Positions 1 to 64,000 of a DNA stretch of 64,000 bases are shown here, one piece after another (the first letter of the stretch is position 1; the number at the start of each line of letters is the position of its first letter). The stretch lies in the NCBI GenBank assembly GCA_000092065.1, contig CP000594.1, one strand, 5' to 3'. The stretch comes from Ostreococcus lucimarinus. Its lineage: Eukaryota. The notes beneath the pieces were generated by a model. It was not told where the DNA came from. It worked only from the letters and a program-made list of their open reading frames with translations, and made no database searches. The position numbers were made by a program, and so were the translations under genes.

Positions 1-3000
1 GCGCAGAATTCCTTGAAGACCCCATGTTGACGCGAAACACTCGTCTTCGAGAGCGCAAAAGCCGGGTAGTGCGGAAGAACATCCGACATTGTGTATCGTT
101 CCAACAAGTCTCCGCCAAAACCAATCACCCCGCTGGTGATTCGTCTATCCTTGATCACACCAGTCGCGTCCGGGCGCGTGACGCTCGTCTTGTAGATTTG
201 AGTTTTCTCCGGAATCGACCCTGTCGTATAGCCCTGAAACCACGTCATGTCGCGAAGATCGATTTCGAAGATACCGAGATCGTGCCAGTTCGCAGCCTTC
301 GAACACCGACTTGAGTCAGAGGCGTCGCATAAGCAAACGTGACCCCGGCGATCAACAAACGAGTCGCTCTTTTGGGCGCTCATATCCAACTCGAGATCGC
401 GCCATTCCAAAAACGGGCGCATGGACGTCTCAATCTTTTGGTCGCGGGAATACAACTCTCCCGACAACAAGCCCGCACAAGTGGATTGGTTTACAGACTG
501 GACTGAATCGACAGCACCGGGAAAGCACTGGCTCAAGGGATATCGACGTCGTTCAAATGTATCCGGCAAACCTTTGTCTCGTAGTCTTTGGAGAGCCTTT
601 TTGTCGTACCTGTATGGTGCACGCATGCTGTACGACAAGTCCTCTTCGACGGGTCGGCCGACCGGCCGGACAATGTGATCACTTTGCCGAGCGAGCGTAG
701 TCTCGGCCCAAATGGTGGTAGTATCGTCCCACGCGCCCATACATCCGACGTTGTCGCCCGCAAGCAGTCGTATCCATGCCTTGCGAGGTATTATGGACGT
801 CCCACCTTCAACAAAGATCATATTCGTACGCTGACCAGAGAGCAGCCGCTTCGGCCCAAATCGTATCTGCTGCTCATCATATTTGGGAATACAAACGCTA
901 GCCTTGTCGTCAAAACCATACTTGGCGCCGATCCGACGCGCGCATTGCAATCCGTAAGCGCACTGGTCGTCGCTCATGCAATGTCCTTCGTACGCCTGGC
1001 ATACCTCTCCACCTCCGAGACCTCCACAGTAGTCGTAGTCACCATTCGTGAGATTGAATCGAGCGTTGTAAGCTTCCTTGTTTTCAAAGTAGCCATCAGA
1101 GCCCGAAAAATCGGCGCAACACGCGTACGGGTGAATTTCACTCTCCAGCGCGCACTGCTTTCCAGGAAGTCCCCCTCGAGAAGCGACGAAATATCCTCTG
1201 TCTGTAGCGTTTCCACACGTTTCGTTTGTCCAATAATACTTGCCGACGATATTTGGATCTCCATAACGTCTGGGGTTGCCTCCCCATTGCGTTCGTACGT
1301 AGCTGAGATCACATGTGTCACCGAATGCAAACCCACCGACGACGCCGCTAAGAAGTTCGTTCGCTGAACACAGACGCGTGCCAGCCTGCGCACACTGTCG
1401 CATGGCAAAATGACGCGAGCCAATGCTCTTGCCGCTCACGCCAGGCAAATTTCCTCTCGCGACGTGTTCCATATCACTCAATGCCTTTTTACACTGCTCC
1501 GATTTCTTTGCGCTCGCATCTCGATCAAAGCATGCGGAAGTGTCCGGAGCCACGGCTCTGAAGCCAGGCGCGCCGCACGTGTCAGAGCCTTGCCTCAGCG
1601 CAAAATAGTTTTTGAAAGTGAATCCGTCGGGCTGCATTCCGCCTTCAAGCTTTTCACAGTTCCGTGTCACGTTACACTCATTGTAGCATATTTGCTCAAT
1701 CTCGGGTGGCCCATGACCAACCAATAAACCAATCCAACCGCTGGTATAGCGGCTAGAGTTTTTCGTCAAACTTGCCTTATCGTACGCAATAAGCCCTTGA
1801 GGATCATATGAATGCCAGTCCAAGTCGTATCGCTTCTCGCAGTAGTGAAGTGGCACCTCGCGCACGCAAGGATTTATCATATCACCAGCCGCAAAACACT
1901 TTACCTCCCGACGACGCGACACTGAGCATGTTTCAAAATCGGACGTCCAGTTCCGTGCGAGGCATGGCGACCATTCACCGATAGAGTAAAAATGATTATG
2001 TTGAAACACAATTCTGACAGTGTCATCGTCACCCGTTTTCAGCCTCAGGCCGTAATGCCATCCTTTCATTTGTGCATCCGCAGCGCCATTCACCATCACA
2101 GAAAGATCGCCCTCCAAATCACCAACGCCGTACTTTTTCTGAGTTTTAAAGTCGGTGAAACTCGCCACACAAATGGACTCTCGCCTATTGAAGTTAAACG
2201 AGTTGCAAGCCATGTTGCGAGTTGGACCTTTTTTTAGCGAATCACAGAGCGCAATACACTCTGCCATAGTGAAGGCGGCGCTGCTCTCGATCGCAATGGC
2301 TGGTACGTACTTTTCCGGGTACAAGCGATAATTGTCCTTCATTTTGTTGTCAAATCGACTGCACGCTCCTCGATTACTTCCGAGCATCGCGGATCCAACA
2401 GTATGCGTACAGGGTCCAAGTTTCGTGTCACCTCTGCAGCATGAGCGACCACACTGTGTGACTACGTTGGTCTTCGTGCGAGGCGCCATAGTCCCAGTGA
2501 TTGTATTTCTTCTCTCAGGGCACTGTAAACGGTTCCATTCCAAGTGTATCGAAAGTCTTCCGCCGACGATGGGGTCAATACATCCAGTGTCATCAATCTC
2601 GTTGCCATGATAACACTCGTGACCGGTCAGATTCTTGGCGAAATCAAAGCAGCACCCGTAATCATGGCACGCGCGCGCGCGAGAATCAATGGACATGAAC
2701 TCACTTCGAACGTCGCCGTAGTACGCCGTACACTTGAAACGATCTTCCATTTTAAGCGCACAATCAGCTTTACAAGAGTGGGTGTTACACTCTCGAGAAG
2801 TCTGTGGTAAAACACCACAGATGTGATCTTGGAGCTGCTCGCCGGATGTGGTGTTGACGCAAATCGCGCTCCGCGTTTGTCCACCTCGCTCGCACTTTCG
2901 CGAACAGTTACTCCATTCGCTAATTTCCCATCGGAATCCAAGTGGGTCTTCACCGTAACAATCAGCGTAGCCCCACAAGCCAGGCTTGGAGGTGTAGCAC

Positions 3001-3887
3001 CAAGGTCTCGTGGAAGGCTCGGCCGGCGCACGACCCACAAGGGTTGGTTCAAAGAATTCAACGACTGTCTGCCTTTGACGCGCGTTATAGTCGGTGGTAA
3101 AGGGAAAGACGCACGGCGCGCCACCAGCTGTACCTTCACACGTCGGTATCGCTCTTGAATGCACGACAAAATCTGCATCATTGAGCATCGAAGAGCCATC
3201 GGTGACGCTCTTGAGCAACATCGCGCTCGTCGTCGACACATCAAACGGACGCGTTGTCGAAAGTCCAAGCGTGTCGTGCTTTTTGTACATCCGCGCGGCA
3301 CAGTCCGTCGTGTTTATGCACGTATAATACCCTTGGCATTGGGAATCGCTTGCACAAAGCGTTCGTAGCCCAGTCTCTGATTTCCCGTTCACCGCGCGCC
3401 AAGCGAGAAGATCTGGAAACGCAACCATTTTCCCCTTGTGCGCCTTCCACTTGGCCTTGGAGTGCACACTCTTCTTGCGATAAAAATCACTCTCCGCCGC
3501 TCGTTGTAACCCGAATCCGCGACCGACCAAAGTACAGAAGTCCGTGGTCAGATCCTTCTTGAAACCCGCGCAGGCGAACCCTTTCGCGTCGCACTCGCGT
3601 TCACACGCGTCGAAAGACTCATAAGTCTCCATCAGGTTACTCCCGACTGGAATGCGGCTTCCGTGCCACCAATAATTTGTTAAATCATCCTCCAACGACC
3701 CAAGAGCGGCTTCGGGAACGTTCACGCCCGCTTTTTTCATGGCGCGCCCCAAGCGTCCTTCGGGAACGCACCAAGCATATGCCGTTCGACCGTGAATTCC
3801 GATTAACACGAACGTAGCGACGAGGATGAACGCGGCCGAGTTCCACCCAATCCATCTATCGCGCGTTCTTGTTCTTCTCGTCGTCAT
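1..3887 (-). CDS. Secreted multidomain protein, 3' end beyond window (>1,290 aa). Domains read from a manual reverse-complement translation: signal peptide, PAN/apple-like, FN2/kringle-like (CVFPF...PWCYT...WGYADC), thrombospondin type-1 repeat (WSNCSRKCERGGQTRSAIC), further Cys-rich PAN-like and possible lectin-like modules
   Basis: Manual reverse-complement translation from ATG at 3887-3885 gives an uninterrupted protein-like frame (carefully verified 3887->3000, less carefully to position 1). The N-terminus MTTRRTRTRDRWIGWNSAAFILVATFVLIGIHGRTAYA has signal-peptide character. The ORF is missing from the supplied track, consistent with the track listing only complete ORFs. Plus-strand ORFs 24..1367 are antisense artefacts. 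Confidence 0.6.
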   Translation of the reverse strand, partial: MTTRRTRTRDRWIGWNSAAFILVATFVLIGIHGRTAYAWCVPEGRLGRAMKKAGVNVPEAALGSLEDDLTNYWWHGSRIPVGSNLMETYESFDACERECDAKGFACAGFKKDLTTDFCTLVGRGFGLQRAAESDFYRKKSVHSKAKWKAHKGKMVAFPDLLAWRAVNGKSETGLRTLCASDSQCQGYYTCINTTDCAARMYKKHDTLGLSTTRPFDVSTTSAMLLKSVTDGSSMLNDADFVVHSRAIPTCEGTAGGAPCVFPFTTDYNARQRQTVVEFFEPTLVGRAPAEPSTRPWCYTSKPGLWGYADCYGEDPLGFRWEISEWSNCSRKCERGGQTRSAICVNTTSGEQLQDHICGVLPQTSRECNTHSCKADCALKMEDRFKCTAYYGDVRSEFMSIDSRARACHDYGCCFDFAKNLTGHECYHGNEIDDTGCIDPIVGGRLSIHLEWNRLQCPERRNTITGTMAPRTKTNVVTQCGRSCCRGDTKLGPCTHTVGSAMLGSNRGACSRFDNKMKDNYRLYPEKYVPAIAIESSAAFTMAECIALCDSLKKGPTRNMACNSFNFNRRESICVASFTDFKTQKKYGVGDLEGDLSVMVNGAADAQMKGWHYGLRLKTGDDDTVRIVFQHNHFYSIGEWSPCLARNWTSDFETCSVSRRREVKCFAAGDMINPCVREVPLHYCEKRYDLDWHSYDPQGLIAYDKASLTKNSSRYTSGWIGLLVGHGPPEIEQICYNECNVTRNCEKLEGGMQPDGFTFKNYFALRQGSDTCGAPGFRAVAPDTSACFDRDASAKKSEQCKKALSDMEHVARGNLPGVSGKSIGSRHFAMRQCAQAGTRLCSANELLSGVVGGFAFGDTCDLSYVRTQWGGNPRRYGDPNIVGKYYWTNETCGNATDRGYFVASRGGLPGKQCALESEIHPYACCADFSGSDGYFENKEAYNARFNLTNGDYDYCGGLGGGEVCQAYEGHCMSDDQCAYGLQCARRIGAKYGFDDKASVCIPKYDEQQIRFGPKRLLSGQRTNMIFVEGGTSIIPRKAWIRLLAGDNVGCMGAWDDTTTIWAETTLARQSDHIVRPVGRPVEEDLSYSMRAPYRYDKKALQRLRDKGLPDTFERRRYPLSQCFPGAVDSVQSVNQSTCAGLLSGELYSRDQKIETSMRPFLEWRDLELDMSAQKSDSFVDRRGHVCLCDASDSSRCSKAANWHDLGIFEIDLRDMTWFQGYTTGSIPEKTQIYKTSVTRPDATGVIKDRRITSGVIGFGGDLLERYTMSDVLPHYPAFALSKTSVSRQHGVFKEFC

Positions 3888-4150
3888 CGGTGCGTCAACG
3901 CCCGTCATGGGCGTTCGATTCTCGACCTCGTTGCCACGGATGGTGTTGGCGGAAACCTCGAGTGATAGCGCGGGTGAGTCTCGAACGAACGGGTGAGTTA
4001 CGGGTGAGTCTCGAACGACTGTTTCTTTTCTCGGCCACGCGCGCGTTTTCTTTTGTCCGCCTCTCTCTCTCGCGCGCGTCGTCGAGTGATGCTGGTGCCG
4101 CTCGTGACGGATTTAAGGGCTTGAACACCCGCGTGTAAAGGCAGACACTT

Positions 4151-4230
4151 TATATAGCACTTTGGGAGGTTAAAAGGTGTCCCAAAGTCTCATACATTGG
4201 CCTATACTTTGGCAACATCCCGCGCTTTGA
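4151..4230. repeat. Intergenic repeat module R1 copy A: TATATA-box-like + hairpin CTTTGGGAGG-ttaaaa-...-TCCCAAAG + ATCCCGCGCTTTGA
   Basis: ~80% identical to 16791..16870. The stem shows a compensatory change between copies (GGGAGG/TCCC vs GGGCGG/CGCCC). Confidence 0.6.
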
Positions 4231-4585
4231 TTACAGTACAGTAATATAACCCCCGCCAATGCGCGGGATGAATGGCATACATTCCATAGTATATGGGGAC
4301 CGGACCGGCGGGACGTGTGATTTTTACCGTATGGGTCACGACTCGTCATTCGGAGTACTCGTATGGAATAATGAAACACCATAACTGCATTTACTTTTTG
4401 GTTCATTAAAAAAACCGTACGGGCATTTACTGCAGAATTGGCCACTTTTCGCGCGGGTTTCACTGGACACGTGTCAAAAACGTGGCTTTTCTGAAACTCG
4501 ATTTTTGCTAGGGTTTAGCGTCTCAGTGTCCCGACGGAGATACAGTGCGGGGATCCCGTCGGCAGCACTCTCCGTCGCGCACGCA

Positions 4586-7500
4586 ATGTCGAAGAAATCT
4601 GATCCACTGTATGTACCAGTCAACACGTGTGAAGACGACACAGTCGGTCTTCTTCGGACGATCGATGAAGTTCAAGTAGACGAGGGTGAAACCAACGTTA
4701 CTTCGCCCGAAGATAATAATTGTGACGGCGGCGTTCGAGTAGTAGACATGGTTGGGTTGATACGGAACGGGCTGCATGCGCGGAGGTGCGCGAGCAGACG
4801 ACGGTCCACCGCGATCATCCACGTTTTGTTAACTGTCGTTCTGGCAAGTTTTTTGCGTTCGACCTTGGCGTTTGAAAGGACAGATGGGTTTCAAGGCGAG
4901 CTTGAAGATACCGCACACGAAGGACCGGGAGCATCAAGGAGTTCGGTGGCGAACGAAACCGCGGCGCTGGGGTGTGCATGGGGGATACCTTGTCCGCCAG
5001 TGGCTCAGGCGGTGGTGGATGTCGTGTCAGATCCACATGGTGCTGCCGAAGATGCTGCGAACCTGGCTGGAGATGGACTCAATAGTGCTGTAGATGCAGC
5101 AGCGGCTGGGGCAACATTTTTGTACGATCAAGGGACGGCAGCCGCGAGCGCAGCAGCGGCAGCGGCGACAGAGTTGGCGTCGGCTGGATTTGAATTCGCC
5201 AAGGGTGCGGCCACAAGCGCATACGCGATGGGTTGCTCCGCGGCGGCGATGGCTTGGAACACGGCGACGGCGGTCTATGACCGTATGAGCGACCCAGAAA
5301 AATTTTTGTCAGACATGATTGACAGCTTTCCCACATCTTTGGGGGATTTGAAGTCGCTTTCGGGCAAGGCACTCGCAGTCGGTGGAGAAGCCTTCGTGGA
5401 GATGAATGCGAATAATCCCGTTGGACGCCAAGCGCTCGCTGCTGTCAAAAAGGCAAACGAAATCGGCGGCAAGTACGGTTTCGAGAACCTTCAGAAATTC
5501 ACCGCTGTGGGCGCGTCGTTGACGAATCGCGTTATCCCCGGCGGTGGCATAATTTTTGAAGCCGTGGACGTCGTCGGTGAAACGGCGCAAGATGCTGTGG
5601 ATACTGCGATTCTCATCGTGGAGTCTATGCTCAACGCTCTTGAGTGCAAAGTGTCGCCAGTCGATGTTATGGAGGTGATACAAAAAGTTGTCATCGAACA
5701 AATATCAAGCTGGAATGCGTTTGCGAAAATGTTCGAGGAGAAGAAGGGGACTGACTTCTTCTACAAACTCGATCATGTCATCTGCAATACTCTTTGGACA
5801 GTGGCTATGCCGCATGCGGACTTGATGGTGACGGCGATTGGCGTCCTCCTGGAAAAAGTCCAAGCCACTTGTCCAGGAGTTATCCCAGCGGATTCCAAAC
5901 CAGCAGCTACGCTGGGGTTGATTTTTGACGCGTCTGTAAAAGGGGGCTCAATGAAAGGTGTATCTGCTGAGGTTGGCATCGGTGCTGACATTGATGGGAA
6001 CAAATTTTGCTATTTCGGCTCCTGCGCTTACGCAGGTATATCGTTTGGTGGCTACGGTGCTGATGGGACGATGTTGGCGGGACTCAGTGTTTGGAAGTCT
6101 ATGGATTCAGTTCCGGGCACCTCGAGTACATTTGCGTTCGCGGCCGATATCACCATGCCATTACTCCCCTCGTTTGATCCCGGAGTCACGTTCGTTTCAA
6201 ACGACGCCGGGCTCATCGGCATCAGTGTCTCAAAAGAAATCCCCGGCGGCGACGAACCAAGTGGTGAATTTTCGGTCACGAAAGGGCGATGCGTAACGCC
6301 TGTTTGTGTCAAGACAGATGGTAATCCTTGTGGTGAGGGTCAGGCTGCTTGGTCCGACGTGGGCTCGCATGCGACTGCTGCAGTGGAGGCGATCAAGACG
6401 GATGAGTGCATAGTTGCTGGTGCCGGTGTGATTGAACAAAATGGTGGAATTTCCGTGAGTCGAGAAATCCGGTTACCGGCGTCTGGGGTGAACCTTCTTG
6501 CCGATGCTGAGGCAAACCCGACGGGAATGAAGAATTTTAAGCCCTCAAGCGTGAGGATTCCTGAGGGTAAATTCTTACTTGCGTTTACCGGTGGTGATGA
6601 AGCATTTAAGGGGAGCGAGACAGTGATTCGTAGCTATAAGTCAAAACTCAACAACCGTTTGTATTCAATGACGTCCTTTGTCGTTTCTGACATTGCAGCC
6701 GAGTTTCACGAAGAAGCGCCAAAATCAGTTGGCCCAGAACATGCTGGTTCAATCAGTAAATGTAAAGCGATGTGCGCGGTGAAGAAACACTGCTGCAATA
6801 CGGATGAATCCATCGGAAGTAACCAGTATCTAAGCTGCCTACAGGCATGCGTCGTCCGCGTGCGTGGAACCGACGAGCGGACATGTAACTCTTACTGTGC
6901 ATCTGCAACGACTTCTCGTCACATTAATGGTTACATGTACAACCTCGCAACATCTTGCGCTGATGTCGTTGCATCCGAAGGAAAGTTATGTTCTACTCGG
7001 TACGGTAGCGATCGTTCAACCTGCCTATACGGTTGTTCGATCGGACGCGACCCCGAACAATCGCTCGCAGTCGTCAAATCCACTGGATTCTATATGCAAC
7101 TTCCTGCGGCACATGTTACCCCCAGGTCGACGAATAATTTGCGCGATCGGACGTTGAGTAGTGTGATTGTTCGAGCCGGGTTTGTTGTTAAACTGTACGC
7201 CGGGCGCGACCTGAAAGGTCAATACCTGACGCTCGGGAGTTCGGCGACGCTGTATGGTAACCATGCGAGGTTCTATTCATCCTTACGCGGATCATTCCCG
7301 AACACGAAGTTTGCCTGGGCAAATTTCAATGACAGAACTCGGAGCATCGCCATCTTGGAGGCGCCTGTGACGCTTTATACGCAACCCAATTTCCATGGCG
7401 ATCATGAATCAAAACTTGAGCATGCATTTGACTACACCAGTCTCGGTCCGACAGTCGGGGACAGGCATGTTAATTCCATCTTTCTAAGAGAAGGATCTGT

Positions 7501-10500
7501 GGTTGAAGTATACGAGGGACGCAGTTTCAACGGTCGAGGCATGCAGTTCATATCCAGCGTATCAGATGTCCGCCGCGCAACTGAATCCATCGGTGACCTT
7601 TCTAGACCGACATGGCAAAGAGTTTATGGAACTGCAAGTATGGTTGACGCGGGTCGTGAAGAAGTATATAGTATTCACGCAGATGACGTCGCAAATACAA
7701 AGCCAGTTGATAATTCTGGTGACTGGTCGGACTTTTTGACACTGAAGTGGAGTCATATTTCTGTTGGGCCCACAGGCCATGTATGGGCGATTCGTAAACC
7801 TTACGGCAACGCTTATCACTGCATGCCACATCAAACCTCTTGCAAGACCAAATGGGAGTATACCAGGCTCACCCAGCTGGATGCTGGAAGTTTGTACGTT
7901 TGGGGGGTGACGTACTCGGGATACGTATACAGGCATCTCGTGAACACACACGAGGGTTCATGGACACGTGTAAATGCGCCAGATACGATGAAGCATATCT
8001 CAATAGGCCCAAGTGGCGATGTCTGGGCGGTATCGACGACGAATAAAGTATATTTCTGCGTGCATCCGTGTACTGGATCGTGGCGTGTCATCGGCGCATC
8101 CGCACCCGTAAAACGTCTCATATTTACTGTGAACAATGACAAATATATGGCTCGTGTCGATTTGAAGACTGACGGTAGTATTAATTTCAACGCTGGTCAT
8201 AAAGTAGCTGGCTGGTTGAGTCTAAGCGGAATCACGTACGCCACGAGCGGTCTCAACTATCTTTCCCTAAACTCGCGTTATTGGGAACATTATAGTGGCA
8301 TGAATGGCTACTGGTCGCCAGCCCAATACTCGTGCTCGAACGGCCTCGTTTCTGTGACTGGGCTCGTGAAGACAAAAAATCATGGCTGGGGGCAGGTCAT
8401 CGGTACTCTCCCGTCAGGGTGTCGTCCGACGAAAGCACTCATCTTCACCACGAATAACCACGATGAGCAGGCGCGAGTGAACGTATACGCCGACGGGACG
8501 ATCAAATGGGGTGCCGGCGGCAAGGGTCACGGATGGTTGAGCCTAAGTAACATTGTCTTTTCGACCAGTGGCAACGCGCTTTTACCTCTGAGCAATGGTT
8601 GGGCGCACTACAGTGGCACGAGTGGCTACTGGTCGCCTGCTGAGTACTCGTGCGCCGACGGCCTCGTGGTCTTGAGTGGATTAGTACGCGGTAGTAACTG
8701 GGGTTCTACTATCGGCACTCTTCCTCCGGGTTGTCGTCCGAAACAAGCTCTCATCTTCACCACGAACAACAGCGATAAGCAAGCGCGAGTGAACGTGTCA
8801 CCGGGGGGGGTGATCAAATGGTCACGTGGTGGCAAGGGCCACGGTTGGTTGAGCCTGAGCGGCATCGTATTTGCAATGACTGGGCTGCAGTTGATGCCTC
8901 TGAGCAACGGTTGGAAGTACTATAACGGCGCGAGAACGAGCGGGTATTGGGCACCCGCACAGGTCGCGTCTGTGCGCGGCCTCACCGTTGCTCAAGGCCT
9001 TATCAAAGGCGGTGGATGGGGTGGAACAATGGCAAAAATTACCGGTGGATGCGGATATATGAGTGATTTAATGTCCCTGACTAAGAAGAACGCGGGTCAA
9101 CATAGCACAGCACATAATGGCGTTGCAAGCCGCCCGTTGACGTCGACTCCAAATGGGCGCTGGGGGGGTGGCACGTGCACGCACACGAATCATGCGTCCG
9201 ACCCATGGTGGCGACTTGATATGGGGACGACGAGGACCTTGAGTTCGGTGGAGTTGTTGAATCGCAACGACTGCTGCAGTGACCGCTTTATCGGCCTCCG
9301 CGTCTACATCAGCAATCATAACTCCTACGTAAAGGATCATCCGAGTAACAAACAGTGCGGGCAGACGTTGGGATCGCCGAATACTGCCTGGAATATATTC
9401 GACTGCGGCGATGCCATCTCTGGGCGCTACGTATACGCCACCCTATATGGTAAAGCAGCACCGTTAACTATCTGCGGTGTCAGGATGTTCGAATCAAATA
9501 CGATGATAAAGCAGCTGGACGTTGGAAAGCGCTATGTTTACGGAACCAGTACGAATGGTCATCTTTTTAAAATCCGTGCCGATGGGGGCGAGGATAACTG
9601 GTCCCTCGTACATCGTTATAGCGAATTCGGCGGTATTGATGCCAATTATGTTTCAGTCTCACCGCATTCCGAACAATCGTCGTTCCTGTGGGTTACAAAC
9701 CAAGCGAACGAAATTTATCGCCAATCCATCGGAATACAAATCTCTTCCATGAGAGTCGCCTCGGCAATCGTAACTGCTTACAAAGGTGTGGGATTTACCG
9801 GTGATAGTCTGCCCCTGACTTCCGGTTTTTATAACTTTAAGACGCTCGAGGCAGACTCAGACGCCGGATTTAAGCTCACGAACCTCAGAGCGTTTGTGCG
9901 AAGCATCAAGTCTATAAGGATCCATCCAGACTACGAGGTTGAGCTGCGCGGTTATAATCAAGCACGAGCAGTCGTCACCTCTAGTACAATGGGAGTACAC
10001 GATTTTCATAAACTGGACACAGAGGGCAAGGAACACGAAGAGAATATAGTTGGAGCTACAAGATTTCCGCGACCGAGCGGTGTCTCACGCAAATCGACGT
10101 TTATGCCAATCGAAGCAACTACGCTAGGAACATGGATCCAAACACGAACTGCCAACGTTTACGTGATGTCAGATCTATCAGCCACCCCAAGTGCTCTCAT
10201 TAGGTACATTGCTGCGTACGGCGATGCAGAATATTGCAAAATGATCATGTTTCACGTGCGTCACGGCGATGAAGTCTCTGTTGTGCCTGAGGAGGCTGGA
10301 TATGCGACTTTTGGCATCAGAGATGCGTCTTCCGACAAGTGTCAGAATCGCGACGGTGTACTATCGCTCTGGCGTATAAAGCAAACTCCGAGATTGGCGC
10401 GCCGCGCGACAGATGCAGGCTACGGCATCGGAAAGTTGAAATTCTCGATTTTGGGAGGCTGGACGGGAGAAATAGCCTCAATGAAAGTGATGAGAAAACT

Positions 10501-10996
10501 CACTTATGTCCAAGGGTACTCCGGTGGCCGTCATCGTAATGAGGGAGGAAATCCAAAACGGACTCCACGAGAATGTCGGGACATCGCTAAAAGCAAGGGT
10601 TTACCTGCCTGGGGATTTCGAACCGGCCGTCATAATGATCCTAACTGGCGGTTTACGTGCTTCTTTTATGAGCACGGATTTGGGAGATTTGCGGGTAATG
10701 ATGACACAATGCATATGACAGGATGCGTCGATATATCCCGAAAGACCGCAAATGGCTGCGCACTGAGCGCATCAGCCAGCGCGCGGTTGGGTTCTGAAGA
10801 CTTAGAGACTTACCCTCGCGCGATGGCGAGACCAAAGGCGAGACTGCTAGAATCAGACTGGTACTATATCTCTGTCTGCTGTGTTCTCGTCAGCCTAGCG
10901 TCTGTGGTAGCGTTCGTCGCATTTCGACGCTCGCGAACGTCGGGCAAACGCATTCTACTTGAACGAGTCTCAACGAACTACGGTGCCACAATTTAA
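4586..10996 (+). CDS. Giant (~2,100 aa) membrane-anchored multi-lectin protein: N-terminal Ala/Gly-rich region, beta/gamma-crystallin-like segment, tectonin-type beta-propeller repeats, three ~105-aa tandem repeats, F5/8-type-C/fucolectin-like domain, C-terminal TM helix + short tail
   Basis: Single ORF listed 4505..10996 with a TTG start; the first ATG is at 4586 (MSKKSDP) and an alternative at 4748 (MVGLIR) is followed by a hydrophobic signal/anchor. Three tandem repeats (IFTxNNxDxxARVxxxxDGxIxxxxGxKxxGWLSLS...GYWSPAxYSCxxGLV). A CCSDRFIGLRVYI fucolectin-like motif. C-terminal WYYISVCCVLVSLASVVAFVAF TM helix. Confidence 0.7.
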   Translation: MSKKSDPLYVPVNTCEDDTVGLLRTIDEVQVDEGETNVTSPEDNNCDGGVRVVDMVGLIRNGLHARRCASRRRSTAIIHVLLTVVLASFLRSTLAFERTDGFQGELEDTAHEGPGASRSSVANETAALGCAWGIPCPPVAQAVVDVVSDPHGAAEDAANLAGDGLNSAVDAAAAGATFLYDQGTAAASAAAAAATELASAGFEFAKGAATSAYAMGCSAAAMAWNTATAVYDRMSDPEKFLSDMIDSFPTSLGDLKSLSGKALAVGGEAFVEMNANNPVGRQALAAVKKANEIGGKYGFENLQKFTAVGASLTNRVIPGGGIIFEAVDVVGETAQDAVDTAILIVESMLNALECKVSPVDVMEVIQKVVIEQISSWNAFAKMFEEKKGTDFFYKLDHVICNTLWTVAMPHADLMVTAIGVLLEKVQATCPGVIPADSKPAATLGLIFDASVKGGSMKGVSAEVGIGADIDGNKFCYFGSCAYAGISFGGYGADGTMLAGLSVWKSMDSVPGTSSTFAFAADITMPLLPSFDPGVTFVSNDAGLIGISVSKEIPGGDEPSGEFSVTKGRCVTPVCVKTDGNPCGEGQAAWSDVGSHATAAVEAIKTDECIVAGAGVIEQNGGISVSREIRLPASGVNLLADAEANPTGMKNFKPSSVRIPEGKFLLAFTGGDEAFKGSETVIRSYKSKLNNRLYSMTSFVVSDIAAEFHEEAPKSVGPEHAGSISKCKAMCAVKKHCCNTDESIGSNQYLSCLQACVVRVRGTDERTCNSYCASATTSRHINGYMYNLATSCADVVASEGKLCSTRYGSDRSTCLYGCSIGRDPEQSLAVVKSTGFYMQLPAAHVTPRSTNNLRDRTLSSVIVRAGFVVKLYAGRDLKGQYLTLGSSATLYGNHARFYSSLRGSFPNTKFAWANFNDRTRSIAILEAPVTLYTQPNFHGDHESKLEHAFDYTSLGPTVGDRHVNSIFLREGSVVEVYEGRSFNGRGMQFISSVSDVRRATESIGDLSRPTWQRVYGTASMVDAGREEVYSIHADDVANTKPVDNSGDWSDFLTLKWSHISVGPTGHVWAIRKPYGNAYHCMPHQTSCKTKWEYTRLTQLDAGSLYVWGVTYSGYVYRHLVNTHEGSWTRVNAPDTMKHISIGPSGDVWAVSTTNKVYFCVHPCTGSWRVIGASAPVKRLIFTVNNDKYMARVDLKTDGSINFNAGHKVAGWLSLSGITYATSGLNYLSLNSRYWEHYSGMNGYWSPAQYSCSNGLVSVTGLVKTKNHGWGQVIGTLPSGCRPTKALIFTTNNHDEQARVNVYADGTIKWGAGGKGHGWLSLSNIVFSTSGNALLPLSNGWAHYSGTSGYWSPAEYSCADGLVVLSGLVRGSNWGSTIGTLPPGCRPKQALIFTTNNSDKQARVNVSPGGVIKWSRGGKGHGWLSLSGIVFAMTGLQLMPLSNGWKYYNGARTSGYWAPAQVASVRGLTVAQGLIKGGGWGGTMAKITGGCGYMSDLMSLTKKNAGQHSTAHNGVASRPLTSTPNGRWGGGTCTHTNHASDPWWRLDMGTTRTLSSVELLNRNDCCSDRFIGLRVYISNHNSYVKDHPSNKQCGQTLGSPNTAWNIFDCGDAISGRYVYATLYGKAAPLTICGVRMFESNTMIKQLDVGKRYVYGTSTNGHLFKIRADGGEDNWSLVHRYSEFGGIDANYVSVSPHSEQSSFLWVTNQANEIYRQSIGIQISSMRVASAIVTAYKGVGFTGDSLPLTSGFYNFKTLEADSDAGFKLTNLRAFVRSIKSIRIHPDYEVELRGYNQARAVVTSSTMGVHDFHKLDTEGKEHEENIVGATRFPRPSGVSRKSTFMPIEATTLGTWIQTRTANVYVMSDLSATPSALIRYIAAYGDAEYCKMIMFHVRHGDEVSVVPEEAGYATFGIRDASSDKCQNRDGVLSLWRIKQTPRLARRATDAGYGIGKLKFSILGGWTGEIASMKVMRKLTYVQGYSGGRHRNEGGNPKRTPRECRDIAKSKGLPAWGFRTGRHNDPNWRFTCFFYEHGFGRFAGNDDTMHMTGCVDISRKTANGCALSASASARLGSEDLETYPRAMARPKARLLESDWYYISVCCVLVSLASVVAFVAFRRSRTSGKRILLERVSTNYGATI

Positions 10997-11265
10997 ACAA
11001 ATCATTTCAAACCATCCTATTATTGGCATTGTGGTAAGTACAATCGACCTCACGGAAAAGGCAGGCGGTACTGGCGTCGAAGAGTCGCGTGAGATTTCGC
11101 TTAAGATTTCGGCACCCTCGCTTAAGATCTCTTCAGAATCGAATCTCTGAACGCAAGGCGTGGATGTACATTAAACCATGAACGAGGCGGGACACGGTTC
11201 GATTTTTGGATTACAAGTGTAGGTCTACTTTTACGTTTCGTGGACTCCGCTCGAGTCGGCCGATG

Positions 11266-12075
11266 TCACCATGTCAGGTGTTTCGAGTGCACTAGAGACG
11301 TGACCGCCGATACACAGGACGTCGAGCTCGGCGTGCCTGATTTCACGACTCGGCGACCATGGTTTGAAACCGAAATGACCATCGGCTTCAGGCCCAGGCG
11401 CGGCCGCAATGCTACTTTAAACTTAATTTTTTTTTTTTGAAAAAAGAGTAGTAAGAGTAATAAAAATAAACTTTTTTTTTGTTTGAGTTGGGGCCCCCCC
11501 AACATGATAAAACCGCACATCGACGTTGATGTACCACATGTAAGATTTCTCCGGGAACCAATCGTGTGAGTGAAGTGGTCAAACCAAGCCACGCAACTCA
11601 TCGACCGTAAATTGATACTTGTCGAGACTGCGCTTCGAAGGCAGCGTGCCGCGCGCTCGAGCATTCTTGAGGCACGTCTTACGCAGTATCTTTTCGCGTG
11701 CTGCTTGTAATAATTGAGTTGTCTGTAGTTACCATCGCCGCCGTCCCGCTTCGGCGTATATTGAGCTCTGCTGTAGGCCGGACTCTCGTCCACGTTCTCG
11801 TGGCACGCCTGCTTCTGGCTGCGTCCAGTAGCTCGGGAGTTGAATAAGCCGTCACGCTTCTCTCTCATGTAGGCACTTTTACGTTGATGGAGCTCTCCAG
11901 CTGGAATGTCCTTTTCGAGAACTCTCACGTCCGCGTCGCCAAACGTGAAGATTGGATGCCGTGCGTATTTATGCGAGGCAAGGCGCGCTCTGATCGAACC
12001 TGTCGTCGATCCGATGTACGTTTTGTCACATTTCGCATTATCGCTATACATTTCGTACACGCATCCCGACGGCAT
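11266..12075 (-). CDS. GIY-YIG family (homing-type) endonuclease; C-terminal ~90 codons run through a poly(A/T) tract without a stop (possibly decaying)
   Basis: N-terminus CVYEMYSDNAKCDKTYIGSTTGSIRARLASHKY matches the GIY-YIG motif (GIY...YIGS...R...H; compare I-TevI GIYQIKNTLNNKVYVGSAKDFEKRWKRH). Downstream E...N (REKRDGLFNS) fits. Low-GC codon usage. Confidence 0.55.
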   Translation of the reverse strand: MPSGCVYEMYSDNAKCDKTYIGSTTGSIRARLASHKYARHPIFTFGDADVRVLEKDIPAGELHQRKSAYMREKRDGLFNSRATGRSQKQACHENVDESPAYSRAQYTPKRDGGDGNYRQLNYYKQHAKRYCVRRASRMLERAARCLRSAVSTSINLRSMSCVAWFDHFTHTIGSRRNLTCGTSTSMCGFIMLGGPQLKQKKSLFLLLLLLFFQKKKIKFKVALRPRLGLKPMVISVSNHGRRVVKSGTPSSTSCVSAVTSLVHSKHLTW

Positions 12076-12244
12076 TTGTCCTGGTTACCTATCTATCCCT
12101 AAGAAAATATTGTTGCCTCCTCCTGCGGTTTGCAGTCACATTCGAGAGACCATAGGTACTCGTGTCGCTGCGTGGGGTGCAAGGTCCGGGATGTAGATAT
12201 CGAACCGCCCGATTTCACACCTGGACGTTCGTGATCCGTCGAGA

Positions 12245-12435
12245 CCTGACGAAATGACGAACTTGTTTTGTCGTCCCGAAATTCGTCAGCCCGTCGTTCG
12301 GTCACACTTTGTGTGTACCAATGATGAAAATGACGAAATGTTAAAATATTTTAATGTTTATTTTTATTTTAGATCTATGACAAGCAACAGTGTAGACCTT
12401 TATGAAAACAGTTCGTCATTCGTCATTTCGTCAGG
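12245..12435. promoter_or_regulatory. Inverted repeat (CCTGACGAAATGACGAAC / GTTCGTCATTCGTCATTTCGTCAGG) flanking an AT-rich core between the D5 3' end and the GIY-YIG 5' end
   Basis: Arms at 12245..12262 and 12411..12435 are near-perfect reverse complements. The core 12325..12375 is >80% AT. Confidence 0.35.
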
Positions 12436-12500
12436 ATCCAAACCATGGTCTTTTTGGTGTCTTGTTGAGTCTTCATATTGCAAATGTACGAATTACAAAA

Positions 12501-14711
12501 TTAGTATGAGCACCAGACGACCGCCGGCGCGAGCTCCGTCTCCCCCGTGTACCCATTGTTCTTCAGCCACTCGAAGCACCCGTCGCGGTCAATTTCCCAA
12601 TAAACGCCCTTCTCGTCCCTACCTTGCCTCAGGTGGTCCTCTTGCATTGGGACCCTGTGGCCCTTTTCCTTCTTGAAGAAGTCCTTGAGCTTATTACCGA
12701 CCTTCGTCGCGCTATCTTGACCGCGCGCAGCCGCTGGCAACCACGTCTGGTATTCGATGAAGATGTCACTGTTGCGGATTTTATTTCCAACCCACTTCTC
12801 AGGGAATTCAACAGTGACGCAATGCTCAAACCATCGAGTGAACTTGGGCATGCATCCACGCTTCATTTCCGAATACGCATCGGTCGTAGGTCTGTCTTTG
12901 ACGTAGTCAAAGGTCGATAGGTCGAGCCCCATGAGATGGTCGTAGATTGCCCTCAAGTTCCTCGGATCCCTGATGTAAACCTCGCGGAATTCCTTCAAGA
13001 ATCCAGTCTGGTCGTTCAAGTGCGTGAGCAGTGGCTCCATGACGACGAACCGACGATCACTCATTTCCAGAAAGACCGGGTAGTCGTCGTTCGAGAAAAA
13101 TAGGAACCCAACCAGATTCATGATGACGTACAGCTGCACGTGCTTCGGGTTGATTGTGAAACTCGTGTCCGTGAGCATCGACTTCAGCAACTTTCTATAC
13201 ATTTTCATGATGCACTCATCTGCTTCGTTCAACGCGAGGCACTTTTTGCCTTCAATCATGTTCGCATGCGTCCCAAATATGTCCTTTTTCGGATCAGCCG
13301 TCTCGTGAAACGTCTTGCCCATGAGCGCGTGAAGCAGGTGCAGGAAAGTGCCCTTGCCGGTACCTTGGACTCCTCGAAACACGAGCGACGTGATCGGCTT
13401 CTCTTCGGGTCTCTGGAAGAGACACGCGAACCAATTCGAAGCGTACTCGAGCGCATTTTCTGAACCGCCACATAGCACCAGGAGGAGCTCGAGGAAAGGC
13501 TTCACGTCGCCCTCTTTGCCCAGTTCACTGGGGATGCCTTCGACCGGGTAGCCTCGCCACAGATTGTACGTCTTGTTGCTGCAGTTTTTCGGGACGACGT
13601 CGAGGTTATCGTACACCCGTTTATTGTCGTCGTCGAGCCACTTTTCGATGAACCCGTTTTTCTTGCCTTTCCTCAAGACACCGTTCTCATCGACAAAGGA
13701 GAGCTCTCGATAGCGCCTCACCAAAGCGGCCTCGCTGTACTTGGTAATGTCCCCGGTGGTTCCATAACAGCTATCGTCGCAGAAGAGGTCCTTGGTTAAG
13801 ATCTTTGCGACGTGCTTCTCGAACTCACGGCGGACCTCGATGTAGCCCGCAGACGTGCCCTCTTTGATTTCGTTCTGCTCCTTTTCGGTGATACCGGTCA
13901 CCAAACACCCAACCTCAAAGCGAAACTGTCTGGGCTTGCAGTTGCCATGGTTTTTCACGGTGAGCACGCCGAGACCGACCTCGGCGACGTAAAAGTGATT
14001 CCCACCGCCCCTTCCATTGCCTTCGTGGAAGCCCCCACAGCAAGGACATTGGCCCACAGTGGTGCCTCGCTGTGGGCGACATTGGTCGCATTCAAAATCA
14101 TACGATGTCGCTCCACTGAGCCAATGTATGCCCGTGAACCCCATTTCCTCGAGCAAAGGTGTCACAGATGCTTGCGTAAAGCTGCACTCCGTGTCCGCGC
14201 GTTCGACCTTGTGACCGACTTTGCCATCAAGGAAACTGTACAAATCGTTGGGCATCGGTGGTAAATTGTTGATGTCGCCTCGGAGTAGCTCGTAGCCCGG
14301 GGCATCGGCACCGACCACGTAGTTACCCGTCGTACGGATATCGACGAACCCTTCGATGCCCACCGTGCCTTTCCAATCGCCGAATCGTTCTTCGTCCCAT
14401 GCGAAGTACGTGTGGTACCCGCCTGATCGCGTTTTGACGATATACGCGCCTTCCCCGCCGACCTTGCGCGTCAACATTTCTTCCGTGAGTTCAAACTCGC
14501 ACTTGCCACCGTAACAATCCCAGTCGATGACGAGGACACGGTTCGGTCGCCCTGTCAGCACGCCGTACATTTCTCCTGGGATGACTTTCTGCGTATTCCG
14601 TTCATAGTTTGCTTCATCGAGGAACCCCCTGCCGCATGTTGGCTCCTTGTCCTGGTCGAGTGGGATCAGATGCATGCCGTTCGTAAATTCTCTGGCGTCC
14701 ATATATATCAC
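12501..14711 (-). CDS. D5-like primase-helicase: N-terminal PrimPol (archaeo-eukaryotic primase) domain, D5_N, SF3 helicase (NCLDV/PLV/virophage/phage-P4 type)
   Basis: 736-aa ORF. PrimPol motifs (VLVIDWDCYGG...GGYHTYF...FVDIRTTGNYVVGA). Walker A VFRGVQGTGKGT and Walker B CLALNEADE of an SF3 helicase. Low-GC codon usage. Confidence 0.85.
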   Translation of the reverse strand: MIYMDAREFTNGMHLIPLDQDKEPTCGRGFLDEANYERNTQKVIPGEMYGVLTGRPNRVLVIDWDCYGGKCEFELTEEMLTRKVGGEGAYIVKTRSGGYHTYFAWDEERFGDWKGTVGIEGFVDIRTTGNYVVGADAPGYELLRGDINNLPPMPNDLYSFLDGKVGHKVERADTECSFTQASVTPLLEEMGFTGIHWLSGATSYDFECDQCRPQRGTTVGQCPCCGGFHEGNGRGGGNHFYVAEVGLGVLTVKNHGNCKPRQFRFEVGCLVTGITEKEQNEIKEGTSAGYIEVRREFEKHVAKILTKDLFCDDSCYGTTGDITKYSEAALVRRYRELSFVDENGVLRKGKKNGFIEKWLDDDNKRVYDNLDVVPKNCSNKTYNLWRGYPVEGIPSELGKEGDVKPFLELLLVLCGGSENALEYASNWFACLFQRPEEKPITSLVFRGVQGTGKGTFLHLLHALMGKTFHETADPKKDIFGTHANMIEGKKCLALNEADECIMKMYRKLLKSMLTDTSFTINPKHVQLYVIMNLVGFLFFSNDDYPVFLEMSDRRFVVMEPLLTHLNDQTGFLKEFREVYIRDPRNLRAIYDHLMGLDLSTFDYVKDRPTTDAYSEMKRGCMPKFTRWFEHCVTVEFPEKWVGNKIRNSDIFIEYQTWLPAAARGQDSATKVGNKLKDFFKKEKGHRVPMQEDHLRQGRDEKGVYWEIDRDGCFEWLKNNGYTGETELAPAVVWCSY

Positions 14712-15181
14712 ATAAGAAAAGAATTCTTTAAGCCGTGTTTTTCCTGGTCACATCGGCGCGATGACTGATTTTCAAGTTTTTCAACAGCCTGGAAAAGCAC
14801 GCCAGCACGCCCCACTGGTCAACATTTTGCCACTTTTTCGACGAGATCGGGGTACTGCAAAGCACACGGCGAAGACGGGTGGCCGATGATCCATGTGTCC
14901 GTGTCTTCTCTGATGATTCGCTCCCGTTCATGGCTCAAGTGGTCGCGCGACCTCGCGCGTGAACGAAGGTGCCAAATTTTAGGTACCAGAGGTGCCCATT
15001 TCTTCGTGGTGAGATGGTCCCTCGTGTACCACGCCGCTCCCCTTTAAGTATGAAAAGTTATGTCCAATATATTGCGCGCGATGTCCGATGGTACACCATA
15101 CAATTTCATAGTTAAGCCACACTTATTATATGACGACAGTGCCTACCTGTCGGTGGTCACGGAAAAGTTGCGTCTCAGACT

Positions 15182-15320
15182 GAGGATGGCGTGGCTCATG
15201 CGAGCTATATATACCTCATATATACATATATTAACACTTATAACACTATTAATGTACAATTGATTGGATGAGGTGCTCAGTCCACCCGCGCGAGGTCAAC
15301 AGCAGCAATTGTCTATGCAC
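15182..15320. repeat. Direct repeat R2 copy A (~140 bp), includes the last ~20 nt and 3' flank of the metallothionein-like CDS
   Basis: ~90% identical to 16869..17008. Confidence 0.6.
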
Positions 15321-15643
15321 TTGGAGCATGAGTTTTTGCACTCGCACGACGGACACGCGCAGGAGGTGCATCCGCACGACTTACACGTGGTCGCATCGGG
15401 ACACGCGCATTTGTCGGGGCCACAAGCATCACAGTCTTTCGGGCAGCACGCCTTGTCCGTGGACTCAGATTGTACCGTCCGTGCTGCAACCCGCGTCGGG
15501 CGCGAGACGACGCGCACGGCGCGTGGCGCGGTTCTTGACAATACGAAATCTGGTATCTGCGTACTCTTTACCTTAACGGCGGAGACTTTGAGCATTGTTG
15601 CGTCGAGGAATGGGCCAAGGGTAAGTAACCTCGTGGTCGGCAC
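15296..15643 (-). CDS. Metallothionein-like cysteine-rich protein (19 Cys in the C-terminal 50 aa) with a Cys-free, transit-peptide-like 65-aa N-terminal extension
   Basis: C-terminus CCPKDCDACGPDKCACPDATTCKSCGCTSCACPSCECKNSCSKCIDNCCC. The N-terminus is S/T/R/V/A-rich with few acidic residues. Head-to-head with ferritin. Confidence 0.5.
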   Translation of the reverse strand: MPTTRLLTLGPFLDATMLKVSAVKVKSTQIPDFVLSRTAPRAVRVVSRPTRVAARTVQSESTDKACCPKDCDACGPDKCACPDATTCKSCGCTSCACPSCECKNSCSKCIDNCCC

Positions 15644-15684
15644 GTGCCCGCCTTATACAATCGACGCCTGAAAAGGGAGACTGG

Positions 15685-16542
15685 ATGAGATCGAGGGCAC
15701 CCCGTGAGCGATCACTCTTCGACGCGGAACTCGTTCCTGTAGACGGCCAGCCACCACTCGAACGACCATACGGCAGCACAAAAGTACATCCACAACGTGT
15801 ACGTATCGAAATGGCTGCCTATACTCAAGCGACGTTAACAGCACCTTCGTCGTCGACAGCCGTAAGCAATTCGAAGATAAGACTACGCCGTTCACGAACA
15901 ACTACGCGCACACATTCTGATCCGTCCGAAAGTACGCCGTTGAGTGAAGAGGCGCAAATCATAGTTGATGCATCGGAGGCGTACCCAGCGCAGACAAGCG
16001 TGGATTATTCGTTCGCAAGGAGTGGGTTCAGTAACCAGTGTGAACGAGCACTCAACGAGCAAATCAATGTCGAGTACAATATTTCGTACGTCTATCACGC
16101 CATGTGGGCGTACTTCAATCGTGACAATATCGCATTGGCTGGCTTTGCTGAACACTTTCGAAAAGAGTCACTGGAGGAGCGTGCGCATGCGGAACAACTC
16201 ATGGAGTACATGAACTTACGAGGCGGCAAAGTTGAGCTCCAACAATTGTTACCACCACAGAGTGAATACGATCGCCCGGAGAAAGGATGCGCACTATTAG
16301 CCCTGGAGCTGAGTTTGAGTCTCGAAAAGTTGAATAAAGAGAAACTGTGTGAACTGCATCGCGTCGCTGAGGATGCAGGAGACGCACATATGTGCGATTT
16401 TATTGAAGGCGAGTTATTAGACTCGCAGGTTCAAAGTGTGCGACAGGTTAGCGAGATGGTCGCCACGCTATTACGCATGGGACCGCCAGCAGATGGTATG
16501 GCAACTTGGCACTTCGATCAAACCTTACTTGAGGTGGCATAG
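15685..16542 (+). CDS. Ferritin (plant/algal type, with N-terminal targeting/extension peptide; alternative start ATG at 15811)
   Basis: QCERALNEQINVEYNISYVYHAMWAYFNRDNIALAGFAEHFRKESLEERAHAEQLMEYMNLRGGKV...SLEKLNKEKL...WHFDQTLLE matches the plant ferritin consensus (ferroxidase-centre residues E, Y, E..H present). Confidence 0.9.
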   Translation: MRSRAPRERSLFDAELVPVDGQPPLERPYGSTKVHPQRVRIEMAAYTQATLTAPSSSTAVSNSKIRLRRSRTTTRTHSDPSESTPLSEEAQIIVDASEAYPAQTSVDYSFARSGFSNQCERALNEQINVEYNISYVYHAMWAYFNRDNIALAGFAEHFRKESLEERAHAEQLMEYMNLRGGKVELQQLLPPQSEYDRPEKGCALLALELSLSLEKLNKEKLCELHRVAEDAGDAHMCDFIEGELLDSQVQSVRQVSEMVATLLRMGPPADGMATWHFDQTLLEVA

Positions 16543-16652
16543 AAGCGGATTGTATCTCGTTGAGTCTAGTCACTTTCGTGTGCTCGTTTCGTTGGTTTCT
16601 GGTTACGAGTTCTTCCGTTGTTCTAAATATAACATATATTTAGACATATCCA

Positions 16653-16779
16653 AACCCTAGTACAATCACCCTAGGGTTTAGTCAAACTTTAATCAGTTTT
16701 ATCTAAATTAATTTTCATCTGTCGTCGCGAAAGATGAATCCTCGCGACAGAAAAACAGGTCTAAACCTTAAACCCTAAC
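16653..16779. repeat. Cluster of telomere-like / telo-box motifs (AAACCCTAG, CCCTAGGGTTTAG, TAAACCTTAAACCCTAAC)
   Basis: TAGGGTTTAG equals 1.5 units of the plant-type TTTAGGG telomeric repeat. Similar motifs occur at 4509..4518 and 19091..19106. Confidence 0.5.
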
Positions 16780-16790
16780 TTCGGTTGGGC

Positions 16791-16870
16791 TATATAGCAC
16801 TTTGGGCGGTTAAAACCGCGCCCAAAGCCCCATATATTGTCCCATGTTTCGGCCAAATCCCGCGCTTTGA
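16791..16870. repeat. Repeat module R1 copy B (hairpin CTTTGGGCGG-ttaaaa-CCGCGCCCAAAG)
   Basis: Homologous to 4151..4230; abuts R2 copy B. Confidence 0.6.
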
Positions 16871-17008
16871 GGATGGCGTGGCTCATGCGACCTATATATG
16901 CCTCATGCGTACATATATTAACATTTATAAGGGTATTAATACATAATTGATTGGATGGGGTGCTCAGTCCACCCGCGCGAGGTCAACAGCAGCAATTGTC
17001 TTTGCACT
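16869..17008. repeat. Direct repeat R2 copy B
   Basis: ~90% identical to 15182..15320. Confidence 0.6.
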
Positions 17009-17040
17009 GATCAGTCCGTGTTTGACAAGGAGACGTTCGC
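16983..17040 (-). pseudogene. Fragment of a metallothionein-like gene 3' end (...PCQTRTDQCKDNCCC*), duplicated with R2
   Basis: Reverse-strand translation ends ...QCKDNCCC-TGA, paralleling ...SKCIDNCCC-TGA of the 15296..15643 gene. No upstream ORF. Confidence 0.3.
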
Positions 17041-17177
17041 GCGAAAGTGAGTGGAGTGAGATAAGCAAAATTGGGATTTTTTGTTATTTAAAATGACTTC
17101 TTTTATATCGACGATCTTGTCTCGATTATACGCTGACCTTCGCGGGTGCTTGTTGTACTTGTACGTACACGACCCAG

Positions 17178-18968
17178 CTAGTCCGCTTTGTTGTGGATCT
17201 TGTCGCACTTGTCGAAAGCGTATGCGGCGACGGTACTGCTGACCCCGGACGGATCAAAGACTGATGCGAGCTCAGCTGCCGCGCGGACCGCATCCGTCTC
17301 TGATTCCGCGCTGTTTACGTTTTTCATCGCAGAAAAATAGCCGGTAGTCTTACCAACCGCCTCCATACCTTGGTCGAGACTATTTGCCGCCTTTTTCAAA
17401 GCAGCAAGCTTACTCCCAGCTTCGGCAACGTTAGCACCGGCACGGGCTGCAGCCTTGGCCCCAGTTGTCGCAGCTCCACTACTCCCAGCGGTCGCTACAA
17501 ATGCAATAATTTCCAACGGCCCGAGAATCATATTAGTTACCGCGGAGCCACAAGCGGCGTCATCTTTTGCGGCACCCATACCGCAGTTCACCCACTTCTC
17601 ACCGCTCACTGTTGGAGGTTGGCCCCAGCAAACTGGACCGACGCCATTGTAACCACTGCGACATTTCTTGTAACACAAACCAGCGTCGTACTCCAAACCA
17701 GGAGGACACGTGGCTGCTTCAAAGCCGTGTGAGCAGTATATCTTTTTCGGGCAACTCGGCGCAATTCCATGTGCGTACCCATTGCCGGTGCAAGAAACGC
17801 CGCACAAGTTGCAGCCAATCCGGTTCGGATGACTGCTAGGGCAAGGAGGATAACAAAGTCCAAGACAGTCTTGTCTTCCTTTTCTGCTACAGTGCCTTCC
17901 GCCGCATACGAGTCTTGTCCTCGCGTTCCCCAAAAGGCGTCGACCGTTGGCCGCATGTTCGCCAAGGGTGGATGATGATGATGACCAGTACTCCCAGCCA
18001 CACTGGACGGTACCAACACCACGACCGCGGTTACCTCTGTTACAAAAAAGACCATGATCATTCCAGCCCGAGCCGCAGCGTTGATGGCAGTCGTAGCCAA
18101 ATCTGGCATAATTACCGAGGTGGTGGCATTTGGTATAGCACAAGACGCCCCCTGCAATTGTTTCTTTATTGGAAGGGCAATGAGACGGGACTTTGCCCAC
18201 ATCGCGGCCGTATGAGTTTTTCCAACAGAACTCGACGGTGATGGCGTTCGCAACGACAGCACCCTTCGCATTCGACGCAGCACTTACACCATCACTAAAG
18301 CTGTCCCATTTTCCGCCCAACCGAGCAGATAGCATCGCTTCGTGTACCTCCAATAATGCCTTGTCTTGCTCAATCTCTTCGTGCAGTTTTTGCATATATG
18401 CTGAGACGTTCACTGGCGCCGGTTGCGTCGCACCCTCATCCACCGTGGCCTGCCAAACGAAGTTCGAATGCTCATCATTAGCAAGATTTTCATCGTCACG
18501 CCTGCGCAAATGTTGTTTAAGCATCTTAATTCGTAATAGCGTCGCGTTTCTTCCGCCCTTGGTCGATATGAACATGCCATCCTCGGCTCCTGCCGCATTC
18601 AACCTGGGTTCGGCACCTGGGATCACCTCCCCAGGACCCGCACTCCCGAGCAACGCGTGGACTTCTGGACCGAATTCCATCTCGTCAACGAATTCGTCCA
18701 AGTGATCAGGGAGATCAAATTCACCCTGGATCGAGTGCGCGGACAATCCCAGCAACGCAGACGGCCCTTTCGGTGCACTTTCACGGTACGAGAACGAAAT
18801 CACACCCACAGCAAACAGCACAGCGGCCTGCTTCACGGTACACCAGCCGCATGCCGCCGCTTTTCGCCCTTCACGTTCCTCCGTTTGTTGCCAACTGCGA
18901 GCGCCGTCGTTCGACGAGCCGGGCGCGCCGTATGTCTCACTAATCGCCGCCGCTTCGTACGTCGGCAT
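17178..18968 (-). CDS. Cysteine-rich type-II membrane protein (N-terminal signal anchor, coiled region, GCC2/GCC3- or EGF-like Cys repeats, C-terminal Ala-rich module)
   Basis: 596-aa ORF. TM helix AAVLFAVGVISFSY. Repeated CxxC...GY...G..C spacing (CYPPCPSSHPNRIGCNLCGVSC, CYKKCRSGYNGVGPVCWG). C-terminal AAARAGANVAEAGSKLAALKKAANSLDQG resembles the Ala-rich N-terminal part of the 4586..10996 protein (QALAAVKKANEIGGKYG). Confidence 0.6.
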   Translation of the reverse strand: MPTYEAAAISETYGAPGSSNDGARSWQQTEEREGRKAAACGWCTVKQAAVLFAVGVISFSYRESAPKGPSALLGLSAHSIQGEFDLPDHLDEFVDEMEFGPEVHALLGSAGPGEVIPGAEPRLNAAGAEDGMFISTKGGRNATLLRIKMLKQHLRRRDDENLANDEHSNFVWQATVDEGATQPAPVNVSAYMQKLHEEIEQDKALLEVHEAMLSARLGGKWDSFSDGVSAASNAKGAVVANAITVEFCWKNSYGRDVGKVPSHCPSNKETIAGGVLCYTKCHHLGNYARFGYDCHQRCGSGWNDHGLFCNRGNRGRGVGTVQCGWEYWSSSSSTLGEHAANGRRLLGNARTRLVCGGRHCSRKGRQDCLGLCYPPCPSSHPNRIGCNLCGVSCTGNGYAHGIAPSCPKKIYCSHGFEAATCPPGLEYDAGLCYKKCRSGYNGVGPVCWGQPPTVSGEKWVNCGMGAAKDDAACGSAVTNMILGPLEIIAFVATAGSSGAATTGAKAAARAGANVAEAGSKLAALKKAANSLDQGMEAVGKTTGYFSAMKNVNSAESETDAVRAAAELASVFDPSGVSSTVAAYAFDKCDKIHNKAD

Positions 18969-19090
18969 AGTTTGTTCCTTTAGTCGAGCGTCGGATTGTG
19001 GCGAAACGGCGGGTGCCCTCGGTCGGTCGGACGGACTTTCGCGGTCGGTCGGACGAGGGGCCCGTTGGCGCCCCGCGGGTGTGTGTACCA

Positions 19091-19106
19091 GCCCTTAGGG
19101 TTTAAT
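19091..19106. repeat. Telomere-like motif CCCTTAGGGTTTAATG at the island/host boundary
   Basis: Sequence seen directly; lies just upstream of the GC jump at ~19,200. Confidence 0.4.
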
Positions 19107-19222
19107 GTATATTAATGTATTTATGGGTATCATCCCGCGCAATTCGAGGGGTAGATTACTGTACTGTACAGTAACCCTCTAGTAGAACACGCTAGGTGAA
19201 ATCAAGCGCCGCGACCGTACGC

Positions 19223-19304
19223 TTATTCTCGTCGGCGTTTGCCGCTGCCGCTGCTACTGCTACTGCTACTGCTACTGCTCGAGGACGAGCTCGAAGACGA
19301 ACTT

Positions 19305-19342
<38 letters not shown>

Positions 19343-19912
19343 CCACGTCGATTCATCCTCGTCTTCATCCTCTCTTAATTCATCCGCAAACTCGCGCGAA
19401 CTGCGCACCAAAGCCTCTTCAAACTGCCGCTGCGCCTCGCTCCGCGCGCCTTCGAATCGAAACACCAACCGCGGCGTGTGTTTCATCGTCAACATCTTCG
19501 ACAGCATCGTCCGTATTTTCTGCGCGTTCCGCTCCAACGCGTTCCCCGCGATGTGTTCCTCCCCCATCCGCGTCGTTCCGTACAGCACGTGCACCGTCTT
19601 AAAATCTTTCGACACGCGCGCGTCCATCACGTTCGCCCCCGTGCCGTCAAACTTGTGCGCCAGCTCCTCGTGCACCACGCGCTTCAGCGCTTTGCGCACG
19701 CGCGCGCTCTGTCGAATCTGCGCCTTGTCCTGATCGATCGTCGTCCGCTCCACCTCGATCGGGCGTCGCGCCGCGCGCGGGCGCCGCGTCGTCGTCCCCG
19801 CGAAGTGCGCGCCGCTCGCCGCGCTCGCCGCGCCGCGCTCGCGCGCGCCCGCGCGCGCCGACGACGCCGTCGCGGTCAGGCGCATCAGCGCTCGCGTCGC
19901 GCGTCGACGCAT
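19223..19912 (-). CDS. rbfA: Ribosome-binding factor A (RbfA)-like organellar protein with presequence and acidic poly-D/poly-S C-terminal tail
   Basis: Core RVRKALKRVVHEELAHKFDGTGANVMDARVSKDFKTVHVLYG...KIRTMLSKMLTMKHTPRLVFRFE resembles RbfA. ATG at 19912 (MRRRATRAL...). The listed ORF extends upstream (to 20422) only because the GC-rich sequence stays open. Confidence 0.5.
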
Positions 19913-20008
19913 CGTCGCGTCCCGCGTCGCGTCGCGTCGCGTCCCGAGCGCCGCGATGTCCCGAGCGCCAATCGCCGCCGCGCCGCTCGGCGCCGCGCGC
20001 GGGACGCG

Positions 20009-20887
20009 ATGCCACCGCCGACGCGCGCGACGCCCGCGCGCGGCGCGCCCGACGTCGCCCGCGAGTGGGCGGCCGCGGGCGTCGGGTGCGCGCTCGCGGA
20101 CACGGTGTTCAACCCGCTCGAGGTGCTCAAGGTTCGCGCGCAACAACGACCGGACGCGGTCGCGCTGCGAGCGCTCGCGCGCGAGGCGATCGCGCGCGAT
20201 GGATTCGCGCGGGGCTTGCTCGCGCCGGGACTCGCGGCGACGTGGATGCGAGGGCTGTCGTACACGGGGTTTCGAATCGGGCTGTACCCGACGACGCGGG
20301 ACGAGGCGCTGCGCGTCTTCGGCGGCGACGGCGTCGGCGCGCGAGTGCTCGCGGGGGCGGTCACGGGCGGGATAGGCGCGGTGGTGTTTAATCCGATCGA
20401 CGTCGTGCGAGTGCGGATGCAATCGAGCGAGTGCGGGTATCGAAGCACGGTGGGGGCGTTCGCGGAGGTGGCGAGAGAGGAAGGCGTGAGACGCGGATTG
20501 TGGCGAGGCGCGGGGGCGTGCGTGGCGCGCGCGATGACGCTGTCGGGGTCGCAGTTAGCGACGTATGATGTCAGTAAACGATGGTTGTTGAAAAATGGGA
20601 CGTTTAGCGAGGACGCGCCGCCGTTGCACTTTACGTGCTCGTTCGCGAGCGGCGTCGTCGCGCAAACCGTCACGCAACCCGTGGACACGCTCAAGACGCT
20701 CGTCATGTCCAACGTCGGCGACAAGCGAGGCGCGATGACCATCGCGCGCGATGTCATCGCCAATCACGGCGTTCGCGGGTTATACAGGGGCTACTTTGCC
20801 GCAGCCGCGCGACAAGGTCCAGTCATGACGCTCCAAATGCCCATAGTAGAGGCGCTCAGAAGATTTTTGGGCCTCGAATACTTTTGA
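20009..20887 (+). CDS. Mitochondrial carrier family protein (~292 aa)
   Basis: Three carrier repeats (NPLEVLKVRAQ, NPIDVVRVRMQ, QPVDTLKTL) with six predicted TM segments. ATG at 20009; the upstream part of listed ORF 19478.. is spurious. Confidence 0.8.
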   Translation: MPPPTRATPARGAPDVAREWAAAGVGCALADTVFNPLEVLKVRAQQRPDAVALRALAREAIARDGFARGLLAPGLAATWMRGLSYTGFRIGLYPTTRDEALRVFGGDGVGARVLAGAVTGGIGAVVFNPIDVVRVRMQSSECGYRSTVGAFAEVAREEGVRRGLWRGAGACVARAMTLSGSQLATYDVSKRWLLKNGTFSEDAPPLHFTCSFASGVVAQTVTQPVDTLKTLVMSNVGDKRGAMTIARDVIANHGVRGLYRGYFAAAARQGPVMTLQMPIVEALRRFLGLEYF

Positions 20888-21035
20888 ACTTTCGAGCGCG
20901 CGAGATTCGACGCTCGCAGCGATTCGTTGTATTTATCATCTATTCTTTCAGCGCGCTCGAAGCCTTCCCTCGCGCGTCGCGGTGCCAGAGCGCGGCCAAC
21001 CTCGTCCGTACCTCACACCTCGACGCGCCGAAGCA

Positions 21036-21808
21036 TGCGCGCCGCGACGTCGCCGCGGGTTCGCGCCGCCCTACGGCCGTCGACGCGTCTTTCGCGCGTG
21101 CGCACATCGCGCGCGACTCACACGCGCGCGGAGCCGTCGAAAAGCGAGGAAAAGGCGTCGAAAGACGCGCAAGATGAAGATGACGCGTTCGCGATTGATT
21201 TATCCGTCGACGTCGAAAAGGAGTTCAAACGCGGCCTGGAGTTCGGGAACACTGAAGTGCGCGCGCGCTTCCGCCCAGAGGCGATCTCTGAAGTCGACCG
21301 CGGGTTGCCGATCGCGGATTCGCTCGTCGCGGTGTCCGCGCAGGTGCTCGTGGCGGTGGCGGCGCTCAGCGCGGGAAACATTCCGTCGTGGTTGGCGCCG
21401 ATTGGACCGAGGTGGCGTGGATTAGCGTATTTGTTGCCCGCAATCGTGCATGGGGCGAAATTAGCGAGCGTGTGGGTCGTGGGGGGGCTGGCGGGGAAGG
21501 CGTACGAGCGGAAGGCGTTCGATGGGACGTTTCGGGAGGCTATGCGACGAACGGTGAGCGGCGGATGTTTCGCCGTGGGGCTGCTGATATTTATCACGCA
21601 GATTGAAGTGGCGCATAAGTTTCACGAGTTAGGGTTGGGAGATCCCGTGCTTGAATCGTCGCCCGAGGGTGATTTAGTGATAAATGGAGCACTGTCTGAG
21701 CTTTTGGTTGACATCTTCAGCGAAGCCGGCGCGTTGCTGACGTGGCGAGCGATTAGGTGGAACACGTCGCCGACTGATCCGGCATCATTGCTGGAGGAGG
21801 AAGAGTAG
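21036..21808 (+). CDS. Hypothetical membrane protein with S/T/R-rich transit-peptide-like N-terminus (3-4 TM helices)
   Basis: Part of ORF 20927..21808. Hydrophobic segments LVAVSAQVLVAVAALSAG, LAYLLPAIVHGAKLASVWVVGGLAG, GGCFAVGLLIFITQ. Confidence 0.4.
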
Positions 21809-21887
21809 CGATTAATTGTTGTGATTCGATTCTTGTATTATATTATTTTCAACTTTCAATTCGTGTGTGTGTATTTGAGCGCACGCG

Positions 21888-24425
21888 TCATTCTTCGCCC
21901 CACGCTTGGTCGGCACTGCCCGCGTTCTCTTGGTCTTGTTGCGCGGCGCCTCGCAAGTGAGGCGGAACCCATTTCACCTGGGACGAAGTCGGGCGATCTT
22001 GTTCGTTGGAGATATCGTTTGACGTGGACTTTGTGAACGCACTGTCCATCATGATCTTTCCGGGAGGCTTCGCCGGTGCGGGCGCCTTCTCGGGTTCGGG
22101 TTCGGGTTCGGGCGCACGCCCACCTCCCCTCTTCTTTTCGGCTTTTCGTTTCTCCGACAACAAGTTGCCGCCCGAAAACTCTTCGCGCAACTTGGCTTTG
22201 TAATCGTCGAACGATCCATTGAAAACTTGTACGCTTCCTGGGACCGGAGGATTGGATTTCATGTCGCCCTTCGTGACAATCCAAATTTCATCGACGACGA
22301 GCGAAATGAGACGCTCGTCGTGCGAGACTAACACGACGCCGCCTTCGAAGTTGTTGAGCGCCATGGCAAGTGACTCGATCGTTTCCAAGTCAAGATGGTT
22401 AGTAGGTTCATCCAAAAGGAGAATGTGAGGTTGCTTCCACGCGAGTTCGGCAAATGCTAGACGTGACTTTTGCCCGCCGGACAAAACTTTAATCGGCTTT
22501 GTCGCGAGCTCGCCAGACAGGCCGAATCGACCCAAGTACGCTCGCGCCGTCTCTATAGGCATTTCGCTGTCTAGTCTCTTCATGTGCGCTACGCAATCTT
22601 CCTCCAAGTTCATCGTCTCCAAGTGATGTTGAGAGAAACGCGCTAGCCGAAGCTTGGTGTGACGATTAATCCAACCTTTGGTGGGCAAAATGTCACCCTC
22701 GAGAAGCTTCAAAAACGTCGATTTACCAGCCCCGTTCGGTCCGACGATTGCGACTCGGCTATCCATGTCTAACCCAAAGTCTAAGTTTTGGTACAAGGTT
22801 TGATAGCCTTCGTAACCGAACGCGACGTTCATCACGGAGATGCACGGTGGCGGCAACGGCGACGCGGATGGGAAATTGATGCGTAGATACGGATCATCGT
22901 AATCCACGTCCACCCGCTCGCTCTGTAATTTTTCGAGCATCTTCATGCGACATTGTGCCTGACGCACCATTTTCTTGTGACCTTGCCCAAATCGCTGAAT
23001 GAATTGCTTCAGAGATGACTCTCGCAAACTTTGGTTTCGCTGCATCGCCTCCTCGTTGGCTCGGTGCTCAGCGCGCACCTTGAGGAAGGTATCGTAGGAT
23101 CCGCCGTAGTAGCGCAACTTTTTGTGGTGCAAGAAAATTGTTGCCGTCGTGCAATCGTTCAAAAAGCCGCGATCGTGCGACACGATGAGGACCGTCTTTT
23201 CCCACTTTCGTAAAAACTCTTCGAGCCACGTCAAAGCGTGCACGTCCAAGTGATTCGTCGGTTCGTCCAGCAACAACAAATCCGGCGTCATGAACAGCGC
23301 CGCCGCGAGCGCGATGCGCATGCGCCAACCACCGGAAAATTCTTTCGTCGCCTTCATTTGCTCCTCGGGATCGAAACCGAGACCGCCCAGAATTTGTCCC
23401 GCGCGCGCCGTCGCCGTGTCGGCGTCTATTTCGTCCAGGCGCTCGTACACCTCGTTCAAGTCGATGCCATCGATTTGATCGAGTTCTTCGTCCAACATTC
23501 GCTTCTCTAGATTGAGCAAGTACAGACGCTCGGTGTCGGTCTCCACGACGGTCTGCAACGCGGACCGCTCGTCCGGTGACGCCTCTTGCTCGACGTGAAT
23601 GATGTGCAAAAATTCTGGCAACTTGATGACGCGTTCGGAAATCGCTCGCAACAGCGTCGACTTGCCGCATCCATTTCGACCGACCAAACCGTACTTCGTC
23701 CCGAACACTAACTTCAAAACCCCTTCCTGAATCAACTCATCGCGTCCGCCGTAGAGCTGAATACCGCTGATGTGAATGTCCATGTTACAGTTGGCGCGAC
23801 GATTCGCATCCGGGCCGCTTCGAATGTGAAAGCCCAAATCCTCCGAGCTCAACCGCCCCCCGTTCGCCGCGATTCGCGCCTCCCGCTCCTTCCTCGCCCG
23901 CTCCTCCTTTTTCTTCCTCGCTTGTTCCTCTTGCTCTTGCTTCACGCTCAACATTTTCCTCGTCTTCGCCTTGCCTCGCACGACTTTTTCCTCCGGCAGC
24001 GTCTCGCCGTTCGCCACCCTCTCCCCGTTTTCCCTCGCTCGCTTCACCCTCGCCAGCATCACCCTGTACTGCTGACAGCACTCCATCGCGTCTCGTCCAT
24101 CGACGTGCGTCGCGATCGCCTCCCACCTCTCCTCATCGCTCGTCGCCGCGTCCCTCGCCGCCGACGTCCCTCGCGCTCGCAAGCCCTCCACGAGCGCCAG
24201 GTCCTCCGCCTCGTCCCACGCCCCACCGCGTCGCGCGTCCTCGCGCGTCCGTCCCTCGTCCCGCGTCTCGCCCGCGTCGCCCGCGTCCTCGCGCGCCTCC
24301 GCGCGCGTCGCCTTGGCCGCGTCGCGCGCCGCGCGCTTCGCCGCGAGCGCCGCGCGCTTCGCCTCCTTCTCTCGATTCTTCTGTTCGAGCGCTTCGAGTC
24401 GCTCGCGCTCCTTCCGCGTGCTCAT
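21888..24425 (-). CDS. ABC-F family ATPase (two ABC cassettes, charged N-terminal domain; ABCF1/GCN20-like)
   Basis: Walker A GRNGCGKSTLL and GPNGAGKSTFL; ABC signatures LSGGWRMRIALA and LSGGQKSRLAFA. Confidence 0.85.
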   Translation of the reverse strand: MSTRKERERLEALEQKNREKEAKRAALAAKRAARDAAKATRAEAREDAGDAGETRDEGRTREDARRGGAWDEAEDLALVEGLRARGTSAARDAATSDEERWEAIATHVDGRDAMECCQQYRVMLARVKRARENGERVANGETLPEEKVVRGKAKTRKMLSVKQEQEEQARKKKEERARKEREARIAANGGRLSSEDLGFHIRSGPDANRRANCNMDIHISGIQLYGGRDELIQEGVLKLVFGTKYGLVGRNGCGKSTLLRAISERVIKLPEFLHIIHVEQEASPDERSALQTVVETDTERLYLLNLEKRMLDEELDQIDGIDLNEVYERLDEIDADTATARAGQILGGLGFDPEEQMKATKEFSGGWRMRIALAAALFMTPDLLLLDEPTNHLDVHALTWLEEFLRKWEKTVLIVSHDRGFLNDCTTATIFLHHKKLRYYGGSYDTFLKVRAEHRANEEAMQRNQSLRESSLKQFIQRFGQGHKKMVRQAQCRMKMLEKLQSERVDVDYDDPYLRINFPSASPLPPPCISVMNVAFGYEGYQTLYQNLDFGLDMDSRVAIVGPNGAGKSTFLKLLEGDILPTKGWINRHTKLRLARFSQHHLETMNLEEDCVAHMKRLDSEMPIETARAYLGRFGLSGELATKPIKVLSGGQKSRLAFAELAWKQPHILLLDEPTNHLDLETIESLAMALNNFEGGVVLVSHDERLISLVVDEIWIVTKGDMKSNPPVPGSVQVFNGSFDDYKAKLREEFSGGNLLSEKRKAEKKRGGGRAPEPEPEPEKAPAPAKPPGKIMMDSAFTKSTSNDISNEQDRPTSSQVKWVPPHLRGAAQQDQENAGSADQAWGEE

Positions 24426-25185
24426 GCCGTCGTCGAGCGCCGCGCGTTTCGCGTAACGTCGCGTCGCGCGTCCTCGCTCGACGTCGCGATCGCGCGCCGC
24501 GCCGCGCCACGCGCCGACGAGTGCGCGCGACGACGACGTCTCGAGCGATTCGCAATCCGCACCATGACGCGCGTCGTGCGCGGCGTGCGCCTGCGCGCCG
24601 CCTTCGTCGCGCCCGACGTCGACGCCGACGTCCTCGACGCGTCGAGCGATCTCGCGCGGCGCTTCCGGCGACGCCGCGACGCGACGCGCGACGCGCGGTC
24701 GTCGACGCCGTCGCTCTTTTCGTCGTCGACCGACGCCGACGCGCGCGCGATCGCGACGTCGAGCGACGCGCGCGACGCGCGCGACGACGACGCGGTCGAA
24801 CGCAGGGAGGCGGCGATCGCGACGACGCGGGTCTCGAACGCGTGCGATCGCGCGACGGCGGCGCTGGCGGTGGATTTAAGGATCGATCCGACGCGCGTCG
24901 GCGATTTCGCGCGCGGGTTGGAGGAGATGGCGCGGATGGGGTTCGTCGACGACGGGACGTGCGCGGGCGCGCTGGTGCGGTGCGGCATGGACGTCGCGCG
25001 CGCGGTGGAGACGGTGCTCGCGTCGCGGTGACGCGCGAACGCGGAGACGGTGACGCGCGCGCGACGATCAGGCATTCGTCATTCGTTGTAACGCACTCGT
25101 AACGAACTCGACATCGCGCGACGCGCGGGCGACGCGCGGGCGACGGCGACGGTGGACGACGACGCGGATCGACGCGCGACGGTCG

Positions 25186-28143
25186 ATGGACTTCGTCGCG
25201 CGCGCGCGGGCGAGGGAGACGCCGCGCGGAGGAGGACAGGAGGCGACGACGTCGGCGACGTCGGGAAGGGAGATTTTGCTGCGCGAGGCGAGGGACGCGA
25301 GAGACGCGCGGCGGTGGGCGCGCGAGCGCGCGAGCGCGGCGGTGCGGTGTCAACGCGCGCGTCGGAGGCACGTGGCGCGACGGGAGGCGACGCGGCGGGA
25401 GATCGAGGCGTTGGACGCGGTGATTGAGAGAATGGCGAGGGAGGCGAACGCGAACGCGAACGCGAACGCGAAGGCGACCGTCGCGTTTTTCGACGTCGCG
25501 ATCGCGATCTTGCGCAGGAGGGGAAGTTTTAAGGAAATGGGACTCGAACGTGCGTTCCGAGCGTACGCGCTGGCGCTGAAGTGGGTGGAGGGATTGCGAA
25601 TGGGATACGACGCCGGGACGCTCGAGGCGCTCGCGACGAACGCGTTGGCGACGGCGAGCGACGAAGACGCGAGGGCGCGTTTACCGGCACTCGTGGCGTG
25701 TGCGGTGAAATTCGCGTGCGGATTGTGTGATGCGGATGAAAATTTGGCGGCGCGCGTGCACGGTGCGGTGTGTGAGGCGTTGACGGTGGTGTTGGAGGCG
25801 GACGGGTTCGAGCATCGCGCCGTCGTGGCGCGAGCGCTCGCGCCGTCGGCGTTTGCGCCGTTGACGAGCGGTGGTGACGACGCGTCGTTCAGCGCGCTCG
25901 CTGTGCGTTTGCTCGGCATACCGCAGTTGCGAACAAATCTACCTGCCGATGCCGTGCGCATTCTGGAAGAGCCGAAAACGTTGACGCGCGTGCTCCGCGC
26001 GTGTTCGGCGAGACGCAATCGAGGCGCCGAGTGCGCGATTGAAAACGTTCTCGCGTTGATGTGCAAAGGCAGTAAGGGAGGCGAAAACGTTCGAGCTTTC
26101 GCGGAAGCGGATGATGATAACAGTGTCACGGCATTGCGCGCGCTCGCAGAGTTGTCCGCGAGCGCGCGAGCGCAATCAGCGAATTGGCACAGTCGACTGT
26201 CAAGCGAAAGTCGATTTCGAGCGAGCGCGACGAACGCGATGAGCGAGACGTGGTTTTTGGCGAGCTTAGTCGGCGGAAACGACGGGTGCATCGCATCGCC
26301 CGATAAAGCAGCCGAAGTGGCGTCGCTTTACGCCGAGTTGTCGCGCGCGAATAAAGATGGAGTGTATTCGGCGTGCGCTTTTTCACCTGGCTACTTGCAC
26401 TCGCTGTGGAACCATCTCGCGCGAGCGTTGTCGCTGCCAAGCAAAGTCTCAGACTCTGATCGTGCGTCGTGGGTCGCCTCGACGTTCGCGCACCGAGGCA
26501 TATTAGATTTATCACACTCCGAGCTGGAGAGATTTGGTTATTTCTGCTCGGCGTACACGTACCTTCTCGTCGTTTTGCGAGACAAGCAATTCTTTGAAGA
26601 GCAAAAGCCGTTCTCGCTGGACGAGCAGCGAGCCATAGCGGTGGCTGTGAACACTTTGATTGTTCGCTCGCATGCGTCGAATCAAGTACACTTAATCACA
26701 GAAGATATGAAGCGGTCTATAAATGCCGCGAGTGAGTTACTTCACGCGCTCACCACGCGCGATGCGCGACGCGCCTTTGCGCCGAAGGAATTGTGGCTTG
26801 CGCCGAATTCCATGGAGCTCGAGCCAGCAGTCGCCGCGTCGGCTTTGCAATCACAAATCGACGGCGGCGCGCCGACACAAATCACGGGTTTGCTGAACGA
26901 TTGTCCACATGCTTTGTCCTTCGACGAACGAGTGAAGATATTTCGTGAACTCATCAAGGCCGACAGACTCAAGGCTGGATATAGACCACAAGCCGGCGGT
27001 GCGGACGCGGCGCACGGCGATACATTTGCGCGGCCGGTGGCGCAGGTGACACTGCGACGCGAGAGCGTACTAGAGGATACGCTCACGTCAGTTTTACCTC
27101 TCGGTGCGAAAGCTCGAGGACGCATACTCGTGAAATTCGTCAACGCTGCGGGTCAAGAAGAGGCTGGCATTGACGCCGGAGGTTTATTCAAAGAGCTCCT
27201 CAGTCAAGTCACCGAACAAGGCCTCGACCCGAACCGCGGGTTGTTTCAGTCCAACGCCACTGGACTGATTTATCCGAGCCCTCGCGCAGGAGACACGCAC
27301 GAAGGGATATTGCTTCTTGAGATGATTGGAATGATGATCGGAAAGGGAATGTACGAAGGTATTTTGCAGGACATAAACATGGCACCATTCTTCGCGGCGC
27401 ACGTTTTGGGAACAGCGCGAACGATTGACGACATTCCCAGCCTTGATGAAGATCTGGCGCGATCGATCGTACAAATATTAGAATATGAAGGTGATGTCGC
27501 CGATCTGTGTTTAGACTTCACTTGCAGCGAAGAGATTTATGGCGAGCTTGTGACCAGAGAACTCGTCGCCGGCGGGAGAGACGTTGAAGTGACGGCGGCG
27601 AACAAATTATTCTACGTCTTCTCACTAGCAGATTACCACTTGAATCGACGCATTGCGACGCCAATGCTCGCTTTCATGCGAGGTCTAACGAAAATCATCA
27701 ATCAACGCTGGCTCAGGCTGTTCAATGTGACAGAGTTGAGTCTACTTCTCAGCGGCGGTGAATCCGCGATAGACGTCGACGATTGGGAGCTCCACACAAG
27801 ATACTCGGGTGGATATTCGTCCTCGAGCGCGACGGTGCGCAACTTTTGGCGCGTGATGCGAAAATTTACCCCAAAACAGCGCCAAGACGTCTTAAAATTC
27901 GTTACGTCGTCACCAAGACCACCGCTCCAAGGATTCAAGCACCTCAATCCGCCCTTTGTCATTCACAAAGTTCGCTGTGAGGCTTCGATGTTCGCCTACT
28001 TCGGCGCTACCGACGTGCGTCGCCTTCCCAGCGCCAGCACGTGTTTCAATATGCTCAAGCTTCCAAATTACCGCCGCGCGTCGACGCTGGAAAAATCCGT
28101 GTCGTACGCCTCGCAATCTCGAGCCGGTTTCGAGCTTAGTTAA
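25186..28143 (+). CDS. HECT-domain E3 ubiquitin ligase
   Basis: C-terminal HECT lobe with the catalytic Cys context (LPSASTCFNMLKLPNYRRASTLEKSVSYASQSRAGFELS). 985 aa. Confidence 0.8.
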   Translation: MDFVARARARETPRGGGQEATTSATSGREILLREARDARDARRWARERASAAVRCQRARRRHVARREATRREIEALDAVIERMAREANANANANAKATVAFFDVAIAILRRRGSFKEMGLERAFRAYALALKWVEGLRMGYDAGTLEALATNALATASDEDARARLPALVACAVKFACGLCDADENLAARVHGAVCEALTVVLEADGFEHRAVVARALAPSAFAPLTSGGDDASFSALAVRLLGIPQLRTNLPADAVRILEEPKTLTRVLRACSARRNRGAECAIENVLALMCKGSKGGENVRAFAEADDDNSVTALRALAELSASARAQSANWHSRLSSESRFRASATNAMSETWFLASLVGGNDGCIASPDKAAEVASLYAELSRANKDGVYSACAFSPGYLHSLWNHLARALSLPSKVSDSDRASWVASTFAHRGILDLSHSELERFGYFCSAYTYLLVVLRDKQFFEEQKPFSLDEQRAIAVAVNTLIVRSHASNQVHLITEDMKRSINAASELLHALTTRDARRAFAPKELWLAPNSMELEPAVAASALQSQIDGGAPTQITGLLNDCPHALSFDERVKIFRELIKADRLKAGYRPQAGGADAAHGDTFARPVAQVTLRRESVLEDTLTSVLPLGAKARGRILVKFVNAAGQEEAGIDAGGLFKELLSQVTEQGLDPNRGLFQSNATGLIYPSPRAGDTHEGILLLEMIGMMIGKGMYEGILQDINMAPFFAAHVLGTARTIDDIPSLDEDLARSIVQILEYEGDVADLCLDFTCSEEIYGELVTRELVAGGRDVEVTAANKLFYVFSLADYHLNRRIATPMLAFMRGLTKIINQRWLRLFNVTELSLLLSGGESAIDVDDWELHTRYSGGYSSSSATVRNFWRVMRKFTPKQRQDVLKFVTSSPRPPLQGFKHLNPPFVIHKVRCEASMFAYFGATDVRRLPSASTCFNMLKLPNYRRASTLEKSVSYASQSRAGFELS

Positions 28144-28205
28144 ACGTAGCCGCTTGTAGCAAGCTCGAGCGCACGAGCCAAACCACACACATCGCCGCTC
28201 GCGCG

Positions 28206-28535
28206 ATGCCCAAACGCCGCGGTAAATCCGGTCGTAAACACGACGGTCCGACGCTCCCCGGCGTGCTGTTCCGCCAGCTCGACGGTTTCGACGACGGCGG
28301 CACCGACGGTGTCCCGACCAAAAAGCGCACCGACCCGAAACTCGACCGAAAGGCGCGCCGAAACGCCGCCAAGGCGGAAGCGGCGAAGAAACGCCAGGCG
28401 AGCGCGAAGTGGAAGGCTGACGGCGCGGCGCGGCGCCGAGAATCGCGGCAGACGAGCGACGACAAACGCACGGTGGCGACGAACGCGCACGCCGGCGGCG
28501 GCTCGAAGATTTCCGTCGACGACGACGATGGACGC

Positions 28536-28572
<37 letters not shown>

Positions 28573-30617
28573 AAAGAGATAGAGCTGAAAAGAAACGTGC
28601 GGTCAATACGTCGGAGGCCGCGGTGAAGCGGGTCAAGACGGTGAAGGAGTCGAAGACGACCATGCGCGCTTCGATGCGAGAGGCGTATGAGCGGGACGAG
28701 GCGAACGCGAGACGGTTGGAGAAGAAGCTGAAGGGAAGGAAAGGACCGGACGATGGGTTGGATTCTTTGTTCGAGGGATTGCCCGGTATGGACTTTTTGG
28801 AGGAGGAATACGGCGAGGATGATGAAGAGGCAGAGGGGAGCGAAGACGATGAAGAGGGCGAGGACGACGAGAGCGATGAGAGCGATGAGAGCGATGACGA
28901 AGAGGAAGAAGAGAGCGGAGACGAAGATTTGGGCGACGAGGACGCTGAAAACGAGATACAAGGGCATGAAACAAAAATGTCTGATCCGACGGCGAACACG
29001 GGGAAGTATATACCGCCGGCACAACGTGCATTGATGGCGGCCGCCGCGGGGAAATCGCCCGGCTTTGAGCAGTGCGCGAGGCAAATCAGAGGTTTGATGA
29101 ATAGAATGGGCGAGGCGAACGTGGCCGGCATCGTCAACGATGTCTCAGATTTAGCGCAAAAGTATCCTCGCTTGGAAGTGTGCGACGCAGCGACGAAAGA
29201 AATCATGGTTGCCCTCACCGAGGGGCCTCGCGCGAGCGACCAATACTCCGCCGCCATCGCGGGCTTCGTCGCCGGCATTGCGGGCTCCATCGGGCCTGAA
29301 GCTGGCGCGCGCTTCGGCTCGGCCATTTGCGTAAGATTAGAACAAGAGCAAATGGATGGAAAGGCGAGATCATGTAGCAACATAGTGAACGTTCTCGCGA
29401 GATTGTACACGTGCGGGCTGTTTCCGTCGGCGTGTTGTTACGGTTTTCTAGTCACCTTGGCCAAGAGTTTGAGTGAGCTCGACTCTACGCTCATGCTCAC
29501 CTTGCTTCGCATCGCAGGGAACCGCTTGCGTTCAGAAGATCCAGTGGGGATGAAAGAGTTCATCTTGGCTTTGCAAGCACGCGTGGCTGAGTTACAGAAG
29601 GAGCGCGGCGACGGCGAAGACGGCGGCCAACTCTCAAAGCGCGCACGCTTGATGCTCGAGATGGTCATCGATTTGAAAAACAACAAGAAGCGAGACAGCG
29701 CACAAGATGTCGGTAAAGATCAGTGGGGCTTCCCTGTCGCGCTCAGCAAGTGGTTGCGGGGGACAAACGTGGGCGAGGCTACCGTGGCGCTTCGCGCATT
29801 GACGTACGAAAAGCTCATCAAAACTGAGAGTCAGAAAGGCCAGTGGTGGTTACCCGACGCCGCAGGAACTGCAGAGTGGTTCGCGGCGCGTGCAGCGCAA
29901 GGTGCGATCACCGAACAAGCTGGGAAGACACGCGAGGGTGGTGAGTTGCTTCAACTTGCGAAGAAGATGCGAATGAACACAGAAACGCGTCGAGCCATTT
30001 TTTGCGTCGTCATGGGCGCAGATGATTTTGCCGATGCTCTCGAGCGTTTACTGCGCTTACCACTCGCTGACAAGCAAGATCGTGAAATTCCTCGCGTTCT
30101 GCTCGAGTGCTGTCTTCAAGAAAAGGCGTACAATCCGTACTACGAGGTTCTCGCCAGCAAATTGTGCGAGCGTCAGCGCTCGCATCGGCTGACGTTTCAG
30201 CTCTGCATTTGGGATCAGCTCAAAGAGATCGACGATCCGTCATCTTCGGTCAGACGCATATCGAACATGGCGCGATTTTTTGCCGGATTGGTGCTTTCAG
30301 GTGCGCTCGCACCGACTGCGCTCAAGGCTTTGGAATTCGGCGTCGACATCGCGCCGCGCGTCGCGCTCCATCACAAGCTCTTCCTCCAAACTGTCCTAGA
30401 CGATCGCTCGCGAACGTCTGCCGCAGATAGCCTCTTCCAAAGGATTGCTGTCCACCCAGAACTCATGTCCGCCAAGGCTGGCTTCTTACGACTTCTTCGT
30501 GATCCTGCGTCGCTGGCCGCCGTCGCCGTCGGCGGCTCGAGCGATCCTAAAGCCGCCGCCAAGCGGCTCGCTGCGCGCGCCGGTGCGGCGCGCAACCTCC
30601 TCGGTGGCGTCTCGTGA
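28206..30617 (+). CDS. Nucleolar MIF4G/MA3 domain protein (NOM1/Sgd1-like)
   Basis: Basic N-terminus, acidic DE/poly-T stretch, central MIF4G-like and C-terminal MA3-like helical repeats. Confidence 0.55.
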
Positions 30618-30764
30618 TGATAGCACTATTTAGTAATTCACATTCCTAGCGAAATATACACATCCTCGGCGAATGCATCGGCACCGAAGTCGTCCGAATC
30701 CGTCGCGACGGCGCGACTTCGATGCTAACCCTCGTCGCTCGACCACTCTGGCGCTCGCGCGACG

Positions 30765-31772
30765 ATGTCGTCGTCGTCCGTCGCGACTCGATGCGCGCGC
30801 CTCGCACGAGCGATGGTCACGCCGCTCATCGAACGCCCCGCGCGCGCGCTATCGTCCTCGTGCGCGCACGCCGACGCGGCGGCGCGCGACGTCGCGACGA
30901 TCGCCGGCGGCTCGACCGCGAGTTCGACCGCGAATCCAGCGCGCGCACGACGCGAACGCGCGAGCGGCGCGCGCGCGAGCGCGACTGGGATGTTTGTGCG
31001 CGAGTACGCGGCGCGTGGGCGGACGTTCGCGTCGACGTCGGGGTCGGGAGACGAGGGCGAAGGCGCCGAAGGCGACGCGAGTGAAGCCGCCGCGAGCGAA
31101 AGCGTGACGGAGGAGAAAACGATGACCACGGAGAGCGCTGAGGATGGTGGGTGGGTGTTCGGGATAAAAAACCAGCGAAGACCGACCAGGAGGGATAAAG
31201 GGTCGTACGATGGATTCTTGACGGAGATGGATTCGTATCCCACGCGTCACGACGTTCGGGACGTGTACAACGCTCGAGAGTGGGTGGAGGCGAGTCTGGA
31301 AGAGAGCTGCGCGCGAGCGGAGGAACTCATCGATAAGATGATGCGTGGTGTGAGAGAGGGCGAAGAGTTGGCGGCGAAGTACGCCGATGTGTTCCCGAAG
31401 ACGCTCGGTGAAGAAGTCGATCCGGAAGCGGTGTTGACGTGGACGAGCGAATTCATCATGGAGCCGGGAGACGAGCAGGAGCACCCGCTCAACTGGAAGG
31501 TTTCGATGGAAGTGAACCTGAGCGAGTTACAGCGCGTCACTGGTTTAAGCGATGAGGCTATCGAGTACATCAAGCTGTTGGTGGACAAGAGGTACAACGC
31601 GAAGCAAGACGTATTGCGGATTGTGTGCCGAAGAAACGCCAATCGCGAGCACAACAGACAGTGGTGCTTAAAGGTGCTGTACGATTTAATTCAAGAAGGC
31701 AATAGAGAGTACCCTAGCGACTCTTATCAGTTTACTGGGAATTTAGGAGGCGACAACGCGGGCGAGGCGTAA
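30765..31772 (+). CDS. Hypothetical protein with mitochondrial-presequence-like N-terminus
   Basis: 335-aa ORF with GC-rich codon usage; no confident family call. Confidence 0.4.
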   Translation: MSSSSVATRCARLARAMVTPLIERPARALSSSCAHADAAARDVATIAGGSTASSTANPARARRERASGARASATGMFVREYAARGRTFASTSGSGDEGEGAEGDASEAAASESVTEEKTMTTESAEDGGWVFGIKNQRRPTRRDKGSYDGFLTEMDSYPTRHDVRDVYNAREWVEASLEESCARAEELIDKMMRGVREGEELAAKYADVFPKTLGEEVDPEAVLTWTSEFIMEPGDEQEHPLNWKVSMEVNLSELQRVTGLSDEAIEYIKLLVDKRYNAKQDVLRIVCRRNANREHNRQWCLKVLYDLIQEGNREYPSDSYQFTGNLGGDNAGEA

Positions 31773-31891
31773 ACTCACTTTTATTAATATCATCGGAGCG
31801 CCGATTTTAGAAAATAATTCTTGGTTTGTTTTATTGACACCGTACACTTGTTCGCGATCTACCCGACCAGCGAATGAATGAATGGAAGCGT

Positions 31892-32786
31892 TTACTTCTT
31901 CGATTCATCCGCATACTTGCCCTTCATGACCCCGTACAAGCCCGCACCGACGATGGCGATGGCGGAACCGACCAGCGTTTGCGTGGAAATCTTGTTTCCG
32001 AATGCGAGAATGCTGAAACCGATGACGAAGATGCGCTTACCAACGTTACCGACGGCGTGAGTCACCGGAGCAACCTTGCCGAGCGCTTGGTAGGCGACTT
32101 GGTTGTACATGTGGTAGTAGAAACCAACAGAGGCGAGCGCCATGAGGAATTCCGTTTTACCCTTGACGGCGATGGCTTTGCTGATGCCCGCCGAGAGCGT
32201 CGGGCCTTCAAAGTAGACGGCGAACGGCAAGCAGAAGAGCAAGGCGACGATGGTGACCCAGTTGTACAGGTTAAGCGGAGACATCTTGCTCATGAGCTTC
32301 TTGCTGAAGATGGCGCGCGCAGAGAACGCGATGTTGGAGCTCATGGCCGTCAAGAAGCCCAACCACGTGAAGGAAAGCTCGGTGGCGCTCGCGATGGCGA
32401 CGCCGGCGATGACGGGAAGCAAGGACAAGTACACCGGAAGCGGGTACACGGTACCTGCGACCAAGTACGAGCCAATGGACGTGAACACCGGTTCGAGCGT
32501 CTTAACGGTGTGCGTGAACGACACCGCCACCGCCGCGAACGAGACATTTGTCAAGCAGTGCCCGAACGCGTGCAAAAACGCCGGCAACGACAGCGCCTTC
32601 AAAAACTCCTTGTCGGGTTGTTCGTACTCGACCAACTTGGTACCCCAAGAAGAACGCCATGATGAACAACCCGACGATCAAGTGCACGCAAGACACGAAC
32701 CACGGGTACGGGAAGTAGTTGTAGATCGTCTTGTTGATGATGTTAAACTGCACGTTTAAAAAGTACCACGCCGCGAAGTAAAACAC
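31892..32786 (-). CDS. Triose-phosphate/phosphate translocator (TPT/DMT) family transporter, interrupted by an apparent 1-nt frameshift near 32620-32650
   Basis: ORFs 32502..32786 ([39 protein letters not shown]...) and 31892..32635 (...[28 protein letters not shown]...[28 protein letters not shown]) align collinearly with plant TPT. No room for an intron. Confidence 0.7.
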
Positions 32787-33665
32787 GGTTTCGAGCTGCG
32801 GGTACTTTTCCTTGATCTCCGCCAGCGGTCCACTGTTCGCTCGAACGACGCGCGATTCGATCCGTCAGTCTTAGTCTTCGTCTCGCGTCCACCTCCCGTC
32901 GCCACCTTCCATCGCGTCGAAACACCCGATCGTTCCGGCGCGCGCGCGCGACCGCCCCCTGGAAAAACCTAACGCAGGCCCCGCGGTCGAGGGCGATCCT
33001 GGACACCCGATTCTCGACCCCCCCCCCGCGTCCCACGCGCGCGCGGGCGCGCGTCCGCGCGCGCCGCGCGCGCCGTTTCGCGCGCGACGCCTCCGTCGCC
33101 CCCCCCGTTCGCGCTCGAATCCACCGTCCCGTCCCGCCCTCGCCGCGCGCGCGCGTCAACTCAAACCATCCGACGCGACGAAAGCGGTTGCCGTCGCGCC
33201 ATCGCCTCCGCGCGCCTCGCGCCTCGCGCGCGCGCTCGTTCGACGCACCTCGCGCTCGCGGCGGTCGTGATAATATCCCCACGTTTTTTCCCATCGCGCG
33301 TCGCGCGCGTCGCGCGTCGCGCGAGCGTCGCCGACGTCGCGAGCGCGACGCGCGAAACCTCGCGCGCGCGCGTCGCGCGCGGCGTCGCGAGCGCGCGCGG
33401 CGTCGCGCGCGGCGCGCGGCGCGTCGCCGGGCGCGCCGCGATCGCGGGGCGCGTCGTCGCGACGGTCGCCACGGTCGCCACGGTCATCATCGCGCGCGTG
33501 TCGTCGAGCGGTCGCGCGCGGCGTCGTCTGCCGCGCAATGCGACGCGCGAGGGTCGTTGCGCGTCGAAAAAAAAGCGCGCGCGAACTGTTTGCCCATAGC
33601 GGCGCTTTTTTTTCGTTCCGTGTTTACGCGCAGTCTCGTTTTTCGTACCGGTCGCGACCGGATGG

Positions 33666-33844
33666 ATGGATGGATGGCGACGCGCGACGGTTGGCGACGC
33701 GCGACGGATGGCGACGCGCGTTTGCTCGACGACGACGACGACGACCGCGCGGACGCCGTCGACGACGTCGTTCGTCGTCGCGCGGCGTCTGAGGGCGCGA
33801 CGACACCGGGGACGGGTTCGCGCGACGGCGGCGACGAAGGATGA

Positions 33845-33878
<34 letters not shown>

Positions 33879-35012
33879 ACGGCGACGGCGCGCAAGCGTC
33901 GGTACGTCAACGTGACGGGATTCCCGTTCCCGCTCACGCCGGTGCTGCGAAGGAAGACGACGATGGAGACGATCGTTCCGGGACGGGTGTGGGCGCTGGA
34001 GCAAGAGCAAGGGATCGGATTCGGGCTGGGGGTGACGACGAACGTGCGGATGACGGTGGTGAGAATGCGCGACGGCGCGCTGTGGGTGCACGACCCGATC
34101 GCGCCGACGGAGGAGTGCGTGGAGTTGTTGGCGAAGATCGGGGGAGAGGTGAAGTATTGCTGCTTGTCGACGACGCAGTACGAACATAAAATATTCGCGC
34201 CGGCGTTCACGCGCGCGTTTCCAAAGTGCGAGCTGTGGATCGCGCCGGGGCAGTTTTCGTTTCCTCTGCCGCTGCCGAACGCGTTTTTGGGATTGTTTCC
34301 GAAAGGTACGCTCGGTGACTCGCGTAATCCGCCGCCGTGGAGCGATGAGATCGAAAGCGAGCTTTTGTATCTACCGCCGTTGTTTTGGCACAATTACACG
34401 TACTGCGAGTGCGCGTTTTATCATAAAGATACGTCGTCGCTTTTAGTCACCGACGCGGCGGTGTACGTGGGAGAGAACGCGCCAGGAATCATCCCAGAGG
34501 ATGACTTGGAGAGTCTGGGGAGCGACGACTGCTTCACCATTCGTTTGCTGAAACTGGGGAATTATCGCGGCGGACGAAACATCGCGTCGCCTCAAATTCC
34601 GGCGAGTCAGCGCGAAGCGCGCGTGTCGAACGGATGGATGCGCATGGCGCTGTTTTCGTTGTTCATCGCCCCGGACGCGAAGAATATCTTAAACCCCGAA
34701 CGGAGCTTTCGCGGCATGGCGGGGAAATTCGTCGTGTCCCCGATCGTATTCAACGTCGTGTTTCAATTTTACCGCGAGGAAGTCGCGGCGTGGGCCGAAA
34801 AAGTCAGTCGCTGGAACGCAGAGCGCGTGATCGCCTCGCACTTCCCCGTTCCGGAGTCCGCCAGCAGTGCTGACTTTTTGCGAGCCTTTGATTTCGCAAA
34901 GTCACCGGACGCGATTCCTGCGGAATACGTCGATGCGGAAAACGACCTCGCGTCCTTGAATCTCGTCGTTCGCATCTTGGCCGCCATCAACGCGGTGCCG
35001 CGCATAGAATGA
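33666..35012 (+). CDS. DUF4336-like conserved protein (plant/cyanobacterial family), start uncertain
   Basis: Long conserved core (VRMTVVRMRDGALWVHDPIAPTEECVELLAKIGGEVKYCCLSTTQYEHKIFAPAFTRAFPKCELWIAPGQFSFPLP...). The N-terminal part has a poly-T/poly-D low-complexity region. Confidence 0.45.
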
Positions 35013-35054
35013 AGAATATTTGTAAATTACACAATAGAGCATAGGTAGCATCAT

Positions 35055-37040
35055 TTACTCCCAGGACTCGTCGTCATCGTCTTCAGCCGCGGTGGTCGTG
35101 AGTGCGCCGTGATTTTTGTTCCATTCTTCATGGAATTCAACGTCTGCTCTCGTCACAGAAGGGCGCACTTGCTTAGCGGCGCGGCGAATGTCGGCCAATA
35201 CGATGGGTCTGAGAGTACTTGGCGAGAGCGGACCTTGAACGTCCTTTGTCTTTTGAAACGTCTCACGAACGGGCGCTCTCGCGGCTTCTTGGATGAGATG
35301 TTTCATGTCAGATCCCGAGTAGCCGTCAGTTTTCTCGCAAATTAAATCCAAGTCGGCATCGGTGAGGTTGTGCGCGACGCCTTTGCCAGAGCTGAGCGTA
35401 CGAAGAACCATGTCCCGCCTCGCGGCGGCGCACGGAAGAGGGATGTACAGCTGCTTAGGCATGCGCCGTCGAGCGCCATCATCGAGCTCTTGCGGCCTAT
35501 TCGTCGCTCCGATGAGCAACAATCTGTCGTTCTCACCGCCGCCTAAACCGTCCATTTGTACTAAAAATTCCGTCTTCATGCGACGCGAGCTCTCGTGCTC
35601 GCCGTCCGATTTACGAGCGGAGAGCAATGAATCGATCTCGTCCACGAAAATCACGGCGGGAGATAGGTGACGAGCGACGGCGAAGAGCGCACGAACCATT
35701 TTTTCGCCTTCACCAATCCACTTACTCGTCAAACTCGAGGCAGAGATCGAGAAGAACGTCGCGCCGCACTGACTCGCAACGGCGCGACCGATCAAAGTCT
35801 TACCAGTACCGGGCGGACCAAAGAGGAGCAAGCCTTTTGGCACAGCACGTGCGCCTACGAACAATTCTGGATTCATCATCGGCCACACCGCGAGCTCTTG
35901 TACCGCCGCTTTCGGGTGCTCCAAGCCCGCGATGCTGTCCCAATCCACGCTCTCGTGCTTGTCCAAAATCTCGCTCACCACTCGTTCGATGATTTCTCTA
36001 TCAATCTTAAGGATATCCTCCGCGATCGCTTCGCCGTTAGGGGATAGCTTTTGCATCACGGCTTCACTGAAAGGCTGCGCGTCGTCTTCGTTGCTCTCAT
36101 TCTGATTCGGCTTCACTCGCTGCCCATTCCCGTTCCCGCCGCCGTACGGAGGCACAAAGCCGCCCCGCCCGTACGTTCGAGTCGTTCCATTCGCTTCCCT
36201 CGCCGTGCGATACTGTGCTGTCGCCGGAGGTAAGCCTTTCGCCGCGTGCTCTAAATCCAATCTCTCTCCAGCGCTCATGAATCGTGTCGGTGGCTTATTC
36301 GCCGCGTCGCCCTCTCCTTTTCCCGACCACCTCGACGCCGGCTCGCCACCCTTTCTATTTCTCTTATTTTTCGGACTCTTTCTCGGACTCGTCTTTCTGT
36401 CCTTAAGTCCCGGTCGTTCGAACTGTTTCTGTCGCTTCGGCGCGCCGCCGCCGATCCCGATCCCCCCATCGCGCGCCGCCGGCGCCGGCGCCGCTCGCCG
36501 CGGTTCCAAGTATCGATTTAAATCCGCGTCGCCCAAAATTTCCATCTCGTCGTCGTCCTCCAACGTCACGATCGGCGGTGGCGGCACCCCCCAAGCGCTC
36601 GTCGTCTTTTTCGCCAGCATCGCATCGACCGCCTCGTAATTCGGCCGCTTGACGACTGTCTCATCCTTCCCTCCCGTCGTCGTCGTCGCCGTTCCCCTCG
36701 TCACCCGTTCCTCTCGCGCCGAATCCGACCCCTCATCGCTCGATTTTATCTCCGCCCCGTCCTTCGTTTCGACCTCACCCTGCCGCGCGTGCATCTCCCG
36801 TCGCACGTCTTCCATCTGCGCCGTGATTTTCGCCAGAACGGGCGCGATCATCTTCGCATCCGCGCTCGACGCCCGCATCGATGGTTGCAACAGCTCGCGC
36901 TGGGAGATTAACAATTCGAGCGCCTTGGTGTGGTTTCCGTCGCGTCGCGCGTCCGCGATGTCCTTGCGCATGGCGCCTAAACGCGCTAAGATCGCGGCGC
37001 CGTCGCCCATGGCGCGTCGGCGCGACGCGACGCGGCTCAA
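35055..37040 (-). CDS. Meiotic-clade AAA ATPase (katanin p60/fidgetin/spastin-like) with N-terminal MIT-like region
   Basis: Walker A LLFGPPGTGKTLIGRAVA, Walker B IFVDEIDSL, second region of homology, C-terminal GYSGSDMKHLIQEAARAPVRE. Confidence 0.8.
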   Translation of the reverse strand: MSRVASRRRAMGDGAAILARLGAMRKDIADARRDGNHTKALELLISQRELLQPSMRASSADAKMIAPVLAKITAQMEDVRREMHARQGEVETKDGAEIKSSDEGSDSAREERVTRGTATTTTGGKDETVVKRPNYEAVDAMLAKKTTSAWGVPPPPIVTLEDDDEMEILGDADLNRYLEPRRAAPAPAARDGGIGIGGGAPKRQKQFERPGLKDRKTSPRKSPKNKRNRKGGEPASRWSGKGEGDAANKPPTRFMSAGERLDLEHAAKGLPPATAQYRTAREANGTTRTYGRGGFVPPYGGGNGNGQRVKPNQNESNEDDAQPFSEAVMQKLSPNGEAIAEDILKIDREIIERVVSEILDKHESVDWDSIAGLEHPKAAVQELAVWPMMNPELFVGARAVPKGLLLFGPPGTGKTLIGRAVASQCGATFFSISASSLTSKWIGEGEKMVRALFAVARHLSPAVIFVDEIDSLLSARKSDGEHESSRRMKTEFLVQMDGLGGGENDRLLLIGATNRPQELDDGARRRMPKQLYIPLPCAAARRDMVLRTLSSGKGVAHNLTDADLDLICEKTDGYSGSDMKHLIQEAARAPVRETFQKTKDVQGPLSPSTLRPIVLADIRRAAKQVRPSVTRADVEFHEEWNKNHGALTTTAAEDDDDESWE

Positions 37041-37161
37041 AGTGACGATCAGCGCGGGCGCGGTGCTCGGTTTGGTTGTTTGAAATCGACGCGCGGCGGA
37101 GAGAATCGCGATGGATATTACGAAGTGAAGACGCTCGACGAGCGCGATCGCGCGAGCGCGA

Positions 37162-38700
37162 TCACTCGGCGTACGTGCGAGCGTCGTCGGCGGCGTCGTC
37201 TCGGACGTCGAGGGAGAGCTTGGACGTCGCCGATTCGAAGACGTCGCACGGGCGACACAGCGTGCCGATGGCTCCGTCGACTATGAGGGTGCGATCGAGA
37301 TCGATAAAGTGGAGGTAAACCGCGGTGAGGTGCTTCACGGCGTGGTCTATGTCGTCAGCGCCGCAGACTTCGCGGATGGAGTGCATGGAAAGCTGCGCGG
37401 CGCCGACGTCCACGGTGCGAATGCCGGTTCGGGTGGAGAAAATCGGCCCAATGGTGGAACCGCAACCGGTGTCGCTTCGCACGACGAACTCTTGCACGGG
37501 AACGCCCGCGCGCTCGCCAATCTCGCGGAACATGAATGCCGTCACGGCATCGGTGGCGTAACGCTGGTTGGCGTTGTGCTTGATGACTAAGCCGCCGTGC
37601 ATTTTCGGCGCGTGCGCCGGTTCGTGTCGATCGGCGTAGTTTGGGTGCAAGGCGTGCGCCATGTCGGAGCTGACGCAAAACGACGCGCGGCGCGTGCGCT
37701 CGTCCAAGCCTTCCACGCTTCCTTGGCTCAGCGCAGCTGCGATGCGTTTGATCGCGTCCGTGGTCATCGCGCCCGCGGCGCCGCTCGAAGACTCGCTTCC
37801 GACTTCTTCGTGGTCAAAGTGCATAATCATGCGCACGCCTCGCGCGTCCGCCAACGCCTCATCCGTCGAGGCGTTCATCAGCGCGTGCAACGATGTGTAA
37901 CAACTCGCCAGGTTATCCAAACGGCCGCTGTAAATGAACTCATTCTGCGCCCCACCGATCGCGCTCGGTTGCGTGTCGCACAGCTGTAGATCGAAATCGA
38001 CGATGTCGCCCGGCGCGCACCCGAGTTCCTTGGCGAGCAACGTCAGCAGCAGCGGGTGATGCCGTTCGCTCGACCCCTTACCGTCGCTCGCCGTCGTTTT
38101 CTCCCCACCCTCGTCGTCGTCTTTCGCTTCGGCCTTCGCGCGCGTCGCCAAAATCGGCGCCATGTGCTGCTGAAAGTTCACCTTCATCCCCTCGCTGTTG
38201 ACGTTTCGATCCAAGTGAATCGCCAGCGTCGGAATCCGACACACCGCCCGATCTATCCGCACCAATCGATGCAAAATCTCCCCCGTGTGCGACGATTTCA
38301 CCACCACCCGTCCCGCGATCCCTAAATCGCGATCGAACCACGTGTGCCACAGCCCGCCGCCGTACGGCTGCACGCGCACGCGCACCTCGTCGCCCCCCTC
38401 CACGCGCGTGTTCGGCTTCAGCTTCGGACACGGCGAGTCCGTGTGCGCGCCGACGATCACGAACCCATCTCCCGGTTCGTATCCACCCCCCACCGCGAAC
38501 GCCACCACCGCCGACGCGTTCCGCGTGTAAAAGTACCTCCCCCCGCGCGCCAACGACCACGTCGCGCGCTCGTCGAGCTCGACGAATCCTCGCCGCGCGA
38601 GCGCCTCGCACGTCGCGCGCGTCGCGTGGTACGCCGTCCACGCGTCGTTGAGATAATCCACGAGCCCGCGCGCGTGCGTTCGCGCCGTCTCGGTCGGCAT
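37162..38700 (-). CDS. Aspartyl aminopeptidase (M18 family)
   Basis: 512 aa from ATG at 38700 (MPTETARTHARGLVDYLNDAW...). M18 motifs GAHTDSPC, HFDHEEVGS, SDMAHALHPNY. The listed 1,041-aa ORF 37162..40287 is read-through of GC-rich upstream sequence. Confidence 0.85.
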   Translation of the reverse strand: MPTETARTHARGLVDYLNDAWTAYHATRATCEALARRGFVELDERATWSLARGGRYFYTRNASAVVAFAVGGGYEPGDGFVIVGAHTDSPCPKLKPNTRVEGGDEVRVRVQPYGGGLWHTWFDRDLGIAGRVVVKSSHTGEILHRLVRIDRAVCRIPTLAIHLDRNVNSEGMKVNFQQHMAPILATRAKAEAKDDDEGGEKTTASDGKGSSERHHPLLLTLLAKELGCAPGDIVDFDLQLCDTQPSAIGGAQNEFIYSGRLDNLASCYTSLHALMNASTDEALADARGVRMIMHFDHEEVGSESSSGAAGAMTTDAIKRIAAALSQGSVEGLDERTRRASFCVSSDMAHALHPNYADRHEPAHAPKMHGGLVIKHNANQRYATDAVTAFMFREIGERAGVPVQEFVVRSDTGCGSTIGPIFSTRTGIRTVDVGAAQLSMHSIREVCGADDIDHAVKHLTAVYLHFIDLDRTLIVDGAIGTLCRPCDVFESATSKLSLDVRDDAADDARTYAE

Positions 38701-38763
38701 CGTCGACGCCGACGACGCGCGCGCGACGATGCCGACCGACGACCGACGACCGGCGCCGCGATC

Positions 38764-38874
38764 GACGATCGATCGATCGATCGATCGTCGTTCGCGGGGA
38801 AACTCGATCGACGTCGCGAGCTTCGACGCGCGCGCGCGATCGGCGCCGATCGATCGATCGATCGATCGATCGTC
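38764..38874. repeat. Two (GATC)n palindromic tracts (38764..38788, 38847..38874) in the DNPEP/eIF3b bidirectional promoter
   Basis: cgatcgatcgatcgatcg repeats; similar tracts at 57098..57212 and 63625..63643. Confidence 0.6.
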
Positions 38875-39180
38875 GATGGATGCGAAACCCCAAGAGCATC
38901 GGGAGTGCGCGACGCGCGCGCCATGGACGACGTGCCCGCGAGCTTTCCGCGCGGCGAGGTGCGGACGACGCGACGCGAACGCGACGACGCGACGCGACGG
39001 CGACGCGGCGACGCGCGACGGCGACGCGCGACGACGCGCGACGACGAGGAAACCGATCGAGAGCGGGTTCGGCGGCTCGCGCGCGACGGCGAGGGGGAGG
39101 GCGGCGCGCGCGGGCGACGCGATGCGAGCGACGCGAGCGGAGACTGACGAGACGGACGATTCGCGGCGCAGGATGGATTC

Positions 39181-41277
39181 GTGGATTGGGACAAGGTGGA
39201 CGTCGAGAGCGTGGAGCTGCCCGCGGATGAAATCAAACGCGCCGGGTTGGATCAACCGGTGAAGGTGGAGTTGGAGGAAGCGAAGGAAGATACCGGGTTC
39301 GCGAGCGTGATCGTCGTGGATAATTTGCCGCAGATTCCCGAGGCGAAGTTTGGCAAGCTGTTGAACGTGCTGACGAAGATTTTTACCCAAATTGGTGAAA
39401 TCCGAGAGGGAGGGATGTTGATGCCGCAAGACGAGGCGACGAAGACGTCTCTCGGATACGCGTTTGTGGAGTTTGCGAACGAGCAACAGGCGCAGAGCGC
39501 GGTGGAACAAACGGATGGGTATAAATTGGATAAGACGCACATCTTCAAGGTTTGCAAGTTTGATGACTTTGAAAAGTACCAAAAGGTGCCGGATGAGTAC
39601 GTCGCGCCGCCGCCGAAGCCGTTCGCGCCGCGCGAGAACACTCAAGCGTGGATGATGGATCAGCGTGGGCGCGATCAATTCGTGTGCCGATTCGGCGATG
39701 AGACGCAAATCTTTTGGAACGATCCCCAGACGAAGAAGGGCGAGGATGTGTACACGCGTACGCACTGGACGGAGTCGTATGTGCAGTGGTCGCCCAAGGG
39801 GAGTTTCTTGGCGACGGTGCACAGACAAGGCGTTGCACTGTGGGGTGGTGATTCGTTCGGACGTATCGCTAAGTACGGTCACAATGGCGTTCAATTCATT
39901 GAATTCTCTCCATGCGAGCGATTCCTCGCCACTGGGTCCACGCACGATCCGACCACGGCGGACGGAGTGACATCCGTCCTCGTCAACTTTTTCGACACGC
40001 GCTCGGGCGCCAAGTTGCGTACTTTCATGGGACCTATTAGTGATTTCATAGCCCAAGGCCAACAAGGTTTGAGGTGGCCGGTGTTCAAGTGGTCGGGGCA
40101 GAGTAGCGATGAGAGCGGATGCTTCTTTGCCAAGATGGGCACAGGCATGATTTCCGTGTACGCCGCCCCGGAAATGACGCTGGTGGATAAGAAGTCCATC
40201 AAAGTCGACGGCGTGGTTGATTTCTGCTGGTCCCCGACGGATCCTATCTTGGCCACGTTCCAACCCGAACAAGGTCTCGGTAACCAACCGGCGCGCCTTT
40301 CTTTGATTTCTCTGCCGAGTAAGAAAGAAGTTCGTTCGAAAAACTTGTTATGCACCGGTAGCATCGTCGGCGTCAACATGTACTGGCAAGCGAGCGGTGA
40401 TTACTTTGGGGCTAAGGTTTTACGGACGACCAAGTCAGGGAAGACGACGTATAGTGGTTTCGAGTTGTTCCGCTTGCGCGAACCAAACTGCCCAATGGAA
40501 GTTGTTGAACTCGCCAACAAGGCTGAGAAGATTGTCGCGTTTGCGTGGGAGCCGAAGGGCCATCGCTTTGCCGTCATTCACGGCGACGGTGCGCGTCCGG
40601 ATGTCTCTTTCTACAGCATGAAGGATAAGCAAGGTAACAACAACTGCACGTTGATTGGTACCGTCAAGAATAAGACGGCCAACCATTTGTTCTGGAGTCC
40701 GAATGGGCGCGTCGTCATCTTGGCGGGTCTGAAGACGATGAACGGTCAGTTTGAGTTCTTCGACGTAGAAACCATGGAAACCATGGCGAGCGTCGAGCAC
40801 TTTATGGCAACTGATGTCGAGTGGGATCCCACCGGTCGTTTTGTCACCACGGCGGTGACGAGCGTGCACCAAATGGAGAATGGATACCACATGTGGACGT
40901 TCAACGGCAAGCTGCTGTACAAGTACGGCAAGGATCGTTTCTTCCAGTTTTTGTGGCGTCCTCGCGCAAAGTCCTTGCTCACGGCAGAACAAGAGGCCGA
41001 TATCGAGAAGAACATCAAGAAGTACAGCAAGAGGTTCGAAGAGATCGACGAGAAGATCAGAAACGAGGCGGATTCCAACGTCGCGAGCGAGAAGAGAGCG
41101 ACGGCGGAGAAGTGGAAGAAGTGGGTCGAGTCCAAGAAGGCTGTTCGGGACACCCCGATCTACAAGCAAGCGCTCGACGAGTTGCTTGGCGATCAAGCCA
41201 AGGCAAAGTTGGACTTTGTCGAGACCACCGTCATCGAGGAAGAGATTTTATCCATCGTCGAAGAACCGCTTTCGTAG
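39181..41277 (+). CDS. EIF3B: Translation initiation factor eIF3 subunit B (RRM + WD40 beta-propeller); true start probably in an upstream exon (no in-frame ATG; frame opens at 39148)
   Basis: Strong collinear similarity to eIF3b (SVIVVDNLPQ..., DGYKLDKTHIFKV, WSPKGSFLATVHRQGVALWGG, DVEWDPTGRFV, LLWRPR). The listed start is GTG. Confidence 0.8.
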   Translation: MDWDKVDVESVELPADEIKRAGLDQPVKVELEEAKEDTGFASVIVVDNLPQIPEAKFGKLLNVLTKIFTQIGEIREGGMLMPQDEATKTSLGYAFVEFANEQQAQSAVEQTDGYKLDKTHIFKVCKFDDFEKYQKVPDEYVAPPPKPFAPRENTQAWMMDQRGRDQFVCRFGDETQIFWNDPQTKKGEDVYTRTHWTESYVQWSPKGSFLATVHRQGVALWGGDSFGRIAKYGHNGVQFIEFSPCERFLATGSTHDPTTADGVTSVLVNFFDTRSGAKLRTFMGPISDFIAQGQQGLRWPVFKWSGQSSDESGCFFAKMGTGMISVYAAPEMTLVDKKSIKVDGVVDFCWSPTDPILATFQPEQGLGNQPARLSLISLPSKKEVRSKNLLCTGSIVGVNMYWQASGDYFGAKVLRTTKSGKTTYSGFELFRLREPNCPMEVVELANKAEKIVAFAWEPKGHRFAVIHGDGARPDVSFYSMKDKQGNNNCTLIGTVKNKTANHLFWSPNGRVVILAGLKTMNGQFEFFDVETMETMASVEHFMATDVEWDPTGRFVTTAVTSVHQMENGYHMWTFNGKLLYKYGKDRFFQFLWRPRAKSLLTAEQEADIEKNIKKYSKRFEEIDEKIRNEADSNVASEKRATAEKWKKWVESKKAVRDTPIYKQALDELLGDQAKAKLDFVETTVIEEEILSIVEEPLS

Positions 41278-41384
41278 AGACTACGAGTTGCTTTGTCAAT
41301 ATCGACACCGAATTTATCATCAAAACGCCGCGCACGCGTCGTTCTCAAGACAGGAATGAATTCATCACTACAACACCTTAGATT

Positions 41385-41993
41385 TCATCGCCGCGACGGC
41401 ACGGTGCACCAGCCATCGTCGTCTGGCTCGTTTTTCAAACGTCGCGCCGACGTGTCCAGCGCGTCGTCGCCGCTCGGGTGAACGTTAAAAGCCCCACCCA
41501 ACTGCTCGGCGAGCCCATCGGCGTCGACGGCGTCCATTTCATCATCTCCTTCATCATCACTCGAGCTCGCTCCGGTGTCCATGTCCCCACCACCGTTCAT
41601 CGACCATCGCTTGTCTTCTTCGATTTGTCTGCTTCGCTCGATCGACTCGCGCGGGAGCGGCTTCGATTCAATCTGCGCAACCATATCGTACCTTCCCTCC
41701 GCACACTGCTCGTACATCATCCACAGCGCCTTCGCCACCTCACCCGGCGACCCATCCTCGCACGTGACGTTAAAATCATCCCCTAATATCTCAATCAACA
41801 AATCCTCCAACTCGAGCGCGTCCTTGCTCTTGCGCGACGCGAACCACTCCGCGATCTCCTCTTCCGCCTCCCGCGCCTTCCGTTCGCTCTCCGTCCCCCC
41901 CCACGCGTTCACCACCGCCAGCTGCATCGCCGTCCACCGATCGAACACCGCTTTCACCCCCCTGCGAAACGTCGGCGCGTGCTCGCTCGCCAT
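41385..41993 (-). CDS. TSR2: Pre-rRNA-processing protein TSR2-like
   Basis: FRRGVKAVFDRWTAMQLAVVNAWGG...EKAREAEEEIAEWF... followed by an acidic tail. ATG at 41993 (MASEH). Confidence 0.5.
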   Translation of the reverse strand: MASEHAPTFRRGVKAVFDRWTAMQLAVVNAWGGTESERKAREAEEEIAEWFASRKSKDALELEDLLIEILGDDFNVTCEDGSPGEVAKALWMMYEQCAEGRYDMVAQIESKPLPRESIERSRQIEEDKRWSMNGGGDMDTGASSSDDEGDDEMDAVDADGLAEQLGGAFNVHPSGDDALDTSARRLKNEPDDDGWCTVPSRR

Positions 41994-42554
41994 CTTCGTC
42001 CCGCCCGGCCGTCCCATGAGCATCGCCCTCGCCTCCGCCGCGCTCCTCGGCGTCGCTCGCGCCTCCGCCGCGCCTCCCACCGCGCGTCCCGAGCGCAGTC
42101 GCATCTCATCCTGCCTCGCGCGCGATCGCTCGCGTCGTCAGTCACCGTCGGGTCGTCGTCGTCGTCGCCGCCGCCGCCGCCGTCGCCGGCGCGTCTTCAT
42201 TCGCGTCTTCGTTCGCGTCGCCTCGCGCGCGCGCACCGTCGCCGCGCTCGACGCGCCGCTTCGAAGCTCCATCGCGCGTCGGCGCGTCGCGCGCCGTCGT
42301 CCGCCGTCGGTCGGCGCGCGCGTCGCGCCGTCGCGCCGTCGTTTTCGACGACGATTCCATCGATCGCGCGCGACGCCGGCGAACCTCGAACCGTCGATCG
42401 ACGCCGCGCGAACGAACCTCGCGTCCGAGGTTCGAGCGCGCGCGTTTTGGATAAAATCATCCGACGCCGCGCGAAGAACGACGCGCGCTCGAGAGACGGC
42501 GACGCGCGACGCGCGAGCGAGGCGACCGAGCGGGAAACGACGCGAGCGGGAGCG

Positions 42555-43700
42555 ATGCGCGCGACGGCGGGCGCGCTGGGCGGCGCGCGCGCGCGGTGCG
42601 AGCGCGCGATCGGCGCGCGATCGGTGACGAAGACGAGAAGCGCGCGACGGGGGGGGCGCGCGACTCGCGCGGCGAGCGCGGCGGAGCTGGCGAGCGAGGA
42701 GAATAAGGACGTCAAGGTGCTCGTCGTGGGGGCGACGGGGTACATCGGGAAGTACGTGACGCGGGAGTTGTGCGCGCGCGGGTACGACGTCACGGCGTTT
42801 ACGCGGGAAAAGAGCGGCATCGGCGGAAAGACGAACGCGACGGACGCGAAGGCGTTGTTCCCGGACGCGAAGGTGAAGTTCGGCGACGTTGGAAGCAAGG
42901 AGTCGATCGAGACGAAGGCGTTCGATGAGGGCGCGTACGACGTGGTGGTGTCGTGCCTGGCGAGCCGCACGGGCGGCGTGAAGGACTCGTGGGATATCGA
43001 TTATCGCGCGACGAAGAACGTGTTGGACGTGGCGCGCGAGCGCGGGAGCAAGCACTTCGTTTTGTTGAGCGCGATTTGCGTGCAAAAGCCGACGCTGACG
43101 TTCCAAAAGGCGAAGCTTAAGTTTGAGGCTGAGTTGCAAGCGGCGGGGGATATTTCGTACACCATTGTGCGCCCGACGGCGTTTTTCAAGTCTCTCGCGG
43201 GGCAAGTCGAAGTGGTGCAAAAGGGCGGCCCATACGTCATGTTCGGCGATGGACAATTGGCTTCGTGTAAGCCGATCTCCGAGAGCGATTTGGCCAAGTT
43301 TATGGCGGATTCTATTCGCGAGCCGGAGATGTTGAACAAGGTGCTCCCCATCGGCGGCCCGGGCGAGGCGATGTCGGCGCTTCAGCAAGGCACTATGCTT
43401 TTTGAACTCCTCGAAATGGAACCAAAGTTCATCAAAGTGCCGATTGAAGTGATGGACGTCGCTATCAAGGTTCTCGATGTCTTCGCTGGCTTCTTTAGCA
43501 ACATGAAGGATGCGGCCGAGTTCGGCAAGATTGGTCGATACTACGCCGCCGAATCGATGTTAGTGATGAACGATGATGGTAAGTACGACGCCGCCGCGAC
43601 GCCGAGCTATGGCTCGGACACACTTAAGGAATTCTTCGATAAGGTGAGCAAGGAAGGTCTCGCGGGCCAAGAGCTCGGCGACCAGGCCGTTTTCAAGTAA
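42555..43700 (+). CDS. DVR: 3,8-divinyl (proto)chlorophyllide a 8-vinyl reductase (DVR), with chloroplast transit peptide
   Basis: Near-collinear match to plant DVR (VLVVGATGYIGKYV, VVVSCLASRTGGVKDSWDIDY, FVLLSAICVQKP, IVRPTAFFKSL, YVMFGDG, CKPISE, VLPIGGPG, EFGKIGRYYAAESML). Confidence 0.9.
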   Translation: MRATAGALGGARARCERAIGARSVTKTRSARRGGRATRAASAAELASEENKDVKVLVVGATGYIGKYVTRELCARGYDVTAFTREKSGIGGKTNATDAKALFPDAKVKFGDVGSKESIETKAFDEGAYDVVVSCLASRTGGVKDSWDIDYRATKNVLDVARERGSKHFVLLSAICVQKPTLTFQKAKLKFEAELQAAGDISYTIVRPTAFFKSLAGQVEVVQKGGPYVMFGDGQLASCKPISESDLAKFMADSIREPEMLNKVLPIGGPGEAMSALQQGTMLFELLEMEPKFIKVPIEVMDVAIKVLDVFAGFFSNMKDAAEFGKIGRYYAAESMLVMNDDGKYDAAATPSYGSDTLKEFFDKVSKEGLAGQELGDQAVFK

Positions 43701-43785
43701 ACGCTGTTTACTCGCGAAGAATTTCATTTATTTTAATGCAACGTGCGCTTTCTTTCTATTTTCCATCGTATCATCTAAGGCTACC

Positions 43786-44625
43786 CTACTTTTTCGCCGC
43801 CAGCGGTCCTAGAATGTTCAACGCTCGCTCTAACGCCTCCACCGCGGTGTTCACGTCGTCGAAACCCAACGCGCTTACCGCATTCTTTGCGTGTCGCTGC
43901 GCGTCGGCGATGCTTCCAACGTCGATCTTCGGCGGTGTGACCCCAGGCGGCGCTCGACCGCCTCGAACCACCGGCGTTTTGCTCGTAGCCTTCGATGGGG
44001 CGCCCGTGTTTACACCAGCTGGTGGTCCACTGGCCACGTGTGGCGGTGGAGGTGGCGGCGGCGGCGGTTGATGCCTCGGCGCCGGCGGCAATTCCACCTC
44101 TGGCTCCGCCGACGACGCCTCCGCCTCGACGCCTATCTCGCTTCGCTCTTCGCCCTCATCATCTACTGGCGGTGCGGTCGCATTTCGACCCTCTCTACAC
44201 GCTTTCGTTATCTCCGCCGCACGCCACTCCGCGTACCGCTGCTTGTTCTCTATATCTGCGTCCAATTTCCCGTCGGCGTCAAACTGTCGCAAAACGTTGA
44301 AGAAGATTGATGACGCGTAAAACATTTTTGCCGTGTTCATCCCTCGCGAGCCACCCCGATCGGCCCGATCGGCCTTTACGAATATTTGCAAAGCGAACGA
44401 CTCGCACTCCAGCTCATCGTGTTCCTCGTTCAGTTCGTCTTTCATCTTCGCCTTGGCGCGCTCGAGCCGTTCCATGGCGTCCGACAGCGCCTCGTTAACC
44501 TCCGCCGAGCGATAATCGAGTTTCAGCCCCTCGCGCACGGCATGCATGCGGCAGTAATACGCAATTTTCGGTTTCGCCGCGTCCAACTCCTGCGCACGCT
44601 TCAGAATCGGCGCGATGAGCTTCAA
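43786..44625 (-). CDS. VTA1: VTA1/LIP5-like ESCRT-III/Vps4 cofactor
   Basis: N-terminus KRAQELDAAKPKIAYYCRMHAVREGLKL...ESFALQIFVKADRADR; Pro-rich linker; C-terminal VSL-like ADAQRHAKNAVSALGFDDVNTAVEALERALNIL. Confidence 0.65.
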   Translation of the reverse strand: MKLIAPILKRAQELDAAKPKIAYYCRMHAVREGLKLDYRSAEVNEALSDAMERLERAKAKMKDELNEEHDELECESFALQIFVKADRADRGGSRGMNTAKMFYASSIFFNVLRQFDADGKLDADIENKQRYAEWRAAEITKACREGRNATAPPVDDEGEERSEIGVEAEASSAEPEVELPPAPRHQPPPPPPPPPHVASGPPAGVNTGAPSKATSKTPVVRGGRAPPGVTPPKIDVGSIADAQRHAKNAVSALGFDDVNTAVEALERALNILGPLAAKK

Positions 44626-44899
44626 CTGTTTGACGAAGCGAATCTCTCGACGTGGTCAGTCGCGAACTTTGACACGACGATTCCGCGCGTTGCGGGACGT
44701 AAACGCGCGATGACGCGTTCGAGATCATGGTGTCATGTGCGTTATAGGTCGGAACGCGGTCACGCACCTGGTCAGCCATGGATACGCGTCGAGAACGCGA
44801 GTCGCGTTGTGAAGGTGCCTCTCGAGTCGAACGCGTGGAGCGCGGAACGGATCATTCGAGCCGAAGCTTCGTGCGCGCTAGTACTACTGTAGGACTAAA

Positions 44900-46234
44900 T
44901 CACCGCTTGCGTAAGCGATGGACTATGTGTGCTATGGACGCATCGTCGGTGGCGTTCGAAGCGAGAGCTTCGCTCGTGGCGCATTTGCAAATACGCCGAT
45001 ATTCATCCTTCGTGACGTCTCCGGCGGCGTAGAGCGGACGCAAGACGGCTTTGACGCGATCGGCGATGGCGAATTTGAGTGATTTATCCGGTGATGATGC
45101 GGCGGGCAGTGGCCGAGAGGTGTGAGAGTGCGACGGTGCGGCCCGTTGCGGAACGGGCGTCGCTCGCGCCGTCTCCTCGCGCGGTTTCCACGCCGTAGCC
45201 GACATGCTCCAACCGGGAGGCTCGCTTCGAATGGATGGACGTTTGAGTTTCGGTGCACTGGTGCTAGCGACTGCGTTTGATGCTTTGTCCGATGTTGACG
45301 CCCGCTTCTTTTTCTTGTCGTCTGCGTGCATCGCCTTTTCAAGAACGTCCCACGCTTCGTCCACGACGTCCTTCGGTCCGTCTTCATCCGTGTTCGATCC
45401 TACCCGACGCGGTGCCGACGGCACCGACGAGCGAGGCGACGAAGGTGTGTTTTGTATCCGCGTCCAGCCCGGAAACTCGACTTCCCCGCTTTGTAACATT
45501 TCCCAGGCTTCTCTCAGTACGTGAACTCTCGAAATCTGCTCAACTCGAGCGTCGTCGCCGCCGCCCGAGCGACTGCGCATCACCGATCGCTCGCCGCCGC
45601 CCCCGCGTCGACGTATTTCCCCACGTTGACGCGCTCTCACCGCGCGACGCGCGCGATCCGCCCTGCGCTCTCTCGTCCGCACGGCTTCGACGCCGCCATC
45701 CGACCGTAACAAAATGTCCCGAGCGCGCGACTCCGCCTCGGCTCGTCGTCGGCGTCGACTCGACCCACCATCGCGCGCTCCCGCGAACTCTCCCTCCATT
45801 CCTCGGCATAGTTCGCAAAACCATCTTCCACGCGGCACGGACTCGAGTCCGACGCAAAACGTGTGCGCCCCGATGTCGCACGCGTCGCACAGCAACAGCG
45901 ACGCCTCGTCGTCGCCGCGTCGGCACACGTCGCAAAAGTACCGCTCCGCCTCGTCCTCCGATTCTTCCTCCGCCTCGTCCGGGCGTTCGTCGCCTTGATT
46001 CGTCTCTCGAAACTCCATCACCGGCCCCGCGCGCGCGCTCGTCGACGCGTCCTCGGGCGTCATCTTTGTGAACCTTTCCTTGCACAGGGGACATTTCGTC
46101 TCAATCGAAGCCCAGCGCACGATGCACGGGACGCAGAAGAGATGACAGCACGAGTCTAACCTCCCTCTTTGCTCGGGGATGGCCAAACAGACAGCGCACA
46201 CGTCGGCAGCGGGCAGCGCGGGTGCCGGCGTCAT
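44900..46234 (-). CDS. RING + PHD finger protein (PHRF1-like)
   Basis: RING CAVCLAIPEQRGRLDSCCHLFCVPCIVRWASIETKCPLC; PHD FCDVCRRGDDEASLLLCDACDIGAHTFCVGL...WFCELC. Confidence 0.7.
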   Translation of the reverse strand: MTPAPALPAADVCAVCLAIPEQRGRLDSCCHLFCVPCIVRWASIETKCPLCKERFTKMTPEDASTSARAGPVMEFRETNQGDERPDEAEEESEDEAERYFCDVCRRGDDEASLLLCDACDIGAHTFCVGLESVPRGRWFCELCRGMEGEFAGARDGGSSRRRRRAEAESRARDILLRSDGGVEAVRTRERRADRARRAVRARQRGEIRRRGGGGERSVMRSRSGGGDDARVEQISRVHVLREAWEMLQSGEVEFPGWTRIQNTPSSPRSSVPSAPRRVGSNTDEDGPKDVVDEAWDVLEKAMHADDKKKKRASTSDKASNAVASTSAPKLKRPSIRSEPPGWSMSATAWKPREETARATPVPQRAAPSHSHTSRPLPAASSPDKSLKFAIADRVKAVLRPLYAAGDVTKDEYRRICKCATSEALASNATDDASIAHIVHRLRKR

Positions 46235-46295
46235 CTCGACGCCGGCGAGCGGGACGGAGAGTGCGGCGCGACGAAACAGTTACACTATCGGTACT

Positions 46296-47453
46296 CTACG
46301 CGTGACGAAACGAATCGATCGCGGGTTGCGTGCGTAAGGCATAAACGTGACCACTTTCGGCCCAGCCCGCGAGGACGTCGCCGCGGCCGCACGCGGTCTT
46401 GCAGGAGTGCAATCCCATCCAACGCGTGTCGGCTCGAAAGGAAAATCCGCCGTCGGATTTTTGCGTTCGCCAACTGCCACACATGCACTCGTAATCTAAC
46501 CCGGCCACGTACGCAAATCCTGGGCTCGATGTGCTGAGTTCGAGCTGGGTGATGTCGAACTTGGCGGCGTTTCTCCAGCGTTCCATGGCGCCCCATTTGC
46601 GGATGTCGAGGACGTGCACGACGCGCTCCGCTCCGCCACACGCGATGACGGATTCCAATCCCGGCGTTCGAGACGTCGACACCGCGTACAGCGGCTTATT
46701 ATACCCTAATGATATTCTATTTGCGCACCCACCCCTTTCGGCGATTCGATCGTCGTACACCGCGAGCTGATGTCCCTCAGCGACGACGAAGACGTTGCCT
46801 CCGTTCCCAACCGCGGTGAGCTCTATATCGTACGGCGCTAATAACGTGCGAATCCGTCGCACGCGTCGATCACCGTCGTACAAATCCACCACACGCTGTG
46901 AACTCTTTGCGACGTATATCTTACCGTCTTCGCCTCCTCCCGTGACGGCGCCGCACCATCCGCCGACGCCCTCGACGTCGTTCGCGCCCACCGCCGCGAG
47001 CCGCGAGCCGTCGCCGAATTTCCCTCCCCCGCCCACATCGCGCGTCATCACGTCCACGACACCGTAATTATCCACCATCAACAGTTTTCTTGCGTCCTCG
47101 CTCAACGAAATCGATTGAATCTCCCGTTTTGTCGACGACGATTCCAGCCGTCGCCGTCGCGCCGCCGTCTCGCTCACCGCCGTCGGTCTCAGCGCGTTTT
47201 CCTTACCTCTATCGACGTTCGAGTCGCTCAAGTTGATCTCACACGCGAGAACATCGCATCCCGAAGCTATGATCACGTCGTACGTCTCTTCATCGCTCGC
47301 GCGCGCGTTGTACACGCACGCTCTCGACGCGTGATGTTCACCAGGGCTCGGGTGACTCGGTGACGGAAAAACGACGCGCGCGTGCGCGAACGCGCGAACT
47401 TCTAACGCTGATGGACCGTGCGCTATGGATTTGGGTAAGTTAGCGGGCGCCAT
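46296..47453 (-). CDS. WD40/beta-propeller-like hypothetical protein
   Basis: ORF 46296..47663 with probable ATG at 47453 (MAPANLPKS). Repeated GxxDxxxxxxD/W patterns; weak family assignment. Confidence 0.4.
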   Translation of the reverse strand: MAPANLPKSIAHGPSALEVRAFAHARVVFPSPSHPSPGEHHASRACVYNARASDEETYDVIIASGCDVLACEINLSDSNVDRGKENALRPTAVSETAARRRRLESSSTKREIQSISLSEDARKLLMVDNYGVVDVMTRDVGGGGKFGDGSRLAAVGANDVEGVGGWCGAVTGGGEDGKIYVAKSSQRVVDLYDGDRRVRRIRTLLAPYDIELTAVGNGGNVFVVAEGHQLAVYDDRIAERGGCANRISLGYNKPLYAVSTSRTPGLESVIACGGAERVVHVLDIRKWGAMERWRNAAKFDITQLELSTSSPGFAYVAGLDYECMCGSWRTQKSDGGFSFRADTRWMGLHSCKTACGRGDVLAGWAESGHVYALRTQPAIDSFRHA

Positions 47454-47560
47454 GCCGCGAGGGCGCGCGCGAGGCGACGCGCGAAGGTGTGCGGCGCCGC
47501 GCGCAGGCTCGGGACAGCGGGACGACGCGCTTCGGTGAGAAGAAGAATTTACACTATTTA

Positions 47561-48679
47561 TTAGAACTTCCAAATCGCGCTTGCCCACGTGAGACCGGCG
47601 CCGAACCCCGCGAAGGCGATAATGTCGTCCTCCTTGATCGCGCCGCTCTCGACGGCTTCGCACAAGGCGATCGGAACGGAGCCTGCAGAGGTGTTGCCGT
47701 ACTCGGCGATGTTACTAACTACCTTGTCTTCGCTCAAACCAAACCTTTGCGCCGCGCTGTCTATGATACGCTGGTTGGCTTGGTGCAAGACTAACTTATC
47801 GATGTCTTCGGCGGTCATGCTGGCCGCCGCGAGCGACTTGTTCACCGTCATCGGCACCGTGCGCACGGCGAATTTGAAGACGTCTTGACCGCTCATGGAG
47901 ATGTTGCAAAACGCCGCCGTTTTCGACGCACCATCGCTCATCGGCTTACCGTTATCACCAATATACTGTGCTACCAGATGATGATTTTGGCTTCCGTCTG
48001 AGTGCATGTCGAACCCTTTTAACGAACAATTCGCCGCATCCGTTGCCGTTAACACCGCCGCTCCGGCGCCGTCGCCGAAGAGAATGCACGTCCCTCGATC
48101 GCGCCAATCCACGTATCGGCTCAACACATCGCCTCCGATCACCAGTACATTCTTATAGCCCCCCGCTCGAATAAATTGCGCGCCATTCACCAACCCAATA
48201 ACGAATCCACTGCACGCCGCCGTCAAATCAAACGCCAACGCATTTTTTGCCCCAATCGCCGCCTGAATCGTGCACGCGCTTCCGAATATATCATCCGGGC
48301 TCGACGTGGCCAAAATGATCAAATCCAAATCCTCAGCTTTCACATTCGCTCTTTCAAGCGCTTGTTTCGCCGCGTGCGCCCCCAGGCTCGTCAGCGTTTC
48401 ATCCCCCGTAATCACGTGTCGCTTGCGAATGCCCGTGCGCGTCGCAATCCACTCGTCGTTCGTCTCCACGAGTTCGCTCAGATCGTCGTTCGTCAGGAAT
48501 TTCTCCGGTATCGCCTTACCGACGCCCGAGATCTTCGCCCCCGCGACGTCGAACGCGCGCGCCACGCACAGACCGCGCGGCGTTCGTTTCGCCGCGTTCG
48601 CTTTCGTCGTTTCGCTTCGACCTCGCGGCGCGCGCGACCGCGACGGCGCGCGCGCGACGGCGGACGCGAGAGACAGCAT
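47561..48679 (-). CDS. fabH: 3-oxoacyl-ACP synthase III (KAS III/FabH), plastid-targeted
   Basis: GVGKAIPEKFLTNDDLSELVETNDEWIATRTGIRKRH, active-site AACSGF, HQANQRI, GNTSAGS. Confidence 0.9.
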   Translation of the reverse strand: MLSLASAVARAPSRSRAPRGRSETTKANAAKRTPRGLCVARAFDVAGAKISGVGKAIPEKFLTNDDLSELVETNDEWIATRTGIRKRHVITGDETLTSLGAHAAKQALERANVKAEDLDLIILATSSPDDIFGSACTIQAAIGAKNALAFDLTAACSGFVIGLVNGAQFIRAGGYKNVLVIGGDVLSRYVDWRDRGTCILFGDGAGAAVLTATDAANCSLKGFDMHSDGSQNHHLVAQYIGDNGKPMSDGASKTAAFCNISMSGQDVFKFAVRTVPMTVNKSLAAASMTAEDIDKLVLHQANQRIIDSAAQRFGLSEDKVVSNIAEYGNTSAGSVPIALCEAVESGAIKEDDIIAFAGFGAGLTWASAIWKF

Positions 48680-48954
48680 GACGCGACGTACGCTCGCGCA
48701 GGTACGTGCGCGCGGTCACGCGAACGCCTTGACGCCGACGGACGCCCAGACGCCGACGGACGCGCGCGTCCAAGACTGCCGATCGACCACTGGACCAAGG
48801 TTATCCAAAAGCTGTACACGCGAAGGCTTTGACGCGGGACGCGAGAGGCGAGCGGGACGAGACCGCGAGGCGAGACCGCGAAAACGCAGAGATATCTGAG
48901 ATGCACTAGGAATGACTAGGCTAAAATGACTATCGCGATGAATGCGTGCCGAGT

Positions 48955-50028
48955 TCAGGAGCGAGACGCGCGACGCGCCTTGTCGACGGCGTATTCGGCG
49001 ACGCGGAGCGCGTCCTTGGCTTGGATGTTTTTGGGATCTACGCTGAGCGTGCGCTCGAACGCGAGGACGGCGTCGGTGAATCGTTTTAAGGCGTGCAACG
49101 CGAGACCGCGGCGGAAGTGGGCCTTGACGTAGTCGGGTTTCACCGAAAGAGCGGCGTCGGCGTCGGCGAGGGCTTTATCGTGCTCGCCGAGCTTTAAAAA
49201 GCACTGCGCGCGGTTGCACAGAGCCACGACGTGCGATGCGTCGAGGTCTAGGGCTTCGGTGTAGTGCAACACGGCTTGAGAATAATTACCATCCTTGAAA
49301 GCGGCGTTGCCTTTGTCTTTGCGCAGCTCCGCGCGCGCCGGAGCGGTGTCCAAATGTTCCGCCGCGAGCGCGTCGCCGAGCGAATCGCGAAGTTCGCGTT
49401 CCGTCGTCGGGTACTCATCTTTCCCACGAATCAACCGCTCGGTGAGCAAATCTCCATCTATCACTCGCGTGATGAACTGTGGAATCTCTCTGTGATCACC
49501 GGGCGCTAAATCTTCCGAATCGAGCCTTTGAGCGTCGCTTCCGAAATCGCCAAACGCCACGTCGACGCCGACGCTCGTGGCGAATACCACCGCTCCCATG
49601 AACGCCCGTACCGCGTATTTCAACCGCACACCGCGACACTGATCGATTTGAGTCGTCCCGAGCGCGCTCTCGTACCTCACCTCACACCGCACGCAGTCCC
49701 AAATCTCCAAGTGTTCGCTCAGCACGCGTCCCGCCACGACGATTTCGCACCCCTCGCACCGCTCCACGAACACCTTTGCGCACTCCACGCTCGCATCGAT
49801 CGTCACGCGGCTGTCTTTACACCCCGCGACGTGAATCGCGCGTTTTGCATCGCAGTCCGACGCTCGCACGCGCGCGTGCGATCCATCCACGACGTCACCG
49901 ACGACGAGACGCGACGCTTTCTCTCGCGCCAAAGCGCGCGCGATGGCGATCGTTTCCGTCGTTTTATCGCCGTTCGCGGGCGCGTTCGAGCGCGTTTCGG
50001 CGTCGTTCGCGGGCGCGGCGTCCGGCAT
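48955..50028 (-). CDS. TPR-repeat protein with N-terminal CARP/TBCC-like beta-helix region
   Basis: C-terminal three TPRs (AELRKDKGNAAFKDGNYSQAVLHYTEALDLD...KAHFRRGLALHAL). N-terminus has repeated V.D..V..C..C.IVVAG patterns. Confidence 0.5.
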   Translation of the reverse strand: MPDAAPANDAETRSNAPANGDKTTETIAIARALAREKASRLVVGDVVDGSHARVRASDCDAKRAIHVAGCKDSRVTIDASVECAKVFVERCEGCEIVVAGRVLSEHLEIWDCVRCEVRYESALGTTQIDQCRGVRLKYAVRAFMGAVVFATSVGVDVAFGDFGSDAQRLDSEDLAPGDHREIPQFITRVIDGDLLTERLIRGKDEYPTTERELRDSLGDALAAEHLDTAPARAELRKDKGNAAFKDGNYSQAVLHYTEALDLDASHVVALCNRAQCFLKLGEHDKALADADAALSVKPDYVKAHFRRGLALHALKRFTDAVLAFERTLSVDPKNIQAKDALRVAEYAVDKARRASRS

Positions 50029-50299
50029 GTCGTCGCTGCGCCGTCGACGCGACGGCTCGACGCGTCGACGCGTCGCGAGGTGACGCCGACGATCGTTCGG
50101 TCCGTCGATCGACGTCGCGCTTCACCGTCAGTCGAGACACGCCGACGCGCGACGACGCCGACGACGCCGACGACGCGCCCGCGAACGCTCGATCGTCGCG
50201 GAGGGAGAATTTGCGGAGAAGAATCGGCGCGCGCCGTCGGAGAGCGACGACGCGCGATCGCGAGCGACGCGGCGCGCCGACCGAGACGACACGAGACTG

Positions 50300-50848
50300 G
50301 TGATATCAACCGACATGAGCGACCCCGCGCCGAGGCCGACGACGACGACGACGACGACGACGACGTTCGTGAAGCTTCAACAGACGGTGGACGAGCTCGA
50401 ACGCGAACTTGAGACCGCAGAGAGTCGATTAAAAACGCGCCGGAGCGATATCGTCACGCTCGAGGAGAATTTGGACGCGGAGCGCGCGCTCGCGAAGCGC
50501 CTCAGAGGCGAGTTTGCCGACGTCTTGGCGGAGATTGCGACCACTAAGGCGGCTTTGATGAAGTCGAACTTCGAAATCGAGGATGTGTTGCGCGAGATCG
50601 AACCGCATCGCCGACACTCGATCGGTGAACCATCGCCAGGGGCGCCAGAGACGATCGAAGAAACCGACGCCGAGGCGCCGGATCCCGAGCGGCGCGCCGC
50701 CTCGCGACGCGCCGCGCGGCTCGCGGCGTGCGAAGAAGGCTTCGAGCGCGAAAAGGCGCGCACCGCGGACTTTTTGAAGTCACTTCGCGCGTACGAGAAT
50801 CGTCTCCAGGCTGAGCGTCGACGCGACGCGCTTCAGCGCGCTCGTTGA
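50300..50848 (+). CDS. Coiled-coil hypothetical protein with poly-T run
   Basis: 182-aa ORF; heptad-like LQQTVDELERELETAESRLK. Confidence 0.3.
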   Translation: MISTDMSDPAPRPTTTTTTTTTFVKLQQTVDELERELETAESRLKTRRSDIVTLEENLDAERALAKRLRGEFADVLAEIATTKAALMKSNFEIEDVLREIEPHRRHSIGEPSPGAPETIEETDAEAPDPERRAASRRAARLAACEEGFEREKARTADFLKSLRAYENRLQAERRRDALQRAR

Positions 50849-51147
50849 CGCGCTCGTCGTCGCGCGAGAGGTCCCGAGCCCTCCGTCACCGTGCAATCAC
50901 TCCTCACATTTCGCCGCGCAATAACTCCGCGCGTCGCTCGAGTGTCGTCACGCGTCGCGCGCGCTAGTGCACCGCAGTCGGTCGTTCATCGCGGTCGTCG
51001 ATCGCGCGCGTCGCGATCGAGCGCATCGCGCGCGTCGTCATCGTTTGATCGAACGCGTTCGGGCCCTCGATCGAACTCTCGACTCTCGCCGCGCGCGCGT
51101 GACGGCTCCGCGGCCGGCTGCCGACGCGACGAGCGGGCAAACGCGCG

Positions 51148-52671
51148 ATGTCGTGTTGGTGCTGCTTTAAGGGCGCGCGAAAGCTCGATGTCGCGAGTTG
51201 GCGCGCGCGGTTTCAACCCGGGGAGGATGACATGTGGTTCGACGCGCGCGAAGAGTTACACTACGGCGACGAGGATGATGGCCTGGATGATTTGACGGAT
51301 GAGAATATCTCCATTGAAGCGAACAGTGAGTTCCCGTTCACGCTTGGCAAGGTTTGGGAACAGGAGGAACATCAGAGCTACGTGGCGACGGCGATTCGGG
51401 AGATGAAGGGCAAGGTGCGACACGTGTTGCGAAAACAACACGAGGAGGCGGTGAGACAGGCTGAGGAAGAGGCGGCAGAGTTGGAACGATTGGGTTTGAT
51501 GACGGCGGAGAAGCGAGCGATGCATGAACGCATGACTTCGGGTCAAGGTACGCAAGAGCTGGTGGGAATGACGAAGCACTTGAAGGTTGGTCAAGACTTG
51601 ACGGATATCGAACTGCCGCCGACGTTCTTCGTGCCGTTTAGTACGATTCAAGTCGCGGAGGACGTCGTGTACGTGATCGAAGGCTGCAACAATGATTGGA
51701 GCGACTTAAAGCATCCCGATCCCGAGCGTCGGATCGCACGTTTGGTGAAGTTGTACCTAGACATGAGCGCCATTCGAACGGAGCACGGCTCGAGCGCTGG
51801 GGTCAAGTCAGCGTACACGTTTGGAGCCATGAAGAAGCCTTTGAATCCGATTTTAGGCGAAACACATCGAATTAAAAGTGGCAACACTGAGTATTTAGCC
51901 GAACAGGTGTGTCATCACCCTCCCATCACGACGTGGGACTTGAGAAATGAAGAAATTGGTTTGCACCTGTCGGCTGACGTCAAGGCGAAACCCGTCTTCC
52001 GAGGAACATCGGTGCAAGTGCTCATCGATGGCGAGATGCGATTCGAAAATTTACACACGGGTGAAAAGTACGTCATGGATATGCCTTCGTTATTTATTCG
52101 ATTTTTTGGACTGAGCGGGAGCTATTCCGAAACGGTGGGTCACATCACACTCAGGCGCGTCAGCGAGGGTCCGCCTTTGTGCGCGGAGTTACACTTCAAA
52201 CCGCGAGGCACGACTGGCTTGCGCAGCCATGCGAATAAGGTTGAGGGATCGATTAGCTCTGAGACCACCACATTCATGCACTTCAAGGGTAAATTCAACG
52301 ACGCCGTGGACGAGGTCACAGAGAAGAGGGAGTTTGTGCGACCGTTTTGGCGTCCTGCACCTCCAAAATCGTCCAAAGCACCGAGAGCGGTGACGCGCCC
52401 GCTCAACGGATTCACAGACAGTCACTGTCTTTGGGGAGAGTTTTTCCAAGCTCTCATTGCCAAGGACATGAAAACTGCGAGCAAGGCGAAAAAGAAAGCT
52501 GAGCGTGGGCAGCGCAGCCTTCACAAAGCGATGAAAACCGGCGAACTCCCGCCGTGGGAGCCGACGATGTTCGCCACCGAGGACGGCGAGCGGTGGCTGC
52601 TGAAGCCCAATTTCAACCCCAGCGTGCAGCCGTCGTGGTTGAAGTACATTGGCTATAGAATTTATGAATAG
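51148..52671 (+). CDS. Oxysterol-binding protein-related protein (ORD domain)
   Basis: OSBP fingerprint EQVCHHPPITTW; LNPILGETHR; 507 aa. Confidence 0.85.
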   Translation: MSCWCCFKGARKLDVASWRARFQPGEDDMWFDAREELHYGDEDDGLDDLTDENISIEANSEFPFTLGKVWEQEEHQSYVATAIREMKGKVRHVLRKQHEEAVRQAEEEAAELERLGLMTAEKRAMHERMTSGQGTQELVGMTKHLKVGQDLTDIELPPTFFVPFSTIQVAEDVVYVIEGCNNDWSDLKHPDPERRIARLVKLYLDMSAIRTEHGSSAGVKSAYTFGAMKKPLNPILGETHRIKSGNTEYLAEQVCHHPPITTWDLRNEEIGLHLSADVKAKPVFRGTSVQVLIDGEMRFENLHTGEKYVMDMPSLFIRFFGLSGSYSETVGHITLRRVSEGPPLCAELHFKPRGTTGLRSHANKVEGSISSETTTFMHFKGKFNDAVDEVTEKREFVRPFWRPAPPKSSKAPRAVTRPLNGFTDSHCLWGEFFQALIAKDMKTASKAKKKAERGQRSLHKAMKTGELPPWEPTMFATEDGERWLLKPNFNPSVQPSWLKYIGYRIYE

Positions 52672-52776
52672 TAGAAGACCGCGCCAGAGCGCGCGCGTAG
52701 ACTTGTGAAATAGAAAATTTGTTGCATTTCTTCCGCTACGTCACTTCGCCCCTCGCCGCCGCTCCGCGTCACGGTC

Positions 52777-53331
52777 ATGCACGCGAGCGCTCGAAGAACC
52801 GCCCTCCGCGCCCTCGCGCGCGGTGTATCCTCCAGCGCCTCCACCAACGCCTGCGCGACGCGCACGAACGCGACGGCGTTCCTCGCGAGTCGCGCGTCGA
52901 CGTCCCCATCCCTCCCCGCGCGCGTTCGCGCCGCCTCGCGCGCGCGACGCGCGTTCGCGTCCGACACGCACGATGATTTCAAACCCAAGGTTGCCGATGC
53001 CTCGAACGAGGACGTCGAACGCGCGATCGAAAGCGACGTGCAAACGAACGCGGTGCTGATTTACATGAAGGGGTCGCCGAGCGCGCCGCAGTGCGGGTTC
53101 TCGAACATGGCGTGCCGCATCCTCGATCATCACGGCGTGGAGTACGCGTCGAGAAACGTGCTCGCGAGCGAGGAATTGAGAAATGGTATCAAGGCGTACT
53201 CGGCGTGGCCGACGATCCCGCAATTGTACGTCAAGGGAGAATTCGTCGGGGGCTCGGACATCATGATGTCGATGCACCAGAGCGGCGAGCTCGCGGAGTT
53301 GTTCAAGGACGTCGCCAAGCGCGCGGATTGA
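52777..53331 (+). CDS. GRX5: Monothiol glutaredoxin (Grx5-type, CGFS), mitochondrial presequence
   Basis: VLIYMKGSPSAPQCGFSNMACRILDHHGVEY...WPTIPQLYVKGEFVGGSDIM. Confidence 0.85.
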   Translation: MHASARRTALRALARGVSSSASTNACATRTNATAFLASRASTSPSLPARVRAASRARRAFASDTHDDFKPKVADASNEDVERAIESDVQTNAVLIYMKGSPSAPQCGFSNMACRILDHHGVEYASRNVLASEELRNGIKAYSAWPTIPQLYVKGEFVGGSDIMMSMHQSGELAELFKDVAKRAD

Positions 53332-54069
53332 TGCACGCATCGCACGAGTAGGTTTGTCTATTTTACTTAGTCTAATTCCCGAGGCGTGCGATCGCATCGC
53401 GTTCGCGTTCCCATTCGGCTCGTTCCGGGCGCGACGCGTCTCGCTCCTCTCGCCGCGTCACGACGCCCAGTCTCGCGCCATCTGTTCGCTCTTGCGATCA
53501 CCGTGCGCGTCCCCGCTCGTTCTCGCGGCCGCCGCCTTGGACGCGCGCACTTTACTCGCCATCGCTTCGCTCTGTCGTCGTCGCGCGTCGTCGTCCTCGC
53601 CGTCAGTCGCGTCGTCACGCCGTCTCGAGCCAACCGTCGCGCACCTTGATCCCGCGCATCTCGCTTTGCTTATTCCGCGCTTCCGCGGCTTTCAGCGCCA
53701 TCGCTCGGCGCTCGTCGACCGTGGCGAGATCGTCGTACGGCGCCGAGGCGCAGCATCCCATCGGACGCGATCCCAGTCGGCGGCGTCGACGTCGCGATGT
53801 GACGGGGGCGCCGCCGCGGCGACGGGAGTGAGTTGAAGCAATGAATCGATTATTATTACATAACCTCGTAGTCGTATATGGTGGACGCGAGCCCCTATCG
53901 CGCGTTTAAAAACACGCGAGTTTATGGTATAGTTCGTTTTCACACCGCAGAAAGCATAGACTCGTCGAAGCGATATTTTCCATCGCTCGACGACGCTGCG
54001 TTTTTGCGAGCGCGCTCCTCCGTGGAACGCGCTCGCAGAAGACATTTTTCATATCATGATTTACATCAT

Positions 54070-54091
54070 GATTTCTCTGTACAGAGAAATC
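54070..54091. terminator. Perfect 22-bp palindrome GATTTCTCTGTACAGAGAAATC in the shared 3' region of convergent Grx5/Pumilio genes
   Basis: Self-complementary sequence, AT-richer context. Confidence 0.25.
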
Positions 54092-54154
54092 ATCACCCTC
54101 TCACCCATTTCACGATTTTGACTCTTGGGAACAAGTAAAAATGGATCAACTGTT

Positions 54155-56257
54155 TTACTTCTTGTTCTCCAGGAGTAATCGCAAAATCCGTTTACCGAAC
54201 GGACTATTTTTGATCAATGGCAAGTGTGGTCTGATACGCTCGACAAGTTCGGTGTGAAGAACACCTTTTGTGACAGTGAGCGTTGACTGCACGACGTAGT
54301 TACCGTACGGATCCATGAGAAGACGGTCCAACAGGGGCGACTGCATGATTTCACGCACGACCGTGTTGCGATTCTTCTCGAGAGACGCGTCGGCGAGTTT
54401 GAGGCACTTCTCGACAACGTTGGAGCTGAACTTCTGCATGGAGAGTTCGGCATAGTTGCCGAGGAGCTGCGTCATAACTTCTCCGTTGGCCCAAGACAAT
54501 CCGAGGTCCAAAATGTATTGAACGACGTAGTTTCCAAAAGGATCTTGAGAAAGCACGAGCGCTTGAGAGGCGATTTCGAGCACCAACGGACGACGTTGTT
54601 CATCAATGGCGTGGTCGATGCAACGCTGAAGAACGCAACAACCGTGTCGGTGAGTCGCAATCTCAACACAGTGCACCTTGGCCGCGTCATAGATGAATTG
54701 GTTGTCTTCAGACGACAATCTTTGAAGGCACCGCTGAATTACGTGGTTACCATTCAAGTCCTTGATCAAAGTAACGACCCCAGGTCGTAATGCGTTCGTC
54801 GCCAGAGAAACCTCTTCGGGAGAGTTGAGCATCTCGATCAACTTTTGAACCGCGCGAGTACCGTGCGTGTTCAAAGCGATAGTGACGAGCTCAGGCAACC
54901 CATCAAGTGAATCATCCTTGACGACAGAAACCGCGCGTAGAACTCCAGAACGTTGTTCGTCGCTGCAGCACTCGATCAACTTTTGCACCAAATAGTTGCC
55001 AAAGGGATCCATCATTAACTCGACGGCTTCGGCGATGATTTCATCGTAGCACAAGTCGACGGCTTTGGCACCTTCTTCATCAAACTTCCGTTGTAAGAAT
55101 CGGCAACCGTGTTGATCGCGCGCGAGCACAGAAATCTGTCCGACGCAGTTGTCGACGGAGACGAAACGACTGTCCATCTCCGCGATTTCAGCCTCGGACG
55201 GAGGAGAATCAGATCGCGCAACCGAACCGGAGAGCGACTGTGAGCCACCCCCATTTCGATCGCCTCGATCACCCGCACGATTTCTTCCCATAGTTCTACC
55301 AACGCGAGAGCGATCGTCTCGACCGCTCATGCGCGAGCCGTAGCCACCGTTATCGCCCCCGGCCATCCCGCCGTCGAGACCAGAGAATTGCTGAAGCTGT
55401 TGCGCAGTCAAGTTCTGATGCATAAGTCCAGGAACTTGTTGCTGCATGCGCATCAAGTTCTGCAACTGCTGTTGCTGAGCGTAGAAAGCGGCAGCGTACG
55501 CAGCTTGGTAGACTTCAGCCATGGATTGCGGTTGACCATTCGCGCCGTAACCCGCACCGCCGAGCCCGCCGCCGAGGTTCGACGCGAGAAGCTGCGCCAT
55601 CTCCGGCGTTTGGACAGGCATACCGCCCGACATGCCGCCTAAACCGACACCAGCACCCATCCCAAAAGCATCCATGCCCGCCATGGACGGCGTGCCTTGG
55701 AGCTGCTGCATTTGCTGCAGCTGCTGCAACTGGAGCTGGAGCATGGCGGCGTTATCCATACCACCGCCGGCGCCCACGGCGCCGTAAGCGCCCATGACCG
55801 GTGCCGGAGAGGCACTTTGCGAATTCGCTTCAGTGCTAAATCGCGATGAGTTACCCACAAAGCTCGCTTGCTGTCCGTGAGGAGCGGCGTGCGAGCCGTG
55901 CGGCGGAAGCGGCGCGGTGGATGGCCGCAGCGGCACATCCGTCCCTAACCCGAAGCTGGAGAACGCGCTCACGACATCCGTCGTGCCTTGTCCCAAACTA
56001 CTACCCGCCATATTCCCCATACCATTCAGATCGCTCGGCAACCCAAACGCGCTCTCGTTGAACGCTCCGTTTGACATCGAGTTCGACCGCCCGTGGTGCC
56101 CCGACGGAATCGCCCCGTCGTCTCTCGACGCCCCAAACAACCCACCACCCTTCCCGAACCCCGCGGCGTGTCCGAAGTGTCCAGAGTTGTGCGCACTATC
56201 GGCATCACCCGCTGCCGTCTTCCCGTACGACAAATCTACCGCCGACGCGCTCCGCAC
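54155..56257 (-). CDS. Pumilio-family (PUF) RNA-binding protein
   Basis: Eight PUF repeats (FGNYLVQKLIE, HGCRFLQRKFDE, HGTRAVQKLIE, NGNHVIQRCLQ, HGCCVLQRCID, FGNYVVQYILD); Q/G/M-rich N-terminus. Confidence 0.85.
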   Translation of the reverse strand: MRSASAVDLSYGKTAAGDADSAHNSGHFGHAAGFGKGGGLFGASRDDGAIPSGHHGRSNSMSNGAFNESAFGLPSDLNGMGNMAGSSLGQGTTDVVSAFSSFGLGTDVPLRPSTAPLPPHGSHAAPHGQQASFVGNSSRFSTEANSQSASPAPVMGAYGAVGAGGGMDNAAMLQLQLQQLQQMQQLQGTPSMAGMDAFGMGAGVGLGGMSGGMPVQTPEMAQLLASNLGGGLGGAGYGANGQPQSMAEVYQAAYAAAFYAQQQQLQNLMRMQQQVPGLMHQNLTAQQLQQFSGLDGGMAGGDNGGYGSRMSGRDDRSRVGRTMGRNRAGDRGDRNGGGSQSLSGSVARSDSPPSEAEIAEMDSRFVSVDNCVGQISVLARDQHGCRFLQRKFDEEGAKAVDLCYDEIIAEAVELMMDPFGNYLVQKLIECCSDEQRSGVLRAVSVVKDDSLDGLPELVTIALNTHGTRAVQKLIEMLNSPEEVSLATNALRPGVVTLIKDLNGNHVIQRCLQRLSSEDNQFIYDAAKVHCVEIATHRHGCCVLQRCIDHAIDEQRRPLVLEIASQALVLSQDPFGNYVVQYILDLGLSWANGEVMTQLLGNYAELSMQKFSSNVVEKCLKLADASLEKNRNTVVREIMQSPLLDRLLMDPYGNYVVQSTLTVTKGVLHTELVERIRPHLPLIKNSPFGKRILRLLLENKK

Positions 56258-57097
56258 GAGGTCATCCGTCGCCCCCTCGCCCGCGGCGCGCGTCTCGTCC
56301 CGCAGTAACCTCGAAAACGTGCTCTCGTACTCCCTGCGTCCCGCGCGAGCGCGCGAAATCCGTCAGTCACCGAAGCGCGCGTGCGTTTCATCTCTCCTTC
56401 CCCGCATCGTCTCGTCTCGCGCGCTCCCGCTCGCGCGGACGTCGCGCGACGCGTCCAGAGTCACGCCGCGCGGATGTCTCGAGTCGCGCCGCGCGCGCGC
56501 CGCGACGAAACCGCGCGCGTTCGAGCGCCGCGACGCGCCCACGCCGCGTCCGCGTCCGCGCGCGACGCGCGACGTAAATTCTTCTTCCGGATTCTCGCCG
56601 CGCGAATCCCGCGCGCGAGCCCTCGACGACGACGACGCGTCCCATCGCGTCGCATCGCATCGCATCGCATCGCGTCGCGAAACCCCCGCACCTCCACGAC
56701 GGTGACGTCCCCGCGATGTCGTGCGCGCCCTCGCTCGCGCTCGCGCTCGCGCCGCCATCGCTCGATGGTTTAAACATCTGCGTCCTCGCGGCGCGTCCGC
56801 GCGTCTATCGCCCGCCGCGCGGACGAGCGCGTCGTCGATCGACGCGCGGACGCGCGCGGATGTCGAGCGCGACGCGCGCGGCGTCGGCGCGTTCGAATCG
56901 ATCGTCGCTCGAGCGCGCGATGCGAATCCACCGAGCCCGCGACGCGGGCGTCGAGCGACGGCGTTCGAATCGATTCGCGCGCCCGCGTCGCCGTGCGTCG
57001 CGAAGCGCGCGCCGTGCGACCTCGACGACGGCGCGTCGAACGCGACGCCCGAGCGTGCGTGTGCGGGCGCGGCGGCGGCGGCGAGGCGCCGCGCGAA

Positions 57098-57212
57098 CGA
57101 TCGAACGATCGATCGATCGATCGATCGATCGAACGATTCGCGAACCCGATCGATCGATCGATCGCGCGCGCGAACGATCGATCGACGTCGATCGATCGAT
57201 CGACCTCTCGCA
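57098..57212. repeat. (GATC)n / CGATCGAACGATCG palindromic tracts in the Pumilio/TAPT1 bidirectional promoter
   Basis: Seen directly; same motif class as 38764..38874. Confidence 0.6.
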
Positions 57213-57292
57213 CACCCGGGTGTCTGCGCGCGCGCGTCGAACCGCGAAATCGCGTCGAATCGCGCGTCGGCAGACGGCGCCGGTCGTCGTCG

Positions 57293-58975
57293 ATGGAGAA
57301 GACGCCCGCGCGGGCGACGTCGGAGGACGAAGGGATCGGGATCGTCACCCCGGGCGCGGTGAACGATGGGATCGGGGCGCGCAGACGCGCGAAGAGTGGG
57401 TCGGAGACGACGACGACGAACGCCGCGAACGAGAACGACGAGGACGATGACGATGATTCGGTGACGATGGTGGCGCGAGCGAACGCGCGGGCGCGCGAAC
57501 GCGCGAGGATGGAGGCGCTGAGAGATTGGACGGTGATGCGGGAAGACGAAGGGCGATCGTCGCCGCCGCCGGTGGCGATCGAAGGGCTGACGACGATTCG
57601 GAAGTATTGCGCGCTCGAGTTGGGCTTGCGCGTGGGCGAACGCGAGGACGATCCGGACATGTCGCACGCGCGCGAGCGCGTGTTCGATTTATTGTGGTAC
57701 ATACCGTTGGAATTGGAAAAGTTTTGCCTGTACGGGGGGTTGCTGTGCGCGGATGCGATTTTGGGGTTGTTTACGTCGCTGCCGGTGCGCGTAATGTCGC
57801 AGACGGTGCGTTTGGCGTGGTCGGTGTCGGGGCTGAAATCGAGAGACAAGACGTCGTCGAAGCGTCGTGCGTGGGGGATACACCCGTATGCGCGCGAACA
57901 TTTGAACGATGTCTTGTGGCTGTTCATGCTGTGCGTCGCGGTGACGTACACGCACATGCTTGACGTGAGCGTGATTTATCACTACATTCGAGGCCAAGAA
58001 GTGATCAAACTTTACATGGCGTGTCACGTCCTGGAGACGTTCGATAAGTTGTTGTGTTCGTTCAATAGCAACGTGCTCGATGCGCTACAAAACAGCGTGC
58101 ACGGATGCGTCAGCGCGGCGACGAACGGGTCAAAAGTTGATCAAGTGAAGTCTGGTGTCAGGCTCGCCGTGGATGTGATTTTGTCCACGAGCGCGACGGT
58201 GGCGCACACGTTCATCCTTCTCACGCATGCCGTGACACTTTCGGTGGCGATCAACAGTCACACGAACGCTATGTTGCTCGTGCTCATCTCGAATAATTTC
58301 GCGGAGATGAAAGGTCACGTGTTCAAGAAGCAGGATCCAGAGAAGTTGTTTGGCGTCAGTCGACTCGACGTCATCGAGCGAGTGCATCTCTGCGTGTGTC
58401 TGATGTTCGTCACCGCACAAAGAATCATGGCTGCTGGAAATCTTGAAATGGCGCTCACGCGTAAATTTTTGAACGACATAGCCTTGGTGATGGGTTCGGA
58501 GATTTTCGTCGACGTTGTGAAGCATTCATTCATGGCGAAATTCAACGGCTTGCGCCCAGGCGTTTATCGACGATTCTATCGACAAATCTGTCGAGATCAC
58601 GTGCACTTGACGCAGTCATACAAGATACATCAAGTCGTTGGATTCGTCCCACTCGCTCCGGCGGCGGTTATCGTTCGCGTCGTTCCAGGTCTATATCGAA
58701 CACTCAAGCAAAACGCGATGTCCTCCGACATTGTCACGCGAGGAGCTTTCGATCGTTTATTGGCACATTTTAGCGGCCGTGTCATCGGTCTCGGGGTCAT
58801 GTTCATCGCGATTTGTTTTAAGCTCGCGTTCGGTATCGCTATTTACACCTGGGGTGCGCGCTCGCTCGAACGCACATCGAAAGTAACGCCGAGCGCCGAG
58901 CGATGGGGCGCTAAGACGCCGGGCAAGGTGACTGGAAGCATGCCGAGATCGCCGCCTAGGATCAAGGTCAATTAG
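57293..58975 (+). CDS. TAPT1/DUF747-family multi-pass membrane protein
   Basis: ATG at 57293 (MEKTPARAT). Multiple TM segments; conserved HVLETFDKLLCSFNSNVLDAL-type block. Confidence 0.55.
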   Translation: MEKTPARATSEDEGIGIVTPGAVNDGIGARRRAKSGSETTTTNAANENDEDDDDDSVTMVARANARARERARMEALRDWTVMREDEGRSSPPPVAIEGLTTIRKYCALELGLRVGEREDDPDMSHARERVFDLLWYIPLELEKFCLYGGLLCADAILGLFTSLPVRVMSQTVRLAWSVSGLKSRDKTSSKRRAWGIHPYAREHLNDVLWLFMLCVAVTYTHMLDVSVIYHYIRGQEVIKLYMACHVLETFDKLLCSFNSNVLDALQNSVHGCVSAATNGSKVDQVKSGVRLAVDVILSTSATVAHTFILLTHAVTLSVAINSHTNAMLLVLISNNFAEMKGHVFKKQDPEKLFGVSRLDVIERVHLCVCLMFVTAQRIMAAGNLEMALTRKFLNDIALVMGSEIFVDVVKHSFMAKFNGLRPGVYRRFYRQICRDHVHLTQSYKIHQVVGFVPLAPAAVIVRVVPGLYRTLKQNAMSSDIVTRGAFDRLLAHFSGRVIGLGVMFIAICFKLAFGIAIYTWGARSLERTSKVTPSAERWGAKTPGKVTGSMPRSPPRIKVN

Positions 58976-59049
58976 TGTTGTAGTACATAGAATTGAAATG
59001 CATTTGTCGAGCGACGTCCACGGCTTCGCGCCGTCCGGACGCCCCGATT

Positions 59050-61047
59050 TTAGAGCGTCGTTTCGTCGGCTTCGCCAGATTTTTCTGGCTCTGGTGTGCG
59101 CCACTCGTCGGCGGACGCGCCGAATTCCTCCGCTAAGCCGCGCCAAAGAGAGAGTGAACGTTCGGCGTTGGCGACTTGCACACGGGAGTAGTTGAGCAGC
59201 ATGGCGTGAAATTGTGCGACGCGCTCTTTTTCTAAACGAGCGAATTCCTCGCGATGACGATCTTGGATGATTTTGTAATCGACTTTTGCCTGCTCTCCAG
59301 TCGCGCGCGTGGCGTCGAGTTCGAGCTTCAAATCTTCAACCTTTTTCATCTTGGTGAAGTCTGGCGTGAGCTTGGCGATTCTGGCTTCCAATCTATCCGC
59401 CTCAGCGAGCATGGTTTGAAGCGTCAAGAGAGATTCATTGCGGTCGCTGATGGACCTACGAACGGAGGGCATGATTTTCAAGTAGTCGTGAAGCGGCTCG
59501 AGCGATTGCGCCGTCTGCGCCGTCGCCGCGCGAGAGACGCGGCTCACCTTGATTGACGTGTTCCCAGCTTTTCTCATTTCATTCGCGGCAGTCATGCACT
59601 CGAGACCATTCTCGCTGTATTTGCCTAACCGCGTACCCTCCTCTTCTTGAATCTTTGCAAATTTCAAGCACTCCAAACCAAACTCTCCCACGGCTTCGCC
59701 AAACTTTTGCTGCAACGTCAGCAACTTCGTCGCCTTGGATGACATCCCGGATAACTCATTTTCCATGCGAACGACTCTATCCTTTTCAACCAAGAACGCG
59801 GCGTCCTCTTCCATCACTTTCGGTTTGGGAGTGTCCAGCCCCAACACGCCGCCGACGGCGCTCACCGCCGTCGACTGCACCACAGTCTGTCTCAGTTCTT
59901 TGAAAAATCTACCGAAGTCACGAGGCTGCCCAGGAGACGCCACCGCGATCGGAGGGCGTTGTGGCGTTTCCGGACTACTCGGTAGATCGCTCGGGATCGT
60001 CGTGATGACCCTTCCCGCGGTCATGTTGAACCAATCGAGACTCGACGCCAAATCTTGGTGAGTGAGGAAGATTCGAAGCGGATCCCCGAGACGAAGCTTG
60101 GAGTGCGATGCGATGCGATTGAGGTAGTGCTGCAGCTGTATCGCGCGTTCTGCGATGAAGTTGTCTCCCGTCGAGCTCACAACCGTCTTCTCCGGTCGAG
60201 GCGGGATGAAATAGCCTCGGTGAAGCGCCGAGAGTCTGGCGTCGAGGGCGACAAAGTCGCGAAATCGTCTCCAAACCACAACCTCTTTGTGAATGTACGA
60301 CGGAATCGTGGTGCGCGTGGTAATCTTGTAGTGCGTCACGCGCTTACCGACGAGCGCCGCGCTCGTATCGGCCTCAATCTTGGGATCGCTCACCCAAATC
60401 TGAAGCGTCTCCTCGTCTCCCGCTCCGTCGTCGCCGTCGAGGTAAACCGTCGTCGTCCCTCCCACCGCGTTCGCCCCGACATCGCGCGCTGGTTGAATCT
60501 CAGGCTGCGCGTACATCACGCTGTCCGCGTACGACGGCGGCGGTGCGAGTAAATCCCCGTACGACATCCCCGCGTTCGCGTGATAGCTCCCGTTTTCGAG
60601 CGCCTCCCCGCCCCCCCCCCCCGCCCGCGTCGGCGTTCGCGGCGACGCCGGTTCGACGTCCCGTTCCACCCCGACCCCGATCCCGATCCCGATCCCGCGT
60701 TCGTCGTCGAGCGACGCGTCCCGCGTCCTCGCGCTCGCGTCGTCCGCGCCCGCGTTCGTCTCCGCGCCCACCCCCAGCGGTTCGTCGCGCCGCGCCTCGA
60801 GCTCCGCCGCGTCCACGTCGAACGGATTCGTCGACCGCGCGTCGAACATCGCGCGCGTCGCGTCGTCCGTCGATTCGCGCGTCTCGATCGCGTCGCGCGT
60901 CGTCGTCGTCGTCGTCGTCGTCGCCTCCATCGCGCGTCCCAATCCTCCCAACGACCGATCGAGCGCCGGTCCCGCGAGCACGCCGAGCGCGGACGCGCCC
61001 GGGTCGAGATCGATCGATTCGTCGTCGCTGTCGTCGCGCGGCGTCAT
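59050..61047 (-). CDS. Sorting nexin with PX and BAR domains (SNX1/Vps5-like)
   Basis: PX region (RRFRDFVALDARL...YFIPPRPEK...RAIQLQHYLNRI) followed by a long coiled BAR-like C-terminal half. Confidence 0.7.
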   Translation of the reverse strand: MTPRDDSDDESIDLDPGASALGVLAGPALDRSLGGLGRAMEATTTTTTTTRDAIETRESTDDATRAMFDARSTNPFDVDAAELEARRDEPLGVGAETNAGADDASARTRDASLDDERGIGIGIGVGVERDVEPASPRTPTRAGGGGGEALENGSYHANAGMSYGDLLAPPPSYADSVMYAQPEIQPARDVGANAVGGTTTVYLDGDDGAGDEETLQIWVSDPKIEADTSAALVGKRVTHYKITTRTTIPSYIHKEVVVWRRFRDFVALDARLSALHRGYFIPPRPEKTVVSSTGDNFIAERAIQLQHYLNRIASHSKLRLGDPLRIFLTHQDLASSLDWFNMTAGRVITTIPSDLPSSPETPQRPPIAVASPGQPRDFGRFFKELRQTVVQSTAVSAVGGVLGLDTPKPKVMEEDAAFLVEKDRVVRMENELSGMSSKATKLLTLQQKFGEAVGEFGLECLKFAKIQEEEGTRLGKYSENGLECMTAANEMRKAGNTSIKVSRVSRAATAQTAQSLEPLHDYLKIMPSVRRSISDRNESLLTLQTMLAEADRLEARIAKLTPDFTKMKKVEDLKLELDATRATGEQAKVDYKIIQDRHREEFARLEKERVAQFHAMLLNYSRVQVANAERSLSLWRGLAEEFGASADEWRTPEPEKSGEADETTL

Positions 61048-61234
61048 CGCGCGGCGTCGTGTGCGCGCGACGCGACGCGACGCGCGATCGGAGGCGATGG
61101 CACGCGTGTCGTATGGGTAAACAGTGAGGCGTATGTTTTAGTTCGACCCGTCACCCTCGGCGCGACGACCCGCCACACCGCGACGGCGACGGCGCCGAGG
61201 GTGACCGGGACGAGGGAAACCGCGGTGACGACCC

Positions 61235-62548
61235 ATGACGACGCCGCGCGCGCGCGTCGCGGCGCACGCGGCGCGCGAGCGCGACGACGTCGAGGACGGC
61301 GGCGCGCTCGGAGGCGCGACGACGACGGCGCGCGCGCGGGGACACGGGAACAGGAGCCCGCGATCGATGGCGACGCACGGATTCGGACAGCCGACGCGAC
61401 GGACGCCGTGGGGGGCGAGGCTGCGCGCGACGCTCGGGATGGACGGAAGGAAAACGGGAGAGCGGACGCGGGACGGACGACGCGGGCGGGGACGGGGACG
61501 AGGGGACGCGAGGGAAGACGAGGAAGACGGCGATGGGAGCAAGGGAAGGCGCGACGGGCGACGGGAGGCGGAGAGAACGTCGAGATTGTGGTGGGTGTGC
61601 GCGGCGGTGCTGGTGTGGACGTTCGGGCCGTTCGCGTACAAGTGCGCGCAGGGGTTCAACAAGGTGTACGGGCGAAGATGGTTCGATCCGGTCGAGCGAC
61701 CGGTGCCGTGCGAACCGACGAGCGCGGCGGCGGCGAAGCTGGTGGATAACTCACCGTTACCGGGGCTCTTACCGGCGGACATGACGAATCTCCCGAGTTT
61801 ACTGCCGAAAAAGTTCAAGATTGGAATGATTTCGCTCTGCGACGACGGCGTCGAAGCCATCTGCGCGCAGTCGATGGCGAACAAGCAGGCGTACGCCGAT
61901 TATCACGGATACGATTTGATAGTGGATGAAGAAATTATCGATAGAAACCGGCCGACGAGCTGGAGTAAGCTACTGGCGATGCGCAAGTATTTGCCCGATT
62001 ACGACTTTATGCTCTACGTCGACGTCGACACGATCATCATGAATCCGGAGAAGAAGTTGGAAGACATCGTGGATTACAATTACGATCAGATGCTAGCGGC
62101 GGATAAAAACGGTTTAAATTGTGGGGTTTGGATGGTGCGCAACACGCCGTGGATGCTGTGGTTCATCGACGAGATGTGGGCGCAAGATCAACTCGTCGCG
62201 CCGAAGACGTGGAACATGCTCTTTAAATACGAGCAACGCGCTTTTCATTATCTCTATCAGTCAAAGATTTGGCGCAGCAAGGTAAAAGGTGATGCATACC
62301 CCAAAGCTAACACCGTTCGCGCGAGGACAAAGGTTTTGAACGCGTGCGTGTTCAATTCTCAGCCTTCGTTTTACGTCAAAGGCGATTTGCTCGTCCACCT
62401 CGCCGGTCTGAAGGGCACGGTAAAGTGCATGTGGTTTAGATATTACTACAAACAGTCTCTGAACACGATTCGGGCGGTGGGTGCGGTGTCATCAGACGCC
62501 GATCTCCCTCCGCCGTCGATTTGGACGTGTTTAACGAGGCAAACGTGA
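61235..62548 (+). CDS. GT34-family glycosyltransferase (MNN10/GMA12-type), type-II membrane topology
   Basis: Signal anchor LWWVCAAVLVWTFGPFAY. KIGMISLCDDG, YADYHGYDL, YDFMLYVDVDTIIMNP, NCGVWMVRNTPWM, FKYEQRAFHYLY motifs. Confidence 0.7.
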   Translation: MTTPRARVAAHAARERDDVEDGGALGGATTTARARGHGNRSPRSMATHGFGQPTRRTPWGARLRATLGMDGRKTGERTRDGRRGRGRGRGDAREDEEDGDGSKGRRDGRREAERTSRLWWVCAAVLVWTFGPFAYKCAQGFNKVYGRRWFDPVERPVPCEPTSAAAAKLVDNSPLPGLLPADMTNLPSLLPKKFKIGMISLCDDGVEAICAQSMANKQAYADYHGYDLIVDEEIIDRNRPTSWSKLLAMRKYLPDYDFMLYVDVDTIIMNPEKKLEDIVDYNYDQMLAADKNGLNCGVWMVRNTPWMLWFIDEMWAQDQLVAPKTWNMLFKYEQRAFHYLYQSKIWRSKVKGDAYPKANTVRARTKVLNACVFNSQPSFYVKGDLLVHLAGLKGTVKCMWFRYYYKQSLNTIRAVGAVSSDADLPPPSIWTCLTRQT

Positions 62549-62640
62549 AATAGCGTGCGCTAGCGTAGTGTATTGAACAGCGCAAACTCCGAACTCCCGT
62601 CCTCACACTCGAGCGCGCGCGTCGAGCGCGCACGCGTCGC

Positions 62641-62737
62641 GATGGCGGATTCGGTGACGCAGTTACAGAACCAAATCAACACTCTGTGTCAGTTGATGTT
62701 CAACTACGCCGGGACGCTGCAGCGCGACGCCAAGCCG
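62641..62737 (+). CDS. MED21: Mediator subunit MED21, exon 1
   Basis: MADSVTQLQNQINTLCQLMFNYAGTLQRDAKP versus human [32 protein letters not shown]. GT donor at 62738. Confidence 0.65.
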
Positions 62738-62840
62738 GTGCGACGACCGACGCGCTCGACCGCTCGAAAAATGCGCGACGCCGCGCGCGAACTCTCGCCC
62801 GTGCGACACGACTGACGCCGCGCGCGGCGCCGATGAACAG

Positions 62841-63161
62841 GCCACGATCGGACCGAACGGTGAACTCAACGATGCGCTCACCGAGGGTGGGGTGACGCGA
62901 GCGGAGATAGACGAAATGGCAGCCACGATCGCCGAGGCGAACCGAGTGATTATGGAAATCGCGCGCGCGCTGCCGGAGATCGATACGGATGAGAAAGCAG
63001 CGCGTAAACGCATCGCCGCGCTTCACGCGGAGCACGACAAGGTGAGTAAAGAATTAGAAACCGTCATCGCGCAGGCGAAGGCGGAGTTAGACGTCATCAA
63101 CGCCGCTTTCAAAGCCGCGGCGAGCGGCGTATTGGCGCTCGACGACGAAGCGACCGATTAG
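62841..63161 (+). CDS. MED21: Mediator subunit MED21, exon 2 (103-nt GT..AG intron at 62738..62840)
   Basis: Joins in frame after acceptor CAG at 62838-62840. ...EIDEMAATIAEANRVIMEIARALPEI...AALHAEHDKVSKELE... aligns with the MED21 C-terminal half. Confidence 0.65.
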   Translation, partial: ATIGPNGELNDALTEGGVTRAEIDEMAATIAEANRVIMEIARALPEIDTDEKAARKRIAALHAEHDKVSKELETVIAQAKAELDVINAAFKAAASGVLALDDEATD

Positions 63162-63248
63162 TCGATAGAAAATAGATCCGCGTTGAAGTGTACATCTTCG
63201 TTCGTATAGCAGTGACTAGTGTAACGTTACAATCTAAATTTCCCTCCC

Positions 63249-63536
63249 TCACGGCGCCGAAGACACGAGATCGCGCAGGCACTTCTCCACCTCCTTCGCG
63301 TCCAGTCCCTCGAGCTTCACGCACTTCTCCACGCCGTAGTCGTACCGCGCGTACAACTTCCCCTCGATCCCGCTCGCCTCGCGAATCAGCACCGGCGTCG
63401 TCGGCGACGCCGCCTTCAAGTTTTTATAGCTCGACATCAAGAAATTCCTCACGCCCTCGCTCCCTTTGCTCGTCTGACACAGGTGAAAGCGAAGCTCTTG
63501 CAAGGTTTTCAGTCCCGCGAACGCGGCTTTGCTCAT
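63249..63536 (-). CDS. NDUFA2: NADH dehydrogenase (ubiquinone) 1 alpha subcomplex subunit 2 (NDUFA2/B8)-like
   Basis: LQELRFHLCQTSKGSEGVRNFLMSSYKNLKAASPTTPVLIREASGIEGKLYARYDYGVEKCVKLEGL. Thioredoxin-like fold family. Confidence 0.75.
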   Translation of the reverse strand: MSKAAFAGLKTLQELRFHLCQTSKGSEGVRNFLMSSYKNLKAASPTTPVLIREASGIEGKLYARYDYGVEKCVKLEGLDAKEVEKCLRDLVSSAP

Positions 63537-63624
63537 CGCGACGCCGCGACTTCCGTCCCGCGCGCGCGCGTCCCGCGTCCCTGAAAGAGTGAGCCCTTCG
63601 GCGTGTCCCGCTCGGTCGCCTCCG

Positions 63625-63643
63625 CGATCGATCGATCGATCGA
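63625..63643. repeat. (GATC)n tract in the NDUFA2/RPS24 bidirectional promoter
   Basis: gcgatcgatcgatcgatcgacg. Confidence 0.55.
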
Positions 63644-63812
63644 CGCGCGCGACGCACCGTGCGGACGCGCGCGCGATCGCGACCGAGGGCGCGATTCGAT
63701 TTCGACGCGCGTCCGTCGATCCGTGTTTTGTTCTCGAAAATCAGTCTCATCACCGCGCGCGCGATCGACGCGCGCGCCGTCTTTCCGTGGCGCGCGACGA
63801 GAACCAGACGCG

Positions 63813-63884
63813 ATGACCAACACGTCGTGCACGATCCGCACGCGCAAGTTCATGACGAACCGCCTGCTGCAGCGCCGTCAATTC
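63813..63884 (+). CDS. RPS24: 40S ribosomal protein S24e, exon 1 (MTNTSCTIRTRKFMTNRLLQRRQF), followed by GTACGT donor; the rest of the gene is beyond the window
   Basis: Matches the RPS24 N-terminus (TIRTRKFMTNRLLQRKQ). After QF the frame diverges into Arg-rich junk starting at a consensus donor GTACGTG at 63885. Confidence 0.65.
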
Positions 63885-64000
63885 GTACGTGTCGCGCGCG
63901 CGAGCGAACGCGAGAACCAGCGACGAGGACGAGGACGGGACGATGGGGCGATCCCGCGGCGGGCGGATGCGTCGCGCGCGACGCGCGCGGCGACGGATGG

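Follow-up and report, generated by a model that had tools for sequence, protein, structure and literature searches.

What does a replication gene of viral type do in the nuclear genome of a picoalga, and does it belong to a new kind of element or to a known one? No free-living eukaryote is smaller than Ostreococcus, which serves as a model for the arms races between algae and viruses. Low-GC hypervariable regions of its genome have been linked to virus resistance. The stretch analyzed here (the window) covers 64 kb of Ostreococcus lucimarinus CCE9901. It contains a primase-helicase gene, hereafter called the replicase, and a GIY-YIG gene next to it (Table 1). In a first-pass annotation, the pair was taken either for a new kind of integrated element or for a relic, with the low GC content of the surrounding island. 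The GC content is indeed low, at 51.7% in the region of the two genes and 51.8% in window positions 1-19000, compared with 60.6% in the rest. However, the GC3 of the replicase (0.695) is at the level of host core genes, unlike that of its island neighbors.

Table 1. Features of the replicase locus (window positions, or residues where marked aa)
Feature	Position	Strand	Basis
Decayed small-gene remnant, convergent on the replicase	11178-11363	plus	intact copies elsewhere
Annotated GIY-YIG ORF, 269 aa, XP_001421478	11266-12075	minus	ORF list
Insertion with GIY-YIG gene, own upstream region and A/T-rich tail, 883 bp	11364-12246	minus	absence elsewhere
GIY-YIG nuclease gene, 165 aa when intact	11579-12075	minus	relatives' length
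Iteron-rich palindrome with AT-rich center, candidate origin	12245-12450	none	repeats and fold
Replicase, AEP (Prim-Pol) - Cys-rich - SF3 helicase, 733 aa	12501-14702	minus	ORF and motifs
Replicase, AEP domain	~aa 1-160
Replicase, Cys-rich segment CxxC...CPCCG..H	~aa 205-250
Replicase, D5N-like linker and SF3 helicase	~aa 345-625
Replicase, C-terminal alpha/beta domain	~aa 640-730
Conserved 5' flank of the replicase gene, presumed promoter region	14712-15095	minus	contig alignments

Domains and conservation of the replicase

The full replicase ORF (12501-14711, minus strand) encodes 736 amino acids when begun at a GTG. The ATG at 14702 gives 733 amino acids, as in the metagenomic orthologues P0001 and P0110. 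The helicase half is matched by Pfam DUF5906 above cutoff (2e-14, aa 445-554) and by the PHROG family "DNA primase" (2e-30). The helicase region of NrS-1 in the PDB is matched at 6e-12 with the single sequence and at 9e-32 with a profile. The protein has intact forms of Walker A (GVQGTGKGT), Walker B (LALNEAD), motif C (FFSN) and SDRRF, and G447, G449, K450, N538, R550 and R551 are invariant among the aligned relatives. By its profile match, Walker A/B, motif C and arginine finger, the replicase is an SF3 helicase of the D5/P4/NrS-1 type.

In the AEP domain, the motifs DxD (D60, D62), SGGYH (93-97) and DIR (121-123) are invariant or almost invariant across 14 aligned sequences. Pfam Prim-Pol (PF09250) does not match the window protein alone at E<=0.1, but it matches 11 of its 14 aligned relatives, the best at 1e-39; the matches of the 81-84% relatives are flagged as weak. 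Neither D5_N (PF08706) nor Pox_D5 (PF03288) appears among the window protein's matches at E<=10, and Pox_D5 matches a single aligned relative weakly (0.036). The stretch ahead of the helicase core aligns structurally with NrS-1 and D5. The AF2 model resembles NrS-1, monkeypox E5/vaccinia D5, the SaPI5 primase-helicase, PriRep1 and ASFV PrimPol. The Foldseek E-value for the SF3 helicase is 4e-18, and the full-length alignment to monkeypox E5 "with clear primase domain" has a high rmsd. Among labelled viral structures in BFVD, the top match is "DNA helicase/primase/polymerase [Qinghai Lake virophage]" (E 7e-30). The PrimPol/D5_N/SF3 architecture read earlier is therefore retained for the SF3 helicase (DUF5906) and, by its motifs, for the AEP domain, but not for D5_N. 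In the profile searches, Prim-Pol and GIY-YIG were matched by relatives and not by the window sequences, and D5_N and Pox_D5 were undetected in the window protein. The broader view that this is a primase-helicase of virus or mobile-element type, and not an ordinary cellular replication gene, is borne out.

Full-length relatives are rare: they amount to about a dozen 50%-identity representatives, whereas the helicase half has 15,394. IMG/VR contained nothing closely related to the replicase, to the capsid candidate described below or to the GIY-YIG gene. The replicase is under purifying selection (dN/dS 0.07-0.21), and the copies on L006, L007 and L008 show 12-14 synonymous differences and 0 non-synonymous ones. 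Since the gene is intact and under purifying selection, it is still used. Of the two options offered earlier, "relic" is the better one, but the replicase is not simply decaying.

The nuclease insertion, the palindrome and the flanks

The gene downstream on the same strand had been called a GIY-YIG homing-type gene, and probably is one. PF01541 does not match the window sequence but matches 9 of 11 aligned relatives, the best at 6.5e-7, and UniProt labels A4S7M1 as "GIY-YIG domain-containing". The AF2 model finds its best fold match in the I-TevI catalytic domain (prob 1.0, TM 0.60, E 0.027). Y7, Y20-G22, R31, H35 and N79 are kept, and the active-site Glu (REG in the 45-60% relatives) is replaced by K66/S67 throughout the window clade. 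The pN/pS is 0.24-0.5. In the reference, a 1-nt deletion (one A) near 11690 shifts the frame after about codon 129. The orthologues have 165 aa, and the annotated 269-aa reading is a frameshift artefact, which corrects the reference annotation: XP_001421478 is a frameshifted 165-aa gene.

The 883-bp insertion is missing from L001, L009 and L096 at exactly the same junction, where the palindrome arm runs directly into the match of window 11363-11279. It is present in 11 window-type contigs and in every window-type copy sampled. The insertion site is one arm of the palindrome located 3' of the replicase. The GIY-YIG gene thus shows a presence/absence polymorphism at a precise site, as a mobile homing endonuclease gene does, and this polymorphism is usable as a strain marker.

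The arms of the palindrome form a 17/17-nt inverted repeat (12245-12261 and 12419-12435). Seven of the 22 TGACGAA heptamers of the window fall within 187 bp here, compared with ~0.05 expected from the mean of shuffled windows. The single-stranded fold has a z of -3.5, and the outer stem is preserved by 5-7 two-sided changes between copy types. From these features, we infer a candidate replication origin. The palindrome lies between convergent genes and could alternatively be a bidirectional terminator. The convergent small gene is intact on L009 (12462-12659, minus strand), where it encodes 65 amino acids with a TM helix and CHxVRCxCFEC, and also on L001, L094, L096, L101, L103, L105 and L107. 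The window copy is broken by a 1-nt deletion after about codon 9 and by a change of its stop from TGA to CGA. The frameshift in the GIY-YIG gene, the 883-bp insertion, the palindrome, the decayed small gene and the purifying selection on the replicase were absent from the first-pass annotation.

On the other side, the 5' flank probably serves as the replicase promoter. It is 97% identical in the metagenome contigs L003, L006 and L008, all of which end their homology at window 15081-15095. For the second copy on L001, homology ends at 15020, and L094 holds the segment twice in inverted orientation (9467-10130 and 20388-20779).

As had been observed, homologues of capsid, packaging ATPase and integrase genes are absent from the 64-kb window by tblastn with the genes of a related element. 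When all genes of the L009/L001 block described below and of L002, L004 and L005 were searched against the window, the matches were confined to the replicase, the relic of the small gene and the GIY-YIG gene. The 49 kb to the right carry ordinary host genes (ferritin, mitochondrial carrier, ABCF and others).

The related virus-like block and the origin of the locus

A replicase copy with 81% identity is found in related genome assemblies (L001, L009) within a block of ~17.8 kb, bounded by inverted repeats ~17.7 kb apart. The block contains two tyrosine-recombinase-like genes (LLRHxxxS...Y) and a 308-aa packaging-ATPase-like gene with Walker A/B, both assigned from motifs read by eye, with no significant library match. 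It also contains a 374-aa gene followed by a 435-aa capsid candidate (P0394), a lipase (GHSQG) and a fibre gene with an endosialidase-chaperone-like end. P0394 has no Pfam or PDB sequence match. It is homologous to a 436-449-aa protein of small contigs (hhalign 92%, E 6e-7), and in both settings such proteins come after a gene of 330-374 aa. Further homologues are ORFs on Bathycoccus prasinos chromosomes. P0394 is a candidate capsid protein with a putative double jelly-roll. The full-length relatives of 33-37% identity that were retrieved with their contigs are on L002, L004 and L005. These contigs are 10-21 kb long and carry a lipase-like gene, GIY-YIG/HNH genes and two genes of 330 and 440 aa that form a conserved pair; the GIY-YIG homologue on L002 is 46% identical. 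Because of its recombinase-like, ATPase-like, capsid-candidate, lipase and fibre genes, the L001/L009 block looks like an endogenous polinton-like virus (PLV).

AEP-S3H fusions are a standard replication module of PLVs (PMC11161782; bioRxiv 10.64898/2026.06.19.733378). Endogenous PLVs are known in Bathycoccus and Micromonas, those of Bathycoccus with tyrosine recombinases (Yrec) (PMC10675990), and Ostreococcus has 1-2 capsid (MCP) genes (PMC10120064). The proposal of a new kind of integrated element is not upheld, since the nearest context of the replicase (81%) is a PLV-type block and AEP-S3H is a listed PLV module. Instead, the locus is a solo PLV AEP-S3H replicase with a homing-endonuclease-type gene, and belongs to a known type of integrated virus. 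At a probability of roughly 0.7, we read it as the replication module of a Mamiellophyceae-associated PLV, which is present in the nuclear genome of O. lucimarinus but lacks the genes for capsid, packaging and integration. Standing alone without the rest of the virus and beside a broken nuclease gene, the replicase is a leftover or recruited piece. Since the window has no PLV structural gene, the label "PLV" refers here to the descent of one gene. The copies of the replicase are mosaic and mobile, with varied flanks, varied copy number and partial duplicates, which was counted for the PLV reading. L001, for example, carries two copies on one contig, and the flanks differ in L006, L007, L094 and L097. 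The host-like GC3 and the conservation in many strains count against it, as they also fit a domesticated host gene.

By analogy with the solved relatives NrS-1 polymerase, poxvirus D5/E5, SaPI and PriRep1, the replicase would assemble into a hexameric ring for melting and unwinding an origin, and its AEP domain would meanwhile synthesize primers or short DNA. The origin that it recognizes is most likely the palindrome immediately downstream. On this reading, a free-standing gene of the GIY-YIG homing-endonuclease type later inserted into the distal palindrome arm. In CCE9901 this gene is frameshifted, and the neighboring small gene has decayed too. The replicase may work in trans for related PLV copies elsewhere, be it in the genome or in the population, for instance on prasinovirus infection. 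Alternatively, it may serve the host.

A gene captured from a PLV long ago and now working for the alga is an unlikely reading. Possible roles are interference with the replication of prasinoviruses or PLVs, and replication or repair of chromosome ends, comparable to the part played by subtelomeric helicase genes in fungi. Purifying selection, a host-like GC3 that differs from that of the island neighbors and the solo position in the window are in line with such capture, as is the presence in many strains and metagenomes (a 601-member cluster). In three independent assemblies the 84% type, and this type only, is 0.6 kb away from a (TTTAGGG)n telomere, and the telomere repeat there starts within the first ~29 codons of a neighboring ATPase-like gene; the L094 locus is 16 kb from a contig end. 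An active element would equally show purifying selection, however, and the copies vary in flanks and number. The same replicase is found inside the full PLV-like block in L009, and on L097 the end of a window-type replicase with GIY-YIG lies ~5 kb from Yrec-like genes. Selfish genes of the GIY-YIG and HNH types gather around the replicase, as they do in virus genomes. A bolder version, which we find doubtful, holds that the enzyme is a host-retained AEP-SF3 protein, no longer viral, of chromosome ends or hypervariable low-GC islands. Priming and unwinding at the TGACGAA palindrome might then drive local amplification and rearrangement, or poison the replication of incoming prasinoviruses or PLVs; the copies capped by telomeres would then amount to a subtelomeric or linear replicon that carries a replicase.

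The L097 arrangement also fits a reading in which the locus forms one end of a PLV that is still complete, with the remaining genes beyond the window to the left or split by host-gene insertions. The low-GC island extends up to the window's left edge, and the inverted terminal sequences of the L009 block have an 80% identical counterpart in a repeat of ~300 bp at 4236-4520. Yet this repeat also occurs upstream of unrelated genes and has telo-box-like units, so it may be a shared promoter and not a terminal repeat. The 11 kb to the left hold a gene for a 2163-aa tectonin/discoidin protein and no PLV gene, the right side is host sequence, and both the adjacent small gene and the GIY-YIG gene are damaged. 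A complete element is improbable on this evidence. A D5 helicase-primase fragment from a prasinovirus or other NCLDV is very unlikely. The fold matches to poxvirus D5/E5 and ASFV PrimPol and several NCLDV entries in BFVD point that way, and prasinovirus fragments are known on the outlier chromosome of O. tauri (PMC5498103). These NCLDV matches are distant (10-16% identity) and rank below virophage and NrS-1-type ones, Pfam Pox_D5 and D5_N were undetected in the window protein, and the full-length relatives retrieved with their contigs come from the ~17.8-kb block or from contigs of 10-21 kb, far from giant-virus size. Vertical inheritance of a cellular primase-polymerase gene is the most remote of the readings: the intact ORF and host-like codon GC3 agree with it, but copy number and location vary, and homing endonuclease genes and virus-like gene blocks accompany the gene. 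Its close relatives were found only in environmental Ostreococcus-like sequences, and the next full-length ones retrieved with their contigs (33-37%) are on small virus-like contigs.

Under the preferred reading of a solo PLV module, a PLV replication gene persists intact and under selection at a locus from which the capsid genes are gone. The replicase gene, the candidate origin sequence and the telomere-adjacent copies of the sister lineage offer handles on the role of endogenous PLV genes in picoalgae, which might be that of a parasite, of a defence tool or of a driver of genome plasticity.

Comparison with known systems

The AEP-S3H proteins of PLVs and virophages, such as that of Qinghai Lake virophage, have the same domain order and intact motifs as the replicase, whose relatives likewise lie beside capsid-candidate, lipase and recombinase-like genes. 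In contrast, the replicase here has host-like GC3 and is alone in a host chromosome, and its identity to named virophage proteins is only ~18-22%. As for the endogenous PLVs of Mamiellophyceae (Bathycoccus, Micromonas; MCP group 2/6; PMC10675990, PMC10120064), the capsid candidate linked to the 81% copy has homologues on B. prasinos chromosomes. As described, the Bathycoccus PLVs are like the L001/L009 block in their recombinase-like genes, lipase, ATPase and inverted ends. Compared by description, their replication protein is "TVpol-S3H" (PMC10675990), a PolA-S3H fusion according to another source, and not AEP-S3H; the O. lucimarinus locus has the replicase only.

A helicase core and overall fold are common to the replicase and NrS-1, SaPI5, PriRep1, phage P4 alpha and poxvirus D5/E5. 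Identity to these proteins is 10-18%, the host here is a eukaryote, and the Cys-rich middle segment is specific to the family. In SaPI, the rep-ori region places an iteron-rich, AT-rich element just 3' of the gene, as the candidate origin palindrome is placed here.

Free-standing GIY-YIG genes of the I-TevI type in phages and large DNA viruses have in common with the gene here the GIY, YIG, Arg and Asn motifs, the I-TevI-like predicted fold, a small size, a helical C-terminal tail and presence or absence at one exact intergenic site. Its relatives adjoin the replicase in L096 and in two PLV-like contigs, L002 and L005. The window clade differs in having Lys-Ser for the expected active-site Glu; the copy here is frameshifted, and nuclease activity is putative.

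Helicase genes are also found in subtelomeres, namely in the yeast Y' elements and as the fungal telomere-linked RecQ helicases. They belong to an unrelated helicase superfamily and offer a functional analogy only. Like it, they form a helicase family of variable copy number, and the replicase is telomere-adjacent in one lineage.

The replicase and its conservation

The locus appears to be a solo AEP-S3H replicase of a Mamiellophyceae polinton-like virus (PLV) lineage that carries a homing-endonuclease-type insertion. Both open reading frames (ORFs) lie on the minus strand as the first-pass annotation described them, and it was right in reading them chiefly as a replication module of virus type that is probably a relic. 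When all genes of the related elements were compared with the 64-kb window by tblastn, only the AEP-SF3 replicase, the relic of a small gene, and the GIY-YIG gene were found. Capsid, packaging, and integration genes are therefore absent from the window, as had been noted.

Starting from the ATG at 14702, the replicase has 733 amino acids, matching its metagenomic orthologues in length. A superfamily-3 (SF3) helicase of the D5/P4/NrS-1 type makes up the C-terminal half and is matched by Pfam DUF5906 (2e-14) and by the PHROG family "DNA primase" (2e-30). The C-terminal region of NrS-1 in the PDB was matched at 6e-12 with the single sequence and at 9e-32 with a 14-sequence profile. The AlphaFold model (pLDDT 77.8) matches NrS-1, monkeypox E5/vaccinia D5, the SaPI5 primase-helicase, PriRep1, and ASFV PrimPol. 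Of the labelled entries among predicted viral structures, the Qinghai Lake virophage "DNA helicase/primase/polymerase" scores best (7e-30). The N-terminal third alone is below detection by Pfam Prim-Pol, which is reached by 11 of the 14 aligned relatives (best 1e-39); the three AEP motifs are intact and invariant among these relatives. D5_N went undetected in the Pfam search. The name "TVpol" was rejected, since TV-Pol denotes a PolA-S3H fusion (10.64898/2026.06.19.733378).

An exact look-up of the 733-aa protein gave no match. Scanning IMG/VR returned only matches to the helicase half (25–31%, on contigs of 4–70 kb), and tblastn of GenBank phages returned only P4-type primases at 23–30% and no virophages. 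The gene is unmentioned in published papers on the Ostreococcus and Bathycoccus outlier chromosomes.

The replicase is under purifying selection. Its dN/dS is 0.07–0.13 against environmental variants of 97–98% identity and 0.19–0.21 against an 81% identical copy, and three variants carry 12–14 synonymous differences with 0 non-synonymous. Its GC3 of 0.695 is like that of host core genes (0.65–0.70), with island neighbours at 0.49–0.55. These values show the gene to be functional; it may serve either the element or the host.

Palindrome, insertion, and telomere-adjacent copies

Seven of the window's 22 TGACGAA heptamers fall in the palindrome next to the replicase. In addition to this iteron clustering, the palindrome as single-stranded DNA folds better than 200 of 200 shuffles (z = -3.5). 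Its outer stem is maintained across 5–7 two-sided substitutions between copy types, which form essentially two sequence groups and hence represent few independent events. P4/SaPI-type primase-helicases have rep-ori arrangements. By analogy, the palindrome may be an origin bound by the replicase; judging from solved relatives, the SF3 hexameric ring would melt and unwind the DNA, with the AEP domain priming. Alternatively, the palindrome could be a bidirectional terminator between convergent genes. In copies on contigs of other genomes (L001, L009, and L096), its distal arm is directly joined to a convergent 65-aa gene encoding a TM helix and a Cys motif. This small gene has decayed in the window by a 1-nt deletion and loss of its stop. 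The insertion between arm and small gene is polymorphic, being present in 11 of 11 window-type metagenome contigs and missing from L009-type and L096-type copies.

The annotated 269-aa product of the GIY-YIG gene (XP_001421478) is labelled GIY-YIG domain-containing in UniProt. Searches of Pfam, PHROG, and NCBIfam with the ORF, of PDB sequences with its profile, and of IMG/VR with the gene returned nothing. Since the ORF itself lacks library matches, its family was reached solely through relatives, 9 of 11 of which match Pfam GIY-YIG when aligned. By structure comparison, its model is most like the catalytic domain of I-TevI. Orthologues of 95–98% identity have 165 amino acids, ending in ...KYQFTVDELRGLV. 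One A is missing from GAAAAGAATAC near 11690 in the reference, and therefore the frame stays open across the A/T-rich 3' region and reaches 269 amino acids. Throughout the window clade, Lys-Ser occupies the position where relatives of 45–60% identity have the Glu of the conserved REG, which makes nuclease activity doubtful even with the frame intact. The GIY-YIG protein of L002, a PLV-like contig, is 46% identical to that of the window. The gene seems to behave like a selfish homing-type insertion, probably broken in CCE9901.

A replicase type of 84% identity comes from three independent metagenome assemblies (L096, L103, and L105), with GIY-YIG and HNH genes upstream of the replicase. Telomere repeats in this type begin inside about codon 29 of an ATPase-like gene; in the 64-kb window, a search for such repeats found none. 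The arrangement resembles either a terminal break that healed next to the replicase or a copy of subtelomeric position; a telomere-capped linear replicon is conceivable.

Features of the replicase locus and related contigs (window coordinates unless a contig is named)
Feature	Position	Strand	Remarks
~300-bp repeat family	4236-4520; L009 4117-4421 and 21880-22175; L094 21793-22088		telo-box-like AAACCCTA units
Giant surface-protein-like gene (tectonin/discoidin protein)	4505-10996	+	2163 aa; Tectonin, F5/8 type C, crystallin domains
TCGCTTAAGATYTC, three in tandem	11085-11131		just past the 2163-aa gene
Insertion with GIY-YIG gene	11364-12246		883 bp; between distal palindrome arm and small gene
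Palindrome	12245-12450		~200 bp, directly 3' of replicase; perfect 17-nt outer repeat, AT-rich centre
141-nt direct repeat	15181-15321 and 16868-17008		90% identical; flanks metallothionein-like and ferritin pair
Metallothionein-like ORF	15296-15643	-	115 aa; C-terminus extremely Cys-rich (…CCPKDCDACGPDKCACPDATTCKSCGCTSCACPSCECKNSCSKCIDNCCC)
Ferritin gene	15685-16542	+
Cys-rich ORFan XP_001421481	17178-18968	-	596 aa; only 9 cluster members
(TTTAGGG)n	L096 3864-3957; L103 ~1193-1236; L105 ~4189-4265		0.6 kb past replicase stop, correct end orientation

Island neighbours, repeats, and mosaicism

Several ORFs of the window are identical to O. lucimarinus CCE9901 proteins encoded on a 708,927-bp chromosome, XP_001421478 among them. 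GC is 51.8% over the window's first 19 kb and 60.6% over the remainder. At the right-hand boundary of this low-GC island lies a short repeat (18999-19104), which recurs in both orientations round replicase regions (L094 7402-7870 and 21104-21722; L097, L100, L106, and L108). Next to it, XP_001421481 is 29% identical over 494 amino acids to a 682-aa ORF that also adjoins a replicase region (L094 17990-20038, plus strand). Its family is probably a second one travelling with these islands. Ordinary host genes follow beyond this region.

On the other side of the module, related contig L006 has its own giant surface-protein-like gene (4135-12596, minus strand; >4236 aa; TIG, G8, and F5/8 type C). 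It shares one 142-aa stretch of 61% identity with the 2163-aa protein, and the giant genes adjoining the module seem to differ by strain. L006 and L094 retain the TCGCTTAAGATYTC segment despite different flanks. The 115-aa Cys-rich ORF, which looks like a metallothionein, lies head-to-head with the ferritin gene, and the final 31 codons of this ORF are found again in L094 and L108. Metagenome contigs with ferritin all break at the 141-nt repeat. This repeat was rejected as the cause of contig breaks at ~15090, because it begins 90 nt beyond. Part of it (15224-15299) is 80–84% identical to L002 1475-1550.

In the window, the ~300-bp repeat precedes the gene for the 2163-aa protein, and in L009 the two inverted ends of the PLV-like block consist of it. 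It may be a terminal inverted repeat of the element or a promoter cassette used in common, since unrelated genes are also preceded by it. Repeat similarity also links 4151-4230 with 16791-16870.

Copies of the module are mosaic in several contigs. L001 has two replicase copies, of 82% and 95% DNA identity to that of the window, and partial duplicates occur in L094, where the replicase 5' flank is also found a second time, inverted. L095 is chimeric, with 930 nt 95% L009-like followed by diverged sequence, and the sequence downstream of the GIY-YIG gene is different in L006, L007, L094, and L097. Clusters at 90% have 601 members for the replicase and 898, 122, and 43 for GIY-YIG; those of neighbouring core genes are several-fold smaller (94–193).

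Related elements and comparison with known PLVs

The helicase half belongs to a superfamily of 15,394 50%-identity representatives (E<=1e-3), and only about a dozen such representatives are full-length relatives, at 33–37% identity. Three of these (33–35%) were recovered together with their contigs of 10–21 kb and 41–48% GC (L002, L004, and L005), in all of which a gene of ~440 aa comes after one of ~330 aa. GIY-YIG and HNH genes adjoin the replicase in these small contigs, and L002 and L005 have a recombinase-like gene.

The 81% copy lies on 112-kb (L001) and 949-kb (L009) contigs of two genome-like assemblies, in a block bounded by inverted repeats ~17.7 kb apart. Its contents were read from translations, with the recombinase and ATPase assigned by motif. 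They include a pair of paralogues that end in a tyrosine-recombinase-like LLRHxxxS...Y motif, a coiled-coil protein, the replicase with the small TM protein, a 308-aa ATPase (Walker A/B), a 374-aa protein and, after it, a capsid candidate, a lipase (GHSQG) to which that of L004 is weakly similar, and an 875-aa fibre-like protein. Upstream of the block, a 375-aa paralogue shares the C-terminal region of the fibre-like protein and has a near-threshold match to Peptidase_S74 (endosialidase-chaperone).

The capsid candidate is homologous to its small-contig counterpart (hhalign 92%, E 6e-7) and also has homologous ORFs in the chromosomes of Bathycoccus prasinos. It had no match in IMG/VR, and neither it nor the ATPase-like and recombinase-like genes had a significant PDB or Pfam match. 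In both long-read assemblies it is split by a frameshift (L009 15235-16541; L001 15288-16411), either as a pseudogene or by homopolymer assembly error; it is intact in P0394 (435 aa) and apparently also in L107.

One to two capsid genes are recorded in Ostreococcus (PMC10120064). PLVs of a prasinophyte-specific capsid group occur in Bathycoccus and Micromonas genomes, and in Bathycoccus they have tyrosine recombinases (PMC10675990). The suggestion of a new kind of element is unsupported, since the S3H-AEP fusion is already common in PLVs (PMC11161782; bioRxiv 10.64898/2026.06.19.733378).

Follow-up and report, generated by a model that had tools for sequence, protein, structure and literature searches.

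Background

In Ostreococcus lucimarinus, a gene for a Cys-rich, metallothionein-like protein and a gene for ferritin stand head to head, their start codons 215 nt apart (15595 and 15811), in a segment flanked by direct repeats. The question raised by this locus is whether the two genes make up a compact cassette for metal homeostasis, with the repeats at its borders and possibly with a bidirectional promoter, as had been proposed in a preliminary description, or whether their pairing has another origin. We considered a stretch of 64,000 nt of contig CP000594.1, hereafter called the window, to which all the positions below refer, and we compared the locus with wild sequences, which are short metagenome contigs, and with related Ostreococcus (the loci compared carry L numbers). 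Several proteins of the window match entries of O. lucimarinus strain CCE9901 exactly, on a chromosome of 708,927 bp, in agreement with the attribution to Mamiellales in the preliminary description.

The GC content is 0.49-0.54 over window positions 1-18000 and 0.54-0.71 over most of the remainder; in round terms, about 50-53% stands against about 60%. This value and the GC3 of the ferritin gene (0.50, versus 0.65-0.70 in core genes and 0.86 in a relative) resemble those of the low-GC outlier regions of Mamiellophyceae. Such outlier regions are described in the literature, and haplotype imbalance has been reported for O. lucimarinus in metagenomes. Genes of the mobile-element type, for a primase-helicase and a GIY-YIG protein, are found nearby. 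No known RNAs or tRNAs were found within 14000-19500. Two scans of IMG/VR, one with the primase-helicase as a check for viral origin and one with the short Cys-rich protein, were run with a method that reaches close relatives only and returned no relatives.

The Cys-rich gene and its family

The Cys-rich gene is represented by the following features:
15214..15659, minus strand: Cys-rich gene unit, delimited by homology to copies elsewhere, with 92-96% identity to L001, L007 and L008, where the flanks differ
15296..15595, minus strand: long-form metallothionein-like CDS, 99 aa and stop
15455-15595, minus strand: presequence of the long-form CDS, 47 aa, Cys-free
15296-15454, minus strand: core of the long-form CDS, 52 aa with 18 Cys, and stop

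The mechanical maximum ORF runs from a GTG start over 115 aa (15296-15643, minus strand) and its first ATG is at 15595. A Cys-free, transit-peptide-like extension of 65 aa had been claimed for this protein; the extension is present, with a length of 47 aa from the first ATG. In L001, L007 and L008 there is a further in-frame upstream ATG (MSDRGH...) and, if that were the true start, the coding sequence of the window copy would be 5′-truncated.

The 18 Cys make up 35% of the 52-aa core, which contains no F, W or Y, no His, and three CC, four CxC and five CxxC motifs; among the remaining residues Lys, Ser, Thr, Asp and Pro abound, and the C-terminus is CCC. Metallothioneins are a compositionally defined, polyphyletic class whose folds depend on bound metal, and in its size, in a Cys content above about 30%, in its scarcity of aromatic residues and His, and in its CC, CxC and CxxC motifs the core has the composition of this class, which bears out the metallothionein-like character first proposed for it. 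By analogy with this class, the most probable role of the protein would be to bind soft metals (Zn, Cu, Cd) via thiolate clusters, and the presequence, which is basic and rich in Ser, Thr and Val, would direct the long form to an organelle. Classical metallothioneins are not known to have a targeting peptide; the long form, if the family is real, would be out of the ordinary as a metallothionein-like protein with natural targeting.

For this protein we obtained no Pfam match, even at E <= 10, and no metallothionein among the PDB chains matching at E <= 10. When 1.84 billion representatives were searched exhaustively with HMMER, the only result was its own cluster, in which no NCBI or UniRef members were found. 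Over the loci and databases searched, the family is restricted to O. lucimarinus-like sequences. It occurs in two forms, the short one of 52 aa and the long one with the extra 47-aa presequence, and it is apparently a newly recognised family, unannotated and lineage-restricted. A review of 2020 reports only one GenBank protein annotated as metallothionein in Ostreococcus. The DNA of the presequence was found only in long-form copies when the window and all the fetched loci were searched by BLAST; a word-indexed search for its donor with the 49-aa N-terminus gave no candidates, and missed the family itself as well.

The lack of Pfam, PDB and distant HMMER relatives, and of any NCBI or UniRef protein in the cluster, is also what could be seen if the Cys-rich ORF were non-coding, that is, either a chance ORF inside a dispersed repeat or an ORF whose real product is on the opposite strand. 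In fact, automated gene calls on several contigs picked an antisense ORF, and one antisense frame is open in 14/14 copies, where synonymous and amino-acid-changing codons stand in a similar ratio. Since the antisense frame performs equally well, the substitution pattern of the Cys-rich frame (segregating sites 6/29 synonymous versus 7/121 nonsynonymous) is not decisive. We nevertheless hold a non-coding ORF to be unlikely. More than 25 copies retain the ATG, the TGA and 18/18 Cys, and all the Cys codons are invariant in 14 aligned copies. The start of the short form coincides exactly with that of the core, which the long form extends by 47 codons in frame, free of frameshifts in 13 alleles. 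A different upstream ATG reads in frame in L019 but not in L021-L026, which leaves the proximal ATG as the only consistent one. Conservation is higher in the core than in either flank (97-100% identity among family copies, versus 61-89% for the 3′ flanks), and the upstream module described below precedes three unambiguous or Pfam-supported genes with the same polarity. The long ORF of the window haplotype is intact in 7/7 wild contigs containing the whole gene, and MERC, which was built from Tara eukaryotic metatranscriptomes, contains a long-form sequence of another allele, with a 3′ flank of the L001 type; this evidence is six-frame, so the strand of the transcript is not given.

The ferritin gene

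The following features were assigned to the ferritin gene:
15811..16542, plus strand: CDS of a plant-type ferritin, 243 aa, or 285 aa if translation began at the in-frame ATG further upstream, at 15685
16543..16867, plus strand: ferritin 3′ tail, from the comparison with wild haplotypes
16678-16764: indel of 87 nt in the 3′ tail, absent from wild haplotypes
16791-16867: hairpin-containing end of the tail, with a second copy at 4151-4230

The product matches Pfam PF00210 at 5.7e-30 over profile positions 3-141 of 142 and, over residues 63-241, the plant ferritins in PDB at 9e-60 (about 1e-59), so that the assignment of a ferritin gene to the plus strand in the preliminary description is upheld. 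Its placing of the O. tauri ferritin on chromosome 2 is also correct (gene ostta02g03400). In the alignment with the solved plant ferritin 7XZ4, the motifs inVEyn, sYvYh, lEEraHae, lslEkl and dsQvq face the same residues, and the Glu, Tyr, Glu-Glu-x-x-His, Glu and Gln at these positions are the established residues of the ferroxidase centre. About 60 N-terminal residues precede the domain; they resemble a transit or extension peptide, in which Ser and Thr abound (19 of the first 47). In the reference annotation, model XP_001421298 covers a partial protein of 180 aa, and the O. tauri ferritin CDS is 729 nt long. By analogy with the O. tauri protein, the ferritin of the window would store or buffer iron and would have an N-terminus of the organelle type. 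Ferritin has been reported as central to day/night iron handling in Ostreococcus.

The direct repeat

The two copies of the direct repeat and the spacer to the left of the Cys-rich gene were delimited as follows:
14712..15219: block A, spacer of 0.5 kb that separates the start of the primase-helicase gene from the 3′ terminus of the Cys-rich gene; positions 15181-15219, the last 39 nt of the block, are the outer part of the left repeat
15181-15321: left repeat copy, made of the outer 39 nt from block A and of the 3′ flank, stop codon and last 7 codons (CIDNCCC, stop) of the Cys-rich gene, with 2 extra nt
16868-17008: right repeat copy, 3′ remnant of a second, minus-strand Cys-rich gene, built of the same parts as the left one, with terminal codons that read CKDNCCC, stop

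BLAST aligned the two copies over 141 nt without gaps, at 90% identity and E 1e-51, and found no more than these two copies in the 64-kb window. The direct repeats of about 140 bp and about 90% identity reported from the first inspection are thus real, as is the degenerate metallothionein end with its stop codon in the right copy, which is read on the minus strand from 17008 to 16985. On this composition, the repeat is the common 3′ end of two metallothionein-like gene copies together with 39 nt of the adjoining spacer. Being a piece of the Cys-rich gene from its 3′ end, the right copy shows that a duplication or rearrangement did happen in the past, in agreement with what had been supposed.

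In the 3′ flank the repeat copies are 85% identical to each other and 89% and 82% identical to L024, which makes them near-closest relatives. This closeness would fit an in-place duplication followed by divergence equally as well as a recombination between diverged haplotypes. A descent of the copies from two allelic lineages, at which the I/K difference hinted, was considered and is not retained as a firm claim, as their 3′ flanks are of the same type and close to each other.

The arrangement of the window is carried by at least 23 independent metagenome contigs and is nearly invariant. Precisely, the junction is identical in all the eight wild contigs that were read, six of which span both repeat copies, with both copies identical and with the same spacing of 1687 bp. 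The ferritin/Cys-rich arrangement is not an assembly artefact.

Wild haplotypes and relatives

Block A is 90-97% identical in wild contigs carrying the Cys-rich gene (L024, L026, L028, L007, L021) and equally in the six wild contigs in which ferritin follows directly (L009, L012-L016). In these six, block A joins ferritin via an AT-rich spacer of about 45 nt, with no Cys-rich gene. On the 3′ side of ferritin, the right repeat copy is missing from wild contigs, in which other sequences follow the gene. Conversely, the Cys-rich gene occurs without adjoining ferritin in L001, L007, L008, L021 and L024-L028. L024 is collinear with window positions 11564-15450 (96.8% identity) and then jumps to a homolog of 18999-19104, so that its layout is helicase, block A, short Cys-rich gene and upstream module; this layout looks ancestral-like.

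L003-L006 and O. tauri have in common an MFS-(COG3)-ferritin context. In related Ostreococcus, including O. tauri, ferritin stands in the context MFS-COG3-ferritin-AAA with no Cys-rich ORF, and none of these neighbours was found in the 64-kb window. Some of the wild "haplotypes" could be paralogous loci or sister species instead of alleles, and any direction and order of the rearrangement events are accordingly tentative.

The second copy of the Cys-rich gene

To the right of the right repeat copy two further features were distinguished:
17009..18998, minus strand: segment in place of the coding sequence of the second copy; it holds a gene of 596 aa, XP_001421481 (CDS 17178-18968), with an exact protein match
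18999..19176, minus strand: upstream module of the Cys-rich family, before the 596-aa gene, 91-98% identical to short-form upstream regions

The homology of the right repeat copy to the Cys-rich gene ends exactly at 17008. In the module that follows the replaced segment, GC-rich direct repeats occur together with an AT-rich stretch, a telomere-like TTAGGGTTT (19095-19103) and, around 19150-19179, an imperfect palindrome, and the homology of the module to the upstream regions of the short genes in L019, L021, L022, L024 and L026 comes to within about 30 nt of the ATG. In L010 the distal part of the module lies ahead of a gene with an ABM domain, with the same polarity; altogether the distal module stands before four different genes, always with the same polarity. 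The 596-aa gene is flanked on both sides by flanks of the Cys-rich gene, again of the same polarity. The right copy is accordingly a shell, in which the last 7 codons and the 3′ flank (16868-17008) and the upstream module (18999-19168) survive and the 596-aa gene lies where the coding sequence was. Such a gutted copy offers a clear example of a gene that ended up between the upstream and downstream flanks of another gene, useful for understanding the turnover of gene content in variable regions.

A further possibility, that a transposable element brought ferritin to this site and that the repeats are its termini or its footprints (LTR-like repeats or a long target-site duplication), we regard as highly improbable. 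Direct repeats do flank a segment of 1.5 kb, and the primase-helicase and GIY-YIG genes are close by. The repeat, however, contains the coding end of a gene and on the left is continuous with that gene, it exists in only two copies within the window, and neither a transposase nor an integrase lies inside. Moreover, ferritin has the same left neighbour in wild contigs without the repeat structure, and what stands 3′ of it there is other sequence with no right copy.

A broader reading, to which we give a small chance, is that the flanks act as portable shells that swap coding sequences by recombination (those of the short and long Cys-rich genes, of the 596-aa gene and of the ABM-domain gene), as a eukaryotic form of cassette exchange, and that the common haplotype, with an organelle-targeted metallothionein beside ferritin, is an adaptive metal-handling variant maintained in populations. 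The parts of the shell would be, in this case, the upstream module, with its palindrome, its telomere-like repeat and a promoter-like region, and the AT-rich 3′ flank. If true, cassette exchange would be a mechanism generating diversity of gene content.

The intergenic region and the cassette hypothesis

The sequence between the two start codons is composed of two parts:
15596..15659, minus strand: the only native upstream sequence retained by the left Cys-rich copy, 64 nt, including CACGTG at 15641-15646
15660..15810, plus strand: ferritin upstream region, common to wild haplotypes without the Cys-rich gene, with 97% identity from 15648/15660 onward in L009-L016

In L001, L007 and L008 the homology extends upstream for 120 nt or more beyond this part and reaches the distal module, whereas that of the window copy stops at 15659; the left Cys-rich copy is fused, 64 nt before its ATG, to the upstream region of ferritin. 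The CACGTG that had been pointed out in the shared region as a promoter cue is present. In the window, however, this hexamer was observed 25 times against 24.5 expected and, being at chance frequency, a single copy is without statistical weight. The hexamer belongs to the 64 nt brought by the Cys-rich unit, and haplotypes without this unit lack it ahead of ferritin.

The hypothesis that the locus is a functional metal-homeostasis cassette, co-regulated from a shared bidirectional CACGTG promoter and mobilised or duplicated as a repeat-bounded unit, has in its favour the head-to-head orientation with 215 nt between the starts and the metal-related nature of both genes. A haplotype so common and almost invariant across many samples would also fit a favoured arrangement. 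We judge it improbable all the same. The pairing is absent in L003-L006, in O. tauri (by gene numbering) and the other related Ostreococcus, in the six wild contigs L009 and L012-L016, and at all the other loci of the Cys-rich gene. The right repeat goes with the module 2 kb further right and not with the end of a cassette, the segment has no second copy in the window, and the parts of a would-be mobile unit, which has two repeat copies in the window and no mobility gene inside, occur separately in wild contigs. The Cys-rich copy, furthermore, has lost its native distal upstream module, and the CACGTG was brought by the Cys-rich unit. The claim of a compact cassette bounded by repeats does not hold, the adjacency being specific to one haplotype, and that of a potential bidirectional promoter is unsupported, as the adjacency is not conserved and CACGTG is not enriched. 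Co-regulation within this one haplotype may exist, but none of the results speaks for it.

Proposed origin of the locus

The structure of the locus, its polymorphism and the relationships within the Cys-rich family can be read directly from the alignments. On these grounds we consider it probable that rearrangements put the locus together as a mosaic, at the edge of a structurally variable region with low GC on an O. lucimarinus chromosome, and that it is not a designed or mobile cassette; the pairing of the Cys-rich and ferritin genes would be a product of DNA rearrangement in that region rather than a conserved metal-handling unit. An ordinary plant-type ferritin gene has left, on this reading, its MFS-COG3-ferritin-AAA context and now lies between an intact and a gutted copy of the Cys-rich gene. 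A segment with the end of the spacer and the Cys-rich gene may have been duplicated, with replacements following at recurrent junction modules and at short junctions that are AT-rich or show microhomology.

O. lucimarinus thus has a ferritin gene without its conserved neighbourhood, in a polymorphic low-GC region, with neighbours that vary between natural haplotypes. This relocation bears on the variation of iron-related traits within a globally abundant picoalga.

Comparison with known systems

The pair of genes in the window resembles the gene pairs with bidirectional promoters in its head-to-head orientation and in the 215 nt between the starts. It differs from them in that the adjacency is not conserved and one side of the intergenic region arrived with the Cys-rich unit, which has lost its own distal upstream module.

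The core of the Cys-rich protein is similar to metallothioneins in its small size, in its 35% Cys, in the lack of aromatic residues and His, and in its CC, CxC and CxxC motifs. No sequence similarity was detected between the window protein and Pfam Metallothio or the solved vertebrate, crustacean, plant Ec and SmtA metallothioneins and, unlike metallothioneins, the family is lineage-restricted, ends in CCC and has one form with a 47-aa presequence.

The ferritin shares with O. tauri ostta02g03400 and with soybean ferritin-4 (PDB 3A68/3A9Q) the ferritin domain, the motifs of the ferroxidase centre and an N-terminal extension of about 60 residues, and its CDS is equal in length to that of O. tauri. 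It differs from O. tauri and from the GC-rich relatives in standing outside the MFS-COG3-ferritin-AAA context, at a locus which is structurally polymorphic in nature.

As for the low-GC outlier regions of Mamiellophyceae, namely the big outlier chromosome, with its candidate mating-type haplotypes, and the small hypervariable one, the events in the window are of kilobase scale, and the likeness is drawn independently of any assignment of the window to a chromosome; it consists in the lower GC content and in the divergent haplotypes and rearrangements seen at this locus in natural populations.

Genes of the interval and their setting

Between two copies of a direct repeat we found, as the preliminary description had proposed, a Cys-rich ORF on the minus strand and a ferritin ORF on the plus strand. 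The ferritin ORF, with its ATG at 15685 or 15811 and its stop at 16542, matched Pfam Ferritin at 5.7e-30 and solved plant/chloroplastic ferritins at ~1e-59, with the ferroxidase-centre motifs aligned; the reference model XP_001421298 is a 180-aa partial, and the full 243-aa ORF is present at 15811-16542. Several window proteins were exact matches to O. lucimarinus CCE9901 entries on a 708,927-bp chromosome. The neighbouring genes considered here are the following:

17178-18968, minus strand, 596-aa ORF, exact match to XP_001421481
2136-aa lectin-like ORF, exact match to XP_001421296
269-aa ORF, GIY-YIG domain protein, exact match to XP_001421478
12501-14711, minus strand, primase-helicase ORF, 736 aa from a GTG, Pfam DUF5906, PHROG DNA primase at 2e-30

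The GC content of window 1-18000 is ~50-53%, whereas that of most of the remainder is ~54-71%, and to the right of the low-GC part there are ordinary eukaryotic genes (mitochondrial carrier, ABC-F, HECT ligase and MIF4G/MA3 protein). Within the low-GC part the primase-helicase adjoins the GIY-YIG gene (11266-14711, minus strand), and this segment is 96.8% conserved in the wild contig L024. Both kinds of gene are characteristic of viruses and of mobile elements; a scan of IMG/VR, which reaches close relatives only, found no close viral relative.

The Cys-rich gene family

The Cys-rich ORF spans 15296-15643, and its first ATG, at 15595, gives a protein of 99 aa. By composition its core is metallothionein-like, having 18 Cys in 52 residues, neither aromatic residues nor His, and CC, CxC and CxxC motifs. 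No match was obtained with Pfam families and solved metallothioneins, and word-indexed and exhaustive HMMER searches returned nothing beyond the protein's own 90% cluster, whose 13 members include none from NCBI/UniRef. A back-translated scan of metagenome contigs gave 15 further loci, most of them encoding a short form of ~52 aa, M(A/T)CCPKDCDACGPDKCACPDATTCKSCGCTSCACPSCECKNSCSKC(K/I)DNCCC*, without N-terminal extension. The window gene is a long form, in which a 47-aa presequence (Cys-free, basic, Ser/Thr/Val-rich) precedes the same core. When the upstream regions of the two forms were aligned on their common anchors (CCCGCGGGGCGCCAACGGG, CCATTCCTCGACGCA and GCGTGCTGCCCG), the long form had ~147 nt, comprising a new ATG and the presequence, in place of 23 nt holding the short-form ATG. 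The family is small, lineage-restricted and made of two forms.

Long forms outside the ferritin context (L001 64-189 and its equivalents in L007 and L008) have an extra upstream ATG (MSDRGHISPRGANG...) in frame with the presequence, and a 12-nt duplication (TTCCTCGACGCA), also in frame, between the two ATGs. The window copy does not carry this further ATG, and the long form may start at either of the two. In L002, a 34-kb contig of a related low-GC region, there are nine tandem 81-nt repeats (12114-12855) and a Cys-rich copy with frame-breaking indels (10158-10389), which may be a pseudogene or reflect an error in long-read assembly.

The direct repeat and a second copy of the Cys-rich gene

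The direct repeat, present in only two copies within the 64-kb window (15181-15321 and 16868-17008), covers 141 nt without gaps at 90% identity (BLAST E 1e-51). On the minus strand the left copy ends in CIDNCCC* and the right one in ...CKDNCCC*, the latter being, as previously noted, the degenerate last codons and stop of the Cys-rich gene. Precisely, the alignment of the right copy with the 3′ ends of Cys-rich genes stops at 17008, past the last 7 codons.

The other end of this copy was located through L024, which is collinear with window 11564-15450 at 96.8% and then passes directly to a sequence homologous to window 18999-19104. Along L024 the helicase is followed by block A (the spacer that lies left of the Cys-rich gene), a short Cys-rich gene and an upstream module. 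In the window, the same module sits upstream of the 596-aa gene, and it aligns with the short-gene upstream regions up to CGTTTCGCCA, ~30 nt ahead of either start codon. The minus-strand order is thus:

19168->18999, module
18968->17178, 596-aa CDS
17008->16985, last 7 codons and stop of a Cys-rich gene
3′ flank of that Cys-rich remnant
16906->16868, block A, 39 nt

The right repeat and the module are therefore what remains, at either end, of a second Cys-rich gene; the 596-aa gene has taken the place of its coding sequence. The direct repeat is accordingly the 3′ end common to two Cys-rich gene copies with the adjoining 39 nt, the right copy pairing with the module, and not the boundary of a cassette. 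Both repeat copies have the same flank type and are close to each other and to L024; they may have diverged in place or have originated from different haplotypes.

Coding status of the Cys-rich ORF

More than 25 copies have retained the start and stop codons as well as all Cys, and identity between copies is 97-100% in the core vs 61-89% in the 3′ flanks. Segregating sites were 6/29 synonymous vs 7/121 nonsynonymous; one antisense frame is likewise open in 14/14 copies with a similar substitution pattern, and therefore substitutions do not settle the strand. Independent evidence for the polarity of the Cys-rich frame comes from the distal module, which precedes four different genes (short form, long form, ABM-domain gene in L010 and the unambiguous 596-aa gene), always in one orientation.

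A long-form sequence, P0285 (ERR1712159_198179), occurs in MERC, which was assembled in six frames with Plass from 775 Tara eukaryotic metatranscriptomes; a long-form locus is therefore represented in RNA. This allele, from a six-frame source, has the L001-type 3′ flank and not the window type. It reads ...DNCCC-C-PRAGGVGSCPAGHTFIG, with a Cys at the TGA stop of every genomic copy followed by the translation of the L001-type flank, and could represent a stop-less variant allele or an assembly quirk.

Adjacency of the Cys-rich gene and ferritin

The window arrangement is real and common: it was found in at least 23 contigs from many samples, with an identical junction in all 8 window-type contigs read and an intact full-length Cys-rich ORF in 7 of them, the eighth ending inside the gene. 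Six of these 8 spanned both repeats, with identical copies and a spacing of 1687 bp.

Six other wild contigs (L009, L012-L016), 97.3-97.8% identical to the window in the ferritin block, pass from block A (14900-15223) through ~45 AT-rich nt to the ferritin upstream region; they lack the Cys-rich unit (15214-15659) in its entirety, with homology starting again exactly at TACAATCGACG. Conversely, L001, L007 and L008 have the unit without ferritin, and their upstream homology extends at least 120 nt past the point where the window copy stops; of its native upstream sequence, therefore, the window copy retains just 64 nt. These comparisons indicate that the adjacency is haplotype-specific.

A CACGTG palindrome, proposed as part of a shared bidirectional promoter, does lie between the genes (15641-15646), within those 64 nt of the Cys-rich unit. 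The window contains 25 such hexamers vs 24.5 expected, so the hexamer carries no weight. Nothing supports a shared regulatory design, although co-regulation within this one haplotype is conceivable.

Recurring blocks

In the distal module a palindrome is combined with an AT-rich stretch, a telomere-like motif and ACACACACCCGCGGGGCGCCAACGGG; the module was found at the following positions:

window 18999-19176
L007 2691-2801
L010 1255-1500
L019, L021, L022, L024 and L026

Its palindrome reaches 38 nt (CCCGGGGGTAGATTACTGTACAGTAATCTACCCCCGGG in L007), it also includes a GC-rich direct repeat, and it occurs at rearrangement junctions as well. The telomere-like (telo-box) motif AAACCCTAR is present 5 times in the window vs 0.23 expected by shuffling (4508-4516, 16652-16660, 16671-16679, 16770-16778 and 19095-19103), each time within a junction or intergenic segment of the low-GC mosaic. 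Two copies flank an 87-nt indel downstream of ferritin (16678-16764, with a small hairpin at 16714-16738), present in the window haplotype and missing from every wild contig that carries ferritin in the other haplotype group.

At window 4151-4271 a copy of the ferritin tail end (80% identical to 16791-16870) lies immediately next to a copy of the palindrome of the module (cf. 19168-19130). The sequence downstream of ferritin in wild contigs is unlike that of the window and varies among the contigs, which have an ABM gene, a giant ORF or, inverted, the module. The region is thus a mosaic of few recurring blocks. The 4151-4271 piece lies ~300 nt upstream of the giant lectin-like gene; L010 and L013 have the same junction after ferritin, and in L009 and L014 ferritin is followed by a paralog of the unit with a giant ORF.

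GC content steps from ~50% to ~60% at window ~18000-19300, near the module upstream of the 596-aa gene, and therefore the rearranged block lies where the low-GC region gives way to ordinary gene-dense DNA. The window may be part of one of the low-GC outlier regions, carrying divergent haplotypes, that are described in the Mamiellophyceae literature, where haplotype imbalance is also reported for O. lucimarinus in metagenomes.

Discussion

The structure is real, and its origin is more ordinary than a metal cassette. The alignments document the arrangement and its polymorphism, both forms of the gene, the gutting of the second copy and the ferritin relocation; behind them there was probably duplication with replacement at AT-rich or microhomologous junctions (for example, CCTCATATAT is shared at the left junction, CCGC..TT at the right). 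The Cys-rich core would bind metal via thiolate clusters, and the presequence would direct the long form to an organelle. Two by-products are of moderate interest: a metallothionein-like family that is apparently unannotated and has one form with a presequence, and a structurally polymorphic ferritin locus.

As for ferritin, GC-rich relatives (L003-L006, 62% GC), whose mature ferritin is ~80% identical to that of the window, share the order MFS, COG3, ferritin, AAA ATPase, kinase, Pol zeta, with no Cys-rich ORF beside ferritin. None of these neighbours is present in the 64-kb window. GC3 is 0.50 in the O. lucimarinus ferritin, vs 0.65-0.70 in window core genes and 0.86 in the L004 ferritin (10001-10615). 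Ferritin has moved out of a context kept in relatives. The same context as in L003-L006 is found in O. tauri, where ferritin (ostta02g03400) lies, as the preliminary description had stated, on chromosome 2 with the MFS transporter ostta02g03380, and the protein probably serves as an iron buffer as it does in O. tauri.

Follow-up and report, generated by a model that had tools for sequence, protein, structure and literature searches.

GATC tracts in the 5' spacers of a Micromonas-type alga are probably expanded tetranucleotide microsatellites

Why should runs of a palindromic tetranucleotide lie between head-to-head genes of a nuclear genome? The initial annotation of a 64,000-nucleotide stretch of DNA (hereafter the window) described runs of GATC in several divergent spacers, and read them as a bidirectional-promoter or nucleosome-positioning element, or as targets of a GATC-specific modification system. 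We found no paper describing (GATC)n repeats of this lineage in the literature searched. We consider it probable that the tracts are recently expanded CGAT/GATC tetranucleotide microsatellites in one Micromonas-type (Mamiellales) species, near-neutral and tolerated in 5' spacers.

Anatomy of the tracts in the window

The window holds six perfect (GATC)3-6 tracts, spread over the three divergent spacers in which they had been annotated (Table 1), and the gene names given earlier were correct by Pfam for all eight genes at four spacers. The "weaker copies" described in the TSR2/DVR spacer (~42355-42372) came down to one ATCGATCG and isolated CGATCG words. Overlapping (GATC)3 matches number 16 in the window against 0.04 expected, a count that none of 100 dinucleotide-preserving shuffles reached, and (ATCG)n makes up six of the ten tetranucleotide SSRs, including the longest ones. 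The tracts are thus what defines a microsatellite: a unit of 1-6 bp repeated perfectly head to tail, more often than chance would give. In the 57098-57212 array they are connected by degenerate CGAACGATCG-type units.

Every tract of at least three copies in the window is non-coding and lies in a divergent spacer. The reported absence from coding DNA therefore holds at that length; it fails for the two-copy GATCGATC, which occurs within ORFs at 19732, 27461, and 61008. Between the 38848-38871 tract and the start of eIF3b (a gene whose intron was inferred from reading frame and splice dinucleotides) there is an upstream ATG at 38876, which suggests that the eIF3b TSS lies downstream of the tract. 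A search with Rfam families at gathering thresholds gave no matches across 18000-64000. The two DNPEP/eIF3b tracts are 61 bp apart, on either side of a GGAAACTC word that is retained in related species. We note that their placement is nearly symmetrical (66 bp from one ATG, 51 bp from the other), an arrangement that we counted against a slippage reading.

Folded as single-stranded DNA, the tracts are perfect hairpins (-9.3 to -14.2 kcal/mol), and the 121-nt array reaches -45 kcal/mol. Such hairpins, which every tract can form, might serve as a structural element, with cruciform or hairpin extrusion under transcription-driven negative supercoiling excluding nucleosomes or insulating the units that these short spacers separate. 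Enhancer-blocking by (AGAT)n repeats offers a precedent (cited in PMC6387519). The animal (AGAT)n/GATA-repeat boundary elements are likewise tetranucleotide repeats of tens of bp between transcription units; they have another motif, and the GATC tracts show no evident preferred length (3-8 copies). However, the hairpin potential is trivial, because the repeat unit is self-complementary, and dinucleotide shuffles fold nearly as well (z 0 to -1.9). Arms of 8-12 bp, as in these tracts, are short for stable cruciform extrusion. Most spacers are also tract-free, and the tracts are not conserved across species, so that we hold a structural role to be very unlikely.

Table 1. Tracts, host spacers, and flanking genes in the window
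Feature	Coordinates	Strand	Details
DNPEP, aspartyl aminopeptidase gene	37162..38700	-	Start codon 38700-38698; 100% identical to P0001; Pfam Peptidase_M18
Divergent spacer DNPEP(-)/eIF3b(+)	38701..38922		222 bp
(GATC)5, perfect palindromic tract	38767..38786		66 bp from DNPEP start codon
GGAAACTC word	38797-38806		Between the two tracts
(GATC)6, perfect tract	38848..38871		51 bp upstream of eIF3b ATG (38923)
eIF3b gene	38923..41277	+	RRM_1 and eIF2A domains
eIF3b exon 1	38923-38958	+	
eIF3b intron (inferred)	38959-39171	+	GT..AG
eIF3b exon 2	39172-41277	+	
TSR2/DVR pair			Pfam TSR2/WGG; NmrA-type reductase
Lone ATCGATCG in TSR2/DVR spacer	42351..42358		No tract
Pumilio ORF	54155-56257	-	PUF (Pfam)
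GC-rich spacer Pumilio/TAPT1	56258..57292		Roughly 1 kb; array at TAPT1 end
Interrupted, decaying GATC array	57098..57212		End 91 bp upstream of TAPT1 ATG (57293)
(GATC)6 in array	57107-57130		
(GATC)4 in array	57148-57163		
(GATC)2 in array	57176-57183		
(GATC)3 in array	57190-57201		
TAPT1	57293-58975	+	DUF747/TAPT1 (Pfam)
NDUFA2 ATG	63536-63534	-	CI-B8 (Pfam)
Divergent spacer NDUFA2(-)/RPS24(+)	63537..63812		276 bp
(GATC)4 tract	63626..63641		89 bp from NDUFA2 ATG, 171 bp from RPS24 ATG
RPS24 ATG	63813	+	Ribosomal_S24e (Pfam)

Variation within the species and among relatives

Twenty-one independent metagenome assemblies of the window's species (TARA, JGI, and ENA projects) carry these tracts at the same place between the same flanks. 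This recurrence across unrelated projects and assemblers refutes an artefact of assembly or library preparation, whether from concatenated adapters or from the GATCGATC ligation junctions of Hi-C. DpnII/MboI Hi-C libraries do yield GATCGATC as their fill-in junction, but such a junction has two copies and the tracts have three to eight, and we give this explanation practically no credence. The 38767-38786 tract has five copies in 20 of 21 haplotypes, the L152 allele having decayed via three substitutions. Its neighbour at 38848-38871 has six copies in 19 of 21, with eight in L150 and five in L154, which is the within-species copy-number polymorphism typical of a microsatellite. The partial repeats that flank these two tracts are polymorphic as well (GATC/GTTC/GCGC). 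Variants in the tract cores are singletons only, whereas the flanks carry several intermediate-frequency polymorphisms; this difference, which is not significant among the 21 haplotypes, is compatible with mild constraint on the tracts. The 57098-57212 array and the 63626-63641 tract are identical in another contig of the same species (L165).

We compared the window with the orthologous loci in four contigs of congeners (85 kb), in which gene order is shared and protein identity is 78-86% for DNPEP and 78-79% for TAPT1. (GATC)n of at least three copies was not found there, and the relatives' DNPEP/eIF3b, Pumilio/TAPT1, and NDUFA2/RPS24 spacers all lack tracts; 46 kb of the window, in contrast, contains three tract-bearing spacers. 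The array at TAPT1 is absent from L166 and L167. In its place the upstream region of L167 has (GACC)8, (GCTC)n, and (GA)n, and that of L166 has several CGATCGAGCGAC words. The ATCG share of all SSRs is 6/46 in the window versus 1/64 in the relatives (Fisher p=0.02). Because the orthologous spacers lack tracts of at least three copies, the comparison contradicts the reading as a conserved promoter element, for which conservation at orthologous promoters would be expected. What we see is the birth-and-death turnover of a microsatellite, namely the decayed L152 allele, the interrupted 57098-57212 array, and the tract-free relatives.

The closest known counterparts are promoter-proximal eukaryotic microsatellites, among them the GC-rich SSRs described from green algae and Micromonas (PMC6387519). 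In both, perfect tandem repeats (here of 4 bp) vary in copy number within species, are broken up by point mutations, and turn over rapidly from one species to the next; both are also concentrated in 5' non-coding DNA, here beside (ACG)n and (CG)n. The GATC tracts differ in that their unit is a self-complementary, restriction-type palindrome, a generally rare SSR class, and in that they are over-represented in one Micromonas-type lineage.

Spacer classes, composition, and slippage

The initial annotation took the tracts to mark head-to-head promoters. In the window, tracts occur in 3 of 9 divergent and 0 of 21 other spacers (Fisher p ~0.02 by count). By length the association is p only ~0.15, because divergent spacers make up about half of the window's non-coding bases. 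A wider sample consisted of the window and 33 Micromonas-like metagenome contigs, among the (GATC)5 matches listed, with genes modelled by a crude method based on ORFs and codon scores, which places starts approximately and overlooks first exons when they are short. Among the matches listed, the tract events were 12 divergent, 11 tandem (head-to-tail), and 1 convergent, against shares of the non-coding bases of 39%, 42%, and 19%, respectively. Divergent enrichment beyond spacer length, which would characterize a bidirectional promoter element, was thus not seen, and a marking of head-to-head promoters as such is not supported. Convergent spacers were depleted (1 of 24 events versus 19% of spacer length; binomial p ~0.04, among the matches listed), which we counted against the microsatellite reading. 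Both neighbour genes were confirmed by Pfam in the tandem cases L029 and L074, and the tract of L093 lies 34 bp past a stop codon. The part of the claim that stands is a promoter-proximal, non-coding location: tracts are 51-171 bp from the neighbouring start codons in the window, and ~30-680 bp, mostly 30-350 bp upstream, from the predicted ATG in the Micromonas-like contigs listed, where starts are approximate. The genes that flank tracts have unrelated functions in the Pfam-checked contigs.

SSRs of all classes follow the same geography, with densities per kb of 3.4 in divergent, 1.8 in tandem, and 1.0 in convergent spacers and 0.64 in coding DNA; (ACG)n, (CG)n, (ACCG)n, (ACGCG)n, and (ATCG)n all occupy 5' spacers. 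Divergent spacers are CpG-island-like (GC 0.65, 192 CpG/kb), and the position of tracts at head-to-head promoters mainly reflects the location of CpG-rich non-coding DNA in a gene-dense genome. Among tetranucleotide SSRs, (ATCG)n is in excess only in the window's species, which does not follow in any obvious way from composition alone. Of the first 120 public metagenome contigs listed with (GATC)5, about 33 are Micromonas-like, and non-algal matches are sporadic. This apparently striking bias toward one lineage, like the (ATCG)n excess, counts against the microsatellite reading.

Alternatively, the repeated (C)GATC(G) cores could be a homotypic cluster of sites at which a factor that recognises GATC binds and drives one or both genes. 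A GATA-type zinc finger would be one candidate, as some members of this class in plants and fungi bind GATC cores. CGATCG reaches 3.0-3.6 per kb in 5' spacers (convergent spacers 0.8, coding DNA 1.1), GATC upstream of start codons has ~1.4x its downstream density (long tracts masked), and the CGATCGAGCGAC words upstream of TAPT1 in L166 fit such an array. Yet dinucleotide composition accounts for most of the CGATCG excess, which is 1.4x expectation in 5' spacers, and the tracts are not conserved at orthologous promoters. The flanking genes have no common function, the position relative to the ATG varies, and a 4-bp register means overlapping sites that cannot all be occupied simultaneously. 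We therefore regard a factor-site array as improbable.

A microsatellite origin by slippage would run as follows. In these compact genomes, upstream DNA is CpG-island-like and rich in TCGA/CGATCG words, so that chance two-copy seeds would be common. Replication slippage would then lengthen and shorten GATC runs, probably aided by their self-complementarity, since a hairpin is possible on either strand, and point mutations would break them up, as seen in the 57098-57212 array. Runs would persist only in spacers, as a 4-bp unit would shift the reading frame in coding DNA, and the 3' (convergent) spacers, being short and lower in GC, would hold few. Because GATC runs contain no ATG on either strand, they would add no upstream start codons to either divergent leader and may be near-neutral there.

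GATC tracts as candidate 6mA sites

AMT1-type symmetric ApT 6mA, with a preference for S-AT-S, has been reported in Micromonas pusilla and Ostreococcus tauri (PMC12695648), and a T2T preprint describes a 6mA peak at the start codon in O. tauri. The GATC unit is a symmetric ApT in precisely this context. The AMT1 complex might methylate the tracts as dense symmetric S-AT-S sites, one in every 4 bp, at the 5' ends of active genes, and very high local 6mA in AT-poor promoter DNA might help to maintain an open region or to position the first nucleosomes. This idea draws on the reported system in the two algae, on the proximity of the tracts to start codons, and on the scarcity of ApT otherwise in these spacers (~40 per kb in 5' spacers). 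Against it, CATG, the other palindromic SATS word, is not enriched upstream, tracts are confined to a minority of spacers (of the window's 9 divergent ones, 3 have them), and the orthologous promoters of relatives are tract-free, though the relatives presumably share the 6mA system. Published 6mA lies downstream of the TSS, with the apparent upstream signal attributed to head-to-head neighbours (PMC12695648), and the tracts are probably at or upstream of the TSS. As in the AMT1 6mA of Chlamydomonas, ciliates, early fungi, and the two algae, the tracts offer symmetric S-AT-S ApT at gene 5' ends, in a lineage for which AMT1 6mA has been reported. They differ in being absent at most promoters and in relatives; known 6mA occupies ordinary linker ApT sites, independently of repeats. 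On balance we find a 6mA platform unlikely.

Bacterial Dam/SeqA GATC clusters (oriC, regulated promoters) also gather GATC in regulatory non-coding DNA. We rejected a cluster of this type: the flanking genes are eukaryotic nuclear genes, one with an intron, the sites are contiguous in a 4-bp register instead of spaced by about a helical turn, and there is no Dam/SeqA context. Methyltransferase/endonuclease pairs specific for GATC can be encoded by giant viruses of algae (PMC12700378); chlorovirus PBCV-1, for one, carries M.CviAI/R.CviAI. The tracts might be a target or by-product of such restriction-modification, for example by a system of the alga's own viruses. A GATC-cutting nuclease would, however, counter-select GATC clusters in its host, and GATC is not depleted (4.6 per kb in coding DNA versus ~3.6 expected from base composition). 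No such system is encoded within the window, and (GATC)5 occurs in only 16 of 2.9 million viral contigs, which belong to an unrelated tailed-phage family. We consider this origin extremely unlikely.

The microsatellite reading remains our preferred one, and the earlier idea of GATC modification survives in altered form, as putative eukaryotic AMT1 ApT methylation instead of a Dam-like GATC system. GATC is the only S-AT-S repeat free of ATG on both strands. In a bolder version, which we think decidedly unlikely, (GATC)n would be genetically encoded "6mA islands", the densest possible S-AT-S arrays, set beside transcription starts, in which copy number would tune local adenine methylation and where the first nucleosome is placed. 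If this were true, the islands would give some of the promoters an epigenetic rheostat that is mutable and specific to the lineage.

Perfect GATC tracts and their setting

We searched the window for tracts, which we define as perfect runs of at least three GATC copies; (ATCG)n is the same repeat unit in another frame. (GATC)3 matched at 16 overlapping positions, where dinucleotide-preserving shuffles of the window predict 0.04, and the matches resolve into six perfect tracts of three to six copies. The tracts were located in the DNPEP/eIF3b, Pumilio/TAPT1 and NDUFA2/RPS24 divergent spacers, where the initial annotation had reported GATC runs, and the gene names it used are correct by Pfam. The weak copies that it placed in the TSR2/DVR spacer near 42355 amount to one ATCGATCG and isolated CGATCG words. 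Two-copy GATCGATC words occur seven more times in the window, several within ORFs, and (ATCG)n accounts for 6 of the 10 tetranucleotide repeats and for the longest.

Positions of GATC tracts in the window and in one phage contig
Tract	Sequence	Position	Location
(GATC)5	window	38767-38786	DNPEP(-)/eIF3b(+) spacer
(GATC)6	window	38848-38871	DNPEP(-)/eIF3b(+) spacer
(GATC)6	window	57107-57130	Pumilio(-)/TAPT1(+) spacer
(GATC)4	window	57148-57163	Pumilio(-)/TAPT1(+) spacer
(GATC)3	window	57190-57201	Pumilio(-)/TAPT1(+) spacer
(GATC)4	window	63626-63641	NDUFA2(-)/RPS24(+) spacer
(GATC)5	L013 (IMG/VR viral contig)	10584-10603	terS-like ORF 10553-11152, minus strand

The two tracts of the 222-bp DNPEP/eIF3b spacer are separated by 61 bp; the distance to the nearer start codon is 66 bp for the DNPEP-side tract and 51 bp for the eIF3b-side tract. 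The Pumilio/TAPT1 spacer (~1 kb, GC-rich) contains a 115-bp interrupted GATC array whose end is 91 bp upstream of the TAPT1 ATG. In the 276-bp NDUFA2/RPS24 spacer, the single tract is 89 bp from the NDUFA2 ATG and 171 bp from that of RPS24. At 0.8-1.3 kb, three spacers are of unusual length for a compact genome: 56258-57292, 32345-33665 and 53332-54154. They have no Rfam matches, and may contain first exons missed by gene prediction, small genes or long UTRs.

The Tara metagenome scaffold TARA_SAMEA6000741_METAG-scaffold_230 matches the window at 99.7% identity across 21.5 kb, and its DNPEP product is 100% identical to that of the window. For TAPT1, the closest named homologue is from Bathycoccus prasinos (55%), with other relatives at 73-86%. 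The window also encodes a Vps5/PX protein, and its CpG observed/expected ratio is 1.65. By frame and splice sites, eIF3b appears to have a 36-nt first exon followed by a 213-nt GT..AG intron; this putative intron (38959-39171) is nearly all low-complexity repeat of the (CGACG)/(GCGAC) type. GC content steps from ~0.51 in 1-18000 to ~0.61 in 18001-64000. The first 18 kb (51% GC) contain no tract and are almost without CpG-type SSRs, their genes score poorly under a codon model trained on GC-rich genes, and the segment recalls the low-GC 'outlier' regions of Mamiellales chromosomes. Gene content, compactness, the eIF3b intron, CpG ratio and lower-GC segment fit a Micromonas-type member of this order.

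Distribution and composition of tract-bearing spacers

A search of JGI metagenome contigs for (GATC)5 gave at least 120 matches. Among the matches listed, 33 of 120 were Micromonas-like (tetranucleotide profile correlated with that of the window at r of at least 0.85, CpG observed/expected 1.35-1.9), each a distinct locus. This profile does not separate the window species from congeners, which score equally high (relatives r = 0.90-0.98), so the lineage bias is towards Micromonas-type genomes and not provably towards one species. The flanking genes are eukaryotic and of green-algal type (HMG box, SET, PWWP, CCCH/KH, Rab, prefoldin, GPI2, ferredoxin, PRK, Dof), with mutually unrelated functions.

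To class tract events, we used a simple gene finder, based on ORFs and codon scores, whose training set was the Pfam-supported genes of this locus. In the window and the Micromonas-like contigs among the matches listed, 12 events were divergent, 11 tandem and 1 convergent, where these classes make up 39%, 42% and 19% of spacer length; convergent spacers, weakly depleted (p about 0.04), gave the only departure from the length shares. Fifteen more events lie at contig ends among the matches listed, 12 adjoining the 5' end of the neighbouring gene and 3 a 3' end. Tandem tracts in two of the metagenome loci (L029 and L074) have Pfam-verified genes in the same orientation on both sides. In another locus, L093, a tract lies 34 bp past a stop codon. 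Apparent coding tracts called by the gene finder in L091 and L075 were rejected on inspection as ORF over-extensions. Many of the Micromonas-like contigs start or stop within a few hundred bases of the tract, giving the 15 edge events, and repeats may contribute to breaks in short-read assemblies.

Within the window, tracts occupy 3 of 9 divergent spacers and none of the 21 others, and divergent spacers comprise about half of its non-coding bases. A conserved bidirectional-promoter element would be specific to divergent spacers and conserved between orthologues, and the tracts are neither. The proposal that they mark head-to-head promoters was not supported, given the near-equal divergent and tandem counts. 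On the microsatellite account below, the apparent marking would follow from the compactness of the genome.

Composition of spacers and coding DNA (SSR densities leave out those spacers that served to select loci)
Class	GC	CpG per kb	Perfect SSRs (>=12 bp) per kb
Divergent spacers	0.65	192	3.4
Tandem spacers	0.60	164	1.8
Convergent spacers	0.50	111	1.0
Coding DNA	0.60	138	0.64

The commonest SSR classes, (ACG)n, (CG)n, (ATCG)n, (ACCG)n and (ACGCG)n, are without exception CpG-containing and free of ATG on both strands. The density of CGATCG per kb is 3.0-3.6 in 5' spacers, 0.8 in convergent ones and 1.1 in coding sequence; the value for 5' spacers is just 1.4 times their dinucleotide expectation. 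GATC is ~1.4 times denser upstream of start codons than downstream; CATG shows no such upstream enrichment. Separately, when 5' and tandem spacers are taken from the window and from the 33 Micromonas-like loci among the matches listed, the strongest non-repeat hexamer excess is that of the palindrome TGTACA (20 observed vs 2.6 expected, 7.8 times the dinucleotide expectation), which might act in polyadenylation or as a promoter signal.

Variation within and between species

We retrieved 20 further same-species assemblies of the DNPEP locus from unrelated projects, and both DNPEP/eIF3b tracts are present in all of them. Across the 21 haplotypes that this makes in all, the copy number of the eIF3b-side tract is 6 in 19, with single haplotypes at 8 and at 5; that of the DNPEP-side tract is 5 in 20, and the remaining haplotype shows decay by three substitutions. 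A partial repeat adjoining the DNPEP-side tract is polymorphic (GATC/GTTC/GCGC), and the remainder of the spacer carries intermediate-frequency SNPs and indels. As a test of constraint, common variants were counted in tract cores (0 in 44 bp) and flanks (~7 in 177 bp), a difference that is not significant. The Pumilio/TAPT1 and NDUFA2/RPS24 tracts of the window recur unchanged in a same-species JGI contig. An assembly or library artefact, such as a Hi-C junction or adapter, was rejected, since the same tracts occur in independent assemblies from unrelated projects.

Between the (GATC)6 tract and the ATG that starts eIF3b lies an upstream ATG (38876-38878). The population alignment of this leader (38872-38922) contains 1-bp and 6-bp indel polymorphisms, and the upstream-ATG frame is therefore not conserved. 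The leader sequence suggests that transcription of eIF3b starts downstream of the tract, hence a very short 5' UTR.

Gene order is kept in contigs from relatives with DNPEP 78-86% identical (L001, L005, L006) or TAPT1 78-79% identical (L166, L167). These five contain zero (GATC)>=3 in 85 kb, and their spacers hold single or double GATC at most. Upstream of the TAPT1 orthologue in L167 (~7400-7700), (GACC)8, (GCTC)5 and (GA)8 stand where the window has GATC tracts; this site is repeat-prone, with a motif that differs between species. The ATCG class contributes 6 of 46 SSRs in the window versus 1 of 64 in the relatives (Fisher p = 0.02), and (ACG)n and (CG)n are common to both. Within the DNPEP/eIF3b spacer, nothing is kept across species except the GGAAACTC word between the tracts. 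This word, GGAAAC(T/G)(C/A), is kept in all four related species (window 38797-38806, L001 ~9801-9812, L005 ~9863-9875, L006 ~9940-9953) and is a better candidate for a shared promoter element than the GATC runs.

Origin and possible roles of the tracts

A lineage-specific microsatellite is the simplest account that fits every test, and we consider it probable; it does not explain why this palindromic unit, of all units, expanded in this lineage. All testable defining features of a microsatellite are found in the tracts. Seeds would be frequent in TCGA/CGATCG-rich 5' DNA, slippage would lengthen and shorten the runs, point mutation would interrupt them, and runs would survive only where free of reading-frame, terminator or upstream-ATG constraint.

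In Micromonas pusilla and Ostreococcus tauri, symmetric ApT sites carry 6mA of the AMT1 type (PMC12695648; O. tauri preprint), which is strongest in S-AT-S contexts, marks active genes at their 5' ends and is anticorrelated with nucleosomes (PMC12695648). The tracts match this sequence requirement, (GATC)n being the densest possible S-AT-S array and also free of ATG on either strand, and they might be preferred AMT1 substrates. Against a required role, the tracts are not conserved, a minority of promoters carry them and CATG is not enriched; we consider such a 6mA platform unlikely.

We rate lower still, along with the artefact, an array of transcription-factor sites, a cruciform or insulator element, and a target of viral GATC restriction-modification. 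Every tract forms a perfect hairpin (-9 to -14 kcal/mol as single-stranded DNA), which is trivial for this repeat; hairpin z-scores are uninformative for it because shuffles stay self-complementary, and an Rfam scan of the GC-rich 46 kb matched no family. (GATC)5 is rare in viral contigs, with 16 matches in 2.9 million. Most belong to one marine tailed-phage family of GC 0.43-0.48 (L012, L013, L015-L021, L024, L025), in which exactly five copies are kept across relatives just 83-85% identical. There the tract, flanked by GGTGGGTGGGTGGGT repeats, occupies the 3' end of an ORF resembling a terminase small subunit, and may be a packaging or regulatory site. These contigs were rejected as prasinovirus or mis-binned algal DNA, since the tailed-phage family is unrelated to the alga. 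A Dam/SeqA-type cluster was also rejected, as the flanking genes are eukaryotic nuclear genes with an intron and the GATC sites are contiguous.

In the literature searched, we found no published account of (GATC)n in Mamiellales promoters; what the searches yielded was Hi-C methods text and general SSR surveys. As it stands, the finding is a descriptive point on genome texture: in one uncultured, globally sampled Micromonas-type alga, a palindromic GATC microsatellite fills part of the CpG-island-like 5' spacers, and congeners are without it. Since nearly all non-coding DNA in gene-dense genomes is promoter, caution is due in reading function into repeats 'at promoters'. The tracts are species-diagnostic, length-polymorphic markers for metagenome-based population studies. 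Should they prove to be preferred substrates of the recently described prasinophyte AMT1 6mA system, the finding would gain in importance, as they would provide a natural allele series for probing 6mA at gene starts, and this testable link is the part worth following up.
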